A stretch of DNA of 54,429 nt, taken from the IMG/VR virus record IMGVR_UViG_3300009788_000023, positions 1-54,429 of that record; one strand, 5' to 3'. This document shows, one piece after another, positions 1-54,429 of the stretch. The translations under genes and the position numbers were made by a program. The notes under the pieces were generated by a model, which was not told where the DNA came from, did not search any database, and was given only the letters and a program-made list of their open reading frames with translations. Source of the stretch: a virus (taxonomy: Duplodnaviria; Caudoviricetes). Position 1 is the first letter of the stretch. Every line of letters begins with the position of its first letter.

Positions 1-123
1 CATGAAAGCCTGTCGGATCTGCTTGAGATTGCGTTTCCCATTCATTAACAATCCCTGCCGCGGTTATTGCTGAATGTGTATTAAGCTGAGAGGCATCAAT
101 TCGGGTAGAATCGTCAACGACGG
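1..123. repeat. Terminal direct repeat (circular assembly overlap), copy 1
   Basis: Identical to 54307-54429; reading frame is continuous across the junction. Confidence 0.95.
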
Positions 124-835
124 AATCTCGTATCTGGTCGGTAGCGTCTGAGCCCTCTATAGTGAGGCAGTCGGATTCGGTCTGCCACTTGTCGTTTGCA
201 ACGCTGTAATTTGTGGCAAAATCGGTGTCGAAAACAATCTCCGCATTATTCGCTGCCGTCGCACTACTGCTTATTCTCAGTACATCCACTTGCCAAACAT
301 TACTGCCGTAGTTCGTCGCAAAGTCCGTATCGAACACAACTTCAAGATTGTTGGCCGCGGTTGTATTGCCACTAATAGATAAACAGTCGGACTCGACTTG
401 CCATTTATCATTAGCAGCACTGTAGTTAGTCGCAAAATCAGTATCAAATACGACCTCGACGTTATTTGCCGCCGTTGTGCTACCGCTAACCTGGACGGCA
501 TTGGCGTCCACTATGGCGTTCGAGATAGCAAGAGTGTTGATAGCCGGTGCAGTAGTCCAAACAGCGCCCGGGACGCCGATTACTTGTATATCCCCAGTCG
601 AACTCTCGGGCATTATCAATAAATAGTCGCCGTTTGTTTCGCCTTGGTCTAAATCAAAAACATAATAACCATCTTCGAGTTCAGTTGGATTTGTGTCGGT
701 TATGTTTCCCCCGCCCGCCGCACCATCAATGCTTATCTCGGCCGTTATCTGGCCCGCATCGCCGGCCTTAGCAGTATTATCAGTCTCGTCAAACGCAAAG
801 ACTACCCATTTTTGGCTTGCGACGTTCTTTTGCAT
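1..835 (-). CDS. 5' part of a 438-aa putative virion protein spanning the junction (continues 54306..53825)
   Basis: ATG at 835 overlaps upstream TAA (TAATG); open frame MQKNVASQKWVVFAFDETD... to base 1, joining in frame to ORF 53825..54220; three TAANNxExVFDTDFATNY repeats. Confidence 0.85.
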   Translation of the reverse strand, partial: MQKNVASQKWVVFAFDETDNTAKAGDAGQITAEISIDGAAGGGNITDTNPTELEDGYYVFDLDQGETNGDYLLIMPESSTGDIQVIGVPGAVWTTAPAINTLAISNAIVDANAVQVSGSTTAANNVEVVFDTDFATNYSAANDKWQVESDCLSISGNTTAANNLEVVFDTDFATNYGSNVWQVDVLRISSSATAANNAEIVFDTDFATNYSVANDKWQTESDCLTIEGSDATDQIRDSVVDDSTRIDASQLNTHSAITAAGIVNEWETQSQADPTGFH

Positions 836-2403
836 TATGCAACGCCTCTTAGGAAATTATAATAATAGTGCGGTGAAAATATGCCTGACGGCGGAGCAAC
901 CACAACCGCTTCATTCGTAAGAAGTTCATCGTAATCCCATTGACGGTATGCTTCCTGGTATAATTGCAAAAACTCGTTTGGCGTTAAAATACGATTGTAT
1001 ATTGCCGCTTGGTTTATCTCGCCGGAAAGCGGCCAGAATGTTGAGTCGTGTATGCAGCCTAAAGAAAGCTGGTTCATGCCTGTCGGTGATGCTGCTGCTA
1101 CTGATGTATCATCAGGTATAAGTTCTATACCATCCCTGAAAACACGATATTCATTAGCGATAGTATCCCATGATACCCCAAGATGATGAAGTAAACCATC
1201 ATCCATAAGTTTACCATTTTCTACCCAAACTGCCTCTCCGGGCGGAGCGGCAGCACCATCACTAATTACAAGGTCCATCACATCTAAAGGCTGACTATCT
1301 ACTCTGGACGCTAATATTATTCTGTTTACATTTGTGCCATCGTGCAAGCAGAAGTAAGCACCGCCCTCAGTTGGAGCCTGCGGCGGGTCGCCACCAGTAA
1401 AAAAATCCTTTACCCAAATCGACGCAGAGCCTTTAACGCCTATATCTGTCAAGTTTGCTTTTACCGTATTCTGGATACCTGTGACACCATCTAATAAGAG
1501 GCAAGGGCCGAGTTTGTTCTTTGACCATATCGTACCGCTTACCCCGAATGGTAACTTATCGTCGTTAATACCATCGGTAATATCACTACCCGTAGTCGCA
1601 TTTATCGGGAAGTTCTGAACTAAGTTATTATTGAGAGAAATGTCAGGATTAGGTTTCAGACCGAGCATAGGCTTCTGATTGCCATGCCTGAAACGATGCG
1701 GGACTATTATAGACGCAGGAGCAAGTGCAGGTAGGAATATAGATACATCTTCTTCGTCAAGGATGAATCTGAACGGTTCTCGGTTGAGGTCGGATATTTC
1801 GCTTGAGGTTAAGGCTCTGTTGTAAAGATAGACATAGCCCATCTTGCCTTTATAATCTTCCGCTGTATTATTAGAGCCTATATATTCTGCTGTAAAGGCT
1901 GTATCAGCGGCGAACGTATCTGTTCCGTCAGATACTCCATTCAAGAAATATTCTATTGCCCTTTTGTTTCTTACGAAAGCAACTTGGCTCCATGTATCGT
2001 GAGGTATAACAGTGTCACTAAAATGGTCGCCGTTAAGAAAATATGTTAATTTATCGGAACCTTCGTGATAGTATAAGCCGTGTATATTGCTCTCACCAAC
2101 TATCACTCCATAGGCGTCCATCGTTACTGGGCATATATCAACTACAATAGTGAATACTTCACCTAAGCTCACTGATATATCTACATAATCAGCAACACCG
2201 CCAAATTCTAAGGCTGGGCCATGCCTACCTGCTACCCAGCTAACATCACTTACAAACGGCCCTGTATTCCCATTACCACTCAAGTCCTGAACGATAGAGC
2301 CTGTGGTCTCGTTAAACAGCCAAATAGCGGCGTTGGGAGCGAGAGAATCTTCCCAGTCTACCCCGAAACCGAGCATAGGTTTTTGATTAGGTGGTCGAGA
2401 CAT
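835..2403 (-). CDS. Double LamG/concanavalin A-like domain virion protein (fibre or receptor-binding candidate)
   Basis: WLFNETTGS..DLSGNGNTG and YNRALTSSEI / YNRILTPNE LamG signatures, twice. Confidence 0.8.
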   Translation of the reverse strand: MSRPPNQKPMLGFGVDWEDSLAPNAAIWLFNETTGSIVQDLSGNGNTGPFVSDVSWVAGRHGPALEFGGVADYVDISVSLGEVFTIVVDICPVTMDAYGVIVGESNIHGLYYHEGSDKLTYFLNGDHFSDTVIPHDTWSQVAFVRNKRAIEYFLNGVSDGTDTFAADTAFTAEYIGSNNTAEDYKGKMGYVYLYNRALTSSEISDLNREPFRFILDEEDVSIFLPALAPASIIVPHRFRHGNQKPMLGLKPNPDISLNNNLVQNFPINATTGSDITDGINDDKLPFGVSGTIWSKNKLGPCLLLDGVTGIQNTVKANLTDIGVKGSASIWVKDFFTGGDPPQAPTEGGAYFCLHDGTNVNRIILASRVDSQPLDVMDLVISDGAAAPPGEAVWVENGKLMDDGLLHHLGVSWDTIANEYRVFRDGIELIPDDTSVAAASPTGMNQLSLGCIHDSTFWPLSGEINQAAIYNRILTPNEFLQLYQEAYRQWDYDELLTNEAVVVAPPSGIFSPHYYYNFLRGVA

Positions 2404-3035
2404 TAGTCACCGGAATTAGATACTTGGTAAACTATCTCGCTATCAGCGGCTACGGTATTCTCTATGAACTTGTACTTACCATCATTGTCCTGATTATTCG
2501 TTACAGGGTCAGTAATCGCAAGGACAGTCTCACCGGCAGGTTCGGTAGCAGCAAAAGCAGTAGATATGGCCGTGCCGATAGGGCCAATCCAACGAGGGCC
2601 ATCTGACCATGAACCCTCGACTCCAGCCTCAGAGCCGTACTGAACTATAATCTCAGTCCCTGTATGAGCAGTTGTGCTCGACAGAGCAATAAAGATATGC
2701 AGTGTCGAACTCTGAGAAGCACTGACATCAATAGTGCCAGATTCAAGGACTGCGTTCTGTGCTATTTCCTGCCATGCAAGAACCTCTGTATTCTCTGTTT
2801 TGGTAACACCGGCAATATCAGTCACTTTAGTCAATCTCGCCATTATAAACACAGTCGAACCGTCAGAGTCATAGGTATTATTAAATGTAATATTAGCCTG
2901 TGATACTGATAGCGGAACGTGAATAGGAAACTTTCCTACGCACTCCGTTATCGCATGGTCTATATCATACATAATAGACGTTGTTTGGTCTTGCTCGTGG
3001 TCAAGACCAGCTTTAATTGTTACTGTATCGGCCAT
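2403..3035 (-). CDS. Putative structural protein
   Basis: 210-aa Thr/Ala/Ser-rich ORF coupled to neighbours. Confidence 0.6.
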   Translation of the reverse strand: MADTVTIKAGLDHEQDQTTSIMYDIDHAITECVGKFPIHVPLSVSQANITFNNTYDSDGSTVFIMARLTKVTDIAGVTKTENTEVLAWQEIAQNAVLESGTIDVSASQSSTLHIFIALSSTTAHTGTEIIVQYGSEAGVEGSWSDGPRWIGPIGTAISTAFAATEPAGETVLAITDPVTNNQDNDGKYKFIENTVAADSEIVYQVSNSGD

Positions 3036-3379
3036 TATATTGCCCCAAACTCAGAATCTAATTTTGTTTTCAAAATGCCCGCCCTATCAGTTATATGTTT
3101 ATCTACTAATAGGCTCTGCTCATTCAGATAAGCAGCAACCACCTCCTTCGCCTCTTTCTCAAGAAAGGCATCTATCACAGCATCTTGTTTGTCGGGGTCG
3201 GCTGATGCAGCAGAACGAGAATAATCGTGCTTGAGGTCTTTCTCGAAAACAGGGTCATCGGCATCTGGGTCTTGTGCCTTAGTCCAGACTTTAACCGTCC
3301 ATGTCATATCGAGAAGTTTACCAGCAAATATTCTGCCCCTGTCCTTTGCCTTTTTTTCAATAATTCTAAATTGCATCAT
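3035..3379 (-). CDS. Hypothetical protein
   Basis: AGGAG RBS; overlapping start/stop coupling. Confidence 0.65.
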   Translation of the reverse strand: MMQFRIIEKKAKDRGRIFAGKLLDMTWTVKVWTKAQDPDADDPVFEKDLKHDYSRSAASADPDKQDAVIDAFLEKEAKEVVAAYLNEQSLLVDKHITDRAGILKTKLDSEFGAI

Positions 3380-3702
3380 TTACTCCTTTTGCGCTTAGAC
3401 CTTCGGCGCTTTTTCTTGGTTTTGGGTGGTTCGGGAGCTTCGTCCGGCTCCGGAGAAAGGATCTGATAAAATGCGAAATCGCAATGCCAGCATTTAGCGG
3501 CGATAGAATTGGAAAAAACCGTGCAATCGAAGGCGGAATCGTTGATTACAGGTAATGGTTGGCCGGATGGGCCGATACCGAAGTGTTTGCCGTAGAACCC
3601 CCGCTTCGCTCCACAGCAACCGCAAGTGAAGTGCTCTTTGCTCTCTGCAATACGGGCAGGTTCGCCCCAGCTTATCGTGCCGGTGTCCTTTTTAACGGCC
3701 AA
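3376..3702 (-). CDS. Zinc-binding protein with basic tail
   Basis: CxxC...CxxC and KTKKKRRRSKRKRSK tail; TTG start uncertain. Confidence 0.6.
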   Translation of the reverse strand: MAVKKDTGTISWGEPARIAESKEHFTCGCCGAKRGFYGKHFGIGPSGQPLPVINDSAFDCTVFSNSIAAKCWHCDFAFYQILSPEPDEAPEPPKTKKKRRRSKRKRSK

Positions 3703-3726
3703 ACATGGTTTCCTTTCCTTTTCTCA

Positions 3727-3767
3727 AGTGTAATGATTCGTTACAAAAAAGTGTAACGAAACGTTAC
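3727..3767. promoter_or_regulatory. Two tandem imperfect palindromes, operator-like
   Basis: AGTGTAATGATTCGTTAC and AGTGTAACGAAACGTTAC, 23-bp period, intergenic. Confidence 0.5.
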
Positions 3768-3798
3768 GTTCCTTTTGTAAGGTAAGGAAGTATGGAAC

Positions 3799-4053
3799 TT
3801 AGAACCGCCTTTTTGGCTGAGAATCGCGTTCTTCGTTAAAACGAACGGTTAATTTGAAGTGCATTTGCTTCGGAGCTATGTTCGGCCAAATCTTTCGTAG
3901 TTTTTGGAGTAACTTGAGTACGGCACTTGGGCTAATCTGCATCCTGTTCGCAACCTCTTGTATTGGCAAACGGTATGCGTATCGGTACACAAAGGCGGTC
4001 AACTGTCTCTGTGTGGGGTATTTTATGTGATTTTTGCAGATAGGGCATTTCAA
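3799..4053 (-). CDS. Sigma-70 region 4-like HTH protein (possible late regulator)
   Basis: PIQEVANRMQISPSAVLKLL HTH, N-terminal CxxC; last gene before the structural block. Confidence 0.6.
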   Translation of the reverse strand: MKCPICKNHIKYPTQRQLTAFVYRYAYRLPIQEVANRMQISPSAVLKLLQKLRKIWPNIAPKQMHFKLTVRFNEERDSQPKRRF

Positions 4054-4832
4054 TTGGCTTTATTCTCCGCATTCTCGTATTCGGCGATTTTGGCTTGGAG
4101 TTGCTTGATTTCTGCCTCTGCTTTTCTAAGTCTATTAACACACATAGCGTCAGAGTCTCGCCATGCTTTTTCTCTTTTCTCTGCCTCATCTGCCCGATTG
4201 GTCTCGGCTTCGAGCTTGGCTTGTAATTCAAGACTCTTTTCTACATGAGCAGTGATATATTTCTGCCCTGTCTCATTTCTCTTAATCTCATCTTCGAGGC
4301 GGTCGCAGGCTTTAGCTAAAAAATGCCATGTAGTAGCCCATTCCTTTTCTTTCGCTGTTGATAGGTGAAATCTTGCGTTCTTCACAAACTCACTCGTAGC
4401 AGGCTCTTGGCTTCTTAATCCACGACATTCCCTAATCTGAACGCAATTTTCGCAATCTTTATCATCGTCAGGATGCACTAACCAACATTCCTCGAAATCT
4501 TCAGCTGTTTTGCATCTTCCATCCGCAGGCTCAAGGGGCTTCTTGTTGTAAGCCGATACCTTCTCGGTATCCTCTTGGCTCTCTGGCTTGTCTGTGTGTG
4601 CCATCATAATCGCTGTATCTGAATCTGCCATCGCTTGGTCACATTCAGCTTGAGTAGGGTCGCAGGGCTTGAGCAGGGCTTGTTTGACATCCTTTATCAA
4701 GGCAGGAATGTGAGAATATTCAGCATTTTTTGGTGTGCCGTCCGACCATGATAAACTATCCCAATGGTATAGAGCATATAGATTATTCCATACCTTTTTC
4801 AGTAATTCGATTGCTTTTTGGTTATCTGTCAT
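4050..4832 (-). CDS. Hypothetical protein with C-terminal coiled coil
   Basis: ORF track; start reassigned to MTDNQK with AGGAG RBS. Confidence 0.7.
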   Translation of the reverse strand: MTDNQKAIELLKKVWNNLYALYHWDSLSWSDGTPKNAEYSHIPALIKDVKQALLKPCDPTQAECDQAMADSDTAIMMAHTDKPESQEDTEKVSAYNKKPLEPADGRCKTAEDFEECWLVHPDDDKDCENCVQIRECRGLRSQEPATSEFVKNARFHLSTAKEKEWATTWHFLAKACDRLEDEIKRNETGQKYITAHVEKSLELQAKLEAETNRADEAEKREKAWRDSDAMCVNRLRKAEAEIKQLQAKIAEYENAENKAN

Positions 4833-5146
4833 TTTGTCTCCTTTGCTATTAAGGCTGCGATTATCCAGTGGATGGGCTTGGCATAGTACAACCAAAAATC
4901 ATCTTCACTAACCCAACGCCAGTTTTTATGTTGGTCAAATGTTTTCCATACCAAATTCATTGCTTTTCGCGATTCTGGGATACGGGGGGTAATCGCTTCA
5001 TCCCTCAGCCTGAAGGCGAGGTCAGCAAAGGAATCGAATTGATAATCTTCGGGATGCTCAGTTAAAGGATAATAGTTTTCTCTTAACCATATCCATTGCT
5101 CATCCTCGATATGAGCGAGGATGGCGAGTAGTTTGTCGTTAGTCAT
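4829..5146 (-). CDS. Hypothetical phage protein
   Basis: AGGAG RBS; ATGA overlap with next gene. Confidence 0.7.
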   Translation of the reverse strand: MTNDKLLAILAHIEDEQWIWLRENYYPLTEHPEDYQFDSFADLAFRLRDEAITPRIPESRKAMNLVWKTFDQHKNWRWVSEDDFWLYYAKPIHWIIAALIAKETK

Positions 5147-5276
5147 GCTCTATTCTCCTAATCCTTTTGGGATAATAATATCCGCATTTGGGGCATGGTT
5201 TTGCAATCATCGCTCTTTTGCCTTTCCAGCCACACTTGCATTTTACGGGGTATTTGGGTACCCAATTTCTACCCAT
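5139..5276 (-). CDS. Small zinc-ribbon protein (45 aa)
   Basis: Manual translation MGRNWVPKYPVKCKCGW...CPKCGYYYP; AGGAG RBS; below ORF-track cutoff. Confidence 0.6.
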   Translation of the reverse strand: MGRNWVPKYPVKCKCGWKGKRAMIAKPCPKCGYYYPKRIRRIEHD

Positions 5277-5281
5277 ATCAT

Positions 5282-5464
5282 CTATCTCCTAATCGAATTT
5301 CTGCTTACACACTCTCGCTGGCCATTGTCTGTAAACTGTATAAGACAACTATTCATCCGGCCTCTGGCAAGTACTATGCAAGTCCGTCCCTTCATTGTCT
5401 TTCGTTTTGAGTTGTTGCCCCAACGGTATTTGTAGAGCTTTGTGAGTACCGTTGGTTTAGCCAT
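5282..5464 (-). CDS. Small basic hypothetical protein
   Basis: AAGGA RBS; fills the operon gap. Confidence 0.6.
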   Translation of the reverse strand: MAKPTVLTKLYKYRWGNNSKRKTMKGRTCIVLARGRMNSCLIQFTDNGQRECVSRNSIRR

Positions 5465-5467
5465 CGC

Positions 5468-5956
5468 TCATCCTTTCAAAGTTTCTGCTGCGGTTATAGC
5501 TACTGCAAGAGCACTCCAAACGTCCTTAGAGACTCCATACAACGGCCCGGGCTGGGCTTTGGTCCCGATCTGCGGAGTCTTTCCCCCGCCCGTAGCTGGA
5601 TACCTGTCGATTATCGCCTGCCTGACATTGCCATCCTTGGCCCTTGTATTGTGGCAAAGGTGCATTTTAACGTCCATGCGGTAGATTTTCTTCCATTTTC
5701 TATCATCACGACCTGCCCATGCCTGAATAAATCTCCCTATCCAGACGCAGGTTTCAAACACTGTTTTGCCGACGGCCATGCCATAAGATGCTATCATTTC
5801 AATTGCGAAGAAATCGACCGTTGCATGAGTTAGTGTTAACTTAAAAGCTAAGTCTTCGTTATCTACTATACCCTTAGCGGTAATCTTCTTTGTTTCTGAG
5901 TTATAAGTGACAAAGGCCGACTTCTCGCTTCCTGGGTCAATCGCCAGTATTATCAT
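5468..5956 (-). CDS. RuvC-like Holliday junction resolvase
   Basis: ILAIDPG, AIEM and DVWSALAVA RNase H-fold acidic motifs. Confidence 0.75.
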   Translation of the reverse strand: MIILAIDPGSEKSAFVTYNSETKKITAKGIVDNEDLAFKLTLTHATVDFFAIEMIASYGMAVGKTVFETCVWIGRFIQAWAGRDDRKWKKIYRMDVKMHLCHNTRAKDGNVRQAIIDRYPATGGGKTPQIGTKAQPGPLYGVSKDVWSALAVAITAAETLKG

Positions 5957-6402
5957 AACAGACTCCCTTCTTTCATATTCCATAATTGCCTAACTATCAG
6001 TTTCCGGCCGTACAGTTCCGAGCACAATTTGCGCATCCTCTGCGATTCAACCTCAAGTTCCTGGACAGGCCACGGTTTTTTCCCGCCGGCAGGGCTGAAG
6101 CTGAGTACATAAGCGATATCCTCGGGATCGAAAAGCTCGTAATCCGGAATCGGGTCTTTCTTCTCGGTTGTCTTGAATACTTTTTTAATACTAAACCACC
6201 GCAAAATCTTATTAATAGGCGGCTGCTTGTAATTGATGGTCTGCTCACAGAACCACTCATTCAGGGCTTCTTTGGCTTTGTGGTAGTCGTATCGCTTGAG
6301 TTTGCGGCTCCAGAGGCCGTACTGGGCGTCCGTAGGCTCCCAGCCCTGCCACAAGCCTTGCAGTTGCGAAGATATGAAGTTTTGGGCTTCGATTTCAGTC
6401 AT
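5953..6402 (-). CDS. Putative helicase loader/inhibitor-like protein
   Basis: MT..E...W...L..YDY..A..AL..W pattern; lies downstream of initiator-like gene. Confidence 0.45.
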   Translation of the reverse strand: MTEIEAQNFISSQLQGLWQGWEPTDAQYGLWSRKLKRYDYHKAKEALNEWFCEQTINYKQPPINKILRWFSIKKVFKTTEKKDPIPDYELFDPEDIAYVLSFSPAGGKKPWPVQELEVESQRMRKLCSELYGRKLIVRQLWNMKEGSLL

Positions 6403-6601
6403 TTATAAAACCATCTATTTTCTTGCAAACTTGCTCACATTCTTTACATTGGCGGCAATGATGGCTCGTATCGCATGTTTCATCTGTGCAATGACCAATT
6501 ACGTTAGAAAAGATGTTTTCTGCGTTCAATAATAATCCTATGGCTTCACGAAAATCTTCTGTGGAACTCTCCATGGTTGCCTCAAATGTTGACTTACTCA
6601 T
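6395..6601 (-). CDS. Small Cys-rich hypothetical protein
   Basis: Start reassigned to MSKSTF with AGGGG RBS. Confidence 0.55.
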   Translation of the reverse strand: MSKSTFEATMESSTEDFREAIGLLLNAENIFSNVIGHCTDETCDTSHHCRQCKECEQVCKKIDGFIND

Positions 6602-6951
6602 AATTCCCCTTTCGCCTTCAGCCGTTCGTGCTTCTCGGCCATGGTTTCCTTGTACGTCAGTTCGTCGTCCCAGCGGCCTTGGTTCAGCCATGTGGACGGG
6701 TTCGGGATGTATTTCTTGTCTTTCCATTCCTCTGATTTTAACTGTTTTTTGAGCGCCTCTAACATTATTAAAGCTAAATTAACCTTTGAATTGATTTTAA
6801 TATAGCATTTTTTTGCATATCCCTTACCGACCTTTTTGGGATACAGCTTCCAGAACACTTTGAATGATACAGCAAGTAGCTTTTTCTTGCTCACTTCTGG
6901 CTGAAAGAATTTTAAGAAGGTCTGGGTCATTAAGGCATAAGCTTTCCACAA
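6598..6951 (-). CDS. Phage replication initiator C-terminal-like domain protein
   Basis: FWKLYPKKVGK and YIPNPSTWLNQGRWDDE motifs; start uncertain. Confidence 0.7.
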   Translation of the reverse strand: MWKAYALMTQTFLKFFQPEVSKKKLLAVSFKVFWKLYPKKVGKGYAKKCYIKINSKVNLALIMLEALKKQLKSEEWKDKKYIPNPSTWLNQGRWDDELTYKETMAEKHERLKAKGEL

Positions 6952-7253
6952 TGCGGACAGGATTCTACTGGAATCTCTTCTGTGATTAGAATTAAATCAC
7001 TTGGGTTGAAATTGAACACTTTTTGTATCATGCCGCCTTCAAAAACCCTCGGTGTATCAAACTCAAGAATGATTCCGAGATATCCTCCGTTATTACGGAT
7101 AACTTTCCCCGTCTCTCCATAGAAAAAATGAAAATCTTGGCACGGGGTTATTACTTTTGCTTTTGCGCCGACAGGGAAATCCCCATGTTTGTTTTTCTCT
7201 GTTTTGTGCTGTTTTTTTAGTTCTTTCGACAATTCTAACATGCTTTTGCTCAT
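6930..7253 (-). CDS. Hypothetical protein (SH3/KOW-like beta domain, C-terminal CPHCG)
   Basis: ORF track; GAAGG RBS. Confidence 0.6.
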   Translation of the reverse strand: MSKSMLELSKELKKQHKTEKNKHGDFPVGAKAKVITPCQDFHFFYGETGKVIRNNGGYLGIILEFDTPRVFEGGMIQKVFNFNPSDLILITEEIPVESCPHCGKLMP

Positions 7254-7363
7254 TTTTACCTTCTTTCTTTTAAGACCGAGTTCCTACGCATATTAACAAT
7301 GCGCTACCAACACCTACGATATTCTCCTTGGCTATCCATAGCCCTTGCTTATGCGTTGCGGGC

Positions 7364-7423
7364 GGACCCGGGTACTGCATTACGGTACCGTCTCGGGATA
7401 GGTCCTCGTCGATAGCTGAGACG
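7364..7423 (-). ncRNA. Putative pseudoknotted RNA element
   Basis: Stem CGTCTC/GAGACG; loop GGACCT pairs with downstream GGGTCC; intervening GGTAC/GTACC hairpin. Confidence 0.35.
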
Positions 7424-7501
7424 CTTTATCCATCCTTGGAAGTAAAAAAGGAAGGCCGAAAAAGCTTTGTGTATCATAACGGAGTAGGAGTTGCAAAAAG
7501 G

Positions 7502-7621
7502 TGCAGGCAGGCAGTTGGTACTGCGATTCATATGGCAAGCACTACAAGTTTGACCGCGGATTATTCTGACATTGGTGAAATCACCAAAACTACGAATCCG
7601 GTTCCTGCGCCGCTGCCTGCA
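7502..7621 (-). ncRNA. Putative multibranch structured RNA
   Basis: Closing stem GCAGGCAG/CTGCCTGC; inner CGGATT/AATCCG and TTGGTG/CACCAA stems. Confidence 0.4.
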
Positions 7622-7724
7622 TAAATTATCTTGAAAAGTTCGGGGACTGGCCATAATCGTGCGCCAACACAAGCCAATCCCCATGTCACGGAAATGACAT
7701 AAATTGTCTGAAAAATTAGGTGCC

Positions 7725-7811
7725 TGGCGGGCAGAAGTTGCATCTACGACCTGTGGGTATGCCTTGCGGCAGTGACCCACCGCTCTAACTATCGCATCTG
7801 AGCTACCGCCA
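7725..7811 (-). ncRNA. tRNA-like RNA lacking an anticodon loop
   Basis: TGGCGG TA GCTC AGATGCGATAGTTA GAGC G GTGGGT CAC TGCC-GCAA-GGCA T ACCCAC AGGTC GTAGA TGCAACT TCTGC CCGCCA folds as a cloverleaf. Confidence 0.65.
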
Positions 7812-7812
7812 T

Positions 7813-7894
7813 AAAAAAAGCCCTGTGAAGAATACTGGTCAGAGAATTCCACAGAGCCTTTATAAGCACCTAATTGTATTTGACCAGTATCCAT
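7813..7894 (-). promoter_or_regulatory. Leader/attenuator element A
   Basis: ATACTGGTCA (7881-7890) complementary to terminator loop TGACCAGTAT (7832-7841); stem GGCTCTGTG/CACAGGGCT + T-run. Confidence 0.6.
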
Positions 7895-7902
7895 AAGAAA
7901 CA

Positions 7903-7931
7903 ACTATATCAACCTTCCTCACATTTGTCAA
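7903..7931 (-). promoter_or_regulatory. Sigma-70-type promoter
   Basis: TTGACA-17-TATAGT. Confidence 0.8.
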
Positions 7932-7943
7932 TATAAAAATAAA

Positions 7944-8213
7944 TTATTTCTGAGATTCATTGAGTTCGTTAAAAGCAGTACATAATCTCATAAAGATATG
8001 TTGCACATTTCGGGGGTGCTCTAATTGCTCAAGGCCCCATTTTTCTTGGTCGGCCTTATCTATTAGCATGTCAAGAGTAGTCTCTATGCCACAAAGCTCC
8101 TGTTCCCGCAGGCGTTTATTCTCGGCTCCCAAGTGGTTTATGAGCTTAACGACGTGCTTATCCATATTGTCTGGATTGTGGAATTTCCAGAAGTTTTCGA
8201 ATTGCTCAGACAT
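7944..8213 (-). CDS. Hypothetical protein
   Basis: GAGG RBS; ORF track. Confidence 0.65.
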   Translation of the reverse strand: MSEQFENFWKFHNPDNMDKHVVKLINHLGAENKRLREQELCGIETTLDMLIDKADQEKWGLEQLEHPRNVQHIFMRLCTAFNELNESQK

Positions 8214-8230
8214 TTTCTTTCCTCTTTCCT

Positions 8231-9319
8231 CTAAAAAAGCTGTATCAAAGTCCTAAACGCCAGTTCCGCACATTGCGGCACTACTCCGTTTCCCAAGAGC
8301 CTAAGTCTGTCCACCCGACTGGCAGGCCCATTAGCTGCTCTACCCAGTCGGGGTTTAGTTTGCCCTTCTGTTTCATCCTGTTTAGATTTCGCCCTATGCA
8401 GGTTTGTTTGCTTTCGGGTATCGTCCTTGCCCCTTCTACCCAATCGCTTGCTTGTGGAGTTCCCCACAACTCTTGGCTCTTCCCATTCGTACTGGGGCTG
8501 TCCGGGGCGAGAAGGCCAACGGCATCCCTGAGAGCGGCCTGGCCCTCTATGTTCTGGTTGCTCTTGAATCGTATTGAATTGCCTCTCTTGAATACTTCCC
8601 TGTTGTTGTCCAGGCAGTCCATTGTCTGTGGTGTCGGCCAGTTCACCGGTAATTTGCCCCTGTGTAGTGTTGCGTTGTGTAAATTGAACTGTGTCGCTGA
8701 CCATGTTCCTCCGTGACCATGTCCGGCGTCCGTTGCCATTATTGTTGGCCAGGATAAACAGCCTTTCTCTCTTGTGTGGGCAACATTCACACCTTTCGAT
8801 TTCAATAGTTTCTCCATCTTCAAACGTGATTGTTTCTGTAAATGTCGAGATACATTCACACGCTGTAAACAGTCCTGCCTCGACATAGTAACCCAAATTT
8901 CGTAGGCTTCGATAAACCTCGGGGTATCCGATGATAAGATGTCCTGAGACATTCTCGAAGAAGCACCAAACAGGTCTAACTGCCTCGATGATTCTTTCAA
9001 TATACGGCCAAAGGTGTCGAGGATCGTCTGTTCCCTGTCTTTTGCCGGCGACTGAGAAGGGTTGGCAGGGATAACCGCCAGTGATGATATGTACTTGGTT
9101 ACGAAACGGTTTTCCATTAAAGGATTTAATATCCGTCCAGATAGGCGCCGCATCCAGCCGCCCTTGTTCAATCTTCGATACCAGGTTCGCACAAGCGAAG
9201 GCTTCGATCTCCACATAACAGATTGTTCTAAGGTTCGCAATAACTCTACGGAGTCCCAATTCCAGCCCACCGTATCCCGTACACAGGCTGATACAGTTAA
9301 ATTGTTCGGTATTATCCAC
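8231..9319 (-). CDS. C5 DNA cytosine methyltransferase, alpha-type chain (motifs I-VIII and X)
   Basis: LCTGYGG, GYPCQPFS, FFENV, PHKRERLF, LGNGVVP; GTG start proposed at 9319. Confidence 0.85.
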   Translation of the reverse strand: MDNTEQFNCISLCTGYGGLELGLRRVIANLRTICYVEIEAFACANLVSKIEQGRLDAAPIWTDIKSFNGKPFRNQVHIITGGYPCQPFSVAGKRQGTDDPRHLWPYIERIIEAVRPVWCFFENVSGHLIIGYPEVYRSLRNLGYYVEAGLFTACECISTFTETITFEDGETIEIERCECCPHKRERLFILANNNGNGRRTWSRRNMVSDTVQFTQRNTTQGQITGELADTTDNGLPGQQQGSIQERQFNTIQEQPEHRGPGRSQGCRWPSRPGQPQYEWEEPRVVGNSTSKRLGRRGKDDTRKQTNLHRAKSKQDETEGQTKPRLGRAANGPASRVDRLRLLGNGVVPQCAELAFRTLIQLF

Positions 9320-9321
9320 AT
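8281..9321 (-). CDS. Alternative-frame partner of the C5 methyltransferase (WPTP repeats, motif IX-like)
   Basis: 346-aa frame overlapping the MTase on the same strand; WPT/WGTP repeats and LNPDWVEQLMGLPVGWTD. Confidence 0.7.
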   Translation of the reverse strand: MWIIPNNLTVSACVRDTVGWNWDSVELLRTLEQSVMWRSKPSLVRTWYRRLNKGGWMRRLSGRILNPLMENRFVTKYISSLAVIPANPSQSPAKDREQTILDTFGRILKESSRQLDLFGASSRMSQDILSSDTPRFIEAYEIWVTMSRQDCLQRVNVSRHLQKQSRLKMEKLLKSKGVNVAHTREKGCLSWPTIMATDAGHGHGGTWSATQFNLHNATLHRGKLPVNWPTPQTMDCLDNNREVFKRGNSIRFKSNQNIEGQAALRDAVGLLAPDSPSTNGKSQELWGTPQASDWVEGARTIPESKQTCIGRNLNRMKQKGKLNPDWVEQLMGLPVGWTDLGSWETE

Positions 9322-9329
9322 GTAACCTC

Positions 9330-9369
9330 AAAAACCGGCGCCGGGGCAAGCATCGAAAACCCCGACGCC
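9330..9369 (-). terminator. Intrinsic terminator-like hairpin abutting the MTase RBS
   Basis: GGCGTCGGGG/CCCCGGCGCC + TTTTT then GAGG. Confidence 0.5.
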
Positions 9370-9382
9370 TTATTCGAAACAA

Positions 9383-9637
9383 CTATCCTTCGTTTGTGGT
9401 TTCGCTCGGAAGTTCGCCCAAAGCCTCTTGCTCAGTCTCAAACAGGTTCTTTTCAGTCTGTGCGATAGTTACTCTTACAAGCGTTCCTTCCTCGCAAAGA
9501 TACGAAAGCCTGCCGATCTCTTCGGCTGGGAATACGAGGCTATCAAAGAACGGCATCAAATTCCCGTTTGGTAAGTGCCTGAAGTTCTTAATTCTTGAGG
9601 CTTGGCCGACTGCCTTTACAAATTTTTCCTTTGCCAT
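9383..9637 (-). CDS. Hypothetical protein
   Basis: AAGGA RBS; ORF track. Confidence 0.65.
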   Translation of the reverse strand: MAKEKFVKAVGQASRIKNFRHLPNGNLMPFFDSLVFPAEEIGRLSYLCEEGTLVRVTIAQTEKNLFETEQEALGELPSETTNEG

Positions 9638-9687
9638 TGTTCTGTGTGTCCTTTCTTGTGCGTTAAGTAAAAAATAATTGTAATTGC

Positions 9688-10155
9688 TTACTTGTCTTGC
9701 TGCATCTTCAATTCCATGCCTCGGAGCTTGAGGATGAAGGCGTGGATGTCTGATTCTTTGACGCGATATGGGTGTATAATAAGGGCGCCATCGTCAATAA
9801 GCACTCTTTGGTTGCCTTTGCCAAACCCATCTATCGGCTTGATTTCGGCGAGGTCGGTGAAGATGTTGCCGAGGACGGTATTGCTCATTTGATTCTTACA
9901 TCCACCTATCGGCATATTACTTTTACCTACTTGCATCAAATCATTACCATGCTTGATAACGATTCTTGCATACCCATCGGCATTTCCACTGTCGGTATAG
10001 CCATAATCCCCATGCCGAAGCTCCGGCTTCTCAGGCTCGGCGAGTTGTTTTACTACCCTGTTAACTTCGTTGTTTGCTTCGACGTATTTGGCGTAGGCGA
10101 GGTCGTTGTCTTTTCTGGCTTGAGCTAATTTGTGTTGGATTTCTTCTTTGTTCAT
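9688..10155 (-). CDS. Hypothetical phage protein
   Basis: Start reassigned to MNKEEIQ; upstream part of the ORF is a structured non-coding segment. Confidence 0.65.
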   Translation of the reverse strand: MNKEEIQHKLAQARKDNDLAYAKYVEANNEVNRVVKQLAEPEKPELRHGDYGYTDSGNADGYARIVIKHGNDLMQVGKSNMPIGGCKNQMSNTVLGNIFTDLAEIKPIDGFGKGNQRVLIDDGALIIHPYRVKESDIHAFILKLRGMELKMQQDK

Positions 10156-10260
10156 TTCTTTGCTCTCAAAATTTAAGTTATAATTGCACCCAGCAGCGCT
10201 TCCAGTGGCCGTAACCGCATCGGGCATCGTTGCCAAAGGGGTCTGCCGGGCGTAAGGAGA

Positions 10261-10506
10261 TTACTCGCTACTCAGTAAATCGTTCGGATCGAGCCATTCT
10301 GCGTAAACTATAACGCCGGTCAATTTGACGATATCGCCCTGTTCGACGTACATATCAGGGCCCAAGTTCCAGCCTGTGTGCGGGGCTCTCTGTCCTTCCA
10401 GTACTGGGGATATCATACCGTCACCCCTTTGGCACCCGCACAACGGCAGGCACAACGGCAGGCACAACGGCAGGCACAGTAGTAAACAAATTAGAATCCG
10501 TTTCAT
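10261..10506 (-). CDS. Lipoprotein
   Basis: MKR + hydrophobic stretch + LCGC lipobox; AAAGGA RBS. Confidence 0.65.
   Translation of the reverse strand: MKRILICLLLCLPLCLPLCLPLCGCQRGDGMISPVLEGQRAPHTGWNLGPDMYVEQGDIVKLTGVIVYAEWLDPNDLLSSE
10438..10478. repeat. 12-bp tandem repeat (GCACAACGGCAG x3.4) in the lipoprotein signal peptide
   Basis: Direct reading; encodes (LPLC)n. Confidence 0.9.
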
Positions 10507-10534
10507 AATATGTCCTTTCGAAAAAAGTTAATAG

Positions 10535-10609
10535 GGCGATAGGCGGGATTTGAACCCGCAACCCCCGGAATCACAGTCCGGTGCTCTAACCAGTTGAGCT
10601 ACTTTCGCC
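10535..10609 (-). tRNA. tRNA-His (GUG)
   Basis: GGCGAAAGTAGCTCAACTGGTTAGAGCACCGGACTGTGATTCCGG...GGTTCAAATCC...; G-1:C73 present; CCA not encoded. Confidence 0.9.
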
Positions 10610-10632
10610 ATTACAATCGCCCAGAAAAACAC

Positions 10633-10737
10633 TTAGCGTCAGGTGTCGGGCTACACTTCTTAGGGACTCCCGACTCGCCCTGCCATATGGACCCGTTATC
10701 CTGATACCCCCGAGACGGGTCAACCTCGGGGCGCCAG
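10633..10737 (-). ncRNA. Putative structured RNA containing an H-type pseudoknot
   Basis: S1 CCCCGAG/CTCGGGG, S2 GACCCGT/ACGGGTC, followed by CAGG..GTCGGG/CCCGAC..CCTG hairpin. Confidence 0.5.
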
Positions 10738-10859
10738 CATATTAAATTGTCAAAGTTGGGGACGGCTACGGATAAAACCGTCCCCGGAGTCTGAAAATAT
10801 GAATCGGCCGGTGATAAAGTATCGGGCTCTGCCGGCTTACCCGTTTGAAAGGTAAATCC

Positions 10860-11999
10860 CTAATTGGCTTTCTTGTAACAAATTGGGCATAATATCGAAC
10901 CGCCTGCTGCGGAGTTGCCCTCTTCTTTATTAAAGCTATGGTTACAGCCCTTGCAAGTAAAATCTTTTTCATCAAGCAGTTTATCCGCGGGATTCTCGAC
11001 CGGTGCAGGCTCTTCTTCCGGCGCCTGTTCTGGGATAATATCGACGGGCATCGGGGCTTCCTGGACCTGCTCGACCGGCATCATATTCTCTTCTTTAGTC
11101 GGCTCAGGGGGAACACTAACAGTATCTTTGTTCATTTCCTCGGCTGTAAGAGTCGTTTTTGTGACGGTTTCCTTCTTCTTATTCTTAGAGCCTTTGGGGC
11201 GGCCTTGCTTCTTCTTAGCATTCTTATCGGCCTCGGCAAGCTGCTCAACCTCGGTCTGCTCAAGGGGGACGACGTTTTCCTGTTGTGGCTGCTCTACAGG
11301 CTGGCTCTCGACGTGCTTGGGCGGCGTTACGGCGGCAGTTTCTTCCTTCATGCGATTAAGTAAGCCTGCTGTGCCAGTCTTTGGTGCGTCCTCAGTAGGG
11401 ACGAAAGTCTCTGTCAGTGGCGGGGCTTCAATGTCAGCAAGTTCGTCAATAGTGTACATTCCCTGAATTAAATCGCTGTAATACCGCCGACAATGCCGAC
11501 TTACTGCTCGCCATGTGAGCATGTCTTTGGGATATTTTATCCAGTTATCCTTCTTTTTTGAGCCGCCTTCCCACAAGTTTGCTCGCTTGGCATCATCGAC
11601 CGAAAACTCTGTCACATTAACCGCCGATTCATTCCGTCGCTTTGACGTTACCATAGCCCTGTAGTTGTCCTCGTAAGGCGTACCTTCAAAATAACAGGTA
11701 ATATACTCACAGGCGCCACTCTTGCGTGCCAATGCGAGCATTGCAGAGCCTTCCATCCCCAGTCGGCCATTGATAACGTGCATTATTTGCATCGACTGCC
11801 ATGGCTTAAATCCAAGCTCTGCGCCTGCTTGAAGAACAACAACGACCTTTTCGGGCCGGTCTAATCCATAAGGGCATAATCCTGATTGGACGAACATCTT
11901 AGCGGTTCGCCACAGGTCGTCAATTGTCCCCAACTGCAAACTGCCTTGAACGACCTGCATTTGCGTTGGTTTTGTTGTTTGAATTTCGTTTTCTGCCAT
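10860..11999 (-). CDS. RecT/Red-beta-like single-strand annealing protein
   Basis: GAELGFKPWQSMQIMHVINGR, AKRANLW, WIKYPKDMLTWRA; near YqaJ. Confidence 0.8.
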   Translation of the reverse strand: MAENEIQTTKPTQMQVVQGSLQLGTIDDLWRTAKMFVQSGLCPYGLDRPEKVVVVLQAGAELGFKPWQSMQIMHVINGRLGMEGSAMLALARKSGACEYITCYFEGTPYEDNYRAMVTSKRRNESAVNVTEFSVDDAKRANLWEGGSKKKDNWIKYPKDMLTWRAVSRHCRRYYSDLIQGMYTIDELADIEAPPLTETFVPTEDAPKTGTAGLLNRMKEETAAVTPPKHVESQPVEQPQQENVVPLEQTEVEQLAEADKNAKKKQGRPKGSKNKKKETVTKTTLTAEEMNKDTVSVPPEPTKEENMMPVEQVQEAPMPVDIIPEQAPEEEPAPVENPADKLLDEKDFTCKGCNHSFNKEEGNSAAGGSILCPICYKKAN

Positions 12000-12017
12000 T
12001 ATTTCTCCTTTTAAGTA

Positions 12018-12467
12018 TTAACTAAAACGTTCAATCCAGTCCGCTTCCAGCATTTCCCAGATGCGGCCTAATCCTTCTCTGAGAAACACCTTATACCACT
12101 CGTCTGCCCTTAAAGACGAACCATCATAATAACAAGCACAGCCAATATACGGACATTTTTCTTTCATAGGCTCTTGGTCGTCAAACATTGGCGTTGGAGA
12201 GTGATAGCCTACATCAGCCCCCATACCTTTGAATGAATTGTATGTACCATGTTTATTCCACAGTTCATCAGTAACTTCAGGAAGATGAACTGGCAAATAC
12301 GCAAGAAACTGGACGGCTTTTTTATCTTTAATTACTAAGCAATGCAAAGTCATGCCCCCAATCCCATAATTCTTCTTTGGGTCTGGATGTCTGCGGTCAA
12401 AAGGTGGAGTTATGGTCAATTGGCGAACGTATCCATTCACATCCTCTTTTATTGTGCTTTTTTCCAT
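12018..12467 (-). CDS. Hypothetical phage protein
   Basis: GGGAG RBS; ORF track. Confidence 0.7.
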   Translation of the reverse strand: MEKSTIKEDVNGYVRQLTITPPFDRRHPDPKKNYGIGGMTLHCLVIKDKKAVQFLAYLPVHLPEVTDELWNKHGTYNSFKGMGADVGYHSPTPMFDDQEPMKEKCPYIGCACYYDGSSLRADEWYKVFLREGLGRIWEMLEADWIERFS

Positions 12468-12477
12468 AACTTTCTCC

Positions 12478-13431
12478 CTAAAATTTCTTTTTCGGCGGCT
12501 TCTTGATTCTTAAAACTCTTGATTTTGATACATTCTTGTACTTTTCGAATATCTCAGGCTCTTTTTCTTTTAAGTCGCTACCGCTGATAGTTTCTTTCGT
12601 ATGTTCCAGATAAGTTACTATCCTCCCATCCTCAAGATATACGCCCTCGGCATCACCCATATAAGTAGTTACTTCAGTGTAAGCCCCTTCTAAGATGTCT
12701 TTAGTTAATTTTGCTCCTTCTCTGGCGTTTTCCCAAGCCGTAACGAGCACCATAAACAAGGTCATTTCATCCTTGCCGAGCTTGATAATCTTACCTGGCT
12801 CCCGTTTTCTACGCTTTGCCATAGCAAAAGACGGAATAATATCCGGTGGCGGCATATCCTTCTCAACGTAGGTTTCCCAGAAGTCCATCGCCGTATCGCA
12901 GATAATGTCTATCATTTCCTGCTTGCGGCTAACGTGGTACATCACAAAGCCCTTGCCGCCTAATAGGACAGGTACCCAGCAAACTTCCCTGTCCCAACAG
13001 AGCATGTGGACGTGGCCTTGTACGAGGATCCGATCAGGCAATTCATCGCTTCCAGGTTCACCGTAATATTCCACAAACGGGCCAAGGATGCCTGCGGTCT
13101 TTGCTTCGACAGGAACGCCAGATGCAATAACTTCTCCGTCTGCATGTGAGCCTATTGGGAAGCCCTGTGCTTTGCGGAATAGAGCGGAACCATCTTCCTG
13201 CTCGCATTTAATCGGGCCAAGATCGCCTTCTGCCCACGACAAAATGCCTGCTTCCAATTTATTGCCCATATCGAGCCAAGGTTTATTTGCTGGGTCTGGG
13301 CCAAGTTTGCCAGTTTTGTCCATCCAGCAATCGTATGCGTTACCATAAGGGCTTACCCCTAAAACCATTGCCATATCGCTTGAGCCCAACCAGCCTTGAC
13401 GGGCCCGTCTTTGTTCTTCTGTAATTCCCAT
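12478..13431 (-). CDS. YqaJ-like viral recombinase exonuclease
   Basis: RQGWLGSSD, GNKLE, HADG, VEAKT, Q..V.M motifs. Confidence 0.85.
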   Translation of the reverse strand: MGITEEQRRARQGWLGSSDMAMVLGVSPYGNAYDCWMDKTGKLGPDPANKPWLDMGNKLEAGILSWAEGDLGPIKCEQEDGSALFRKAQGFPIGSHADGEVIASGVPVEAKTAGILGPFVEYYGEPGSDELPDRILVQGHVHMLCWDREVCWVPVLLGGKGFVMYHVSRKQEMIDIICDTAMDFWETYVEKDMPPPDIIPSFAMAKRRKREPGKIIKLGKDEMTLFMVLVTAWENAREGAKLTKDILEGAYTEVTTYMGDAEGVYLEDGRIVTYLEHTKETISGSDLKEKEPEIFEKYKNVSKSRVLRIKKPPKKKF

Positions 13432-13432
13432 G

Positions 13433-13900
13433 TCAAAAATTCGTCCTTGCGAATTCTCCATAAAGTTCTATTGCTTTGGTATCATAGGCCTTTGCTGCCT
13501 CGATTTCATCGTCAAAGCGGCCATAATGCTTGCTACCCACCTGAAGCATCCATCTTTGTCTTGCTTTATCCCAACACACCCCCTTGTAGTTAGAGCTTGT
13601 ATTGAGGCGTTTTTTTGCATTTGCGTGATTAAGGCTATAGTTGCAAAACCTTAGATTTAATCGTTGGTTATCCAAGCCGTTTCTGTTGCGATGGTCTATC
13701 TGTTGCCCTTTGTTGGCTTTCATTATCATTCTGTGCATATAAGGATGCTCGCTTTTGCTTTTGCTGATATAGATAGATGTTTTGGCATAACAATTTCCAG
13801 AGTCCGTCTCAAAATAAAACCACTTCAGCTTTCGGAGCCACTCAAAATCTTCATCATCCACAATAGCAAAATAGCCCTGAGTCAATTCAATCTGTTTCAT
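13433..13900 (-). CDS. HNH-AP2 homing endonuclease
   Basis: YMHRMI, IDHRNRNGLDNQRLNLR, SNYKGV, GRFDDEIEAAKAYD. Confidence 0.9.
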   Translation of the reverse strand: MKQIELTQGYFAIVDDEDFEWLRKLKWFYFETDSGNCYAKTSIYISKSKSEHPYMHRMIMKANKGQQIDHRNRNGLDNQRLNLRFCNYSLNHANAKKRLNTSSNYKGVCWDKARQRWMLQVGSKHYGRFDDEIEAAKAYDTKAIELYGEFARTNF

Positions 13901-13981
13901 AATTCAATCCTCAAAAATCCCCAGCCACGAAAGCGGCAGGAAGAAACAAATGTCGGTTATAAAGTGTAATATTTTCATAAT

Positions 13982-14022
13982 AAAAGCCCGCCGGTTCGCC
14001 GGAGGATAACGCCCCGACGGGC
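13982..14022 (-). terminator. Intrinsic terminator-like hairpin
   Basis: GCCCGTCGG/CCGGCGGGC + TTTTATT after the lysozyme gene. Confidence 0.5.
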
Positions 14023-14032
14023 CCGTTTCAGG

Positions 14033-14533
14033 TCATTCGTAAAGTCTCTTTTTCACTTTCTGCCAATATGCTTTTGTGGAATCCTTTTTCCATCCGTTCG
14101 GGCCGCCGTTGTGAATTCTTGCTATATCCTCAAAGGTAGGTTCTCTGCCGATGCGTTCTTTTGTGGCGTAATGCTCAAGGTAGTGCTTAACCATACATTT
14201 ACTGTACCAATAGTTGTGCCTATCTTCGTATTTGAATTTGTATGCCTTGTGCTGATATGTAGATTGCAATATCCGGTTCACATCATCGACGTAGATAGAA
14301 TGAATCTGGAAGCTCCCAATTGCCTTACCATTGTCGCCTACGGCGTGTTTGTTCCCCCCGCTTTCCACGAACTCCATCGCATCGAGTAATTGCTCAAAAG
14401 GCGGCTTTGGAGCCGAAGCGTGCGGTATAGTCAATTCGACAGTCCGCTTCATATCAGCCCCGGCTTCACGGCAGACAATCGCCATCAGGTAGATGAACGC
14501 AAGTCCCAAAAGTACGCAAAATAGTGTTTTCAT
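14033..14533 (-). CDS. Lysozyme-like muramidase/transglycosylase (i-type/destabilase-like) with N-terminal hydrophobic anchor
   Basis: VESGG, GSFQIH..Y..D, ARIHNGGPNG motifs. Confidence 0.75.
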   Translation of the reverse strand: MKTLFCVLLGLAFIYLMAIVCREAGADMKRTVELTIPHASAPKPPFEQLLDAMEFVESGGNKHAVGDNGKAIGSFQIHSIYVDDVNRILQSTYQHKAYKFKYEDRHNYWYSKCMVKHYLEHYATKERIGREPTFEDIARIHNGGPNGWKKDSTKAYWQKVKKRLYE

Positions 14534-14557
14534 AATAAAACCCCTTCAAAATAGTAA

Positions 14558-14661
14558 ACGCCCGGCCACTTTCCTTTTTGCATTTTTATGTCAATTGATG
14601 TAAACCCAGTTCAATAATTAGCTCTTTCTAAAAAGTTAATCAATTGTTTGTGGCCGGGCGT
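14558..14661. repeat. 12-bp perfect inverted repeat enclosing 80 nt
   Basis: ACGCCCGGCCAC / GTGGCCGGGCGT; inner CAATTGAT/ATCAATTG. Confidence 0.8.
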
Positions 14662-14730
14662 ATTACGGCTTAAATAAACAGCAGGAGGCATCCTTGCCCT
14701 TCACTCCGTTGGTCCCTGCTGAGTCCATAA

Positions 14731-14937
14731 CTACTTTCCAAGAATTGCTATCAGCAAAAGAACTATGCCTACGATTACTAATATAGCCAAAGTAACCACT
14801 GCTGGCAGCCATAGTGGAGCAGTAACCCACCACCAAGACCATGTTATCTTTTCGAGCAACTTGAGTATTAAAAATACAATAAAAGTTGCTCCACAAACTC
14901 CAATTCCACCTGATGAACTTGATGATGTTGTGCTCAT
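14731..14937 (-). CDS. Small two-TM phage membrane protein
   Basis: SSSSGGIG...FLILKL..ITWSWWWVTAPLW pattern common in phages. Confidence 0.75.
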   Translation of the reverse strand: MSTTSSSSSGGIGVCGATFIVFLILKLLEKITWSWWWVTAPLWLPAVVTLAILVIVGIVLLLIAILGK

Positions 14938-14939
14938 AA

Positions 14940-15239
14940 CTATTTCCTTCCTGCTTCGTGTCCATGCCTTAACATTTCTTGCCCTGCTTCTGCCGTCCAG
15001 GTTATATCTCGCCCGAAACCGCCGACAGCTTCGCATCCGTGAATAAACCCCATCGAGAACAGAAGCACCGCCACGATCCCCCAGAGCAAATAACTCTCGA
15101 CATGGCGGATTTTGTTCGATACCGCCCGAAGTCGCTCCACATCGCCCCTTGTGTACGGTAACTCGCTACAAATTATACTCCGTAGCCGAATCCGTTCACC
15201 TTTACACTCTGCTAAACTCATTTTTCTAACATTCTTCAT
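14940..15239 (-). CDS. Membrane protein with entericidin-like C-terminus
   Basis: TM segment then GCEAVGGFGRDI. Confidence 0.55.
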   Translation of the reverse strand: MKNVRKMSLAECKGERIRLRSIICSELPYTRGDVERLRAVSNKIRHVESYLLWGIVAVLLFSMGFIHGCEAVGGFGRDITWTAEAGQEMLRHGHEAGRK

Positions 15240-15276
15240 TTTGCTTTCCTCTCTCTCCCGCTCTCAAGGTTACGGT

Positions 15277-15492
15277 TTATATTGTCATTCCATCTGGATA
15301 TTTAGTAGCTAATGGCCGGTAATCATCATCAGCTTTTTTGCCACATTCTCCGCACTTCATTTCAGGTATGACGTTATTGTGAAAATTACTATCGTCATAA
15401 CCTCGGCCTTCTTCCGTATGACCGCAATGTTCGCATTCATAAATAGCCCTAAAATCGCGCCTATGCTGGCTTGTTATTTTCTGTATTTTCAT
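15277..15492 (-). CDS. Small zinc-finger phage protein
   Basis: HRRDFRAIYECEHCG...CGECG; GAGGTG RBS. Confidence 0.75.
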   Translation of the reverse strand: MKIQKITSQHRRDFRAIYECEHCGHTEEGRGYDDSNFHNNVIPEMKCGECGKKADDDYRPLATKYPDGMTI

Positions 15493-15540
15493 AATTTCCA
15501 CCTCATAATTAAAGTCTAAGAAATAAAATTCAGGTATGCA

Positions 15541-15653
15541 AATAAAACCGCCAGGGAGCGGAATCGTCGGAAAGAATTGATAGACGCCCCTTGACGGTAC
15601 GATTGCCGTTTTAAGTTGTTTTTTGAGTGTTATCATTTTTCCGACGATTCCAC
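15541..15653 (-). promoter_or_regulatory. Leader/attenuator element B
   Basis: GGAATCGTCGGAAA (15638-15651) complementary to 15560-15573 in the loop of hairpin ACCGTCAAGGGGCG/CGCTCCCTGGCGGT + TTTATTT. Confidence 0.6.
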
Positions 15654-15685
15654 TTGATTCAATTGTCAATCTCTACTATCGACTC

Positions 15686-15714
15686 ATTATATCATAAACT
15701 TTAACATCTGTCAA
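15686..15714 (-). promoter_or_regulatory. Consensus sigma-70 promoter (leftward)
   Basis: TTGACA-17-TATAAT. Confidence 0.85.
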
Positions 15715-15776
15715 TAAAAATCCAATTTAATTATGAGATATTTTTGATAGTACAAGATTTAATAGTATTTTTTAGC

Positions 15777-15805
15777 TTGACAAATGGATTAAAGTGTGGT
15801 ATAAG
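15777..15805 (+). promoter_or_regulatory. Sigma-70 promoter (rightward, integrase operon)
   Basis: TTGACA-17-TATAAG with TG extension. Confidence 0.7.
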
Positions 15806-15828
15806 CGGATAATTGATACTATTTAAGG

Positions 15829-16014
15829 ATGAATAAAATGTTATATAAGTGTCCAGACTGCGGAAACGAGTTCGCCGGATATGACGATTCGGCCGGTGAG
15901 CCGTGTATCTGCGGTGGAGTTTACTATCCTACGCAGCTAAACGAAGATGAAAAGGTGCTCTGCGCTGAAGTTGACAGGTTATTTGGAGTTGAAAATGGCG
16001 AAGAAAAAACTTAA
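15829..16014 (+). CDS. Small zinc-ribbon protein
   Basis: CPDCG...CICGG. Confidence 0.6.
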   Translation: MNKMLYKCPDCGNEFAGYDDSAGEPCICGGVYYPTQLNEDEKVLCAEVDRLFGVENGEEKT

Positions 16015-16204
16015 ATTATTTGTATGGGATGATTATGCCCCTGATTATTCCCCCGGCTTAGCTTTTGCGATTGCCGAAGATTCTGAGCAAGCAAGGGATA
16101 TGATTGAAAAAGATGTAGGTTACAGGAACGACAGCCTATCTGCTACCCCGGATACTTACGACCTTACAACCCCTGTTGTTTATGCTTGTTCAGGGGGTGG
16201 ATAA
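15995..16204 (+). CDS. Hypothetical phage protein
   Basis: GGAG RBS; MAKKKLKLFVW...GLAFAIA. Confidence 0.7.
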   Translation: MAKKKLKLFVWDDYAPDYSPGLAFAIAEDSEQARDMIEKDVGYRNDSLSATPDTYDLTTPVVYACSGGG

Positions 16205-16374
16205 TGGCACGAACGAAAATTAACACCTGCCTCGGATGCGGGAAAGTTATTCCGCTTGACAGGGTTTGGTGCGATGAATGTGAAATACATAGCCCCGAGG
16301 ACGACTATCAATTTGGCATGGGGGATTTAGACGAATATGAGGATTCTACCGACTTTCTGGAGGATGAACTATGA
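16204..16374 (+). CDS. Small zinc-finger protein with acidic tail
   Basis: CLGCG...CDEC; TAATG coupling. Confidence 0.6.
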   Translation: MARTKINTCLGCGKVIPLDRVWCDECEIHSPEDDYQFGMGDLDEYEDSTDFLEDEL

Positions 16375-16616
16375 AATGCCCAAAATGCCAAAGGAAAACC
16401 GAAGTAACAGACTCCCGACCAGCGCCAAATAACAGAATTAGGCGCCGAAGGGGTTGTCCAAATTGTTCTCATACCTTTACAACTTATGAATCAACCGATA
16501 TTAGCGAGGACAAGGCCAAGTTATTGAGAATGCAGGAAATACAACTGAAGTTGATAGACAAACGAGTCCGTGCATTGCAAGCTTTGATGCGCAGAATGGA
16601 GAAGGCAAGTGTCTAA
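16371..16616 (+). CDS. NrdR-like N-terminal zinc ribbon protein lacking the ATP cone
   Basis: MKCPKC..T.VTDSR....IRRRRGCPNC..TFTTYE. Confidence 0.8.
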   Translation: MKCPKCQRKTEVTDSRPAPNNRIRRRRGCPNCSHTFTTYESTDISEDKAKLLRMQEIQLKLIDKRVRALQALMRRMEKASV

Positions 16617-17634
16617 AGCATGGGTAACAAAGACTAAATCAGGCAACTTTCAAGTGTCATGGTACGAAGGACGCGACCAAAACGGCAAACTCAAGAAACA
16701 TTCCAAAGTACAGTATTCCCGGGACCAGGCCGAAGGATTCAAGGCCGATATTATACACAAGCTCAATCGCGGACTGACTACAAGCCTTCTGGCTGTGCCA
16801 TGGGACCAACTCAAATACGAATACATCGAGGCAAAGCAGGCCGAAAGAAAGGCCAAAGCGACGATAATCGAGATAGTAGGCATGTTCAAGCGTTTCGAGC
16901 GACTTGTCGGCCTACTGCGGTCCACGGAGCTCCAACAGGAGCACCTTGACAAGTTTAAGCGACTCCGAGGGAACGAATGCAAGTCGGCCAACACTCTGAA
17001 TAAGGATTTAGCCAACCTCAAGGCGTTCGTTCGCTATTTTTCCATCGACAGGGCTTATATTAGGCCGTATATGGTCATTAAGCAGGTCAAGGCGACTGTT
17101 AAGCCTGTCCGGGCGCTGACTGAGGAACAGATCCAAAGCCTTTTGTGTTCGTTAAAGCAAAACAGCCGGCCATATTATATTCGGGCCTTGCTTGCGCTCT
17201 GTGCCGGTCTGGACGTTAGCTCGATAGACTACATCCGGATTCAGGATATTCATTTCGAGGACGATACGATAGATACGTTCCGGCCTAAGAAGAGTAAGTG
17301 GCACGCTATGCGCCCTATTCAAAGTGCTGTTATGAATGAAATCGCCGACTTCTGGTTGCATCAAAAGGACGGGCAGGTTCGGTTATTGCCGGATAGATAT
17401 ACCTGGTACGCGTGGAATCAACTGTGCGATAGTGCCGGTATAAACTCGACTTTCCATAATCTTCGCAAAACCTACGCAAGTATGCTCGTCAAAAAAGGCG
17501 TTTCTTTGGCTGTCGCGCAGGGCTTACTTGACCACCAGTCGATTGAAACAACTCGAAAGTTCTATCTCGACATAACCGGGGAAGAAAAAAAGGCAGCCGA
17601 TAGTTTACCGGCAGCCTCTTGGATTGGCCGATAG
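16609..17634 (+). CDS. Tyrosine recombinase/integrase (box I Arg replaced by Asp)
   Basis: SANTLNKDL, HNLRKTYA, LDH...TTRKFY; box I reads AGLDVSSI. Confidence 0.85.
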   Translation: MSKAWVTKTKSGNFQVSWYEGRDQNGKLKKHSKVQYSRDQAEGFKADIIHKLNRGLTTSLLAVPWDQLKYEYIEAKQAERKAKATIIEIVGMFKRFERLVGLLRSTELQQEHLDKFKRLRGNECKSANTLNKDLANLKAFVRYFSIDRAYIRPYMVIKQVKATVKPVRALTEEQIQSLLCSLKQNSRPYYIRALLALCAGLDVSSIDYIRIQDIHFEDDTIDTFRPKKSKWHAMRPIQSAVMNEIADFWLHQKDGQVRLLPDRYTWYAWNQLCDSAGINSTFHNLRKTYASMLVKKGVSLAVAQGLLDHQSIETTRKFYLDITGEEKKAADSLPAASWIGR

Positions 17635-17639
17635 TTTAG

Positions 17640-18050
17640 TTACGCCACTTGAAAATCAACCCGCGGGGCGCAGGAATCAGAGCAATAACTTCCCCAGTAT
17701 TTTTTAGGTAACGGTTTTCCGTTTAGCTCGTATTGGTCGTCAAACCAAAATCCTTCGCAGTCCGTGTTATACAGTTCGCCGCAAACATCGCATTTTTCGA
17801 TTGTATCTGGTAGGCAATGTATGGTTTCTTGTAGATAGTATATCAGACTAAAAGCTTTGTTTTGGGACAACTTTGGACGGAATTCGCCAGTCAAGTATTC
17901 ATATAACTTGCTCACTTGTTCGCAAATCCCAATATAATTATCGGTCTTTTCTTCGGCTTCAGAGTTCTCATTGCGAGTGCAACTCCAGCATTTTACGCCA
18001 TAATTGTTTTCATTCCAACAATTGGAAACTCTCAAAATACATTTAATCAT
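17640..18050 (-). CDS. Cys-rich hypothetical protein
   Basis: ORF track; several CxxC pairs. Confidence 0.65.
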   Translation of the reverse strand: MIKCILRVSNCWNENNYGVKCWSCTRNENSEAEEKTDNYIGICEQVSKLYEYLTGEFRPKLSQNKAFSLIYYLQETIHCLPDTIEKCDVCGELYNTDCEGFWFDDQYELNGKPLPKKYWGSYCSDSCAPRVDFQVA

Positions 18051-18202
18051 TTCCCCAACCCCCTCTCCAGTAGCTGTTTGTAAAACTCCGCTTTACTAAG
18101 CTCCGCGTTCTTCGCAGCGGCGCGATGATAGGCAATCATAACCTTGCGATATAACGGCAGGTCGATATTTAGCGCCCTTTGTTTTTTGCGTTCTTTTGTC
18201 AT
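18047..18202 (-). CDS. Ribbon-helix-helix-like small DNA-binding protein (51 aa)
   Basis: Manual translation MTKERKKQRALNIDLPLYRKV...LSKAEFYKQLLERGLGK; GAAAGG RBS. Confidence 0.55.
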   Translation of the reverse strand: MTKERKKQRALNIDLPLYRKVMIAYHRAAAKNAELSKAEFYKQLLERGLGK

Positions 18203-18205
18203 TGT

Positions 18206-18298
18206 TCAAGCCTTTCTAACTAAAAGTTTCCATAAATTGAGTAAAATATAGTTTGTGAGTAATAACTGTGATAATATCGCAATTAAGAACCATATCAT
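18206..18298 (-). CDS. 30-aa hydrophobic membrane peptide
   Basis: MIWFLIAILSQLLLTNYILLNLWKLLVRKA; AAAGGA RBS. Confidence 0.5.
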   Translation of the reverse strand: MIWFLIAILSQLLLTNYILLNLWKLLVRKA

Positions 18299-18377
18299 AA
18301 TATCACTTCCTTTCTAAGCCCCCAAAAAAGTTTCTGAGTCCTATTGCATTGGCCGTGTCGATATTTACGGGCGTTTT

Positions 18378-18791
18378 TCAGCCTGTATCGCCTGTAATCG
18401 CTGTGTATTGGTAAACGTGCTTGTGAACTTCACAGAAATCTGTTTTACATTTTTGGCACGTGGCGGTTTGGTTCGTATAGGTGATTTCGTCCCAGTCGGT
18501 ATCGGAACAATCCCACACTATATCGTCGCCCATTGCGCCACATTTCGGACATTTACTCTCGCATCGGCGCTGATTGTCCTCAATTTCCGGCTCGTTTAGC
18601 TTTTCGAGTAGCTTGTTAAAAGCTAACTTGTCGATAATCAAATCGGCGTTCAATGTTTTGCCAGAGCGACCGATAGCGTCAACATAAACCATTTCGTTTC
18701 CATCCCAAACGTGGACAGCTTTTAGTTTATGCGTTCCATTCCTGCCAGTAACGAGCGAGCGTTCTACGTTTGTTTCTTGCATAATGTTCAT
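18378..18791 (-). CDS. Hypothetical protein with C-terminal zinc ribbon
   Basis: GAAAGGGG RBS; CPKC...CQKC. Confidence 0.7.
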   Translation of the reverse strand: MNIMQETNVERSLVTGRNGTHKLKAVHVWDGNEMVYVDAIGRSGKTLNADLIIDKLAFNKLLEKLNEPEIEDNQRRCESKCPKCGAMGDDIVWDCSDTDWDEITYTNQTATCQKCKTDFCEVHKHVYQYTAITGDTG

Positions 18792-18859
18792 AATAAACCC
18801 CTTTCAAAAGTTATCAAAACAGTTATCCGGGAACTCCGCAGAGCGCCCGGCAAACGGTT

Positions 18860-19204
18860 TTAATATAAGTCGTCTATTGCATCCTTGAGGTTTTCTTTCA
18901 ATTCGTCCAATTCATCAGGAGTCAAGTATTGCTCATTAAGCTCAATAAGAATACCGTCCGTCGTCTGTGAGTCCAACCAATCGCATTTTCCGCAACGATA
19001 GGCTATTGGGTCATTCTCTTTGAGAAACTTGGCAGGTTCGATGTGAACGCCTAATATCTCATGTTCTGGCGTTATCTCGTTGAGCATTTCGTCGTATTGA
19101 TCATCCAATTCATCGTAAGATAAACCGCCAATTTCAATGCCCAAAGTTTCCGATAATTCTACCAATTTTTGGTCATCGTCAATTTTCTTTTGTTCTGCTT
19201 TCAT
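18860..19204 (-). CDS. Acidic hypothetical early protein
   Basis: AAGGAG RBS; YDEML.E...LKE.DPIAYRCG..DW.D. Confidence 0.75.
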   Translation of the reverse strand: MKAEQKKIDDDQKLVELSETLGIEIGGLSYDELDDQYDEMLNEITPEHEILGVHIEPAKFLKENDPIAYRCGKCDWLDSQTTDGILIELNEQYLTPDELDELKENLKDAIDDLY

Positions 19205-19232
19205 TTTTTCGACTCCTTAATAAAGTTAGTGG

Positions 19233-19403
19233 TTAATCTTCTAAGCCTTGCATTAAGGCTCTCATATATTCCATGCGTTTCTGCTTATCAGGAAAGGCAC
19301 GCCGTGTGCCGTAATCAAGGTTTTCTCTGATTCTAATATCACTTAACCCGATAGTTTCACTGAGTTTTAACTTGTGTCTATTCTTAAACTTTTTAGGCTT
19401 CAT
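19233..19403 (-). CDS. Small basic hypothetical protein
   Basis: GAAAGGG RBS before MKPKKF. Confidence 0.6.
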   Translation of the reverse strand: MKPKKFKNRHKLKLSETIGLSDIRIRENLDYGTRRAFPDKQKRMEYMRALMQGLED

Positions 19404-19471
19404 GGCTTTCCCTTTCAAAAGCCCCGCCCGGCAGATATTCCAACTACCAAGTGGAGCGGGAGTTGGTTGTA

Positions 19472-19627
19472 TCAAGCCTTATCCCATCTTCCAGTAAATC
19501 CCCATTCACACAACATCGCAAAGCTTACGGCTATCCACAAAGGTATGCTTACACAGATTACAAAAAAGCCAGCGAGCAACCAAATAGGGGATGTAATAAT
19601 TATAGCTACTAATCTTAATAGTTTCAT
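19472..19627 (-). CDS. Small membrane protein
   Basis: GAAAGGG RBS; long hydrophobic stretch. Confidence 0.6.
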   Translation of the reverse strand: MKLLRLVAIIITSPIWLLAGFFVICVSIPLWIAVSFAMLCEWGFTGRWDKA

Positions 19628-19652
19628 AATTCCAACCCTTTCAATTAAAGTT

Positions 19653-19742
19653 AATAAAGCCCACCGACCAGTAATCAACCGACCAAAGAAGAGAATTGAG
19701 GCCGATGGGCGTTGTTTTAGTTGTTTGGTCGATATAGCACAT
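19653..19742 (-). promoter_or_regulatory. Leader/attenuator element C
   Basis: ATCGACCAAA (19724-19733) complementary to TTTGGTCGGT (19678-19687) in the loop of GCCCATCGGCC/GGTCGGTGGGC + TTTATT. Confidence 0.55.
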
Positions 19743-19777
19743 ATACAGAGGCTATGAATAGCCCCGCCCTGCGGATT

Positions 19778-19957
19778 TTAGATACCCATATCACGTCTGG
19801 CGGCGGCTGCCGATGTGCCGCAAATATCTCTGAGAATCTGATTCTTTGCCCTTGCAGCAGCGTTACGCTGGCACTTAACACAAAAAAACTTACCATTGCG
19901 CTTGCTAATTGGTGCTCGGTGTTTCTTGCAGACTAAAATGCCGTTTTCATGTTCCAT
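19778..19957 (-). CDS. Small zinc-finger early protein (59 aa)
   Basis: Manual translation MEHENGILVCKKH...FFCVKC; AAGGGG RBS. Confidence 0.6.
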   Translation of the reverse strand: MEHENGILVCKKHRAPISKRNGKFFCVKCQRNAAARAKNQILRDICGTSAAAARRDMGI

Positions 19958-20003
19958 TTTTAACCCCTTGTTAAACTCGATTAACTTGTCATTTACTACT
20001 CAA

Positions 20004-20032
20004 ATTATATCGGCTATTTATGTTGTTGTCAA
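20004..20032 (-). promoter_or_regulatory. Consensus sigma-70 early promoter
   Basis: TTGACA-17-TATAAT. Confidence 0.85.
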
Positions 20033-20141
20033 CAATAAAATGTAACCAATTGTAATATTTATTCGATGATAACAGTTATAGTCTATAATAATAGTATAAA
20101 AAATATTAAGATTAATTTGCTTTTTTTGACGATAGAGTAAA

Positions 20142-20224
20142 TATGATTAAAGAGTTTATACTGTTTGTTATTTGCAATTCCGTCGGGCGGGTTATCTTTA
20201 ATCATAAGCCGTCCGGCTTTTTTC
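20142..20224 (+). promoter_or_regulatory. Leader/attenuator element D
   Basis: TATGATTAAAGA (20142-20153) complementary to TCTTTAATCATA (20195-20206) in the loop of GTCGGGCGG/CCGTCCGGC + T-run. Confidence 0.6.
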
Positions 20225-20230
20225 TTGCTT

Positions 20231-20437
20231 ATGAGACCAAATAAACATAAACGCAAAAGACAGAACAAACACCAACAGAGCCCATTTTGTAAGCGTATTT
20301 TAGCACTACTCAATACCCAGTCAATAACAGGCAAAGAGCGCGACTTCCTAACGGATTGTTACGGCTCAAAGTCTGTAGGCAAACAGCAGCAATATATCCT
20401 TAACAGGATAGAAGATAGACAAAGACAATTGATTTAA
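20231..20437 (+). CDS. Small basic hypothetical protein
   Basis: MRPNKHKRKR...ITGKERDFL..; follows element D. Confidence 0.55.
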   Translation: MRPNKHKRKRQNKHQQSPFCKRILALLNTQSITGKERDFLTDCYGSKSVGKQQQYILNRIEDRQRQLI

Positions 20438-21056
20438 GGCAGCTTTAATCCCTGTCGTGTAGTAAGGGCGGCGAAAACAAAGCGAGTCGCAGGATTAATC
20501 GCAGATGGATCAGCGGCGCAGTAAGCTGGCCGGAACATAAAACTTAGACGTCGAAAAACCTACTCAACGCAAAGTTAAGACTCGAACCAAATTCAGCAGA
20601 AGTCTCGGACGTTTCACCGATTAAATGCTTAAACAATTTGGCTATTCTTTCAAAAATAGTGCCAGACAGGGCCTTAATTCTGTCAACTTATAATAGTCTT
20701 TACTAATAAATCAGCGCATAAAATCAGACAGTAAACAACTCCAAAAGCGACTATAAACAAGGTAGAATGAATGAACGTAGAGTGAGTCCAGAACGAACGA
20801 AGTGAAGGAATGAACAACTAAGATAATTGAATTGATTAAATGAAGTGCAATTATAAACACAGTCTATAATACCAGCTTGAATGAGCAATGCAGTACTAAT
20901 AGACGGTTGAATAAGTAGCTTGTGTATCATAACCAATGAAATATGAGACACAAACCAGCTTGTGTGTAGTGTATCAGACTCAAGGCGTTAATACTATCAG
21001 ACCTTGCAATATGTAGTACGGCTCAATCTTTCCCGGTTAACCACTACCACCAGTAT

Positions 21057-21085
21057 CCGCTTTAATACCGCTTTATACCCGCTTT
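21057..21085. repeat. CCGCTTT x3 at 11-bp period
   Basis: Direct reading. Confidence 0.7.
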
Positions 21086-21256
21086 TAGCCCTGTATATGG
21101 GCTCATTGTAGCCCTGATAGTGTGATTATAGTATGATGCGGGTAATAGCGTAGTGTTAAGTGTGGTAGTAGCAAGCACTTAGTGATAGTGTTGATAGTAT
21201 AGATAATACGATTAAGGCTGTTTAGGGCTCAATAAGGCGATTCTCTCAGAAAGGTC

Positions 21257-21293
21257 GGGCAGGCGTCCCAAGGGGGGCGGGGGGCTTGCTGGG
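21257..21293 (+). other. G-tract cluster (G6-C-G6), candidate packaging/terminus signal
   Basis: GGG-N12-GGGGGG-C-GGGGGG-N6-GGG next to an HNH gene in the long non-coding region. Confidence 0.35.
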
Positions 21294-21313
21294 TCCCATT
21301 ACTACACTCCCCC

Positions 21314-21751
21314 CTACCGATATGAAATCCCATAGATTCGTTTTAGGTTTGCGGCAAGAACGACCATATCTACAGCGTAATGCACTTTTCTATGGCAGTT
21401 GGCACAAATTAAAGCACATTCTTCGCACATTTCCTTTAATCTCTTTATAGAGTATGATTTCTGTGCCCACATAGCGGCTCTATCGGTCTTTCCCTTCTTT
21501 TCATTGACATGGTGGAACTCAAGGCAGGAATGGTCGTTCTCGGGGCAAATCAGGCATTTATGGGTTCGTTTATAATTGTCGAGAAAAGCTCTATTTCGCT
21601 TTCGGATCTGTTTATTCTTTTTCCTGAGTCTGGCATTTTCGCAGAGCCGGCACCATGATTTATATCTTTTCCGGTCTGCTTTAGTCGTTCTTGCCAAAAC
21701 GAAGAATTCTTTATTTGGCTGAGATTTTTTACATTTAGTGCATATTCTCAT
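21314..21751 (-). CDS. HNH endonuclease with N-terminal zinc finger
   Basis: CTKC...CRLC; CLIC...LEFHH...C..ICANCHRKVH. Confidence 0.85.
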   Translation of the reverse strand: MRICTKCKKSQPNKEFFVLARTTKADRKRYKSWCRLCENARLRKKNKQIRKRNRAFLDNYKRTHKCLICPENDHSCLEFHHVNEKKGKTDRAAMWAQKSYSIKRLKEMCEECALICANCHRKVHYAVDMVVLAANLKRIYGISYR

Positions 21752-21766
21752 AATTTAGGTACCATA

Positions 21767-21928
21767 CTACTTGAGTCCCACTCGATTCAATTTCCGACAA
21801 AAGTGTTTTCTACAGAGGTTCGAGAAGGTTGGTTTCAGCTTTGGGTTTTCGAATTTACCTGAAGCTCTGTCGATTTTTAATTGTTCGTTGATTTTATTAA
21901 TTAATTGAGTTATTGTATATTTAATCAC
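21767..21928 (-). CDS. Small hypothetical protein
   Basis: GTG start with AAGGGA RBS; manual translation. Confidence 0.4.
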   Translation of the reverse strand: MIKYTITQLINKINEQLKIDRASGKFENPKLKPTFSNLCRKHFCRKLNRVGLK

Positions 21929-21952
21929 AATCTTCCCTTTTTACTTTTGGTC

Positions 21953-22135
21953 TTACGAATTCAGATGTTCACAAGTATTATAATGCGGGCATTTTGATTC
22001 ATACTTTGAGTTATCTGCTTGGCAGCATATTCCTGGATGGAATGGTCCGCCTTTTTTGCAGGGACTTGATGGGTGATATATTGGATGCTTGGCGGTTTTT
22101 GAGTCTGGTTGCGTATTTGCTGTTATTAGCTTCAT
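21953..22135 (-). CDS. Small Cys/His-rich protein
   Basis: ORF track; ATGA overlap. Confidence 0.5.
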   Translation of the reverse strand: MKLITANTQPDSKTAKHPIYHPSSPCKKGGPFHPGICCQADNSKYESKCPHYNTCEHLNS

Positions 22136-22266
22136 CTGTCAATTTTCCTCCATTCCATCCATTTCCCACAGTTATCGCATCTGGTTTTGATTACATTGGC
22201 GTCGTGGATTTCCTGTTTGTGGCATTTTGGGCATTTCCACTTAAATTGTTCGAGTGTATTTTCCAT
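22132..22266 (-). CDS. Small zinc-ribbon protein (44 aa)
   Basis: MENTLEQFKWKCPKC...RCDNCG; manual translation. Confidence 0.55.
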   Translation of the reverse strand: MENTLEQFKWKCPKCHKQEIHDANVIKTRCDNCGKWMEWRKIDR

Positions 22267-22267
22267 A

Positions 22268-22537
22268 TCAGTATCTGAACCCAAATTCCTCTGGCATCAT
22301 TTTGAATATTGGCTCTTCAAAAGTTATTGGTACCTTTAGTTGATCTATGAGAGATTTTGGTAGCGGTACGATTTTATCATCTTCGACTAAATCTGATATT
22401 CTTAAGGGTATGCCATCCCAGAATCCTACATTTGGGAAGATTCCTTCAACTTCGGGCGGGAATTCTTCTTTTATCCTATCCCATGTATTTTTTGAGACGA
22501 GAATCATTCCTACTTCGTATGGTATTTCTTTTTCCAT
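22268..22537 (-). CDS. Hypothetical protein
   Basis: Start reassigned to MEKEIPY, abutting the upstream stop. Confidence 0.6.
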   Translation of the reverse strand: MEKEIPYEVGMILVSKNTWDRIKEEFPPEVEGIFPNVGFWDGIPLRISDLVEDDKIVPLPKSLIDQLKVPITFEEPIFKMMPEEFGFRY

Positions 22538-22538
22538 A

Positions 22539-22958
22539 TCAGAGTTTTTCGAGGAGTTCTTTGATTTCAATGGCGCCGTTTTTGCAGAGCAATCTTTCTC
22601 CCGGGTAATCGCCCGTAGTATTATTGCAAGTGTTTATTATCGCTCTGGCTATTGTGCTTATTTCCTCTTTAATCTTCTGTTTTTCCTCGGGTGCCTTGGT
22701 ATTGATTATATTGCCATCGTCGCTGACTTGAACATTTAATCCTATACATGGATTTTCTTCTTCTTTCCCATCCCTGACGGGGTTTGAGCCGATCTTGTGT
22801 TCTCCGCACCATCCGAGGTAGGCATAAACTACTGGATACCCCTGCAAAGTAGGACATCTTCGCCTACAGGCACCTCGGTTATCACCGTAGGGTGGTTTCG
22901 GCACATAATATCTGCACGAATTACAATTGAAGTTTGTTTTTCTGTCCCATTTATCCAT
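22539..22958 (-). CDS. Cys-cluster phage protein
   Basis: CNSCRYY...GACRR..P...WCGEH. Confidence 0.7.
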   Translation of the reverse strand: MDKWDRKTNFNCNSCRYYVPKPPYGDNRGACRRRCPTLQGYPVVYAYLGWCGEHKIGSNPVRDGKEEENPCIGLNVQVSDDGNIINTKAPEEKQKIKEEISTIARAIINTCNNTTGDYPGERLLCKNGAIEIKELLEKL

Positions 22959-23051
22959 TTTCTTTCCTCAGTTCGCTCTGTGTTGATTTCTGCGTAATAA
23001 TCCTCGCTTGAAGGCAGTTCGTCCAGCCACCGGCCTGCTGTGGCCTCAGAT

Positions 23052-23339
23052 TTAATCCTGTGGGCCTTCCGAGTCGTCCTCTGGCGGGTTCATAAGTAAA
23101 ATGTACTCGCCGGTTATCATAGTTGTTGCCGATTGGAGTAAATCCATTGCTTTTGCGAAGTCGTAATCATCCACTTTGAAGTTTCCGGACTTGCCTGCCT
23201 CGGTCTTTATGGAGGTTTGTAGCGTGTCTGGGTCTTTGATATCTTCTCGGATCACCATTATTTCGTCGTGTCGGACAAAGAGTTCGTCGAGTAGATCTTG
23301 TGTGCTCACGCATTTCAGGTCTGTTGTGGTTTCGGACAT
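23052..23339 (-). CDS. Hypothetical protein
   Basis: AAGGGG RBS; ORF track. Confidence 0.65.
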   Translation of the reverse strand: MSETTTDLKCVSTQDLLDELFVRHDEIMVIREDIKDPDTLQTSIKTEAGKSGNFKVDDYDFAKAMDLLQSATTMITGEYILLMNPPEDDSEGPQD

Positions 23340-23488
23340 TCCGGGCCCCTTTCTTCTACGATTACGCCTTGCTGGACTAATTTACTGAAATTATGCTGCT
23401 CTATGGCTTCCTGGGCAATACTCTTGGTATATTGGTTAATCTGCTGAGTTTCCAGCATCGCCGTTCTTTTTCGCTTTGCCTGGCCCAT
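23315..23488 (-). CDS. Small hypothetical protein (57 aa)
   Basis: MGQAKRKR...; TAATG coupling. Confidence 0.5.
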   Translation of the reverse strand: MGQAKRKRTAMLETQQINQYTKSIAQEAIEQHNFSKLVQQGVIVEERGPECPKPQQT

Positions 23489-23562
23489 TAATACCCCCTC
23501 TTGGCCTTATTCCGCTTGGCCCGGCCGCCGCGTTTCTTTTTCTTTTTTGCTTTCTTAGCCAT
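23488..23562 (-). CDS. 24-aa Lys/Arg-rich micropeptide
   Basis: MAKKAKKKKKRGGRAKRNKAKRGY; TAATG coupling on both sides. Confidence 0.5.
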   Translation of the reverse strand: MAKKAKKKKKRGGRAKRNKAKRGY

Positions 23563-23999
23563 TATCTGGGCTCCAAATCAGGTGCTCTGTTACCTAATAA
23601 AACGTTGAAAACGACCGTGCCTCTGGCTGATAGAGGTTGATTTCCCGGCGGTGGAATGTCGATAGCTTCGATGTCGATGGTGTACGTCCCGGGCGTTGTT
23701 GGGGTCCACTTAATGTCCCATCTGCCAGTCGATGTATTCTCGGTGATTGTCATACCCGGCTCTGGATTGATAATGGCTATCACGAACGGATCGCCGTCTG
23801 GGTCGGTGCATTTCTGGTCCCATACGAATTCTGTGCCGGCCCGACCTTCGATTCCGCCCTGGAGTTCGTACTGGACCGATGCGGCGTCGTAAGCAAAGGG
23901 GATATCTGCGGCCTTATACAAGACTGCTCCGCGGGACATGAGAACGAAGGCTACGATTATTGCTAATACTGTCAAGACCATTAAGATTCGCTTGTTCAT
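23562..23999 (-). CDS. Secreted Ig/cadherin-like domain protein
   Basis: Signal peptide; TDPDGD, GMTI...TG....WTP..PGTYTI. Confidence 0.75.
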   Translation of the reverse strand: MNKRILMVLTVLAIIVAFVLMSRGAVLYKAADIPFAYDAASVQYELQGGIEGRAGTEFVWDQKCTDPDGDPFVIAIINPEPGMTITENTSTGRWDIKWTPTTPGTYTIDIEAIDIPPPGNQPLSARGTVVFNVLLGNRAPDLEPR

Positions 24000-24080
24000 T
24001 TTTTGCCTGCTTTCTTCTCAGCCTTCCGCTGTTTTTTAATCTTTTTCTTCAAAGACTTGTCGCGGACGATTTTTTCTTTA

Positions 24081-24350
24081 TTAAGTTTGAATTCCATAAT
24101 CGCCTACCTTTAACCATTCGTTACCACTATAAACATAAAGTGTGAAATTGGAATCGTTATAATACATATCACCGCTTGTTGCGGTCCAACATGGTTCTTC
24201 GCCGATAAAAATAAGTTCCCTTGTGCGTCCCTTGAGTTCTTCGTGGGCTTCTTCGAGTTTCTCTTCTGTGAGGTCAGTAGGCACCGCCATCAGCACGCTC
24301 GGGACCGCCGGGGCTATGCACAATGCTTTAAGAAAGTCGCGTCGCTTCAT
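24081..24350 (-). CDS. Twin-arginine (Tat) signal protein
   Basis: MKRRDFLK + hydrophobic region; GAGGG RBS. Confidence 0.65.
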   Translation of the reverse strand: MKRRDFLKALCIAPAVPSVLMAVPTDLTEEKLEEAHEELKGRTRELIFIGEEPCWTATSGDMYYNDSNFTLYVYSGNEWLKVGDYGIQT

Positions 24351-24360
24351 TCTGTTTCCC

Positions 24361-24567
24361 TCAACAATCGGAACAATATCGGCCTTCAGGGAAGTCACCT
24401 TCTTGATGTGGAAGGCATCTTTCACAACCTTGTATGCCACAGTGAAAACAATAGAAAATCCCATATTTCGCGTAAGTGTTTTCGCAGATTGGGCAACAAT
24501 GGAAGAGTTGGTAAATTTGCCTACACAAAATGAGAAATAAAATCGAGAACGGCACAAAGTACTCCAT
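24361..24567 (-). CDS. Membrane-anchored multi-CxxC protein
   Basis: Hydrophobic N-terminus, four CxxC pairs; GAAAGGA RBS. Confidence 0.6.
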   Translation of the reverse strand: MEYFVPFSILFLILCRQIYQLFHCCPICENTYAKYGIFYCFHCGIQGCERCLPHQEGDFPEGRYCSDC

Positions 24568-24591
24568 ATTCTTTCCTTTCAAAGAGCCGGC

Positions 24592-24620
24592 ATTATACCA
24601 AATACTATCAACTTTGTCAA
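24592..24620 (-). promoter_or_regulatory. Consensus sigma-70 promoter for the 24.6-21.3 kb accessory operon
   Basis: TTGACA-17-TATAAT with TG extension. Confidence 0.85.
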
Positions 24621-24777
24621 GGATTATTTTCCAAGAGCTCGTTAATCGTATTTTGTAGTGCCAAAATCCGCTTTTTAAGGCTGTTTTTCTGGGCTTCCTG
24701 AATATCGACTCGCTTACTGAGTCGGCCGTTTTTCATTTCCAGAACCTTGATGTATTCGTCTTTGTCGAGTTCTTCTG

Positions 24778-24927
24778 TCATGTTCTCGGTCCGAATATTT
24801 GCGTATTGAATCCGTGTGGCTTCTTCTTCTTTTTGGGTTTAGATTTGTTCTTTTTCTTAATGATAACATCTTTGAGCAGGCCGTCACCGGCGCCATTGTT
24901 CGTTACGTCCTGGATATTCGTAGCCAT
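24778..24927 (-). CDS. Small Lys-rich protein
   Basis: MATNIQD...IKKKNKSKPKKKKKP; TAATG coupling. Confidence 0.55.
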   Translation of the reverse strand: MATNIQDVTNNGAGDGLLKDVIIKKKNKSKPKKKKKPHGFNTQIFGPRT

Positions 24928-25169
24928 TATTTCCCCCAATCGTGAGTTAAAGCGTAAATAACAAGGGCCAGAATAAGCGACGTGCCAAATCCAATAGCCC
25001 ACTTTTTCCATGCCTGAAGAGTCTTTATTCTGTCGTCATGCAGAGCAACCTTCGTAACAAGGCCGTCGGTGCCGTTGCCTTCGAGAATGAGAAAGATTTT
25101 TTTGCAATACCCCTCAATTCTGGTAAAGTCCGGCTTGATTACTTTTTCGTAAAATTGCTGTTCGTCCAT
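24927..25169 (-). CDS. Putative holin/XhlA-like membrane protein
   Basis: GNGTDGLVTKV coiled segment and C-terminal TM; end of the late operon. Confidence 0.55.
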   Translation of the reverse strand: MDEQQFYEKVIKPDFTRIEGYCKKIFLILEGNGTDGLVTKVALHDDRIKTLQAWKKWAIGFGTSLILALVIYALTHDWGK

Positions 25170-25170
25170 G

Positions 25171-28100
25171 CTATCGAGTCCTTTTTCTGAATGTAGTCTT
25201 TCGACCTGAAGTTGATGTGGAACGTCGTCTGAATGTCGTTTTCTTGCCTTTTGAGTCGCCCTTAGAGTCTTTTGTGATTTGCCTAACCCTGAATCCTATC
25301 TCTCCGCGGGGCGCCGAGAAGGGCAGGCCGTTACGCAGGGCTATCAATTCTGCCAGCGAGACTGCGAATCTATTTCTTTCCCGCTTCCATTTAGGTTTGC
25401 CTTTGTCGGATCCTGATTTGAACACTTCGCCGGTACCCATAAGCTGAAGCATCTTACCGAAACTGCCAACTACGTCCGAAGCGTCCAGGGTCATATCGAC
25501 GAAGATGTTCCCTGTCCGTATGCTCTGCAAGTCTCTAATAGGCAATCCGGGCGTTTTGAGTCTTTTAATGACTTCGTCGGCCGTATTCTGGGCGAATGGG
25601 CCTATTAATGCTGGCAGGCTTATCAGGTTAAGGACTGTCCCCAAAGGCACCTTCGTAGCTTGTTTTTTGACTGATTCGGCGATTATCCGCTTGGCCTTCT
25701 CTTCGTCGCCGCTTGCCCATATCAGAGCCGCGGTCGCTGAAGTTACGCCGATGGCAACTAAGCCCCTGACTACCTGGACAAGAACATTGGCAAAGAATAC
25801 TCCACCCCACCGCTCAAGCATCTGGGCAGTACTGATTCGGCCTTTTACCCTATCAATAGTCGCTCTTTGCAGGACGTTCAATTGGGCTACCCTGGCCGAA
25901 GAGAATATCGTAGAGCCCCGCAAAGGCACGTTCGGACTACTTGTGAGAAGGTTCCTGTGTACCATATCCCACTGAGGCTGGCTGTCCAGGGCTACTTCAG
26001 TCAATTTCATAGCCGCCTCTTTGTTGGCCTTGGTCCCCTTCTTTAATCCCTGTTCTGCGGCAACTTTTTCCTGTGCGGCCAGGTAAATCGTATAAATGGC
26101 CTTCTGGTCGCCCCATAGGTATTGGTTCAGGAATTTGTCCGTCATGGGCGAATCCTGTAATACCATCGTATCAAAGGCGTGCTGTGCGGCTACGGCACCT
26201 GTAACGTAATTGAATCGGCGCCCTTCCCAACGCATCCAGAGTATGTCGGAAAGCTCCTTCATTTCCGTAACGCCCGCCCGGGGGATTTCCGCTGCCGAAA
26301 TAAGAGGTCTTGCCCTCAAGAAATATTTAGAGTTTATTGTCTCATAAGCTGCCGGTATTGAGGCAGTCTGTATTCCATATCCAGTTAACCTCAAGGACAA
26401 AACCGATTTTCCGAAGTTGTTTAACTGTTCTGCTAAAAACAAGTCAATCATAGAAGCGTCCGAACTGAACGCCTGAATCCTGTTGACCAGTTTAATGATC
26501 GTATCTAATTCGTCGGCCCGACCGGCATCCCGCATTGCCTTCTGCCATCTGTGGCTGTTAACGAGGATCCGTAAATCCTGAATGGGGATAACTCCGCCGG
26601 CATAAGCGGCGTCGGCCTGCAGCGAGGACATTAATTCCTGCCTGAATGGCACTATCCGGATCTTGGCGGTTCCGCCGGTCTTTGGTTGCCGCCTTGACTC
26701 TTCTTCGAGTACCTTCGTTGTTTCGGTTGGCCTGGTCGCCGTTTTTTTATCGAACACCCGAACCGTCCGCCAATGCTTCTTTTCGGTGTTCAGGTCGAAG
26801 TTCTGGTATTCGTTGGATGTTTTATTAACCTCTGGGGTTACGACTTCCCTGTTAATCTTGAAGGCCGCATCGCTCAATGCCTTGAATTTGGGGTCGCCCT
26901 CAATAATCTCCACGATCCTGCGGAGTTCGGCATCTGTAGGCGTTCCGGTTTCGGTTACGACCTTTTTCTTAATAACGTTAAGAGGTCCGCCGCGTTCGGT
27001 TTGAAGTATAACCAGGCCGTCCGTTCGAAGCAATTGTCTCAGATTGCCATCAGCCTTAATGTGCTGGTAAATCGAAAGAACGTTGTCGAGGTCCATATTG
27101 ATCGACTTGCCGCCAAGGGTTACTTTTACCTTTTTGTCCAGACGTTTTGAGTCGGCCTTTGTGAAATTGATTTTGTTGATTATGGCTCGAGCGCCTTCTG
27201 TGAATTGCCTACTGACTTTGGCCTTGCCTTCCTCGTACTTCCTGAGATTGTCCTGGATAAAGAAGTCGGTCGCGTCCGTAGTTTTGCCGGTCACTTTACT
27301 GGAAAGCGTTCTGAGCGTCATTTGCTGGATTGTTAAGACCTTGGGTATGAATCCCGGCAAGCCGAGGATATCTACATTTACGCCCTTTTCCTTGGACTTT
27401 GAATCCACTTCCTTGACCGCGGCATCCTTCTGTTGGTTCTCTTTTTCGGCCTTGGCGGACTGTTTTTCAAGGAACGCCTTATCGCCCATAGCCACTAAAT
27501 GCTCTATAGACGTTTTAATGTAGTTGATTTCGTCGATATCAAGGTCTTTTATGGGTACTTTCCGGAGCCGGTTCAATTCGTCGATGTGAGACTGCGGCAT
27601 CCAGGGAAGCAACGTTCCGATTTCGTCTTTTAGGTTACTGCCCAAATCGGCAAGGTTCCCGGCCATTTTACTGACAAAGGCTTCGCGTTCGAGTAGTTCG
27701 TCAAATTTCTTCTGGGACATCTTCGAAAAATCAAAGGTATCGAAGAACGCCTTAATCGGACCGCGGACCTCTGGCGACAACTTGCCGAGTTCAACTTTGC
27801 CGAACCGCCTTTCTTTCCGGAGCTTCTTCATAAAGTCTTTGAGCTCGTTAACGGCGCCACGGTGTTCCGCTCTGAAGGCAAGCATTTCAACTGCCGCAAC
27901 GGCCTTCTGCTTTTCAAGGTCTGTTCTGCCTTTAGCAACGAGTGAAAGAAGTCGATTTTGCTCCGCAGCCGTTATATCGACGCCTTTCAGCCTCGTTTTG
28001 ATGCGTGCCGCAAGGTCTTTGTGGCTCGCAACTATATCCTTGGCGCTCTCAAGCCAAGCTTTAGCGGACGATACTTCCGCCTTCTTCATCGCAATATCAA

Positions 28101-30420
28101 GGACCTGCTGGGCGGTTTTGCCCGAATCAATGCCCTTGGACGGCTGGACGGCTAATTGTACTCGTTTCTTGACGGGAATATCCTGTGCTTCTGATGGCGC
28201 TAAAATGACTTTACCACGCCTGATATCGGTTATCGCTCTTTCTTGTAAGTCGCGTACTTGCGCTCGAGTTAGGGCGATTTCCCTGCCTTGGATTTCTGTG
28301 GTTGTCGGGATATCTATTTCCAGGTCCTCGGCAATGCCCGCGACCTCTTCGTTTGTCATTGTGGAGATATTGACTTCCCGGAACGGCCTGGCCCCGATTG
28401 GGATGCCGAGTACTTCCCTCAATGCCTTGATATCCGCCCAGTCAACATTTGCCTGTCTCAGTCCATTCTCTGTTCTGATCAGGTCGTTATCAACCTTCTC
28501 CTGCAAGCTATTCTCAATAAAGACAAGGGTTCTCTCGGCTTCTGATCGGGCCATGGGTATCTGAGTTTTCTTTGTCGGGAATCCACCTTCTTTGAATCCC
28601 TGAATGTCCTCGGCTTTCAGTCCGGTACCCGCTTCTATTCGGGTCTTCATCCCCGGCGTTACGTTGCCGATGTGGAGTTTGGGGGTTACTATGTCGGGCT
28701 TCATCGGGCGGCCTTGCTCTTTGAAGCTCAAAGCATCCAGTTCTGTCCCGCCCTCAAACACCATATTGGCAGTTGGCTTGACATTTGTTTTCTCGAAAGC
28801 CTCTTGCCTTGTAAGGAAAACGCCATCAGGGCCAATAAATCCTTCTGATGTAAATGTTGGTTCGCCGGGCGTTAAATTTTCCGACTCTCGTATCTGTTCC
28901 GAATATTGCTCTGACAGATTGAAGTGGATATCGCTTGCGTCCCCGACGTACACCTTTCCGTCTGCTCCTATATTGGCGACAAAAAGACCTTCTTCTGGCG
29001 TTGGCAATCTTCCGCCAATCTTTTCTACCTGTTGGCCTTGTATTGTTACGGGGGTAATATCCGCCGCTTCAACAGGCGGTTGTCCAGCCACGGCTCCAGA
29101 CGGCTCTGCAATCCCCTCTGCGGGCTGTGGTTCGACGGGGATTTCGCGGGGGAAAGCTATGGATTGCTCTGCTTCTGGCGTTCTTGGCGGAAACGTTCGT
29201 CCTTTCAGGATATCAGAAACAGGCGGGATTCCATCTTCGGGCGCAATTGGCTCTTTGAGAATGTCTGAGACGGGGGGAATTTCGTCCTTGGCCTTGATAT
29301 CTCCAATGTCCCGACGGATGAATCTTCCTGCCTCGTCAACCTGGCCTTGTGCCTGCTCAATTTCGCTTTGAATCTCTGCGTCTTGCTGTGTCGTCTCAAC
29401 TACGCCGCGTGCCACACTGACCGCTGCTCCGGGTATGGGCAGGAGTGCCATCGGACCAATTGCCTGTTTGCCCTCTTCGAGCATTGCCTTGGCGGTGTCT
29501 TTGAGTTCTGCCGGAATATCGGCCGCTTCAATCTGGCCTTCAATAGCTCTGCCTGTCTTGACGGCAATTTCCTCGACGCCCTTCTGAACGACTTCCTCGG
29601 CGACTTCGGTTCCGACTGTCTTGGCGTATGCTATCAGGAGTTTGAGGATTCCGCTTTTAGCTCTGCCAAGGCCCGGAATGATTTTGTCAATCTGAGACTG
29701 TTCAATATAACCATAAAGAGGGCCGCCTACGCTTGACACAAGGGCGGCTGTTTTATGTGAAACGCCAGCTTTTCTTGCGGCTCCATAAATAGCACCTTCT
29801 CCTTGCTCTGACCAAAACTTCGTACTGCCGATGGCCTGGCCGGCTACGTAAGAGCCTGGGACGGTCACGATTTCTTCGGGGAAGGCTGCCTGTGGCCCGA
29901 CTTGGCCGGCAAGTGCGGCTGCTCCAGCAAAGGCCGTTCCCGTTTTAACGCCTTCCCCCAACCCTCGTATCATGCCCGGCGTAACCTGAACAGTGCTTAA
30001 CAGCAGGGATTCGGCAAAGTTTCTGCCTTCAATGGGATTGCTTTCGTTAAGTTCGGCAAGTCTCTTGTCGGCAGCGAAAGCCTCTTCTTCACTAATTAGA
30101 CCATATTTTGCCTGCCGCCATGTGAAATCTAAAGAGATATTCTGTTGGCCACGCTGGAAAGCTTCGCCTGCTCTTTCGGAAAAGCTTCTCTCTTTTGGAA
30201 ACGCTGAAGGCGCAGAAATTCCCTGCGGATCGGCTATCCTGGGAATGTCAACTTGGGGGATTGTGTTCTCGATGGCCCCGATGGGCTTGTTGGGGTCTAA
30301 ATCGGGAAGGGATGGGAATACTGTGGGGGGTGCGGCCTCTACGTCAAGTGCTGACAGACCGGCCTCGTTGTCCAGAGAAGCAAAGACTTCTGCATCTAAA
30401 TCTTCGAATGTTTTTGCCAT
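25171..30420 (-). CDS. Large internal virion/DNA ejection protein
   Basis: 1749 aa, largely helical, last of the ejection-type cluster downstream of the nozzle. Confidence 0.65.
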   Translation of the reverse strand: MAKTFEDLDAEVFASLDNEAGLSALDVEAAPPTVFPSLPDLDPNKPIGAIENTIPQVDIPRIADPQGISAPSAFPKERSFSERAGEAFQRGQQNISLDFTWRQAKYGLISEEEAFAADKRLAELNESNPIEGRNFAESLLLSTVQVTPGMIRGLGEGVKTGTAFAGAAALAGQVGPQAAFPEEIVTVPGSYVAGQAIGSTKFWSEQGEGAIYGAARKAGVSHKTAALVSSVGGPLYGYIEQSQIDKIIPGLGRAKSGILKLLIAYAKTVGTEVAEEVVQKGVEEIAVKTGRAIEGQIEAADIPAELKDTAKAMLEEGKQAIGPMALLPIPGAAVSVARGVVETTQQDAEIQSEIEQAQGQVDEAGRFIRRDIGDIKAKDEIPPVSDILKEPIAPEDGIPPVSDILKGRTFPPRTPEAEQSIAFPREIPVEPQPAEGIAEPSGAVAGQPPVEAADITPVTIQGQQVEKIGGRLPTPEEGLFVANIGADGKVYVGDASDIHFNLSEQYSEQIRESENLTPGEPTFTSEGFIGPDGVFLTRQEAFEKTNVKPTANMVFEGGTELDALSFKEQGRPMKPDIVTPKLHIGNVTPGMKTRIEAGTGLKAEDIQGFKEGGFPTKKTQIPMARSEAERTLVFIENSLQEKVDNDLIRTENGLRQANVDWADIKALREVLGIPIGARPFREVNISTMTNEEVAGIAEDLEIDIPTTTEIQGREIALTRAQVRDLQERAITDIRRGKVILAPSEAQDIPVKKRVQLAVQPSKGIDSGKTAQQVLDIAMKKAEVSSAKAWLESAKDIVASHKDLAARIKTRLKGVDITAAEQNRLLSLVAKGRTDLEKQKAVAAVEMLAFRAEHRGAVNELKDFMKKLRKERRFGKVELGKLSPEVRGPIKAFFDTFDFSKMSQKKFDELLEREAFVSKMAGNLADLGSNLKDEIGTLLPWMPQSHIDELNRLRKVPIKDLDIDEINYIKTSIEHLVAMGDKAFLEKQSAKAEKENQQKDAAVKEVDSKSKEKGVNVDILGLPGFIPKVLTIQQMTLRTLSSKVTGKTTDATDFFIQDNLRKYEEGKAKVSRQFTEGARAIINKINFTKADSKRLDKKVKVTLGGKSINMDLDNVLSIYQHIKADGNLRQLLRTDGLVILQTERGGPLNVIKKKVVTETGTPTDAELRRIVEIIEGDPKFKALSDAAFKINREVVTPEVNKTSNEYQNFDLNTEKKHWRTVRVFDKKTATRPTETTKVLEEESRRQPKTGGTAKIRIVPFRQELMSSLQADAAYAGGVIPIQDLRILVNSHRWQKAMRDAGRADELDTIIKLVNRIQAFSSDASMIDLFLAEQLNNFGKSVLSLRLTGYGIQTASIPAAYETINSKYFLRARPLISAAEIPRAGVTEMKELSDILWMRWEGRRFNYVTGAVAAQHAFDTMVLQDSPMTDKFLNQYLWGDQKAIYTIYLAAQEKVAAEQGLKKGTKANKEAAMKLTEVALDSQPQWDMVHRNLLTSSPNVPLRGSTIFSSARVAQLNVLQRATIDRVKGRISTAQMLERWGGVFFANVLVQVVRGLVAIGVTSATAALIWASGDEEKAKRIIAESVKKQATKVPLGTVLNLISLPALIGPFAQNTADEVIKRLKTPGLPIRDLQSIRTGNIFVDMTLDASDVVGSFGKMLQLMGTGEVFKSGSDKGKPKWKRERNRFAVSLAELIALRNGLPFSAPRGEIGFRVRQITKDSKGDSKGKKTTFRRRSTSTSGRKTTFRKRTR

Positions 30421-31145
30421 TATTCAAGGAGTCCATTATCTTCTGCAAATTTCCGAGCGTCTGGATTAGTTGAGCCACCCAACTCTTTGAATCTTCTGAG
30501 CAGAGTGGACCTGTCTTGTGTGGCGTTAGGGAAGGTTGATTTGTTTTGTGGAGGTATGCTGCTTGGACCAAACTGACCGAATGGAGGGAAAGTTGGTTGG
30601 CTTCGCGTTTTAGTTGGGAATGTACCGGATTGCTGAGTTCCCTGTGATGCCGCAGGTCTTTCGAATTGAACCGTAAAGCCATCTTCGTCCTCGAATCCAG
30701 TTTCGATTATAGAGTCAATTTCAGCCTGAACCTGCTGTTGTTTGGCGGGACCGAGAAAATCAAAGCCGGCTCTTGTTTTGATGCCCTGTATTATGCGTTC
30801 TGTTTCTTCGCGGGATATCGTATCCGGTTTGTCCTTACGAATAAGCCTTCGGCCGGACTTGTCTCTGGTTGCATCAGCAAAGCTACTGCCTACAAAGCCT
30901 CGGATATCATCAGACTGGCCAGGGCTAAAGACTGAAATATTGGTAGTTCTTGGCTGTGCCGCTCGTATCCGGTTGGTTTCCCGGGCAATCTCAATCCTCT
31001 CCTGATTGAACCGCCGGTTGTCCTGAAGCTGGGCATCGAAACGCTTGTTCCGGGCATCTTCTCGGCGATTCCGTTGGTTAATCAGACTGATCTGAATGAA
31101 CTTGTCTGTAAGATTTCTTGCGAATGCTATGCCTTCGTCTGCCAT
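30420..31145 (-). CDS. Putative ejection/internal virion protein
   Basis: Position; Gln/Arg-rich. Confidence 0.55.
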   Translation of the reverse strand: MADEGIAFARNLTDKFIQISLINQRNRREDARNKRFDAQLQDNRRFNQERIEIARETNRIRAAQPRTTNISVFSPGQSDDIRGFVGSSFADATRDKSGRRLIRKDKPDTISREETERIIQGIKTRAGFDFLGPAKQQQVQAEIDSIIETGFEDEDGFTVQFERPAASQGTQQSGTFPTKTRSQPTFPPFGQFGPSSIPPQNKSTFPNATQDRSTLLRRFKELGGSTNPDARKFAEDNGLLE

Positions 31146-31708
31146 TATCCGAATCCTCCCGTAGCGCCTAAAGTTGCAAGGCTTAGGCCAGAGCCTATTA
31201 AGGCACCTGTTTGGGCGCCTTGGGCTTGGTCTTGTTCGCCTTTAATCAATCCGGCTTGGGCCCGCAATAGAGGCGTGCTGGATTGAAGATTGATAAAGTT
31301 CTGTAAATTACCGAGACGATTGAGGCTGAATTCTCTCTTAGCTTGGCCTGCCGCCCGGACTCCTGTTCCGGATTCCCCGAGCCTCGTCGCTGATTCTCTC
31401 AGCAAGCTTTTGCCTACATTGCCGGAAACGATATTGTCTGGTCCTGTAAAACCTGCCCCGGCCGTTGCAGTCTTGAATTGCCTACGCCTTGCCCCTGCCA
31501 ACTTCTTTGCGTCGCCGATAAATCTTGAAGCAAGGTTCTCTGGAAACAGGTCGGTTTTGATAGACTCAAACAGGCCCTTCTCAAGCTTCTTGCCTTCGGG
31601 GGTAAGCTTGGGCTGTGTAAATGGCTTGGCTTTATCGTCACCACTTAACGAATCGGCTATACCCAAGCCAAGGCTTCCCGCTAAAAGTGCTGTTGTCAAA
31701 AACGCCAT
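31145..31708 (-). CDS. Putative ejection protein
   Basis: Gly/Ala-rich hydrophobic termini typical of podovirus pilot proteins. Confidence 0.6.
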   Translation of the reverse strand: MAFLTTALLAGSLGLGIADSLSGDDKAKPFTQPKLTPEGKKLEKGLFESIKTDLFPENLASRFIGDAKKLAGARRRQFKTATAGAGFTGPDNIVSGNVGKSLLRESATRLGESGTGVRAAGQAKREFSLNRLGNLQNFINLQSSTPLLRAQAGLIKGEQDQAQGAQTGALIGSGLSLATLGATGGFG

Positions 31709-31709
31709 A

Positions 31710-32372
31710 TTATCTACTCCCGAACTGCTGAAAGAATCCTACCGAACCCGTTGCTGGTTGGCCTGCAAATGAAGATGTTACTCCAGGGCTGCCCGTTACG
31801 CCTGTGTTTGGGTTTACATTGGATGGGGTAAATCCCTTATTGAATCCACTTGCCAATGCGATTCCCGCAGCGCTACCTACGCCCCCTGCAAGCTCCGAAC
31901 TAAAAGATGGTGATTGCGACCGTCGCAGGATAGATTGATTCGTTGCATTCAAAATATCCGTAGCAACTCTCCGTTCTCCGCCGACCGCATTGAAAGCAAG
32001 TCCCTGGGCAATCCCTTTGTCCTCAAAGCCGCTGAACTCAAACTCTCGATTAATTCCTTCCTTTTGCCTTGCGAACTGTCTTTTAAGTGAACTTCTCAAA
32101 AAACTTCGAACGCCGACATCTGCCCTTGGGATTGCCCTGTTGATTCCGGATTCCAGATTTCTTCTTGTACTGACGAATTCTTCGCCGGTCCTTCGCAATA
32201 TGCCGGATTCTGTCTCAGCGGTAATTCCGGGTGTCAAACCTTCCCCGCGAAGTCCCTGTTCGATTCTGGGAAACAATTCGGCCTGAAATTCCTTCGCTTC
32301 CGGTTCGAGTTGAGGCGCAAGTAGTTTCGGCTTACTGCTGTCAGCACCAAGTAATTTACTGAGAAATCCCAT
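31710..32372 (-). CDS. Putative ejection protein
   Basis: MGFLSKLLG start, Gly-rich C-terminus, position. Confidence 0.6.
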   Translation of the reverse strand: MGFLSKLLGADSSKPKLLAPQLEPEAKEFQAELFPRIEQGLRGEGLTPGITAETESGILRRTGEEFVSTRRNLESGINRAIPRADVGVRSFLRSSLKRQFARQKEGINREFEFSGFEDKGIAQGLAFNAVGGERRVATDILNATNQSILRRSQSPSFSSELAGGVGSAAGIALASGFNKGFTPSNVNPNTGVTGSPGVTSSFAGQPATGSVGFFQQFGSR

Positions 32373-32385
32373 GCTCTAATCCTTA

Positions 32386-32982
32386 TTAATTGCCTATTGC
32401 CATAATAGTTACAAGGTTATAATCAGCCGCAGCACCATCGACTCTATGCGTCTGTATTAAAGCCTGATTTGCCGACAAAGGCGTGTCCGTAGCTCCGTTT
32501 GCAACTACGCCAGCCGGAAGGCCCAAATCTGCAAGAAATCCCGCGATTGCATAATTAGCATCTGGAAAAAAGGAGTCCCACACAATCGTATATGCCCCAA
32601 CTCCAGTTCTGGTCACGCTAAAGACATTGAATGAATCGGCAACCGTCCCGTCATCTCCATCAAAATTCACCCACGCTTTAATAAATCCACTCTCCGCAGC
32701 CGTAATAGCGGTATCGTAAGCATCCTTAACGGCGGCGCACGTTGCTAATGTCGTATCGTTATCGTTGCTCTCTATACCTTCTGCCTCCGTTACTAAGGTG
32801 GATGCGGCAAGCTGGGCAACCGTAAGGCCGGATATCCGGGCAAGGGGAACGGTCCCAGAGGCAAGATTGGAAGCGTCGAAAGCATTAAGAGCAGTCAATA
32901 CATCTGTAAAGTTCTGATTGACCTCGCTCGCAACGGCAGTTGTATCGGCCGTGAACGTATTCGTAACTGTGTAAGTTGCCAT
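32386..32982 (-). CDS. Tail needle/fibre-like protein
   Basis: TAVASEVNQNF N-terminus; KAWVNFDG..SFNV.SV.R.G.G.Y.I domain. Confidence 0.65.
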   Translation of the reverse strand: MATYTVTNTFTADTTAVASEVNQNFTDVLTALNAFDASNLASGTVPLARISGLTVAQLAASTLVTEAEGIESNDNDTTLATCAAVKDAYDTAITAAESGFIKAWVNFDGDDGTVADSFNVFSVTRTGVGAYTIVWDSFFPDANYAIAGFLADLGLPAGVVANGATDTPLSANQALIQTHRVDGAAADYNLVTIMAIGN

Positions 32983-32993
32983 ATTAGAATTCC

Positions 32994-35306
32994 TTAACTT
33001 GGAATCGGAAGTTGCTTGTGGTAAAGTTTCAGGGCAATCAAAGTTGTATCCTGTGCGTTACTCGTCTGAATATCAAGTTTGGCGTTTATGCCCTTACCGC
33101 CTTTGCCGATTTTCTTATGGGCATTCTGAAGCGCAAAAGATGTAGAGCCCCAATTGAAGTTGCCCCACGTTCCCTGGCCCCAGATAAGCCATGAGCTATT
33201 AACTGCCAGTGAGCCGCTGCCGAGAACGAATTGCTTTGTCCTTTGGAATTCATTGCCGTTAAAAGAAATAGTCGTGTCGAACGTCACGCCCGAACTCTTG
33301 GCGACAATCGAAAGAGAATTGACGACTTTTTCAGTCGCTTCGTGTCCGAAGAAAAAGTCGCCTGTGGTATATTGAGTAGCTAAGTTCTGGGAAGTTGATG
33401 CGTCAAAATCTGTTTTGTTAAGGAAGTCTGCGCTGCCTGCAAAGTCGTGTTCCATTATATACTTGTTGATATTGTCGGCAGTATAAAGCGTTCCATCAAA
33501 AACATGCAAGTCATTCGCCGCCCAACTAACTGTTGACCATGCCCCGGTCAAGCCTTGAAACAGAAGCCTTGTTCCGTTTTTCACATCCCAGACGACCGTT
33601 GCCGTGTTCGTTGATTGATTCGGGCCGGTTATCGAAAGATAATACCTGTCCATATAGAAAACGCCGGCGGAATTATCTCTTTGTGCTGTGGGTATGCCTT
33701 TTTGGTTGCCGATTTTGTCTCGAATCGGGTCGCCTACAGGCCAAGGCAGTTCTCCGGTTTGCGGGTTAAAGGCATTGAAATTGGCCCAATAAATATTGCC
33801 GTTGAACTGCCATACAAGGCCGTTGCCAACATCGACAATCGAATCGTAAGCATCGCAACCGACGTCAGCAATTTTGACTGTGCTTGCGTTTGGATCTTCA
33901 AGGTTGGTCGTTAGCCATATCTGAGACTCGGTGAACCAAAATATCTGTTTATTGAAAAGAGCAGGGCCTATAAGGGCGTCCGGGAAGTATATGAAATTGA
34001 GTGCCGGAAACATATCCGGAGCCCCTCGCCTCGTATAGACGCCTTTGTTCGTTAGCTCGTCGGAACTATTTATGCCGATTCCCCATATTCTACTATCGTA
34101 TGCAATTGGATTTTTCAGTCTTGGCGGCGTTCCGGCATCTAAGGTAATTTCGACGCCCTCTTCTCCGTTCGGGACAACATCAACGAAATCCACGCTCTCG
34201 CCGGTTATAAGTCCCACGAAACGAAAAGGCCCGTCTGGGGTGTCTGCCGGCGAACGATAAACACCTATTGTATCGACGCCGGCTTCGAAATGGAAAGTCA
34301 TTAATGTAACCTTCTGGGGGGTGGCAGTTGCCCCTCCTGTGACCGCTATGGACGTGTTAACGCTATTGGGTCCGGACTCGCCGAACTTAGTCGATGCCCC
34401 GCCGTCGTCCCAGTTGTTCGTGAATCTATAATAATATGTCCCATTAATCGTTATTCCCCTGCCATCGGCCGTTGCTGCCCCTGTCGATATGACGAAGTGG
34501 CTGTGTGTTATTGTTGCGCCACCGAAGTTAGTTCCAGCACTGTATGCAATAGCAAAAGTTAAAGTTGTCGCTGTCTTTGCAGTAACCTCAATGCCGTCGG
34601 TATTATTCCATGTAGCCGCAGCGGTTCCGGAAACGCCGACGAAAAGAACGTGCTCAGCAACTTCAACATCGTCGGTATCCCCGGCATTAAATGTTATCTC
34701 TGTACTTGCCCCGCCACCTGCCGTTGCATGGGAATTGTATGTTAAGGTAGCTGTAACGCCACCGTCAACTGGTACGCCAAGGCCAAGGTCGGATGAAGCC
34801 GTGTCAATTGTTCCTATCCAGCGCTGAGGCACATCCTTGCCGTTACAGAAAATCAAGTCCTCTGCTTCGTTAATGCTGTACTTGGCGAAACGGACCTGAT
34901 TGCCGGAGGTTAAGCCGGTCTTAATGGGAGTGCCGCCGCCTTGGCCTGCCCATCTGTCGTTGGCTTCGTCGTAAACACTGACTTCGTCCGTAGCCCCCGC
35001 ATCCCAACTGGCAACGCGGTAATCTGCGCCTCGGAGCTCTACAATAATAAACGTAAGAGGCGGAGCGCTGTCCGGCAATATCGTGTCCTCAGAAGCGACA
35101 AGCCATGGCCTGAACGGGCCGCGGGTTACGAGCGTGCGGTTCGGCTGGTGGTAGTAATTCGATAAGGCCGTTTGCTGGTCCTTGCGAATCGAGGCCGAAG
35201 GCTCTGCGGTATTCAAGCCGCCACTGAAGTCATCCATCTGCCACGGCTCCCATGTCTCGGAAGGTTGGCTGGGAAGTTTCGGAATTGGGATTGGTATATT
35301 CAGCAT
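32994..35306 (-). CDS. Tail nozzle/stabilisation protein (P22 gp10/T7 gp12-like)
   Basis: DFSGGLN N-terminal motif, 770 aa, beta-rich, follows adaptors. Confidence 0.75.
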   Translation of the reverse strand: MLNIPIPIPKLPSQPSETWEPWQMDDFSGGLNTAEPSASIRKDQQTALSNYYHQPNRTLVTRGPFRPWLVASEDTILPDSAPPLTFIIVELRGADYRVASWDAGATDEVSVYDEANDRWAGQGGGTPIKTGLTSGNQVRFAKYSINEAEDLIFCNGKDVPQRWIGTIDTASSDLGLGVPVDGGVTATLTYNSHATAGGGASTEITFNAGDTDDVEVAEHVLFVGVSGTAAATWNNTDGIEVTAKTATTLTFAIAYSAGTNFGGATITHSHFVISTGAATADGRGITINGTYYYRFTNNWDDGGASTKFGESGPNSVNTSIAVTGGATATPQKVTLMTFHFEAGVDTIGVYRSPADTPDGPFRFVGLITGESVDFVDVVPNGEEGVEITLDAGTPPRLKNPIAYDSRIWGIGINSSDELTNKGVYTRRGAPDMFPALNFIYFPDALIGPALFNKQIFWFTESQIWLTTNLEDPNASTVKIADVGCDAYDSIVDVGNGLVWQFNGNIYWANFNAFNPQTGELPWPVGDPIRDKIGNQKGIPTAQRDNSAGVFYMDRYYLSITGPNQSTNTATVVWDVKNGTRLLFQGLTGAWSTVSWAANDLHVFDGTLYTADNINKYIMEHDFAGSADFLNKTDFDASTSQNLATQYTTGDFFFGHEATEKVVNSLSIVAKSSGVTFDTTISFNGNEFQRTKQFVLGSGSLAVNSSWLIWGQGTWGNFNWGSTSFALQNAHKKIGKGGKGINAKLDIQTSNAQDTTLIALKLYHKQLPIPS

Positions 35307-35314
35307 AGTTAAAT

Positions 35315-35345
35315 AAAAAAGGACGACCGTTTTATGGCCGCCCTT
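35315..35345 (-). terminator. Intrinsic terminator-like hairpin upstream of the nozzle gene
   Basis: AAGGGCGGCC/GGTCGTCCTT + T-run. Confidence 0.55.
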
Positions 35346-35375
35346 CGAAGGAGGGTAGTAATGAAAAAGAATCGA

Positions 35376-35651
35376 TTAAATTCTACTTGGGTCGCGTTTG
35401 GGTGAAACCGAGCGAGGGGGTCCGCCCGGAGCATTTTTCTTCGAGGCTTTCTTAGGGACGCTTTTTGAGCGAACACTAATAAGTTGTGGCTCGTCAAACC
35501 AAACCTCGGTTAGGAATTCTCCATCTTTATTCAACTTATCAGGGATAATCATTACCCGAACACACCCATAAAGATAAATTGCACGCGCAACCGCAATGCC
35601 TTCGTAGCCAGTGATTGAATCTTTGTACTTTTTCCCTAATGTCACTTTCAT
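35376..35651 (-). CDS. Conserved small phage protein
   Basis: LG...KD.ITG.EGI..AR..YLYGC...WFDE..L pattern. Confidence 0.75.
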   Translation of the reverse strand: MKVTLGKKYKDSITGYEGIAVARAIYLYGCVRVMIIPDKLNKDGEFLTEVWFDEPQLISVRSKSVPKKASKKNAPGGPPRSVSPKRDPSRI

Positions 35652-35664
35652 AATTCTTTCCTTT

Positions 35665-36276
35665 CTAATTTGCGTCACCTAAAAGTTTATTCTTATTGAT
35701 GGCTCTCGCGCCTTCTCTGATAGCGTAATACTGAGCCATTTCCGAGGATGCAAGAATCGAATCCCTGTCGGAATATCTTACCCTTGCGATTCCCCAGTCA
35801 ACGATTGCAGGTTCATACTCCGCCGGAAAATCAAACGTACTACCAACGGCCGTCATAACCGTAGGCGTTCGGAAGTAGGATATATTCAAGGCATCGGCGC
35901 CTGTCGCCGTTGGCGGGATAACTTCGATATAAAGAACGCCATTGAACTCAAACCAAGCAGTCGCGTTTGTCGGCGTTTCTTTGTCGGCTCCGAACTGATA
36001 AGTGACTTCGTGATGAAACGTCCTCGAAAGTGGAGTGCCGTTGAATTCGACTTCGAACACGGCTACGTTATTCGTTAATGAAGCCGATAAGGTAAACTTG
36101 AAATTCGTATTGTCGGTATTGATATTGGCTGTACCCTGCAAGGCGCCCGAGAGGGTGCAGAAGTCCTTAGCTCCGCGATTGATGTATCGCAGAAGGACGG
36201 CATCATCCACGCTCAAATCGTCCGTGTCTTGAGTCTCGTCACGAATCTCATCTATTATATCCTGGCCTGTTGACAT
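35665..36276 (-). CDS. Head-tail adaptor-like protein
   Basis: DAVLLRYINRG, L.ISY...P, P.EY..AIVD pattern; position. Confidence 0.7.
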   Translation of the reverse strand: MSTGQDIIDEIRDETQDTDDLSVDDAVLLRYINRGAKDFCTLSGALQGTANINTDNTNFKFTLSASLTNNVAVFEVEFNGTPLSRTFHHEVTYQFGADKETPTNATAWFEFNGVLYIEVIPPTATGADALNISYFRTPTVMTAVGSTFDFPAEYEPAIVDWGIARVRYSDRDSILASSEMAQYYAIREGARAINKNKLLGDAN

Positions 36277-36279
36277 TAT

Positions 36280-36843
36280 TTATCCAACCAATTTTAAGGG
36301 ATTAAGGGCTTTGAGGCGCTCTATGACGTTGGCGTGAATTTGGCTAATCCTTGACTCTGTAAGTCCAATGGCCTTAGATACGTCCGCTTGCGTACAACCG
36401 TCAAGGTACATTGACTTCATAAGAAGTTGCTCTTCATTTGAAAGCGAAGGGTGATTTACTAAATAATTAATCAAATCCTTCTGTTCGAGGTCGTCATTCT
36501 TGGCGATTAGTGTGGTTTCAAATCCATCGCCATCTTCGACTTGCGAACTGAATGTTATGTCAGAAATGAAATTCATAAAAGGAAAATGCTTCCATCGCTT
36601 CCCCGTTTGTCGCCGTTCGTACATTCGGTACTTAAGAATGCCCCGCATATAATCAATCATATCCCAGCGAATACGAGCAGGAGCATATTTGATTTTAGAC
36701 TGAGGCATACGCCTAACTCCGCCTTCGAGCCAAGCCGAGTTTATTAATTCCCAATAATCGAATTGTTTATTGCAGTATATTTGGGCCCATTTATGAAACG
36801 CAGCCTCGACCTGCTCAAACTGTATCGTGTTGGCCTTAATCAT
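36280..36843 (-). CDS. Sigma-70 family RNA polymerase sigma factor, FliA/WhiG-like
   Basis: YA..RIRWDMIDYMR (region 2) and TQADVSKAIGLTESRISQIH (region 4). Confidence 0.8.
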   Translation of the reverse strand: MIKANTIQFEQVEAAFHKWAQIYCNKQFDYWELINSAWLEGGVRRMPQSKIKYAPARIRWDMIDYMRGILKYRMYERRQTGKRWKHFPFMNFISDITFSSQVEDGDGFETTLIAKNDDLEQKDLINYLVNHPSLSNEEQLLMKSMYLDGCTQADVSKAIGLTESRISQIHANVIERLKALNPLKLVG

Positions 36844-37547
36844 TAGAAGTTGGCCCTCAGTTGCGGTGAACGGAAATTCGCCGGGCGATTCTCTCGCATC
36901 TGGATATGCTGTGGGCCGCTGTGGCCCCGCATCTTCTCTCGTATATCTTTTTTCCTGTCTTGGTACCTTGCTTCATCTGCACGGCCATCAAGGCCAAGGG
37001 CATCCAAGGCAATTGAAGTAGCCTTCGAACGCAAAGCGGGATGATACCAGCCGGGGAAAGTCGATACGGAATCTTCGTCTGGAATGGATTCGATGTCCAA
37101 GTCAATTGTGTAAACCTGGCCGGGCGTATTGCGCAATCGCATTCTAAGTATCCCTGAACCATCGGTATCCATTGCGTATTTGGTCGGGAATGAAGATGCG
37201 GAGTTTTCTCGGGGATCCCATCTGTAGAAACTTCCCAAGTCGCCGAAGAAGGGCGTCAAAATTACTCCTTCCGAAATAATCCTAACAGTGCCGTCAACCA
37301 CCTGAATAGCAGTAGAAGGCAAATCAACATAATTCTGGCTTGCTACAGTCGTAAGAGTCGTGTGGGACGTTATGACCTTCGGAGCGTCAAGGCTGCGGTC
37401 GATAGAGAAATCGATAAGAGCTTCGTTGATGGCGCCGTAGATGGATTTTCTGTCGTTCGCTGTAATTTGAGCCCGTCCAGACAAGCGCACAACCTTCGCT
37501 TCGATTGTCCTCTGGATTACATTAAAACTTAGTGACCATGCAGCCAT
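36843..37547 (-). CDS. Head-tail adaptor-like protein
   Basis: AINEAL, T.A.Q.YV.LP, TP..VYTI, FPGWYH.AL pattern; position. Confidence 0.65.
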   Translation of the reverse strand: MAAWSLSFNVIQRTIEAKVVRLSGRAQITANDRKSIYGAINEALIDFSIDRSLDAPKVITSHTTLTTVASQNYVDLPSTAIQVVDGTVRIISEGVILTPFFGDLGSFYRWDPRENSASSFPTKYAMDTDGSGILRMRLRNTPGQVYTIDLDIESIPDEDSVSTFPGWYHPALRSKATSIALDALGLDGRADEARYQDRKKDIREKMRGHSGPQHIQMRENRPANFRSPQLRANF

Positions 37548-37549
37548 GA

Positions 37550-37744
37550 TTAACCTGCCTTATTGTATTGAGTAAGGTTTCTTTTTGCAGCCTGAAGTTT
37601 GTTTTGTTTTTCGACTTGCTTCTGTTGTTTTTGTTTAAGCTTATCTTGAGCCTTAATACCCTTTGTTATCTGGGCATCAGTAGCATTTATCTTTATTTGG
37701 TTCTTCGCAATTTCTGCGTTGATTTCTGTTAAATTGAGTGCCAT
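37550..37744 (-). CDS. Small coiled-coil protein
   Basis: GAGGG RBS; Gln/Lys-rich. Confidence 0.6.
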   Translation of the reverse strand: MALNLTEINAEIAKNQIKINATDAQITKGIKAQDKLKQKQQKQVEKQNKLQAAKRNLTQYNKAG

Positions 37745-37785
37745 GATTTGTCCCTCAAATTACGTTTATATTTAATCCTCCTGAA

Positions 37786-37858
37786 TAGCAGCGTCGGGAT
37801 TCGAACCCGAGACCTTGTGGATATGAGCCACATGAGATAACCGCTTCTCTACGCTGCG
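37786..37858 (-). tRNA. tRNA-Met (CAU), initiator-like
   Basis: CGCAGCG TA GAGA AGCGGTTA TCTC A TGTGG CTCATAT CCACA AGGTC TCGGG TTCGAAT CCCGA CGCTGCT A; C1xU72, A11-U24. Confidence 0.88.
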
Positions 37859-37863
37859 ATGTA

Positions 37864-38301
37864 CTAAAAATCATTATCAACTATAGCATCGTTCGTTACC
37901 CTTTTGCGGGCCGAATGATGTAGTGCTTCGCCAAATTCCTCGGAGCATTCCCGAATCAAATCCTTCTGCCGTTTTTCCTCGGTTCCCTTTTCGTCTTGGC
38001 GCATCCGTACAACATCACGCATACTCAAGCTGCTGTTATGCTTGACGTTCCAGAATGCCATGGCAAACGATTCGTTCATCGCAAACGACCGGATACATTG
38101 CACTTGGCCGTGGTGGTCGTAGAAGATAAGGAAGTTGTTAGATTCAGGATTGAAGCGAAGATGTAGTTCCGGGTCAAACTCTTTGAGCGTTTTATCCCAC
38201 TCCTTCGGCGTCCCGGACGGTTGCGGTAGGTTATGGAAAAACGAGCGCATCCGCAAATCTGCGCTCGACTTTTCGCTGAATTCAATTTCGCTTGCTATCA
38301 T
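37864..38301 (-). CDS. Hypothetical protein
   Basis: Start reassigned to MIASE; LKEFDPELHLRFN. Confidence 0.65.
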   Translation of the reverse strand: MIASEIEFSEKSSADLRMRSFFHNLPQPSGTPKEWDKTLKEFDPELHLRFNPESNNFLIFYDHHGQVQCIRSFAMNESFAMAFWNVKHNSSLSMRDVVRMRQDEKGTEEKRQKDLIRECSEEFGEALHHSARKRVTNDAIVDNDF

Positions 38302-38309
38302 AGGATGAA

Positions 38310-38807
38310 TTACCCTTTTTTGCCGAGGATGTCCCTTGTGACTGCGACTGCACCCTTTTTGACATTGATGGCCGTCCTGCATGTTTGCAGTTGGGCTAAC
38401 AATCGCTGTTCGCTTTCCATAAGTTTGTTCAAGTCGCCTTCGTGCAGTTTGAGTTTTGCTCGAATATCTTCTCGGCTGATAGGTTCTGTGCTGACAGGCT
38501 TCGCAGGTTGTGGCTCCGGCTTCGGTTCGCTCTTGGGCGTTACGATTGGTTCGTTCTGGACGCCCTCGAATTTCTTGATAACGGGTCGGTTGCCCTTCAA
38601 TGGGTCGTTGGGGTCAACCGCTGTGACCGCACACGCATCGGGTACCGCAGGGTCAATTTTCGGCACATCTAAAGCAATCAACTTGCCGTCCTTGCCTGCA
38701 CAATCGTCGCAACAATTGAGTTCCTTGCCCGGAACCTTGCCGAGATTAGGTTTGTATTTTTTCAGTTCTTTTGTTTCTCCGCAGCGTTCACATCTCTCTT
38801 CTGGCAT
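38310..38807 (-). CDS. Hypothetical protein (zinc finger, Pro-rich linker, coiled coil)
   Basis: AGGAG RBS; ORF track. Confidence 0.7.
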   Translation of the reverse strand: MPEERCERCGETKELKKYKPNLGKVPGKELNCCDDCAGKDGKLIALDVPKIDPAVPDACAVTAVDPNDPLKGNRPVIKKFEGVQNEPIVTPKSEPKPEPQPAKPVSTEPISREDIRAKLKLHEGDLNKLMESEQRLLAQLQTCRTAINVKKGAVAVTRDILGKKG

Positions 38808-38821
38808 AACATTACTCCTTT

Positions 38822-39016
38822 TTAGTTTTCGATTTCTTTGAGCATATTTTGCAAGGCTTCCTGGGCGCCATTAAATCTGAGCTCATTAGCCTTGCATTCG
38901 TTCAGTATGGTCTGTGCCTGAGCGCCCTTTTCTCGGTTCGCAAGTAGTTCCTTTTGAAGTGCGGCCATGCGATTTTTGATTGTCTGGGCTATTGTGGATT
39001 CTTCTGGTTCTGGCAT
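38822..39016 (-). CDS. Small coiled-coil protein
   Basis: Start reassigned to MPEPEEST. Confidence 0.55.
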   Translation of the reverse strand: MPEPEESTIAQTIKNRMAALQKELLANREKGAQAQTILNECKANELRFNGAQEALQNMLKEIEN

Positions 39017-40263
39017 TGCTGTCCCTTCCTTGGTCGAATTACCATCGCGCCGCACCAAGGGCATTTGCCGACTCTTTGAGCGGGATGGAAGTAATGTACG
39101 TTCTTGCAAGCAGGGCATTGTCCGATGTCTGTATTATTGCTTGCTACCTGTGGGTATTTTGATGTCCCTGCAATCTCATAATTTGTATCCGAATCCGGCC
39201 ATCTGCTCGGGAACGTTAGTCGCATTGGCTCTAATTCGGATATTGCTTTGGCGGCACGTTCGCAGGCGTTGCCGTCTATGGGGCCGAAGAAGTCTTTTGA
39301 TAATTGGTCAATAACATCTTGATTGGCGTTTGACTTGCCCAACGTGGCGTCATTGACTTCTCTAAGGCTTTTAATCCCTGTCGAAACGCTTGCCAACAAA
39401 TAACCCTTATTCCCGCAGTTGCCGAACCGCAAAGCGGGTATCCCCATCAAGTGAGCCTCAATTGCCATCGTAGAAGCAGGATGAACCAAAAGGTCGGTAT
39501 GCTCTAAAGTCTCTCTCGCAGAAGGTAGCTGGATAACCTTGATGTCCGTGTCTTTGAAATAGTGTTCGTACTCGGCTGCGGCTTCAACCGGATGCGTTTT
39601 TAAGGTTATGTCCCATTCATCTTTCAAGTCGTCGTAACAATCGAGGATTTCGTCGATCCACAGCATCCGGCCTTCTCGGCCTTTGTCGAAGTAGTATTTA
39701 TGCAAGGGACTTCCAAAGGGGGCTTCAGGCACCGAGAATGCCGAAGTCCTGTCAGCGTAGTCCCAAGAGGCGGCTAACACAAGATGTTTCTTGCCGGGAT
39801 TATTCGCCTCCCGTTTCTTTATTGGAAAATATGGGTCGAAGGCTATGCCGCCGATTACTTTAACATTCTTGTTCAGCACTTCGCTTCTGCCCATTAGAAT
39901 TTCTTTGAACGGCTCGGACCAAACCAATTCTAAATCAACGAAATAATCCCATGAGCTTATGTATAAGCGTCTTTTGTCCTCGCTGGCTTCATCGTAGTCA
40001 TGCTTAGTCAATCCAGGCTCACAGCGACGTACAGCGACCTTGATGCCCATTCTACGGCAGGCTATACAGAAGTCTCTGCAATATTCGCTTCCAGCCTCCG
40101 GCACAACGACAACGTGGGGTTTGTATTTGAGAACTTCTCTGCGGCCATGCGGTATGAACTGAATAGCCTCGGCGGTATGACCGAGTTTCTTTAGATGGTT
40201 GGCGATGCTCTGGTCAATCCATCCGTCACGTGATATTGTCTGAGTCAGTATTAGGACTCTCAT
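38989..40263 (-). CDS. GT-B fold glycosyltransferase-like (surface carbohydrate biosynthesis) protein
   Basis: MRVLIL.., VIGGIAFD, LKTHPVE, STMAIEAHLMGIPAL; C-terminal CxxC pair. Confidence 0.7.
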   Translation of the reverse strand: MRVLILTQTISRDGWIDQSIANHLKKLGHTAEAIQFIPHGRREVLKYKPHVVVVPEAGSEYCRDFCIACRRMGIKVAVRRCEPGLTKHDYDEASEDKRRLYISSWDYFVDLELVWSEPFKEILMGRSEVLNKNVKVIGGIAFDPYFPIKKREANNPGKKHLVLAASWDYADRTSAFSVPEAPFGSPLHKYYFDKGREGRMLWIDEILDCYDDLKDEWDITLKTHPVEAAAEYEHYFKDTDIKVIQLPSARETLEHTDLLVHPASTMAIEAHLMGIPALRFGNCGNKGYLLASVSTGIKSLREVNDATLGKSNANQDVIDQLSKDFFGPIDGNACERAAKAISELEPMRLTFPSRWPDSDTNYEIAGTSKYPQVASNNTDIGQCPACKNVHYFHPAQRVGKCPWCGAMVIRPRKGQQCQNQKNPQ

Positions 40264-40271
40264 TTAATTCC

Positions 40272-40562
40272 TTATAACAATAATAACTCACCAACAATAA
40301 CATTGTTTGCACCAATGAAAAGGTGCTCAGGGTTTTCTCGGTGATATTCTTTCTCGCAAGGACTGCAAGTAAGCACAAGATTAGACTGTTTATTAGAACC
40401 GCCAGCCCAACGAGATATTATGTGATGCGCCTGAGCTTTTCTACTACTCGGCCAATCAGGTTTTTCGCCTCTTAAGTGCAGTGGACAACCACATCTTTCG
40501 CATTGAGCGCCACGCCTTTTCATCAAAGCAAGCTTTTTTCTTTTTGTGACACTCTTACTCAT
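40272..40562 (-). CDS. HNH endonuclease
   Basis: CERCG...HHII....GG.N..SNL...C..C...H. Confidence 0.85.
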   Translation of the reverse strand: MSKSVTKRKKLALMKRRGAQCERCGCPLHLRGEKPDWPSSRKAQAHHIISRWAGGSNKQSNLVLTCSPCEKEYHRENPEHLFIGANNVIVGELLLL

Positions 40563-40768
40563 TTCACCTTAAACCCTATTGGTTTTAATTCAGTCGTTTC
40601 TAATTCACATTCAGCTACATTTTCAGTATGATGTTTACCATCATTATCTATATAACTAAACTCATATTCATTTAGCCCGTTTCTTATATGTATTGCGGTT
40701 ATTTTGCCTATAAGACCGTAACAACTCACTGTTTGCCCATATTCGTATTTAGTTTCTATCGTTGGCAC
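40559..40768 (-). CDS. Small hypothetical protein
   Basis: IETKYEYGQ.V...IGF. Confidence 0.6.
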   Translation of the reverse strand: MPTIETKYEYGQTVSCYGLIGKITAIHIRNGLNEYEFSYIDNDGKHHTENVAECELETTELKPIGFKVK

Positions 40769-41674
40769 TCATTTTCCCTTCCTATACAAAAGCGTCATTA
40801 AAGTACCGTAAAACGGGGGGCAAATTATACTCAAGTTTTTGGTTAAATCTCGGTTTTCAATTGCATAGGCCATCGTACAAATATCCGGTTTAACATCAGC
40901 ATAAGGCGTTTCCTCGTAGAAGAACTTCTCTCCGAGTTTCTTAAAGCCGTTCTTTCGGAAATACTCGTCGAACAGCTTTGGCTTGAAGTGCATCAGGTGA
41001 CTCTTAGGCTTGTGCTGATTCCAGTGGATTCCGAAAACCTTAGCGGCAATGCAGTCCGAGTTCGGCGTGCTGGTAATGAAAATCATGCCGTTGTCTTTGA
41101 GTAACGATATCGCTTTGTCAAGCGTTTCCCTCGGCTGTGCCATGTGTTCGATTGAGCCGCGGAAGATTATTAGGTCAAAGCGGTGTTCGGTCTGGACACA
41201 AGTTAAATCCATCGACCAAACGTGATGGAAATTTCTCTCTGCCTTTTCGCGTGCTTTCTTGCCGACTTCTACGCCGTAGAGAGTTGTTCCAAGAAAATAC
41301 GTACACAGCCACGCAAAGCTCCCGTCGCCACAACCGACATCAAGGATTGTCAAGTGACGTAGTTTTCCTGTCTGAGAAAGATATGGCCTTATCCAAGAAT
41401 ATTCCAACTGGTACATCTTCTTACGACGTACTTCATCAACCTCATGCTGTTCCTGATAGTCGTCGTAATACTTGCGGAGATATTCAAGCGTGTACCGCGT
41501 CCGAAGATAAATCAACCCACATTCACAAAGAACCTGCTCGCAATTATCCTTACACTCGCTTCCGCCCCAGTCGTTGCTGTAATTCTCCGAACCGCACCAG
41601 GGGCAATCAGAAACGGTTTCTCTTTCGCTTTCGGTGCCAAGGTGGATAATGTTCGTCTTGCCGGGCTCTACCAT
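40769..41674 (-). CDS. Class I SAM-dependent methyltransferase with N-terminal zinc ribbon (polysaccharide-locus type)
   Basis: CPWCGS...C.CGLIY; ILDVGCGDG; FDLI....IEH..P; STPN. Confidence 0.85.
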   Translation of the reverse strand: MVEPGKTNIIHLGTESERETVSDCPWCGSENYSNDWGGSECKDNCEQVLCECGLIYLRTRYTLEYLRKYYDDYQEQHEVDEVRRKKMYQLEYSWIRPYLSQTGKLRHLTILDVGCGDGSFAWLCTYFLGTTLYGVEVGKKAREKAERNFHHVWSMDLTCVQTEHRFDLIIFRGSIEHMAQPRETLDKAISLLKDNGMIFITSTPNSDCIAAKVFGIHWNQHKPKSHLMHFKPKLFDEYFRKNGFKKLGEKFFYEETPYADVKPDICTMAYAIENRDLTKNLSIICPPFYGTLMTLLYRKGK

Positions 41675-41811
41675 CAAAAGCCTCCTATGCACTCAATGTC
41701 TCTTTGGTGACGTTTGGAGCATTTCTTTCGGCCACAAAGACGGGGTTCGTTGTTCTGTGGCTTGGAAGGCTTTTTACAAATCGGGCATTGATTTATGTTT
41801 CTTTCCTTCAT
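41674..41811 (-). CDS. Small Cys-rich protein (45 aa)
   Basis: MKERNINQCPICKK...; TGATG coupling. Confidence 0.5.
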   Translation of the reverse strand: MKERNINQCPICKKPSKPQNNEPRLCGRKKCSKRHQRDIECIGGF

Positions 41812-41827
41812 TTTCTTTCCTTTAGTA

Positions 41828-41947
41828 TTATTTCATCAGAAAATGAATAATGGCATCAATTAAATCAGGTTCTCCACAGAAACAAACCAAAAGTAAAACG
41901 ATACCTAAAAAGACTTGTTCGGGGTATTCTATCTTTACTTTGTCCAT
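41828..41947 (-). CDS. Small membrane peptide (39 aa)
   Basis: MDKVK...FLGIVLLLVCFCGEPDLIDAIIHFL; GAAGGA RBS. Confidence 0.55.
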   Translation of the reverse strand: MDKVKIEYPEQVFLGIVLLLVCFCGEPDLIDAIIHFLMK

Positions 41948-41959
41948 TTTCTTTCCTTC

Positions 41960-42001
41960 AAAAACTGGGTAGCTGGCCGGGGGTCAAGCAACCAGCTACC
42001 C
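41960..42001 (-). terminator. Intrinsic terminator-like hairpin
   Basis: GGGTAGCTGG/CCAGCTACCC + AGTTTTT. Confidence 0.6.
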
Positions 42002-42024
42002 TTATTCCATCAAATCCATTTCCC

Positions 42025-42052
42025 TCTATAACAAATAAATTCCATTTGTCAA
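42025..42052 (-). promoter_or_regulatory. Possible internal sigma-70 promoter
   Basis: TTGACA-16-TATAGA. Confidence 0.45.
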
Positions 42053-42065
42053 GAGAAAAATAATT

Positions 42066-44972
42066 TTAAGTCAAAGCTATGGTGCCGAGCCATGCTGTAG
42101 TAGCTGCGTCAAAGACGTAAAGCTTCTTGTTGGTACTGTCGTAAACGAGTGAAGCGCTTGTCGCACTTGTACTCGAAGGCGTACCTGCCTTGATGGGAAT
42201 AGAAAGACCAGACTCAAGAGCCGTCAAGGTGTAAACAGTTTGCGCTGCGGAACTTGAAGTCATAACCCCAGTACCCGCGTCCCATGTCAGGGTTGCTCCT
42301 GTAGCCGAGCCTTGGAATATGACATCAATGCCGGTCGCTACAGATGTACCAAACGTCCATGAGCTTGCCCCTGCGTCGAATGTGACGCTTGCGCCTGTAA
42401 CCACTGAGTCGAATACAACATCAATGCCGTTGCCTGCGGTCGCACCAAACGTCCATGTTTCCGCACCTGCGTCAAACTTGACCATAGTGCTTACATTGAC
42501 TGACTGGAATACCACATCAAGTCCTGCACCGACAGAAGTTCCGAACGTCCAAGATGGGTTTGCTCCTGCAAGGAACGTGGAATTAACGCCGGTAATGGAT
42601 GTGTTGAAAACGATATCCATTCCATTAGTTCCGGTAGTTCCGAGAACAAGGCGTGCTGCGGAATTATCAGTCGCACTCAATGTCAAGAAGTCGCCCGAAT
42701 CGACAACGGTAGTATAGGCCACAGTGTTGTTGTCGAAGCCAAAGACGGTGCTACAGTCGGTGAATGTCAGGGTCTTGTTAGCTGCATCAAAAGTGATATC
42801 GTCGCTTGCTGTTCCCGATTGGAATATAACATCCAATCCATTCGTACCTGTGATGCCGAAAGTAAGCGACGTGGACGAATTGTCGGCATCGGCAATGATC
42901 ATTGTACTTCCGGCAAGTATCGTCTGAGTGATGGTCGTTCCTGACGCGCTGATATCCAAATCTTTTCCATCGCCGAAAGTGACCTTATCACCGTCGCCCA
43001 TGTTAATATCAGCAAGGTCGAAGATTAAGGCATCCGAAGCCTGGGTCCATTCCATAAAGGCTGAAGATGTTTCTCCGAAGCACTTGAAGTCCAGGCCCTT
43101 GCCGTTGACACCGACTTCGACACCCTTGCCGGCAGATGCTATTTCTCTGATGTATAGGTTTGCACCAGTTGAGGACATACTGAAGTCACCCGCACCGGAC
43201 GCACCGTCACCAAACAGAAGCGTGGTGCTGTCCATCATGGTCAGTGAGATATCTTCAAATTCCATCCGGTCAGCACTCATATCGAATGTGATGTTGTCGC
43301 CGGAAGTTCCGCCGTAGAATACAACGTCCACACCGAGATCGTTTCCGCCGAAGTACCATGTGCCGTTATTGGAATCTGCTGAGGCGTCGAACCATACATC
43401 GGCACCTGCAACGGTGGCGTTGTCGATTCTGAAGTCACAGAGAACCGAACCATCGCCGATGTTAATTGCGTCGTTGGCGTTAGTTGATGCAAGAATAAGA
43501 GCTCCGGTAGATCCGGCAGTCGAGATTGTATAATCTGGGCCGTCACCGAACGAAAGTTCCTCGCCGTCACCAAGGGCAATTGAACCTGGGGCTAAAGCAC
43601 CGGACATCGTTAACGTTCCACCAACGGTCAAATTGTTATCAACGATTATCTCAGAGCCTTCGAAAGTGGTATTGCCGATAATCTCAAGGACGCTGTTGGT
43701 GTTGTCCCATCGCAGAGTACCATCGGTGGTACTGCCTGCCGAGGCTGAATCTCCAAGCAAAAGATAATCGTCGTCGCCGAGTCGGAGGTCGCAAATATCA
43801 AAGGCCATTACGTTGCCGTCGTAGTCTATGGCAATTGTACCAGATGTCTCGAAGTTGTAAGTTATATCGAAGCCGGTACTCGTATCGCCTATTTTCCAAG
43901 GCGTATCTGTGGCAAGCGCTGCCATATTGAAGTTCGTGCCGTCGAATTCAAACTGAACGTCACCAACGCCAGTAGTCCCGAAGTTGGCTCCCGTTCCGAA
44001 TGTTACCTGAACGAAATCATCGAACTGCAACATCGGGTCGCTGGAAGATGCGGCAGACTGGAAATTCAATCTGTCGTTATCCGACTTCCATTCGATGTAG
44101 CTTGTGTCTGTGTCGCCAAAGACTTTCAAACTCATTGCGGCACCAGATGTGCCGATTACCATGTCGGCGTTATTGGCCGCGGGTACTATATTAAATTCTC
44201 CGTCCCAACCTATAAGGACATCGCTGCTATCACCACAGACAAACAGATCATTGTCGCCGACTCTTATATCAGCATTGTCGGTGATAAGAACATCTGCACT
44301 CGCGTCCCAGTGAAGGAAGTTGGCAGTCGATGTGCCTATAATTAGAACATCAATGGCATTTGAACTGCCTATCTGAAGTTGGTCTGCGCCGCCGACTGCG
44401 GCAAGGAGTAAGCCTGCCCCTGCCGTCCCGGGCGTTGAGCCGTCCGTAAAGGCAAGGGTCATGTCGCCGCCGGATGCCGTTCCGAACTCAATTTTCTTGG
44501 CGTCCTTTAGCCACAAGCTATTGAGGATAGCCGCACCTGCTTTACTGAGCGACCATGTGGAACTTGTACCGTCGATATCCATACCTGTCCCGCCTTGGGT
44601 CAGGTTGATAAGGTGTGTCGCCCCGCCTGCCTGACTGATATCGAGAACGTCGGCCGTTCCAGTACCATTTGAATCGAGAATGAGAAGGTTCGAGGCGGGG
44701 GATGTTGACTCTATCTCAATCGCAACGGCGTTAGTTATCTTGGCGCCTATCTGGGCGGCGTCGTCGAGAGAACCGGCACTCATACTGTTAAGGCCGGCAG
44801 GCGACCAACTTGAGCCGTCGTTGGTCCGAAGTTGGTTTAAGGTTGTGTCGTAATATGTATCGCCCTCAGAAGCAGTAGTCTTTTCAGACTTTTTGAGAAA
44901 TTCTGCTATCGTTGCGGCGACTGTAATAATCCGCGCATCCGAGCGAATATTTGCTGGTTTGATACCTGACAT
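42066..44972 (-). CDS. Large beta-repeat virion protein (head fibre/decoration candidate)
   Basis: 968 aa Gly/Asp/Thr-rich directly after the MCP; ~28-aa FDA..WTFG....G.DV.F repeats. Confidence 0.6.
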   Translation of the reverse strand: MSGIKPANIRSDARIITVAATIAEFLKKSEKTTASEGDTYYDTTLNQLRTNDGSSWSPAGLNSMSAGSLDDAAQIGAKITNAVAIEIESTSPASNLLILDSNGTGTADVLDISQAGGATHLINLTQGGTGMDIDGTSSTWSLSKAGAAILNSLWLKDAKKIEFGTASGGDMTLAFTDGSTPGTAGAGLLLAAVGGADQLQIGSSNAIDVLIIGTSTANFLHWDASADVLITDNADIRVGDNDLFVCGDSSDVLIGWDGEFNIVPAANNADMVIGTSGAAMSLKVFGDTDTSYIEWKSDNDRLNFQSAASSSDPMLQFDDFVQVTFGTGANFGTTGVGDVQFEFDGTNFNMAALATDTPWKIGDTSTGFDITYNFETSGTIAIDYDGNVMAFDICDLRLGDDDYLLLGDSASAGSTTDGTLRWDNTNSVLEIIGNTTFEGSEIIVDNNLTVGGTLTMSGALAPGSIALGDGEELSFGDGPDYTISTAGSTGALILASTNANDAINIGDGSVLCDFRIDNATVAGADVWFDASADSNNGTWYFGGNDLGVDVVFYGGTSGDNITFDMSADRMEFEDISLTMMDSTTLLFGDGASGAGDFSMSSTGANLYIREIASAGKGVEVGVNGKGLDFKCFGETSSAFMEWTQASDALIFDLADINMGDGDKVTFGDGKDLDISASGTTITQTILAGSTMIIADADNSSTSLTFGITGTNGLDVIFQSGTASDDITFDAANKTLTFTDCSTVFGFDNNTVAYTTVVDSGDFLTLSATDNSAARLVLGTTGTNGMDIVFNTSITGVNSTFLAGANPSWTFGTSVGAGLDVVFQSVNVSTMVKFDAGAETWTFGATAGNGIDVVFDSVVTGASVTFDAGASSWTFGTSVATGIDVIFQGSATGATLTWDAGTGVMTSSSAAQTVYTLTALESGLSIPIKAGTPSSTSATSASLVYDSTNKKLYVFDAATTAWLGTIALT

Positions 44973-45060
44973 AATAAATTACCTCTTTTCGTGGGTGTGT
45001 ATTCTGAGGAAATCCAAGTTATGCGGCAACACCCCTGACAATGCCGCAACGTAAGGAAAT

Positions 45061-45100
45061 GGCAGAAACGAGCGGGGAACCACGTCCCCGCCCGACCGCC
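45061..45100 (-). terminator. GC-rich hairpin after the major capsid gene
   Basis: CGGGCGGGGA/TCCCCGCTCG; weak U-tract. Confidence 0.45.
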
Positions 45101-45127
45101 AAAAGGAAAGAAAATTTAGAAGTCTGA

Positions 45128-46513
45128 TTAAGATTCTGCTACGTCAAAACCCTTTGCCTGTCGTCTTGGGTCGAAGCATACGAAGTTGACGTACTGTTTC
45201 ATCGTTGCGAACTTATTGTCGCCGGTGTGGCTCTGAATCAGAGCGTTCTGGCCATCGCCAAGGATCCACTGCATTGGGGAATTCTGTGCAAAAGCGAAGT
45301 CGTCGGTGTTAATCATAAACAGTACTCCGGACGGGACGGCACCAAGCGATGTCAATACGAGTTGCCATTCCGAAAGTTGGATTCCTGTTCGGGTAACACC
45401 ACCCATAAAGTCAAGGGGTCCGACGTTATTGAATCGCCTATTGTCCTTTTGGTTGAGGAAATAGAACAATTCCATTTTCGGAGTTACCATCAGGAGGTTC
45501 GCTCTGCCCTGCCGGTGATACTTGAGGTCAAGCATGATTTCGAGCAGGTTTTGTTCGCCGAGTTGCTGGCTTGCAAAGTCCTTCATCAAGGATTGCAGGT
45601 TCGAGAAGCTTGTACGAGTCAAGTTCCAGTTGGTTGTGAAATTACTCGTAGTCTCTGAATTAGCTACGCCATCGGAAACAAGATTGCTCAAGCCGTTAAT
45701 CTCTCTCGAAGTTGACCATATATAGGCTTGGGCCGCTGCCGTATTGTAGTAAGACTTCTCTCGGTAGCAATAGTCGCCTACTGCTATATCCTCAGAGCCC
45801 GAACCGTCATAGGCATCCCCGTTTTCGTCTGTAATCGACAAAACGGAAGTGCCGGCGTCAAGGTCAACAGAGTCGATATTACTAACGATGAACGTGAAGT
45901 CATCGCCACTGTTGGAGTTGGCCGGGCCGCTGGAATCAATTCCGGCAGAGTCAAAAGTCGCAACGTGGAATCGGGTACCAACCGGCATGAACAGGTCGGC
46001 AAAATAAGCCGCACCGGCAAAATCTGTTTTGGTGACGGTCATCTTGCTTGTGCCGGTATTTATCGCCGAGACAAGGGCCAGTCTTGCGGCACCATCGCCC
46101 ATAAGTTGACGGTCGAAATCATTCTTAAACGCCAGAATGTTAGTCTCAAAAGACTTATTGACGATATTGACGGCACTCTTCTTACCATCGTTTGCTGCAT
46201 CTACGACTGGGCCAGTCAATGCGATGTAGGCGTTCAGGTACTTCACGTTCTCCGTCAACTGTTTACCCTTGACAGGGACGTTGTTAACGAAGTTCTCGCC
46301 TTCGCCGAATGCACCGACACCCTGCGCCCACTGAAGCGTTGCAAAGTGCGTTATGTTATTACCGCCGCCACCAATCAGGTCCGACCTGTCCTTAATCATC
46401 GAAGAGAAGGAGAAGTCGTTGTATGCCACTTCCTGCATGGTAGGGAGATAAACGTTTTTGAGCAACCCGTCCAAATTACCGGAGTTGTTCAGGTCTGAAA
46501 TTGAAGTTGTCAT
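45128..46513 (-). CDS. Major capsid protein
   Basis: LDGLLKNVY, KNDFDRQLMGDG, EINGL; position after portal and scaffold. Confidence 0.85.
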   Translation of the reverse strand: MTTSISDLNNSGNLDGLLKNVYLPTMQEVAYNDFSFSSMIKDRSDLIGGGGNNITHFATLQWAQGVGAFGEGENFVNNVPVKGKQLTENVKYLNAYIALTGPVVDAANDGKKSAVNIVNKSFETNILAFKNDFDRQLMGDGAARLALVSAINTGTSKMTVTKTDFAGAAYFADLFMPVGTRFHVATFDSAGIDSSGPANSNSGDDFTFIVSNIDSVDLDAGTSVLSITDENGDAYDGSGSEDIAVGDYCYREKSYYNTAAAQAYIWSTSREINGLSNLVSDGVANSETTSNFTTNWNLTRTSFSNLQSLMKDFASQQLGEQNLLEIMLDLKYHRQGRANLLMVTPKMELFYFLNQKDNRRFNNVGPLDFMGGVTRTGIQLSEWQLVLTSLGAVPSGVLFMINTDDFAFAQNSPMQWILGDGQNALIQSHTGDNKFATMKQYVNFVCFDPRRQAKGFDVAES

Positions 46514-46524
46514 AATTGTATTCC

Positions 46525-47556
46525 TTAAACTCGGGGCTGTTGTGCGGCTAAATAGTTATTCGCATTAGCCTCCAAGTTTCCTAAAGTGAATTTGGTTGTA
46601 TTTACAGGGGCAGGCGGTGCGCCGCCTACTGCGGGTTTCAGGACGTTCGGGGGCGTAACGTTATGGACTCCGGCGTTTGGTACTGCCGGAACCGCAGGTG
46701 CGGCACCAGTAGAAGCTATGCCAGCGTCGAAAGCGCCTTTAAGCACAGCGGCGAATTGTGGAGCCACTTTTTTAGCCGTAAAAGTGTAACCCTCTGGGGT
46801 TTGGGCTTTTGCTTTGCCGTGAGACCTAACTAAGTCGTCGTTACTGAAGTCCACTGTGGCAAGGAACATCTGTGTCGCGGTCTGTTTTAACTCTTCTGAT
46901 AATCCCGTTGGTAATATTGGAGTTATCTGTTCGTCGAAAACAGTATTGATTGCCGCTACCGATTTGTTTGCCTCAACGGTGGCCCTGTCTTGGTCCTGTG
47001 TTTTTGTTACGTTATTGATTTGCTCAGCTTGTGTCGCTATCACATCCAAAAATGCTTCTTGTCTTTCCTGCACGTCTTGAGAAGATAACCCCTTCTCTGG
47101 TATCGGAACCGCCAAGACGCTTTTTAGATTGTTGATTTTTTCGCCAAGCGTTGGTTCTGGGGCAGTTGGGGTAGATGCTGCTGTCGGGGCAATTGGCTGT
47201 CGCGCTGCTATTACTTCATCTATAGTCACTAAGCCGGTATTGATTGCCTCAATCGTATCGCCGTCGGGGTCAACGCCGAACTTAGTCAGAGCCGCCCTCA
47301 TTTGAGCGTTCTGCTGACTAAGGCGACTTGCCTTACCCTGGTCTGCTTCGGCTTCTGGTGTTCCTTCGACTGGGGTTCCCGGTGCCGCTTCCGGTTCGCC
47401 TGATGCTGGGGTCGTTGTATCTGGGACAACGCCTGCATTCACGTCTGCTTGTGCGGCCAATTCGGTCGCTACGTTAGTGTCCAGGTTCTCCAATGTGCTT
47501 GCTGGCTGGTCGTTTGTCGATACGGCCGCCTCAGCTACTTCGGCTGTTTTTAACAT
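46525..47556 (-). CDS. Capsid scaffolding protein
   Basis: Acidic, Pro/Ala/Thr-rich; between portal and MCP. Confidence 0.7.
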   Translation of the reverse strand: MLKTAEVAEAAVSTNDQPASTLENLDTNVATELAAQADVNAGVVPDTTTPASGEPEAAPGTPVEGTPEAEADQGKASRLSQQNAQMRAALTKFGVDPDGDTIEAINTGLVTIDEVIAARQPIAPTAASTPTAPEPTLGEKINNLKSVLAVPIPEKGLSSQDVQERQEAFLDVIATQAEQINNVTKTQDQDRATVEANKSVAAINTVFDEQITPILPTGLSEELKQTATQMFLATVDFSNDDLVRSHGKAKAQTPEGYTFTAKKVAPQFAAVLKGAFDAGIASTGAAPAVPAVPNAGVHNVTPPNVLKPAVGGAPPAPVNTTKFTLGNLEANANNYLAAQQPRV

Positions 47557-47584
47557 GGTAATACTCCTATTCGTTTATATGTTG

Positions 47585-49714
47585 TCAATCAGACTCATTC
47601 GACGATGATGTCTTGGCTGACTCTTTCTCTTGGCTTGATTCTAAATCTTCCCGCTTGATTTGGCCGGTCATTATTGCTTGTCTAAGTTGGATTTCAGACA
47701 GTATCTCCGAATGCAACTGAAAATGAACAAGCATTGCGTTTGCAATCACCATCAAACCTTCATCGCCCGAACCTAAATATTTGGGATATTTATCGGTTAA
47801 ATCGTTTCTGTGTTCAACAATATGAACGTCGTGATTATCGAAGAAGGTTGGTGGGGGAATATATATAGTAGCGAGTATTTCATCAGATGGTATTTGTAAG
47901 CCAGATTGCTGCATCAACTCTTGGTAATTTTTGAAAGGTGCTAAGTATTCTGTCTTTGCGTAATTAACGTCTTTGTTGTTCGCCTTGAGGAAAGTGTCCT
48001 TTCCGCCAATGTCCAATTGCTGAAGTACGAGCTTCTTGGTAACCGGGTCTTGTGGATTGCCAAATAATCCCCTGTCGAGCAATTCAAACATCCTTTGTTC
48101 CTCAATCGCCCTGCTGACAGGTAAAGACGAACCGCTGCGAACCACGACGTTAAAATGTGTATTGTATGAATTCGGGTCAAATTCAAAGAATGTCCATTCG
48201 TTGTCCTTGCCGACTATCTGGAAGTTTCTTTTCCCATAATTTGCAAAGCCTATCGAAAGAAGCTGGTTCATCGCCCTTTCGTCGCGCCGATCCATTTCGT
48301 TTGTAATCGGGGAATGCTGAGCATTCGCACTTTCCTCTAGTAGAGCTATGCCTATGCCGGATTTGGGGCCGCCTGTGGGACGTTTGCCTTGTGTGACGGC
48401 TGGGAAACTGAATATATCGTTAATATCCTGAATGATTTCTCTGGCGTAAACGAATAGCTGTCCGGAAACCGGCTGACCCTGTTCTCTCTGGGGCCTCTTA
48501 AAGTTGTCGTATTCTATGATTAAACCAGGCCCATTGTCGAGGCGCTTAAGGTTGAGATTGGCTTCTCTGGGTACATACATAACCCCGAAGCCTAAAGCGG
48601 CCGTGTTCTCTCGAATAAGGCTCCTGATTTCATTTAGTTCTCTTTGGATTGGCCTTGCCTGTGATATCCTGCTTGCTGTGCCAACTACCGCTTTATCAGG
48701 AACCATCATGTCATAGGCCGTAAAAGGTACTTCGCCATGCGGGTAACTCTCAATTGGATATGGCCCGTTTTCAAGCACAACTCCCGGCTCAGTTCCGGCC
48801 ATTGTTGCAAATACGCCTTCGGGCCAATTGCCGTCGGCTACCTGCCAGAACTCATAGACCATTACTTCCTTGTCTCTTTTGGCCATCTGAGATGAATCTG
48901 CTTTGGTTTTAGAGCCTGTAGAATTACCGGCGAACTGTGAGAATTCATTAAAAACCTTAATCTCAAACTCATTCATTCCCGAGTTAGGGTCTAAGAATGC
49001 GGCCTCGTTAATCAAAGGGGCTTTTTCTGGGTACTTTTTGAGAAGGTCGCCGTAAGTAACCGGCCTTGCATGGATGATCCAGGGAAGCCTCTCTGTGTTC
49101 TGACGCCAATCCCAGATAACCTCGTTTGTCGGAGTATGTTCCGAAAGAGCTTCGCCCTGATAAATCGGTTCGCCGACGGGCAGTTCCGGGTTATGGTTCG
49201 GATCCTCTTCGTCTGGATTGAGCCCTATCATCTTGTATTGGGCATCCCAATATTGCTTTCGCCTTGCTATAGAGGCGATGTCGTACCAAATAATTATCTT
49301 GCCGCGGGACTTATCGAAATCATTAATTCTGCGAAGATAACCGGCCATTTTGTCGCCGGCAACCGCAGTCGCCTTGTCGTTTTCGTCGGTCGTATCAGGG
49401 ACTACATCGAACTTTGGCGGTACCTTCGTCGCCATAGCAACGTCATTTCTGACGGCGGGGCCTATTTTATTGACAACGATATTGAACGGGCTGGCGCCTT
49501 TGATTACCCGAAGATTCGTACCGTTCCAGCCGATGTTCTGATGGCCGCAGAGATAAGCGATATTGATATTCCATTCGGGGATTCTTTCCCGGCGAAACGG
49601 ATTGAAAGTCTTAATCCGAGACTCCATGATATCCCGAACAGCTTCGTCTCTTTGATTTTCTTCGGCGGCTCCGGTATTAAGAATTACCGGTTTAGCCTTG
49701 AATTCTTGTACCAT
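47585..49714 (-). CDS. Portal protein (P22/T7-like)
   Basis: 709 aa; VVNKIGP, P.QRELN, SGIGIALLEE, DNHDVHI motifs; position. Confidence 0.85.
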   Translation of the reverse strand: MVQEFKAKPVILNTGAAEENQRDEAVRDIMESRIKTFNPFRRERIPEWNINIAYLCGHQNIGWNGTNLRVIKGASPFNIVVNKIGPAVRNDVAMATKVPPKFDVVPDTTDENDKATAVAGDKMAGYLRRINDFDKSRGKIIIWYDIASIARRKQYWDAQYKMIGLNPDEEDPNHNPELPVGEPIYQGEALSEHTPTNEVIWDWRQNTERLPWIIHARPVTYGDLLKKYPEKAPLINEAAFLDPNSGMNEFEIKVFNEFSQFAGNSTGSKTKADSSQMAKRDKEVMVYEFWQVADGNWPEGVFATMAGTEPGVVLENGPYPIESYPHGEVPFTAYDMMVPDKAVVGTASRISQARPIQRELNEIRSLIRENTAALGFGVMYVPREANLNLKRLDNGPGLIIEYDNFKRPQREQGQPVSGQLFVYAREIIQDINDIFSFPAVTQGKRPTGGPKSGIGIALLEESANAQHSPITNEMDRRDERAMNQLLSIGFANYGKRNFQIVGKDNEWTFFEFDPNSYNTHFNVVVRSGSSLPVSRAIEEQRMFELLDRGLFGNPQDPVTKKLVLQQLDIGGKDTFLKANNKDVNYAKTEYLAPFKNYQELMQQSGLQIPSDEILATIYIPPPTFFDNHDVHIVEHRNDLTDKYPKYLGSGDEGLMVIANAMLVHFQLHSEILSEIQLRQAIMTGQIKREDLESSQEKESAKTSSSNESD

Positions 49715-49955
49715 CGTTTGATTCCGTTATGCCTTCGTCTGCTGTTATTTTGTGCAACATTCCGCATTCACGACATTGGATAAAAAACTCTAAGGCGCTA
49801 ATGTGAGTAACTTTGCCCGCGTTACTGTATCGAACATGCAATAGCCAGCCTTCTTGGCTCAGTTTCCTATCACAAAGCCTGACTGCACAATTAGGGCAAT
49901 GAACCTTAATCCGATTACACAGGGTCGAAACCTTCGTCTGGGTCTGGGTTGTCAT
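49692..49955 (-). CDS. Small zinc-ribbon protein (Com-like)
   Basis: CPNC..RL...I.CRECG. Confidence 0.6.
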   Translation of the reverse strand: MTTQTQTKVSTLCNRIKVHCPNCAVRLCDRKLSQEGWLLHVRYSNAGKVTHISALEFFIQCRECGMLHKITADEGITESNDGTRIQG

Positions 49956-50115
49956 TTGGGCTTTCTTCCTTTTTTGAACTCTTTTTGAAGTCGCCGAATT
50001 TACTTGCGTGTTCGACTTCGACTTCCATTTGGTCCATATATCTCCGCATTCTCGGCTTTGAATTCTTGAGCGATATCCATAGATGCCTAAAAAAAGCTTC
50101 GTTCTCGCCTGTCAT
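49915..50115 (-). CDS. Small hypothetical protein
   Basis: ATGA overlap with the TerL nuclease ORF. Confidence 0.55.
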   Translation of the reverse strand: MTGENEAFFRHLWISLKNSKPRMRRYMDQMEVEVEHASKFGDFKKSSKKEESPNDNPDPDEGFDPV

Positions 50116-50873
50116 AACACTAAAATCCCTTCTTCTTTCTTTCCGAATAAACTTTCCTTGTGCTTCTGCTGTAGATATGCACAGTGAGCGGCGTGCTCAC
50201 CTTCTATGCTGAATTCCTCGACGACTTCTATTGGCCTCTGCGGCCTGAGAGAACAGCCGTACAGGGCAAGCATGGCCCCCATCACAGTATCGTCGTGGAA
50301 GCCTTCGCCACCGCCCATCTTGTCCTTATCCTCAAGATAGACGTAATTGCAAAATTCATAAATCGTGTTCTCGTCGTGGAAGATTATCTGTGGACCGTTA
50401 ATGTCCTCGGTTAATTCCTTGAAATTATTAACGAGAAGGTGCTTGTCGGTTTCGGTTGTGCAGATTCCGTATTTGCTGGACTCCGAAGGATTTTCGTCAA
50501 GCGTCTGGCGCTTCTGGTATATATTCCCGTAACCGAAATTCTCAATCGCATTATCGACGTAAGCATTGCCCGGGTACCTTGTCTCGGGTACTATGTAGGC
50601 GTTATTATAGTACCTTGCAAGGGCTACCATTACCTCGGAACCAACGACTGTTGTTGTTCTTTTATTCCAAAGCCAAGCGACCTGTTCAAAAGGAATCCTG
50701 TTGGACCAAACCTGAATCGAAGTATAGTCGGCGCCAAAGCCGGTTGCGGCATCTAAGCCAATCGTATATTTCAAACCCGGCTCTGGTTTCTTCCAAATAG
50801 TAATTAAATCTTGGCGGAACTTATCTTCCGGCTTGGCAAGTCTGAACTCGTATTTACGCTGCTTGTATTTCAC
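50112..50873 (-). CDS. Terminase large subunit, nuclease domain (separate ORF)
   Basis: YTIGLDAATG.GADYT, VPET, HDDTVMG. Confidence 0.85.
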   Translation of the reverse strand: MKYKQRKYEFRLAKPEDKFRQDLITIWKKPEPGLKYTIGLDAATGFGADYTSIQVWSNRIPFEQVAWLWNKRTTTVVGSEVMVALARYYNNAYIVPETRYPGNAYVDNAIENFGYGNIYQKRQTLDENPSESSKYGICTTETDKHLLVNNFKELTEDINGPQIIFHDENTIYEFCNYVYLEDKDKMGGGEGFHDDTVMGAMLALYGCSLRPQRPIEVVEEFSIEGEHAAHCAYLQQKHKESLFGKKEEGILVL

Positions 50874-51795
50874 GGAGCGTTCCTATCGAAAGCGGAATAT
50901 CATGCTTAATTCCAGACAACATCGCATTCAAAACAGGTATCTTGAAAACCGGATTGCCGCCGAAAACGATGTATTTCCCTTCGATTCGAACTTCTCTTTC
51001 ATCTTCCGGATATTTAGCGGCAGCCTTTTTAATTTCCTCAAGCGGAAGATAAGGGTTATCCCACATGGCGCCAGTGGTAACAAATACATCATCTTCTGCC
51101 ATTCGAGCTTTAAGCCAAGCGGTCCCTCGAATTGGCGTTGCTGTCATCCACCAAATACCAGCCCTATCAATTAAACGGGTCATACACTCGGTAAAGATGT
51201 CTGTTTTTGAGGGCTCTTCGTCAAACCAGATAAAATCAACTTCGTCGCCCTGAAACTTTTCACGTCCAGAATCCGATGATTTGAACTGAATCTTCCATTC
51301 CCTGTCCTCTCCTTTGATATACCAGATATTGTCTGATTTATTGAATGTGGATTCTCCGATCACCGTGTAATTACTTGGTAGTAACTTATTGAACTTCGGC
51401 AAGTTAACATCCCGGACCATATTATAGTCAAGGCCAACTATCCATCCTTTGCCTTTTTTTGGGAACTTCCTGTAAGGGTGTTTTCCGGTCAGGGCAAGAA
51501 CGCACTCGTAAGCGCCTTCGTCTGACTTGCCGATTCTGTTACCGCCAATTGCTATTCGACCTTTGTAACCACCGGCTGCCGCCAAAAATTGCCATTGCCA
51601 GCCGGGTTTGCCGTCTCTGCGATTAAAATAGGGTTCGTACTTATAGAAGAGTTCTCGGGAACGCTCAAGGAGTAGTTGCGCCCTCTGCGTGTTCTCTGGG
51701 TTCGACCGCCACTTCGGATCCTGCAAAAGCTGTCGCGTTCGTAATACACGCTCCCGCATCAAGTGAACCGGTAATTTTACGTCGTGTATTTGCAT
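50854..51795 (-). CDS. Terminase large subunit, ATPase domain (separate ORF)
   Basis: GGNRIGKS Walker A, IWFDEEP Walker B, MTATP motif III, DNPYL; start reassigned to MQIHD with AGGAG. Confidence 0.88.
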   Translation of the reverse strand: MQIHDVKLPVHLMRERVLRTRQLLQDPKWRSNPENTQRAQLLLERSRELFYKYEPYFNRRDGKPGWQWQFLAAAGGYKGRIAIGGNRIGKSDEGAYECVLALTGKHPYRKFPKKGKGWIVGLDYNMVRDVNLPKFNKLLPSNYTVIGESTFNKSDNIWYIKGEDREWKIQFKSSDSGREKFQGDEVDFIWFDEEPSKTDIFTECMTRLIDRAGIWWMTATPIRGTAWLKARMAEDDVFVTTGAMWDNPYLPLEEIKKAAAKYPEDEREVRIEGKYIVFGGNPVFKIPVLNAMLSGIKHDIPLSIGTLREIQAA

Positions 51796-52330
51796 TTTCT
51801 TCGATCTCCTTGGCAGATTGCTCATAGCCTTCTATAAGTTCATCATCCCCTAATGCTTGCATTGAATGTTTCAAATCAATCTGTTTGGGCGCTTTGGCTC
51901 CGAAGATGTCGCCGATTTCAACTAAGGCGTTAAATCTTACATTATTCTCTGGCTCTTCAACTCTTTCTATAACAAAGGCTGAGCCCTTGATTTTGCCTTC
52001 TACTTTCGATGGAACTCTGATATTGACTTTTTTTGTAGCCTTCGTAAGCTCAACTAATCCTTTGGCGTATTCTTTTGTGCTAAAATCCAATTCGCCTTCT
52101 AAAAACGCTTGCGTCTGACTGTTGTAAGTAGATTTTCTCTTAGTACGAGCTATCCTGTTGGGGCTACAACGGAGTTCTTCTGAGGTCTCTTTGAATGTTT
52201 TGCCTCTGTGCTTTTTGGCGTTAGGGTTGGTGCTCATTTCGATTTCCTGAGAATGCCAAATCTCAAGCTCCTTCAAAGTCATGGGGTCGTCAAGTCGCTT
52301 CGAATACTTGAGATTATGCTTGTGTTCCAT
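51665..52330 (-). CDS. Putative terminase small subunit
   Basis: N-terminal HTH-like TFKETSEELRCSPNRIAR; immediately upstream of TerL. Confidence 0.6.
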   Translation of the reverse strand: MEHKHNLKYSKRLDDPMTLKELEIWHSQEIEMSTNPNAKKHRGKTFKETSEELRCSPNRIARTKRKSTYNSQTQAFLEGELDFSTKEYAKGLVELTKATKKVNIRVPSKVEGKIKGSAFVIERVEEPENNVRFNALVEIGDIFGAKAPKQIDLKHSMQALGDDELIEGYEQSAKEIEENANTRRKITGSLDAGACITNATAFAGSEVAVEPREHAEGATTP

Positions 52331-52331
52331 C

Positions 52332-52865
52332 TTAGTAGAATTTAATCCATGCGCGGACATCATCGGTAGATGATATGGTTGTGAATTGCAGGAATAGATA
52401 TTTGTAACCTACGGCATCGAATTTAATCTTCGCTACGCGGTCTGCGCCTCCGCCATCAACTTCTTCGACTGCGCCCGAGCCGCCAATAAACGCTTGCGTA
52501 ATCGTTCCTATTGTATCCGAGAAGTATCTTAGGGTCGTTGAGTGGTCGAGGTCGCTGGTCTGTTTGCCGGATGTTATTGTGTCTATGCTACAAATAAACT
52601 CGGCAGGGCCGCCCTCGGCGTAGGCCCATAAGGTCAAAGCTGCTGTATCTGTATCAATATGCTCATGGTCAAAGCAGATTATAGCTCGGTTCTCAAACCT
52701 ATCCATCTTAAACGCCTTATTGACTATCGCGGGGTCGTTTGGCTTTAGGTTTGCAAGGAAATACGCCCACGTCCTGTTCGTTACTGAAAGAATAGTATCC
52801 GCAGTGGAAACCGTGTTTCGAAGTAACCTGTATTTTTGCCTGATTGTCTCTAATTGCTGGCCCAT
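52332..52865 (-). CDS. Putative structural protein
   Basis: GAGG RBS; beta-rich. Confidence 0.6.
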   Translation of the reverse strand: MGQQLETIRQKYRLLRNTVSTADTILSVTNRTWAYFLANLKPNDPAIVNKAFKMDRFENRAIICFDHEHIDTDTAALTLWAYAEGGPAEFICSIDTITSGKQTSDLDHSTTLRYFSDTIGTITQAFIGGSGAVEEVDGGGADRVAKIKFDAVGYKYLFLQFTTISSTDDVRAWIKFY

Positions 52866-52874
52866 AATAACCTC

Positions 52875-53078
52875 TTAAATAGTTGGTGAAGTTTGTTTTA
52901 TTTCCCGCGTTACCAATTTGGATGTTTTCACTTTCGAGCTACCGCACTTCGGACAGGTATCACGGAATTTCTTTTTGAGTCTTAAAAACCTGGCTATTCT
53001 GCCCTGTTCTTTATAGGGAAGATAATAGGCGTGCGTGCAATTCTTGCAGTCCCTTCGCCAAAAAGTCTCAGTTTCCAT
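52875..53078 (-). CDS. Small zinc-ribbon protein
   Basis: CKNC...CPKCGS; start reassigned to METETF. Confidence 0.6.
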   Translation of the reverse strand: METETFWRRDCKNCTHAYYLPYKEQGRIARFLRLKKKFRDTCPKCGSSKVKTSKLVTREIKQTSPTI

Positions 53079-53079
53079 C

Positions 53080-53823
53080 TTACCAATTCCTACTGATTCT
53101 ATCGCGGGTTCGGGTTCTGCCTCTTTCGTGACGACGCAAATTGTATTGCTGTTGAATTTCATCTATCCCTAATGCCCTGTTATATATTATTATATTGTCT
53201 ATCGTTCCGTCGAAGGTCCGGTCCTTGGCAGCGGAATTGCCTATATTCAAGTCCAATGCGCTATCATTTGATGGTGAGCCTATAACATTTCCCGCAATAT
53301 CAATATCCAAGGCCAACAAGAGGGCGTTAAGATACAACTTGATTTTGCCATCAGAGTCTTCATTATAAACAAAAGCAACGTGTGACCACAAATTATTCGG
53401 GACAACGGCATCACTCCGAGCTTGAGCGTCAGTAATTGCGTGCTGTATTATTACTTGGAGTTTAGTAAAACCCGCAACTTCATCTCTCAAAAGGAAATTA
53501 TAGCCAAGGGTTGCGTTATTATTATTTGCTTTATCAATTATTCTGCCTGTAGTACGCCCTACGCTTGCAGGTCTTATCCATGTCGAAACAGAATAGGAAG
53601 TCTTGCCTTTAATATCTATTGAAGGATCGGCAGGTGCAGTAATCACGTCGGAACCAGCGGCGCCGCCGTCAAAGAAGAGGCCACCGCCCACTTTGGCCGT
53701 CATAGATGTAAGTCCCTGGGCGCCAGTTCCCGCCCAAGTGCCGGTATTCGTCCCGGCGGAATCAGCAATAGACGTTCCGGATGTTTCGTTTAGTTTGTAA
53801 TGAGCACCGGCGCCTATTATCAT
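53080..53823 (-). CDS. LamG domain virion protein
   Basis: HYKLNETSGT..DS.G, WSHVAFVY, FDGTID...YNRAL..EI. Confidence 0.85.
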   Translation of the reverse strand: MIIGAGAHYKLNETSGTSIADSAGTNTGTWAGTGAQGLTSMTAKVGGGLFFDGGAAGSDVITAPADPSIDIKGKTSYSVSTWIRPASVGRTTGRIIDKANNNNATLGYNFLLRDEVAGFTKLQVIIQHAITDAQARSDAVVPNNLWSHVAFVYNEDSDGKIKLYLNALLLALDIDIAGNVIGSPSNDSALDLNIGNSAAKDRTFDGTIDNIIIYNRALGIDEIQQQYNLRRHERGRTRTRDRISRNW

Positions 53824-53824
53824 C

Positions 53825-54306
53825 TTATCTTCCTACCCTATCGGAAACGTTCTGCTTGGCACCCATGGTTAACTCTGTAAGATGTAAGGATTGGAGTTCG
53901 TCCCAAACGCCGTCAACGATATCGCCAATGTCGCCTGGCGTAATCGAACCACCCGCCGCGGTCGTTGCATAAGAAACGTTCCAGATAACTACCCTGTCGC
54001 CTGCGGCAAGCGGGAATGCCGTATTTGCGTCAATAGTTATTGTAAGCGAGCCGTGGACGTAATCCGTAACCCTTCTCGGGCCACTCCAAATCACGCCAGT
54101 CGTATCGAATATTGAGCAAACGGCGTTATTGATGTCGTCATTACCAGTCAAGCCTGCTGCTACCGTAAAGACTGTATCAGGCGTTGTGACTGTGGCGATA
54201 GTCGTGTCCAGGACCTTCATATCGTCCGTTACGGCCGTAATCGTGTTGATTAGGGCTACAACATCCCCTGCGGTCTGTGCGGTGCCGTTGACTTCTTTGA
54301 CGTTAA
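53825..54306 (-). CDS. 3' part of the junction-spanning 438-aa virion protein
   Basis: In frame with 835..1; RRVTDY.., I.D.VWDE motifs. Confidence 0.8.
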
Positions 54307-54429
54307 CATGAAAGCCTGTCGGATCTGCTTGAGATTGCGTTTCCCATTCATTAACAATCCCTGCCGCGGTTATTGCTGAATGTGTATTAAGCTGAGAGGC
54401 ATCAATTCGGGTAGAATCGTCAACGACGG
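54307..54429. repeat. Terminal direct repeat (circular assembly overlap), copy 2
   Basis: Identical to 1-123. Confidence 0.95.

What the first reader, a model, noticed from the sequence alone, without database searches (positions are those of the whole stretch)
7725..7811. tRNA mimic with an intact elbow but a GNRA hairpin in place of the anticodon loop
Seen: a cloverleaf with a 6-bp acceptor, canonical U8-A9-GCUC-A14-G15, 5-nt variable loop AGGUC and a 5-bp T stem with 7-nt loop. The anticodon stem (GUGGGU/ACCCAC) continues into UGCC-GCAA-GGCA, so it has no anticodon loop. The D loop has AG instead of GG and the T loop UGCAA instead of UUCRA, which looks like a paired change keeping G19-C56 rather than decay. 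Established: P1 C4 and P4 CI are RNase P-processed regulatory RNAs, and some bacterial Y RNAs carry tRNA-like domains. Inference: an RNase P processing signal, regulatory RNA, or decoy for tRNA-binding defence proteins.
Basis: partly seen in the sequence, partly recalled or inferred. Interest (0 to 1): 0.8.

Follow-up and report, generated by a model that had tools for sequence, protein, structure and literature searches.

The report
tRNA-shaped RNA inside phage attenuator
A phage carries a tRNA-derived RNA that has lost its anticodon loop but kept its stems, and it sits inside a conserved transcription-attenuator locus, so it probably serves as a structural or processing module and not as a decoder.

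Summary
The cloverleaf is real. It lies on the minus strand at 7812-7724 of a complete 54-kb temperate phage. All 25 stem pairs are intact and the tRNA core bases are present. It has no anticodon loop, a 14-nt D loop, a UGCAA T loop, an A53-U61 pair and no CCA. ARAGORN and Rfam do not call it.

It is part of a larger locus: a near-consensus promoter, an antiterminator helix that competes with a terminator hairpin plus U7, and a 10-bp stem that brackets the terminator and the cloverleaf. The 201-nt fold has z = -4.5.

A spurious ORF across the locus matched four ORFs called on other contigs. Their back-translations show a conserved leader and trailer. The antiterminator helix stays fully pairable through forced compensatory changes.

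The relatives' central element is 6-21 nt shorter than ours. Two are compatible with a normal-size cloverleaf, so the D-loop and anticodon insertions look lineage-specific.

The G55/A18 change matches the UGNRA type of T loop, in which an adenosine intercalates.

Best reading (0.45): a non-decoding, tRNA-derived processing or scaffold module. Main rival (0.30): a recently inactivated tRNA gene. No homologue DNA and no RNA data could be obtained.

The parts
7903..7931 (-). Sigma-70-type promoter: -35 at 7931-7926, 17-nt spacer, extended -10 at 7908-7903. Predicted start near 7896.
   Evidence: 11 of 12 consensus matches, TG before the -10. The transcription start is inferred, not mapped.
7881..7892 (-). 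Antiterminator 5' strand ('a'). It pairs with 7841-7830.
   Evidence: I2 is a 10-bp perfect repeat; for transcripts starting at 7896, the 12-bp a-a' helix (-21.7) is the MFE and excludes the terminator (-17.2); 12/12 pairable in all four homologues despite forced changes. Slid registers give 3-10 of 12, and 0 of 61 alternative partner windows reach 12.
7866..7875 (-). P1 5' strand. It pairs with 7723-7714.
   Evidence: I1 is a 10-bp perfect repeat; present in the MFE; 10/10 pairable in three homologues, one with a forced C-G to U-A change.
7813..7861 (-). Terminator-like hairpin (7861-7816) whose loop and upper stem hold a' (7841-7830). It ends in a U7 tract (7819-7813) that abuts the cloverleaf.
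   Evidence: -17.2 kcal/mol; lower stem 11-12 of 12 pairable in the homologues; the U tract is conserved as the F-F-Y/C codons in all five.
7724..7812 (-). tRNA-derived cloverleaf with no anticodon loop. The anticodon arm (7780-7753) is extended by a bulge and a 4-bp stem capped by a GNRA tetraloop. D loop 14 nt (7799-7786). T loop 7742-7736.
   Evidence: Not called by ARAGORN or by Rfam.
7714..7723 (-). P1 3' strand. It starts 2 nt after the acceptor 3' end and is followed by a U run.
7698..7728 (-). Trailer motif, copy 1. It overlaps the acceptor 3' end and P1 3'.
   Evidence: D1 and D2; local alignment with copy 2 scores 32, reached by 0 of 300 shuffles; conserved as a 9-12-residue block in three or four of the homologues.
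7620..7651 (-). Trailer motif, copy 2. It follows two hairpins (7700-7683 and 7682-7642).
   Evidence: A promoter-like site 7653-7625 scores 9 of 12.
7502..7621 (-). Third structured module. It is closed by a 9-12-bp stem and followed by a U run.
   Evidence: 7712-7495 folds with z -3.12, matched by 0 of 200 shuffles; its 3' end is conserved in all five ORF translations.

Best explanation
The element descends from a phage tRNA gene and no longer decodes. It has kept every helix, the core tertiary bases and a T-loop/D-loop contact of the UGNRA-plus-adenosine type.

It sits in a conserved, promoter-driven non-coding locus. Transcripts from the promoter first form a 12-bp antiterminator (a-a'). 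This helix blocks the terminator hairpin and its U7 tract, so the polymerase reads on into the cloverleaf. Once the 3' flank has been made, the thermodynamically best fold is P1 plus the terminator hairpin plus the cloverleaf.

I infer that the cloverleaf is the part host tRNA-processing enzymes recognise. RNase P would cut at the end of the U7 leader. RNase Z or RNase E would cut in the conserved AU-rich trailer. That would release a hairpin-plus-U-tail leader RNA and a stable tRNA-shaped RNA, and it would punctuate the multi-module transcript.

Shown: the anatomy, the fold statistics, the competing helices, and their conservation in relatives. Inferred: transcription, cleavage by RNase P and RNase Z, stability, and any downstream role.
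For: The cloverleaf and its canonical core bases were read. All 25 pairs are standard.

The descriptor finds only the two tRNAs and this element.

The region 7700-7900 holds two perfect inverted repeats of at least 10 bp. None of 5000 shuffles holds two or more, and the shuffle mean is 0.012.

Fold z is -4.48, matched by 0 of 200 shuffles.

The antiterminator (-21.7) beats the terminator (-17.2) in the nascent leader.

Four homologous loci keep a-a' at 12/12 despite 3-5 pairs with forced base changes each. Only the proposed register achieves this. P1 and the T-stem pair 53-61 show forced double changes: A-U here, G-C in P0056, U-A in P0057 (my reading).

The T loop fits the UGNRA/(YGNRA)NY class, with A at position 18.

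RNase P, RNase Z and the CCA-adding enzyme recognise the acceptor/T-arm and the elbow, not the anticodon (PMC4810234). tRNA scaffolds whose anticodon stem-loop is replaced by a hairpin insert are processed and stable in E. coli (PMC3753655). RNase P also processes phage C4, CI and M3 RNAs (PMC11143913; PMC5499578).

The ORFs over the gap score like non-coding sequence (-0.117 and -0.007 bits per codon, against +0.09 to +0.29 for seven neighbouring genes; an eighth, 10261-10506, scores -0.046).
Against: There is no expression or end-mapping data. No listed sequencing run is RNA, and only the source run covers the element.

No nucleotide sequence of any homologue was obtainable. All comparative evidence comes from degenerate back-translation of ORFs called on other contigs, and a third of the positions are uninformative.

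Cloverleaf compatibility of the homologues is not significant on its own. Between 5 and 15 of 100 residue-shuffled peptides reach the same number of informative pairs.

The tRNA-like body is the least conserved part of the locus. One relative (P0057) seems to have a 4-nt T loop, so it would have no elbow. This argues that tRNA shape as such may not be what is selected.

G55, A53-U61 and a 14-nt D loop are absent or rare among 133 called tRNAs and could simply be damage.

P1 pairs the 3' trailer with the far 5' leader, which could hinder RNase P.

All five ORFs stay open in one frame. I can only attribute this to ascertainment.
Confidence: 0.45

Rival explanations
1. Dead tRNA gene. The conserved locus normally delivers a working, attenuator-controlled phage tRNA. 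In this phage, a 7-nt D-loop insertion and an 11-nt anticodon-loop insertion, plus T-loop changes, inactivated it recently. The cloverleaf itself has no function, and only the flanks are under selection.
For: The relatives' element is 18 nt shorter in P0056 and 21 nt shorter in P0057. Eighteen nt is exactly the sum of the two insertions. Both back-translate to the same geometry, in register with ours: 6-bp acceptor, 4-bp D stem with a 7-nt loop, 7-nt anticodon loop, 5-nt variable loop. P0056 is compatible with a canonical T arm (G53-C61, U55, C56, A58) and has GG in its D loop.

The element fails ARAGORN and Rfam.

The best hits of a model built from it are ordinary tRNAs at 30-40 bits, including the phage's own tRNA-His at 34.3 bits.
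Against: No stem pair is broken among 25, although at least four conserved positions changed and two insertions occurred. One of the changes (53-61) is compensated.

The inserted anticodon segment forms a perfect 4-bp helix with a GNRA cap.

G18A together with U55G converts one known T-loop type into another rather than destroying it.

The relatives are not clearly canonical either. The inferred anticodons begin with A34. P0057 has a 4-nt T loop. P0055 has an 11-nt anticodon loop and C55.

The flanking helices are perfect in this phage.
Confidence: 0.3
2. Trans-acting regulatory or immunity RNA of the P4 CI / P1 C4 kind. The processed tRNA-shaped RNA keeps its 3' tail (the P1 3' strand) and pairs with the P1 5' strand in nascent leaders. 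This shifts the a-a' / terminator balance towards termination, as autoregulation or superinfection immunity.
For: The phage is temperate (integrase at 16609-17634). The locus has a promoter, an untranslated leader, a terminator and a processable RNA in one unit.

P1 is a perfect 10-bp complement lying inside the antiterminator loop, and it covaries in P0055.

In P4, a processed RNA pairs with sequences upstream and downstream of itself and causes premature termination (PMC4825925, passage read).

The variable body with conserved flanks would fit heteroimmunity. That link is my inference.
Against: Rfam C4 gives no match. CI and C4 are hairpin-like and lack a T loop (PMC5499578).

The cloverleaf's own loops have no complement above chance in the locus or the genome.

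Pairing in trans to a loop need not open a-a'.
Confidence: 0.12
3. Decoy or sponge for host proteins that bind tRNA by its shape, such as defence nucleases, modification enzymes or the CCA-adding enzyme.
For: The acceptor, the T arm, the core triples and a plausible elbow are kept, while the anticodon is gone. Phage tRNAs are known to counter tRNA-targeting defences (PMC10264068, search listing and abstract only).
Against: Known anticodon nucleases need the anticodon loop, which is absent here. No tRNA repair or tRNA-related gene was found in the phage (no PolyA_pol; no TROVE). One relative seems to lack the T loop. No data bear on abundance.
Confidence: 0.07
4. The 184-codon ORF 7349-7903 (minus strand) is a real gene and the cloverleaf is incidental.
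For: The ORF was called in public data (P0053). Four other ORFs align to it, with E-values from 3e-9 to 1e-4. All stay open in the same frame across variable segments. An SD-like purine run lies 9 nt before its TTG.
Against: Its codon score is -0.117, like spurious antisense ORFs. It has no Pfam or PHROG family. It contains a terminator hairpin plus U7 in frame.

The amino-acid replacements in the leader are non-conservative, yet they are exactly the ones that keep an RNA helix paired.

It has no homologue of 101-322 aa among 5.8 billion proteins other than itself.
Confidence: 0.04

Closest known systems
Engineered 'tRNA scaffold' (Ponchon and Dardel; PMC3753655, passages read)
   Same: It keeps the acceptor stem, T arm and D arm and turns the anticodon stem-loop into a hairpin insert. 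Such chimeras are recognised, processed and stable in E. coli.
   Different: The scaffold is man-made and uses canonical D and T loops. The element here is natural, has a UGNRA-type T loop and an enlarged D loop, and its processing is untested.
tRNA-like processing signals: mascRNA/menRNA and plant mitochondrial t-elements (PMC11693755 and PMC1920247, search listings and abstracts only)
   Same: They are non-decoding tRNA-shaped modules within longer transcripts that recruit RNase P or RNase Z to define RNA ends.
   Different: Those examples are eukaryotic or organellar. No bacteriophage example with a full cloverleaf behind an attenuator turned up in my four literature searches on tRNA-like phage RNAs.
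P4 CI RNA and P1/P7 C4 RNA
   Same: They are RNAs of temperate phages cut out of an untranslated leader by RNase P. Control works through premature termination and cis complementarity.
   Different: They are hairpin-like and lack a T loop (PMC5499578). They pair with their targets through their own loops. Rfam C4 does not match, and no loop-to-target complementarity was found here.
Bacterial and phage Y RNA (YrlA) tRNA-like domain (PMC4201824, passages read)
   Same: It has D-arm and T-arm mimicry with tRNA tertiary contacts. It is a substrate of tRNA enzymes, and some examples are phage-encoded.
   Different: In YrlA the acceptor stem is closed by a loop, the RNA ends leave at the anticodon side, and the gene lies beside Ro60. 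Here the acceptor is open, the anticodon arm is closed, and the phage has no TROVE gene. The supplementary tables of phage YrlA were not seen.
Riboswitch/intron T loops of the UGNRA class (bioRxiv 10.1101/2022.12.26.521914, passages read)
   Same: The T-loop sequence class is the same, and the intercalating partner is an adenosine.
   Different: Those loops dock into dedicated receptors in FMN and cobalamin riboswitches. Here the proposed partner is the D loop of a tRNA-derived fold. The contact is inferred, not modelled.

Membership tests
tRNA (Rfam RF00005 / ARAGORN) | Score at or above the family threshold | tested here: not met
   No RF00005 match at gathering score. None at E<=10 on 601 nt or on 106 nt. 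ARAGORN finds nothing at default settings, with or without introns. Only a distorted fold appears at a 70% threshold.
tRNA (Rfam RF00005 / ARAGORN) | 7-nt anticodon loop with U33 | tested here: not met
   18 nt lie between the 5-bp anticodon stem strands. They form a bulge, a 4-bp helix and a GNRA cap.
tRNA (Rfam RF00005 / ARAGORN) | Canonical elbow: G18 G19, U54 U55 C56 R57 A58, G53-C61 | tested here: not met
   The element has A18, G55 and A53-U61. It keeps U54, C56, A57, A58 and a G at position 19. Among 133 called tRNAs, U55 occurs in 133, G53-C61 in 129, and the D loop never exceeds 11 nt.
tRNA (Rfam RF00005 / ARAGORN) | Core tertiary bases (U8-A14-A21, G15-C48, G26-A44, 9-12-23, 10-25-45, 13-22-46) | tested here: met
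   All are present by direct reading. The identities of the triples are recalled textbook knowledge.
Intron-containing tRNA (archaeal bulge-helix-bulge) | Two 3-nt bulges on opposite strands around a 4-bp helix, leaving a 7-nt loop after excision | tested here: not met
   There is one 3-nt bulge on the 5' strand and a single nucleotide on the 3' strand. Cutting at the bulge and the loop would leave an 11-nt loop (my reading). ARAGORN in intron mode finds nothing at default settings.
P1/P7 C4 and P4 CI antisense RNAs | Match to Rfam C4, and loops complementary to target sites in the same operon | tested here: not met
   No Rfam match. No complement of the D loop, anticodon-arm top or T loop above chance. 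The best non-self duplexes have z of about -4 to -4.7.
P1/P7 C4 and P4 CI antisense RNAs | 5' end made by RNase P | not testable with these tools
   This needs an in vitro or in vivo cleavage assay.
Bacterial Y RNA (YrlA) | Encoded next to a Ro60/Rsr (TROVE) gene | tested here: not met
   PF05731 has no match in the whole phage at E<=1. The control genomes matched as expected.
Bacterial Y RNA (YrlA) | Closed acceptor-like stem-loop, with the RNA ends leaving through the anticodon-side stem | tested here: not met
   The topology here is the opposite (one search compared with PMC4201824).
tmRNA tRNA-like domain | ARAGORN tmRNA call and a G3.U70 acceptor | tested here: not met
   ARAGORN -m finds nothing at an 80% threshold. 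Pair 3-70 is G-C.
Intrinsic terminator / antiterminator attenuator | Mutually exclusive helices upstream of a U tract, kept in relatives | tested here: met
   The U tract is conserved in five of five translations. Termination itself was not tested.
tRNA-like processing module (t-element / mascRNA type) | Acceptor/T-arm stack with a single-stranded 5' leader, at a junction between RNA modules | tested here: met
   An 11-bp acceptor plus T stack, a U-rich leader, and a conserved AU-rich trailer.
tRNA-like processing module (t-element / mascRNA type) | Cleavage by RNase P and RNase Z | not testable with these tools
   No assay and no RNA reads were available.

The most novel reading that the evidence does not exclude
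This is one member of an undescribed family of phage RNA loci. An antiterminator/terminator switch gates transcription into a tRNA-shaped RNA whose elbow has been rebuilt with a riboswitch-type (UGNRA plus adenosine) T loop. The processed RNA, through its conserved 3' tail, pairs back onto the leader (P1) to set termination. That would be an RNA-only autoregulatory or immunity circuit that uses host tRNA-processing enzymes for maturation.
Probability: 0.15. Interest if true: 0.8.

Novelty: new variant of a known kind. Interest (0 to 1): 0.55.

Why it matters
Phage tRNA genes are usually discussed as codon supplements or as replacements for cleaved host tRNAs. A tRNA fold that is kept without an anticodon, and placed behind a conserved attenuator, would show that phages also reuse the tRNA shape as a processing or scaffold module. 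Such reuse is known so far from eukaryotic long non-coding RNAs, from plant mitochondria and from laboratory tRNA scaffolds.

The locus also offers a compact natural test case for two questions. Can a tRNA elbow be rebuilt with a UGNRA T loop? How does an antiterminator/terminator pair control a non-coding payload?

A practical point follows. Gene callers annotate these loci as hypothetical proteins, and that mistake is what let me find the relatives.

Tried and rejected
Detectors. ARAGORN at default settings, with introns, at lowered thresholds and in tmRNA mode gave nothing usable. Rfam at gathering score and at E<=10 on 601 nt and 106 nt gave only weak chance hits (SNORA23, SymR, a Giardia snoRNA).

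Direct homologue searches.
- blastn 'distant' of 7600-7950 against cultured phages found no match.
- Exact or gapped patterns in IMG/VR found 0 hits.
- A T-loop pattern gave 5 loci, none scoring with my model at E<=1.
- The same gapped pattern as, run against metagenome contigs, found 0 hits.
- Close-relative scans with RecT and portal proteins in IMG/VR found none.
- RecT-profile scans returned only relatives of 42% identity or less (161 loci). A single-sequence covariance model found nothing below E=0.1 there.
- The 65-70% identical RecT relatives and the 71-94% identical relatives of the 89-aa neighbour lie on contigs I could not fetch.
- tblastn of the five ORF peptides against the 194 held loci found nothing. 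tblastn of P0056 and P0057 against cultured phages found nothing.
- A degenerate leader pattern found 0 hits in one MAG and 0 in the 401 genomes searched from its phylum. The host is unknown, so this says little.

Expression. No RNA holder was listed. Only the probable source run covers 7300-8200. The second run holds only methyltransferase motifs.

Rejected readings.
- An attP remnant: the integrase is 9 kb away.
- A replication origin: there is no skew turn and there are no iterons.
- An antisense target: 11-mers occur at the chance rate. The best duplex, D loop against plus strand about 22171-22185, has z -4.7, lies in an unannotated ORF, and I take it as chance.
- The 15-nt same-strand identity 7765-7751 = 33700-33686 has no extension.

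No structure prediction was run.
Full report
WHAT THE WINDOW IS. The window is a complete virus record of 54,429 bp with direct terminal repeats. Nearly all genes lie on the minus strand. I identified a portal, a major head protein, a large terminase, RecE/RecT-like proteins, a C5 DNA methyltransferase, a Holliday-junction resolvase and a tyrosine integrase, so the phage is temperate. It has two ordinary tRNA genes, His at 10534-10608 and Met at 37785-37859. Neither encodes CCA.

THE OBSERVATION. The element reads on the minus strand from 7812 to 7724. Four corrections apply.
- A 3-nt bulge and a single U separate the 6-bp anticodon stem from the 4-bp GNRA-capped helix.
- The D loop has 14 nt.
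- The last T-stem pair is A-U.
- No CCA is encoded.

As a reference I used 133 distinct tRNAs that ARAGORN calls in the 194 loci I held (1.73 Mb). U55 occurs in 133 of 133. G53-C61 occurs in 129 of 133. D loops are 6-11 nt long. GG is in the D loop in 126 of 133. That set is biased towards canonical tRNAs by the detector. The element lies outside this range at three positions, so 'intact elbow' is too strong. ARAGORN and Rfam do not call it under any reasonable setting.

IS IT CHANCE? A structure-only descriptor finds three sites in the window: the two tRNAs and this element. It also finds 0.62 sites per dinucleotide shuffle, so the fold alone proves nothing. What excludes chance is that the canonical bases sit at the canonical places: U8, A14, A21, the G15/C48 pair, G26/A44, the three core triples, and U54, C56 and A58. 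I estimate that the six fixed bases alone multiply the shuffle rate by about 4e-4. The cloverleaf is within 1.4 kcal/mol of the MFE when folded alone and equal to it in context. A model built from the element scores the phage's own tRNA-His at 34.3 bits and unrelated phage tRNAs at 30-40 bits. It is therefore tRNA-derived.

IS IT CODING? The 690-nt gap between the 89-aa gene (7944-8213, conserved in three other contigs) and the next minus-strand gene (6930-7253) holds two long ORFs. Their codon scores are -0.117 and -0.007 bits per codon. Seven neighbouring genes score +0.09 to +0.29, an eighth (10261-10506) scores -0.046, and known spurious antisense ORFs score -0.10 to -0.14. There are no Pfam or PHROG hits. 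The ORF 7349-7903 runs straight through a terminator hairpin and a U7 tract.

THE SURROUNDINGS. A near-consensus promoter (11 of 12, with an extended -10) lies at 7931-7903. The stretch 7700-7900 holds two perfect 10-bp inverted repeats. None of 5000 shuffles holds two. Only two of 543 overlapping 201-nt windows of the genome hold two or more; I did not list their positions, but this locus is expected to be among them.

One repeat (a, 7892-7881, with a', 7841-7830; 12 bp with its flanks) is the MFE of the nascent leader at -21.7 kcal/mol. It excludes the terminator hairpin 7861-7816 plus U7, which scores -17.2. No loop nucleotides separate a' from the 3' strand of the terminator, so by my geometric argument the two helices cannot coexist as a pseudoknot.

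The other repeat (P1, 7875-7866 with 7723-7714) brackets exactly the terminator hairpin plus the cloverleaf. It is part of the 201-nt MFE (-68.3, z -4.48, matched by 0 of 200 shuffles). The plus strand folds less well.

Downstream, 7712-7495 is also strongly structured (z -3.12). The 31-nt trailer that follows the cloverleaf recurs after the next hairpins (0 of 300 shuffles reach its score).

RELATIVES. Direct DNA and protein-anchored searches failed (see Tried and rejected). The way in was the spurious ORF. A full HMMER scan of 1.84 billion representatives with its translation returned the ORF itself and four others, P0054-P0057, with E-values from 3e-9 to 1e-4.

The alignment shows four conserved blocks:
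- a gap-free 30-residue block that covers 7894-7805, that is a, P1 5', the terminator, the U tract and the acceptor 5' strand;
- a block over the acceptor 3' strand, P1 3' and the trailer;
- the second trailer;
- the 3' end of the third module.

The segment between the acceptor strands is variable. From the Y/C codon to the N/D codon it measures 99 nt here, 81 in P0056, 78 in P0057, 93 in P0055 and 90 in P0054.

ARE THE BLOCKS RNA OR PROTEIN? I back-translated each peptide into the set of possible bases and asked whether the helices can still pair. For a-a', all four homologues allow 12 of 12 pairs. Each has 3-5 pairs in which the peptide forces a base change on one or both sides. Sliding the partner by 1-4 nt gives 3-10 of 12. 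No other window in the 90-nt leader allows 12 of 12, in 0 of 61 windows for each of the five sequences. The replacements are non-conservative as amino acids, for example D-T with Q-Y here against N-D with R-R in P0057, yet they are exact complements as RNA. P1 is 10/10 in three homologues, with one forced C-G to U-A change. The terminator's lower stem is 11-12 of 12. I conclude that the conserved object is an RNA and that the ORFs are artefacts of gene calling. The fact that all five ORFs stay open in one frame remains unexplained beyond ascertainment.

WHAT THE RELATIVES CARRY IN THE MIDDLE. The best cloverleaf solutions for P0056 and P0057 are in register with ours and share one geometry: 6-bp acceptor, 4-bp D stem with a 7-nt loop, 7-nt anticodon loop, 5-nt variable loop.
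- P0056 is compatible with a canonical T arm and has GG in its D loop.
- P0057 has only 4 nt in its T loop.
- P0055 has an 11-nt anticodon loop and C at position 55.

Relative to ours, pairs 28-42, 29-41 and 53-61 in P0056 and pair 53-61 in P0057 carry forced changes on both sides and still pair (my reading). The statistical control is weak. Between 5 and 15 of 100 residue-shuffled peptides reach as many informative pairs. These structures are therefore plausible, not proven. The 18-nt difference from P0056 equals the 7-nt D-loop excess plus the 11-nt anticodon-loop excess. The two insertions look specific to this phage.

THE ELBOW. In tRNA, residue 18 intercalates between T-loop positions 4 and 5, residue 19 pairs with position 3, and G18 contacts pseudouridine 55 (PMC4810234). 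Outside tRNA, T loops are mostly UGNRA, and the full loop consensus is (YGNRA)NY with UGHAA favoured. The intercalating base is almost always adenosine (bioRxiv 10.1101/2022.12.26.521914). The element has UGCAA followed by CU, and A-G where tRNAs have G18-G19. This is the strongest internal argument that the three-dimensional fold is still selected. It remains an inference from sequence.

MECHANISM. Shown: the competing helices, the U tract, the P1 bracket, and their conservation. Inferred: transcripts from the local promoter fold a-a' first, pass the terminator and transcribe the cloverleaf. RNase P then cuts at the end of the U-rich leader, where the base at -1 would be U. That leaves a leader RNA with a hairpin and a U tail. 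RNase Z or RNase E trims the CCA-less 3' side within the conserved AU-rich trailer.

The enzymes named recognise the acceptor/T-arm and the elbow, not the anticodon. Hairpin-substituted tRNA scaffolds are processed and stable in E. coli. RNase P already matures phage C4, CI and M3 RNAs. The variable body with conserved flanks fits a module that needs only its helices.

The main rival is that this is simply the dead copy of a regulated phage tRNA. A bolder variant is a P4-like feedback through P1.

COMPARISON AND NOVELTY. The element is not a member of the tRNA, C4/CI, YrlA, tmRNA or intron-tRNA families by their defining tests (see the membership table). In architecture it resembles a tRNA scaffold, a t-element or mascRNA. 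Four full-text searches found no description of phage cloverleaves with a replaced anticodon loop or of such an attenuator-tRNA-like unit. That covers only the held library.

A broad pattern scan showed that aberrant tRNA-like genes with extended anticodon arms recur in other viral contigs, so the general phenomenon is probably wider than this family.

VERDICT. The element is tRNA-derived and non-decoding, and it is embedded in a conserved RNA attenuator locus. Its function is unproven, and the insertions are probably lineage-specific. Interest 0.55.

Noticed in passing
window 7813-7931, minus strand: A near-consensus promoter is followed within 85 nt by an antiterminator/terminator pair and a U7 tract. 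Whether ended by termination or by RNase P cleavage, the leader would be a hairpin-plus-U-tail small RNA of about 85 nt. The loop between a and b (7880-7862) is the most conserved stretch in the ORF translations.
   Followed up: partly
window 7502-7712, minus strand: There are two hairpins and a third closed structured module. Each is followed by the same GC-rich-then-U-rich trailer motif, which recurs two or three times per locus in the relatives' translations as well. The arrangement looks like a tandem array of small RNA modules.
   Followed up: partly
window 7349-7903, minus strand (P0051/P0053) and P0054-P0057: Public gene calls annotate this RNA locus as a hypothetical protein of 142-201 aa. 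All five ORFs stay open in one frame although the segments between the blocks differ in length.
   Followed up: partly
L184 9196-9283 (-), L185 2934-3020 (+), L170 3225-3314 (-), L178 5287-5385 (-), L171 5534-5618 (+), L187 4897-4982 (+): Other viral contigs carry tRNA-like genes with canonical T loops but extended or capped anticodon arms. L184 has a 12-bp arm with a 6-nt loop. L185 has an arm capped by a tetraloop. L178 also has a palindromic D-loop insertion. ARAGORN calls them tRNA-??? or nothing. They are not homologous to this element.
   Followed up: partly
L165, L167, L175, L176, L177, L179: These are class-I-looking phage tRNAs (Val, Pro, Ile) that carry a long extra arm in the variable region.
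   Followed up: no
window 7751-7765 and 33686-33700: A 15-nt identity on the same strand links the 3' half of the anticodon arm to the coding region of the 770-aa gene. About 0.02-0.04 such matches are expected by chance. There is no extended similarity.
   Followed up: yes
window 22171-22185, plus strand: A 13-bp complement to the D arm and D loop of the element lies in an unannotated plus-strand ORF. Its z score is -4.7 among 10,878 windows, which is near what chance allows.
   Followed up: partly
window 10534-10608 and 37785-37859: Both genuine phage tRNAs lack an encoded CCA. The host must therefore add it, which fits a host that uses RNase Z and a CCA-adding enzyme.
   Followed up: no
window 7944-8213, minus strand: The 89-aa gene just upstream of the promoter has no family but is conserved at 71-94% identity on three short ENA contigs. 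Its position would suit a regulator of the attenuator.
   Followed up: no

Follow-up and report, generated by a model that had tools for sequence, protein, structure and literature searches.

A family of phage leader RNAs with a 5' segment that pairs into a terminator loop: candidate translation-gated attenuators of early operons

Results

Four leaders in the early region of a Caudoviricetes phage

The DNA analysed here ('the window') is the whole of record IMGVR_UViG_3300009788_000023, positions 1–54,429, from a Caudoviricetes phage of 54 kb. Four leaders, A to D, lie within it (Table 1); the genes downstream of them belong to the early set of the phage, among them recombination genes and small genes of unknown function. 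Reading each unit from its 5' end, we see a first pairing segment (a), an unstructured linker (L1), one half of a hairpin stem (b), a loop made up of a second linker (L2) and the complement of the first segment (a'), the other half of the stem (b') and a U tract. We refer to the a:a' helix as P1 and to the b:b' terminator stem as P2.

Table 1. Positions of the leaders and of associated features in the window; a, b, a' and b' as defined in the text
Feature	Coordinates	Strand	Details
Promoter 5' of leader A	7903–7931	-	TTGACA, 17 nt, TATAGT, TG before -10; 11/12 matches
Leader A	7812–7894	-	ATG 7894–7892; a 7892–7881; b 7858–7850; a' 7841–7830; b' 7827–7819; U tract 7818–7812
Stretch 3' of leader A	7349–7811	-	leader A frame open for 181 codons here; tRNA-like piece at its start
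Promoter 5' of leader B	15686–15714	-	TTGACA, 17 nt, TATAAT, with TG; 12/12 matches
Leader B	15540–15653	-	a 15653–15638; ATG 15636–15634; b 15597–15588 (one bulged A); a' 15573–15558; b' 15556–15548; U tract 15547–15540
Consensus promoter, operon of 59-aa gene and leader C	20004–20032	-	12/12 matches
59-aa zinc-ribbon-like gene	19778–19957	-	first in leader C operon; homologues directly 3' of a family leader in G001 and G004
Leader C with 33-codon ORF	19641–19742	-	ATG 19742–19740; a 19733–19724; b 19710–19700; a' 19687–19678; b' 19669–19659; U tract 19658–19653; stop 19643–19641
Leader D with 33-codon ORF	20143–20244	+	ATG 20143–20145; a 20143–20153; b 20182–20190; a' 20195–20205; b' 20209–20217; U tract 20218–20223; stop 20242–20244

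Leader A has its ATG 9 nt past the -10 hexamer; B and C are not located at a transcript start, and a promoter scan found none in front of leader D. In A, B and D the base of P1 lies 10–12 nt from the U tract, a spacing that may hint at a pause site. The frame of leader B continues in frame into a 71-aa gene (15492–15277), and the ORF of leader D overlaps the next ATG at 20231. In the stretch beyond leader A, no frame has a positive codon-usage score, a homology search finds only the record itself, and no tRNA is called at the tRNA-like piece; the first ~100 nt of this stretch are partly conserved in another of the viral records considered below (G004).

A preliminary description of this DNA had reported the four leaders, and all are confirmed at the positions it gave. 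Its figure of 10–14 nt for the pairing segment holds for A (12 pairs), C (10) and D (11–12); that of B is longer, at 16–17 pairs. The ATG that it described as opening a stop-free frame across each hairpin is the only one at its site (taken from 30 nt upstream through the last base of the U tract), and no stop interrupts its frame before the tract ends. Also borne out are the sigma-70-type promoters directly 5' of A and B, the placement behind early promoters or between early genes (true of the family as a whole), the A/C-rich stretch common to B and C, and the AATTC motif, present at 4/4 sites against ~0.145 expected per 90 nt, in D before b rather than in the loop. The pairing letters were said to differ within a common architecture; the stems of A, B, C and D are indeed unrelated in letters, and all of them pair. 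A Gly-Phe reading at the base of the hairpin is found in A, C and D, the GGU UUU of B lying one base out of register.

An uncatalogued family of folded leaders

A descriptor of the order a, b, a', b', U tract, written after the sites were known, finds exactly 4 matches in the 54-kb window, these being the reported sites, against a mean of 0.15 and a maximum of 2 in 60 dinucleotide shuffles of the window; no shuffled a:a' was longer than 10. Applied to 253 other loci (1,977,881 bases), it returned 9 distinct matches compared with 4 in one shuffle per locus. With the 8 further members found in five other viral records, the family comes to 12 members in 6 records, all 12 having a GC-rich stem of 8–15 pairs with a U tract after it in the sense of transcription, and hence a predicted terminator. 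Fold z-scores for A, B, C and D are -1.64, -3.31, -3.03 and -2.39 respectively, that of A alone not being significant.

Both helices are maintained by compensatory changes in two homologous groups. Leader A and its homologue G004-3 (G004, 24808–24727) pair in 42/42 cells of their alignment, with three pairs changed on both sides and three on one, whereas control alignments slid out of register pair in at most 47.6%. In the trio G001-1, G007-1 and G004-1, P1 is 98% paired, with one change on both sides. No family of Rfam 15 matches the leaders, be it riboswitches with H-type pseudoknots, put or leader RNAs, the sole matches in the window being two tRNAs, in line with the earlier remark that they resemble no named motif. 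Leaders A–D are thus members of a genuine and so far uncatalogued family of folded leader RNAs.

In the c4 RNA of phages P1 and P7 (a1b1/a2b2) and the CI RNA of P4 (seqA/seqC), a leader segment is complementary to the loops of a downstream RNA. The leaders described here likewise carry a segment complementary to the loops of a structured RNA further down the same transcript; they differ in having no Rfam match and in pairing letters that change at every site. The C4 (c4-a1b1) model gives no match at its gathering threshold in the window, nor, with E as high as 10 allowed, in 7600–8000 or 15400–20400, and this lack of a covariance-model match counts against membership of the C4 antisense RNAs.

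The strong promoters, with terminators ~85–110 nt downstream of them, nevertheless raise the idea that the terminated products of ~85–110 nt are themselves the effectors, acting in trans as stand-alone small RNAs or immunity RNAs like P4 CI, P1 c4 or StxS. Coding signal is weak or absent in the regions 3' of A and D, as such an arrangement would have it, and the PR'-terminated RNA of Shiga-toxin phages is described as acting as an sRNA (PMC7547250). For leader B, on the other hand, neither a nor a' recurs in the window when up to two mismatches are allowed, and B, G001-1, G007-1, G004-1 and G004-2 are each followed by a gene within 10–50 nt with no other promoter; taken with the lack of an Rfam match to C4 or any other family, these points make a trans-acting RNA very improbable in our estimation. 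At the same tolerance, a of leader A has a near-match at 21058 and its a' at 19665 and 48179, none of them at the start of the next gene, and the 10–11-nt segments of C and D, too short for specificity, have many near-matches at chance level. Since the pairing letters differ at each site, no trans-acting RNA can be common to A–D.

An open frame through the terminator

A frame that starts with an ATG in or near a runs open through the terminator and U tract in 12/12 members, compared with 5/24 of the other frames (Fisher's exact test, p = 4.9e-6; 4.3e-4 with homologues collapsed to 9 members). It is this local control that is strong; a genome-wide null is weak because, in a genome so dense in genes, 44% of all ATGs are followed by a frame of at least 27 codons. 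G001-1 and G007-1 are separated by an indel of 3 nt within the ORF, their 2-nt indel being confined to the U tract, and the two peptides differ widely, from which it follows that the open frame is kept and not the peptide. Gly-Phe, which the preliminary description took to be a shared feature, is incidental: among the 8 members in other records, the homologue of A alone has G-F at the base of its hairpin, 4–5 having G-L-F or G-L-Y and one G-A-F. That description had also left open whether the units are coupled to translation or controlled by a trans-acting factor; the hairpin-crossing frame in all 12 members favours the first.

In 8/12 members the ATG is part of a or at most 3 nt away from it, and in three more it stands 6 to 14 nt upstream, so that an initiating ribosome and P1 would be mutually exclusive in 11/12. 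The exception is G005-2, whose first in-frame ATG is 54 nt upstream, within a preceding gene that ends just after a. In six promoter-proximal members the ATG is found 7 to 11 nt after the -10 hexamer, leaving almost no 5' UTR; no Shine-Dalgarno sequence is visible before any leader ATG, in contrast to the genes behind them. The ORF stop overlaps the start of the next gene as ATGA in G004-2, G005-1 and G005-2, and as TAATG in G004-1.

An ORF without a regulatory part is foreseen if the leader is a constitutive dosing and stability element, which lets a fixed share of transcripts pass and provides each of the two products with a 5' end that is paired. The layout recurs, with no ATG at all, in two analogous leaders of an unrelated phage record (L154), and six members would have their transcript begin at the base of P1; both points suit such an element. 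It does not account for the open frame in 12/12 members, for there being a single ATG or for the ATGA/TAATG overlaps, and we think it unlikely.

Linkers and the case for a protein factor

L1 is A/C-rich in most members, and the motif CAATTCT occurs in five (CAATTC in eight), read in differing frames from member to member. The linkers (CAA-rich L1 and CAATTCT) together with P1 might then form the recognition site for a phage protein, as with lambda N/nut, Q at PR'-tR' or HK022 put. The candidate is perhaps the 59-aa protein, made from the sole promoter that has no leader before its first gene, with polymerase then ignoring these and later terminators. Its gene is one of few common to the window and G001, adjoins a leader in the window, G001 and G004, and is the only early gene in the window to lie upstream of any such terminator; the ATG box also resembles a -10 hexamer, at which a sigma-dependent pause could occur. 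Against this, the 59-aa protein has no Pfam or PHROG match, G002 and G003 encode proteins that share its C-terminal part, with no family leader nearby, the partial records G005, G006 and G007 yielded no homologue, the linker motif is missing from several members, and the open frames go unexplained. We regard factor-dependent antitermination as quite unlikely. No Q-like or N-like antiterminator was found among the 38 window ORFs compared with PHROGs or the 13 compared with Pfam, a subset of the ORFs in this genome.

Which helix forms, and when

The cores of P1 and P2 have no nucleotides in common; only a predicted extension of P2, formed in the terminator state between the linker that follows b and the 3' end of a', overlaps P1 in sequence. 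Before b' is made, the nascent RNA is predicted to fold into P1 in 6/6 members examined, and P1 is the predicted minimum-energy state in A (-21.7 versus -17.2 kcal/mol for the terminator state) and B (-38.8 versus -24.5 kcal/mol). In D only 2–4 nt separate b from a', probably too few for P1 and P2 to be complete at the same time; elsewhere the linker after b, mostly 6–15 nt, can for the most part span P1, and rough geometry suggests that the two helices may coexist. A compact example from an unrelated record (L004) has linkers of 1 nt and 0 nt, and its helices must therefore exclude each other.

Such an arrangement could work with the opposite logic to that which we favour below: P1 would be an antiterminator, forming first, its rigid loop duplex holding P2 open so that read-through is the default; a somewhat unlikely scheme in our judgement. 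We are equally doubtful of its extension to a switch, in which a 70S ribosome initiating at the 5' ATG, or some other binder of the 5' end, blocks P1 and thereby frees the terminator. The early folding and stability of P1, the short linker between a' and b' (0–5 nt in 9/12 members), the overlap of the P2 extension with P1 and the exclusive helices of L004 all speak for an antiterminator, and suppression of termination by structures just upstream of terminators is described in bioRxiv 10.64898/2026.06.17.733018. What it leaves unexplained are the open frame through the terminator in 12/12 members and the stop/start overlaps; the usual length of the linker after b points to coexistence rather than exclusion, and in G005-2 the polarity would be inverted, translation of the upstream gene causing termination.

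Discussion

Our tentative reading, which we hold to be a real possibility if short of probable, is that the family consists of translation-gated intrinsic terminators (attenuators), similar to the pyrBI leader, at the start of or between the early gene blocks of a limited set of temperate phages. A ribosome would load on the nascent 5' end and follow RNA polymerase, covering a and then b; with both covered neither helix would form, and transcription with coupled translation would continue into the operon. Were no ribosome to have loaded by the time a' is made, P1 would form and bury the start of the mini-ORF, P2 would form after it and transcription would stop, the product being a short, compact and untranslatable RNA, which would spare ribosomes from running off an RNA that lacks a stop codon. 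The architecture, covariation, conserved open frame, stop/start overlaps and position behind promoters are observed; from these we infer translation of the ORF, termination at P2, coexistence of P1 and P2, and the direction of the switch.

In the pyrBI operon of Escherichia coli, a short leader ORF (pyrL) contains an intrinsic terminator, and tight coupling over the leader peptide is described as blocking terminator formation (PMC5021804); PMC4824070 likewise describes terminators as being repressed by nearby ribosomes. The known system controls pyrimidine genes through a UTP-sensitive pause, whereas the phage leaders precede early genes, none of them for pyrimidine synthesis, and only the phage leaders have a long-range helix between the ORF start and the terminator loop, a start codon at or near the 5' end of the transcript, and several copies per genome.

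Several observations count against gating by a ribosome. Ribosomes normally cannot catch RNA polymerase in the first ~100 nt without a pause, according to the account in PMC4824070; the leader ATGs lack a Shine-Dalgarno sequence, B and C stand away from the transcript start, and the ATG of G005-2 is in the preceding gene. The greater predicted stability of P1 over the terminator state in A and B, which also fits P1 as an antiterminator, the short linker of D and the ATG-less leaders of L154 count in the same direction.

With attenuators of the trp/his type the leaders share an ORF and alternative RNA helices that decide the fate of a terminator. The helices of the phage leaders are interleaved, in contrast to the overlapping 1:2, 2:3 and 3:4 pairings of trp/his leaders, and the phage ORFs run through the terminator where those of trp/his end before it. 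We found no run of regulatory codons in the leader peptides of the members, and this, together with the lack of a strand common to antiterminator and terminator, speaks against an attenuator of that type. Put RNAs, to turn to phage systems, contain neither a terminator nor an ORF. The lambdoid unit of PR', 6S RNA and Q-released tR', along with HK022 put (PMC7547250, PMC9378689), resembles the present leaders in that a strong phage promoter with a close terminator gates a block of genes; pairing of the terminator loop with the transcript start belongs only to the phage leaders described here. Closer in their use of the 5' end are the leaderless short-ORF attenuators of mycobacteria, in which an ORF at the 5' end controls genes of a polycistronic transcript; these are described as sensing cysteine through polycysteine codons (bioRxiv 10.1101/834739), a bias absent from the phage leaders, which differ also in having the terminator inside the ORF.

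What would be new is a variant of ribosome-mediated attenuation with a pseudoknot-like layout: it combines three ideas that are each known, a leader ORF that encloses an intrinsic terminator, a start codon placed at the 5' end and a pseudoknot-like pairing into the loop, in a form that we found neither in the literature nor in Rfam. The four paralogues and their eight relatives make up a natural set of compensatory mutants, so that the mechanism is directly testable, and the units, being compact and mutually orthogonal by virtue of their different pairing letters, could serve as tunable terminators for engineering.

More speculatively, and we consider it somewhat unlikely, the leaders may be part of a widespread, uncatalogued class of phage RNA in which the loop of a terminator close to the promoter pairs with the 5' end of the transcript, joined here to near-leaderless mini-ORFs, all early operons being gated by whether a ribosome or the RNA loop is first to capture the nascent 5' end. 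If the gating is right, a temperate phage would run each of its early transcription units by one small RNA device, and not only by repressor and antiterminator proteins; the unit would be a regulator-free sensor of the translational capacity of the host, one that could decide between proceeding, waiting and lysogeny.

Layout and setting of the leaders

Working along each leader from its 5' end, we see a single order of parts at all four sites of the window, located just as the preliminary description had them: a 5' segment (a), a linker (L1), the 5' half of a GC-rich stem (b), a second linker (L2), a segment complementary to the first (a'), a short third linker (L3), the 3' half of the stem (b') and a U tract. 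Helix P1 (a:a'), which joins the 5' segment to the terminator loop, has 12 pairs in A, 16-17 in B, 10 in C and 11-12 in D; helix P2 (b:b'), the terminator stem, has 9-11, with one bulged base in B. No nucleotide is common to the two helices and, being interleaved, they have the topology of a pseudoknot. AATTC had been reported at every site and is indeed found at all four, against an expectation of 0.145 per 90 nt. Leaders A and B lie directly behind promoters, a claim borne out by our promoter scan; C sits after the first gene of the operon driven by the promoter at 20032, and for D the scan finds none.

The phage is temperate. Its record of 54,429 bases is complete and carries direct repeats at its termini; the one sequencing run found to contain the stretch is of DNA, from a subsurface metagenome that may be where the record came from. 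Alongside an integrase it encodes RecT-like and RecE-like proteins, HNH nucleases, a methyltransferase, a portal protein and a major head protein, with nearly all genes on the minus strand; two tRNAs are the sole Rfam matches. Megablast of the window finds no close phage relative, cultured phages included, and neither do queries of viral contigs with the portal or integrase proteins; blastn with the leaders returns only promoter-like, chance matches, and the regions upstream of the 71-aa gene in 20 loci have no leader in common. To the right of leader D lies an ORF-poor stretch of ~0.9 kb with scattered short direct and inverted repeats, a candidate for an origin or an attachment region.

Coordinates of the features discussed
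Feature	Record or locus	Position	Strand
Leader A	window	7812-7894	-
Leader B	window	15540-15653	-
Leader C	window	19641-19742	-
Leader D	window	20143-20244	+
Strong sigma-70-type promoter (leftward)	window	20032-20004	-
Strong sigma-70-type promoter (leftward)	window	15714-15686	-
Strong sigma-70-type promoter (leftward)	window	7931-7903	-
Integrase gene	window	16609-17634	+
59-aa gene (upstream of C)	window	19778-19957	-
71-aa gene (behind B)	window	15492-15277	
tRNA-like stretch behind A	window	7810-7720	-
Possible non-coding RNA region	window	7349-7806	-
ORF-poor stretch	window	20440-21300	
Conserved intergenic hairpin	window	19781-19745	-
Conserved intergenic hairpin	G004	18327, 21744	
Conserved intergenic hairpin	G005	23629	
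Conserved intergenic hairpin	G006	9499	
Conserved intergenic hairpin	G007	8150	
Stretch behind homologue of A	L270 (G004)	4727-4620	-
Stretches with gene stop after a	L273 (G005)	3785-4009, 3999-4082	
Analogous leader	L154	6401-6299	-
Analogous leader	L154	5338-5238	-
Interleaved-helix element	L004	1863-1961	+
~84-nt element	L082	7266-7349	
~84-nt element	L105	6345-6428	
~84-nt element	L153	6418-6501	

Frequency of the layout

Similar patterns might, it had been allowed, arise as often in shuffled DNA. They do not: a descriptor composed after the sites were known (a minimum of 9 pairs in P1 and 7 in P2, a 14-50 nt loop, then a U tract) returns exactly the four sites in the window, against a mean of 0.15 and a maximum of 2 in 60 dinucleotide shuffles, where the longest P1 never exceeds 10 pairs. 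Applied to 253 unrelated loci (1.98 Mb), it gives 9 distinct matches versus 4 in shuffles; the layout is generally rare, and its enrichment in the window genome is roughly 15-fold or greater. A looser version (5-pair stems, 8-pair helices) was too noisy to use. Folded one sequence at a time, the leaders have z-scores of -1.64 (A), -3.31 (B), -3.03 (C) and -2.39 (D).

An unrelated AT-rich phage record (L154) carries two analogous leaders, each with a promoter and a 5' segment that pairs into the terminator loop (18 and 11 pairs) and neither with an ATG, as would suit constitutive elements that set dose and stability. For our leaders we judge such a role distinctly unlikely; it gives no reason for the open frames described below.

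Two further arrangements came to light among the loci. In L004, an upstream segment pairs over 13 pairs with the entire loop of a terminator of 11 pairs; the linkers measure 1 and 0 nt, and its two helices must be mutually exclusive. Separately, three records that bear the labels of different organisms (L082, L105 and L153) contain an identical interleaved-helix element of ~84 nt, perhaps a mobile element common to them, perhaps a contaminant.

Members in other viral records

In all, we count 12 members in six viral records. G001 was reached through a relative of the 59-aa gene; behind a promoter it has a leader arranged in the same way, its L2 containing CAATTCT and its L1 rich in CAA; G007 was added by pattern scans, and G004, G005 and G006 by searching with a conserved intergenic hairpin found just upstream of leader C. 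Shared by five viral records, the window included, this hairpin begins immediately behind the stop codon of a gene and finishes at an ATG; in the window and G005 it lies directly upstream of a leader, whose ORF begins at its 3' edge. Sequence-anchored scans returned 40 stretches from viral contigs, two of them real, and 37 from genome and 42 from metagenome contigs with no real member in either; a looser viral scan gave at least 115 stretches and, among the matches listed, one new true member (L249) that the strict filter had missed. As delimited by such anchors, the family is rare.

Members of the family and the fate of each leader frame
Record	Member	End of leader frame
window	A	open for 181 codons
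window	B	continues in frame into 71-aa gene
window	C	stop 14 nt ahead of next ATG
window	D	stop 11 nt past next ATG
G001	G001-1	stop within next gene
G007	G007-1	stop within next gene
G004	G004-1	TAATG overlap with next gene's start
G004	G004-2	ATGA overlap with next gene's start
G004	G004-3	open for 134 codons
G005	G005-1	ATGA overlap with next gene's start
G005	G005-2	ATGA overlap with next gene's start
G006	G006-1	stop within next gene

G004-3 is a homologue of A, with L1, P2, the U tract and ~100 nt downstream conserved. Aligned, the two have 42/42 cells paired, with both partners changed in three pairs and one partner in three more; slid controls reach at most 47.6% pairing, and the shuffle control, with two sequences only, is not significant (74/500). 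Across the trio G001-1, G007-1 and G004-1, P1 is 98% paired with one both-sided change; MAFFT misaligned the variable stems, P2 of the trio among them, and the compensatory changes in P2 were therefore judged by eye only. The strongest support for both helices comes from members whose letters are unrelated and nonetheless all pair (A, B, C, D, G004-2, G005-1, G005-2 and G006-1). We conclude that the leaders are real, conserved and beyond chance.

We consider it highly improbable that they are trans-acting small RNAs. The segments a and a' of B have no further copy in the window, and those of A have three near-matches there at 2 mismatches; for C and D, whose segments are short, matching is at chance level. 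Most members have a gene immediately behind them with no other promoter.

An open frame from segment a through the terminator

In each of the first six leaders, the span from 30 nt upstream to the end of the U tract holds just one ATG, whose frame runs without a stop to that end. Extending this to the whole family, an ATG-started frame from in or near a stays open through terminator and U tract in 12/12 members, versus 5/24 of the other frames across the same span, none of these five having an ATG (Fisher's exact test, p = 4.9e-6; 4.3e-4 with homologues collapsed to nine members). A weaker, genome-wide null is less striking, with 692 of 1578 ATGs open for at least 27 codons in this gene-dense window. 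Between G001-1 and G007-1 we see a 3-nt indel within the frame and a 2-nt indel in the U tract only, their peptides are unlike at many positions, and CAATTCT falls in more than one reading frame (two in all); it is the open frame that is conserved and not the peptide.

The Gly-Phe reading proposed for all four sites holds for A, C and D (and recurs in G004-3); in B it is one base out of register. As a defining feature it proves incidental, following from a stem that ends GGC or GGGC before the U's: five other members read G-L-F or G-L-Y, and G004-2 reads G-A-F. Several leader frames overlap the start of the next gene, and stop/start overlaps such as ATGA or TAATG usually mark translational coupling.

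The ATG lies within a or at most 3 nt from it in 8/12 members; three others have it 6 to 14 nt upstream, and G005-2 has it 54 nt upstream. For A, G001-1, G007-1, G004-1, G004-2 and G006-1 it falls 7 to 11 nt past a predicted promoter -10 hexamer, so that the transcript would begin at the ATG or a few bases earlier. No leader ATG has a visible Shine-Dalgarno sequence, in contrast to the genes behind the leaders; this absence would fit leaderless initiation in those six members, and counts against efficient translation of B and C. In G005, the stop codon of the gene upstream of G005-2 comes immediately after a, so ribosomes finishing that gene would sit on a.

Downstream of leader A and the 59-aa protein

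Directly behind leader A is a stretch that resembles a tRNA, beginning with parts like an acceptor and a D-arm; neither ARAGORN nor Rfam calls a tRNA here, a poor call with an intron appearing only at a lowered threshold. Behind the homologous leader of G004 the first part of this stretch is partly conserved, and again no tRNA is called. The 181-codon frame was also rejected as a gene, having a homologue only in its own record and no coding signal. Over ~460 nt behind A, codon-usage scores are positive in none of six frames, and the region under the 7931 promoter may be a non-coding RNA.

The 59-aa protein combines a zinc-ribbon-like N-terminal half with a conserved C-terminal tail, which also terminates otherwise unlike small proteins in two further loci (L023, L024). 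Five close homologues (77-86% identity) lie on short metagenome contigs; an assignment to TraR/DksA-like zinc fingers finds no Pfam support even at E up to 10, and a protein atlas yielded no usable lead. That its gene is linked to a leader in three records would suit factor-dependent antitermination, in which a factor, perhaps this protein, would recognise the conserved linkers; we give this a slim chance, the protein being without family-level support.

Folding and a possible translation-gated terminator

In folding predictions, the nascent RNA forms P1 before b' is transcribed in all six members tested. If pseudoknots are left out of the calculation, P1 is favoured over the terminator state in A (-21.7 vs -17.2 kcal/mol) and B (-38.8 vs -24.5 kcal/mol), and the terminator state over P1 in C, D, G001-1 and G007-1. 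The order of folding, together with the energies in A and B, agrees with an opposite logic, in which P1 is an antiterminator and occupation of a causes termination; such a scheme does not fit the open frames, and we regard it as unlikely. L3 is 0-5 nt in 9/12 members and L2 6-15 nt, except in D (2-4 nt); by rough geometry, L2 in most cases barely suffices to span P1, so that the two helices could coexist, stacked via the continuous a'-b' strand, though not fully in D.

Compared with Rfam 15, the leaders match no family, and a literature search that took in few subscription journals found no description, in phage early operons, of a terminator loop pairing with the start of a leader ORF. Unlike the trp and his attenuators, they have neither regulatory codons nor a shared strand; they differ from the c4 and CI systems of phages P1 and P4 in having no model match, site-specific pairing letters and, for A and B at up to 2 mismatches in the window, no copy of a at the start of the next gene. 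A precedent for a coupling-gated terminator is pyrBI (PMC5021804), and the best-supported reading of the sequences, which we hold tentatively and at something short of an even chance, is that the leaders are translation-gated terminators of this kind. They would work like the pyrBI leader yet stand outside that system: the genes controlled differ, and P1 is an extra helix.

Ribosomes near a terminator repress it, but normally do not reach the polymerase in the first 100 nt unless coupled by a pause (both from PMC4824070); the main weakness of translation gating is that so early a catch-up would need a coupling pause. Gating by translation would explain why the only ATG sits at a and why its frame remains open across the terminator; it would also account for the overlaps of stop and start codons, for the A-rich, unstructured codons that follow the ATG and for the interleaved arrangement of the helices. 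A ribosome would load on the nascent 5' end and trail the polymerase, covering a and then b, such that neither P1 nor P2 could form and transcription would continue; with no ribosome, P1 would bury the start region, P2 would form and transcription would end. The short terminated RNA would then be untranslatable, and no ribosomes would be left stalled on an RNA lacking a stop codon.
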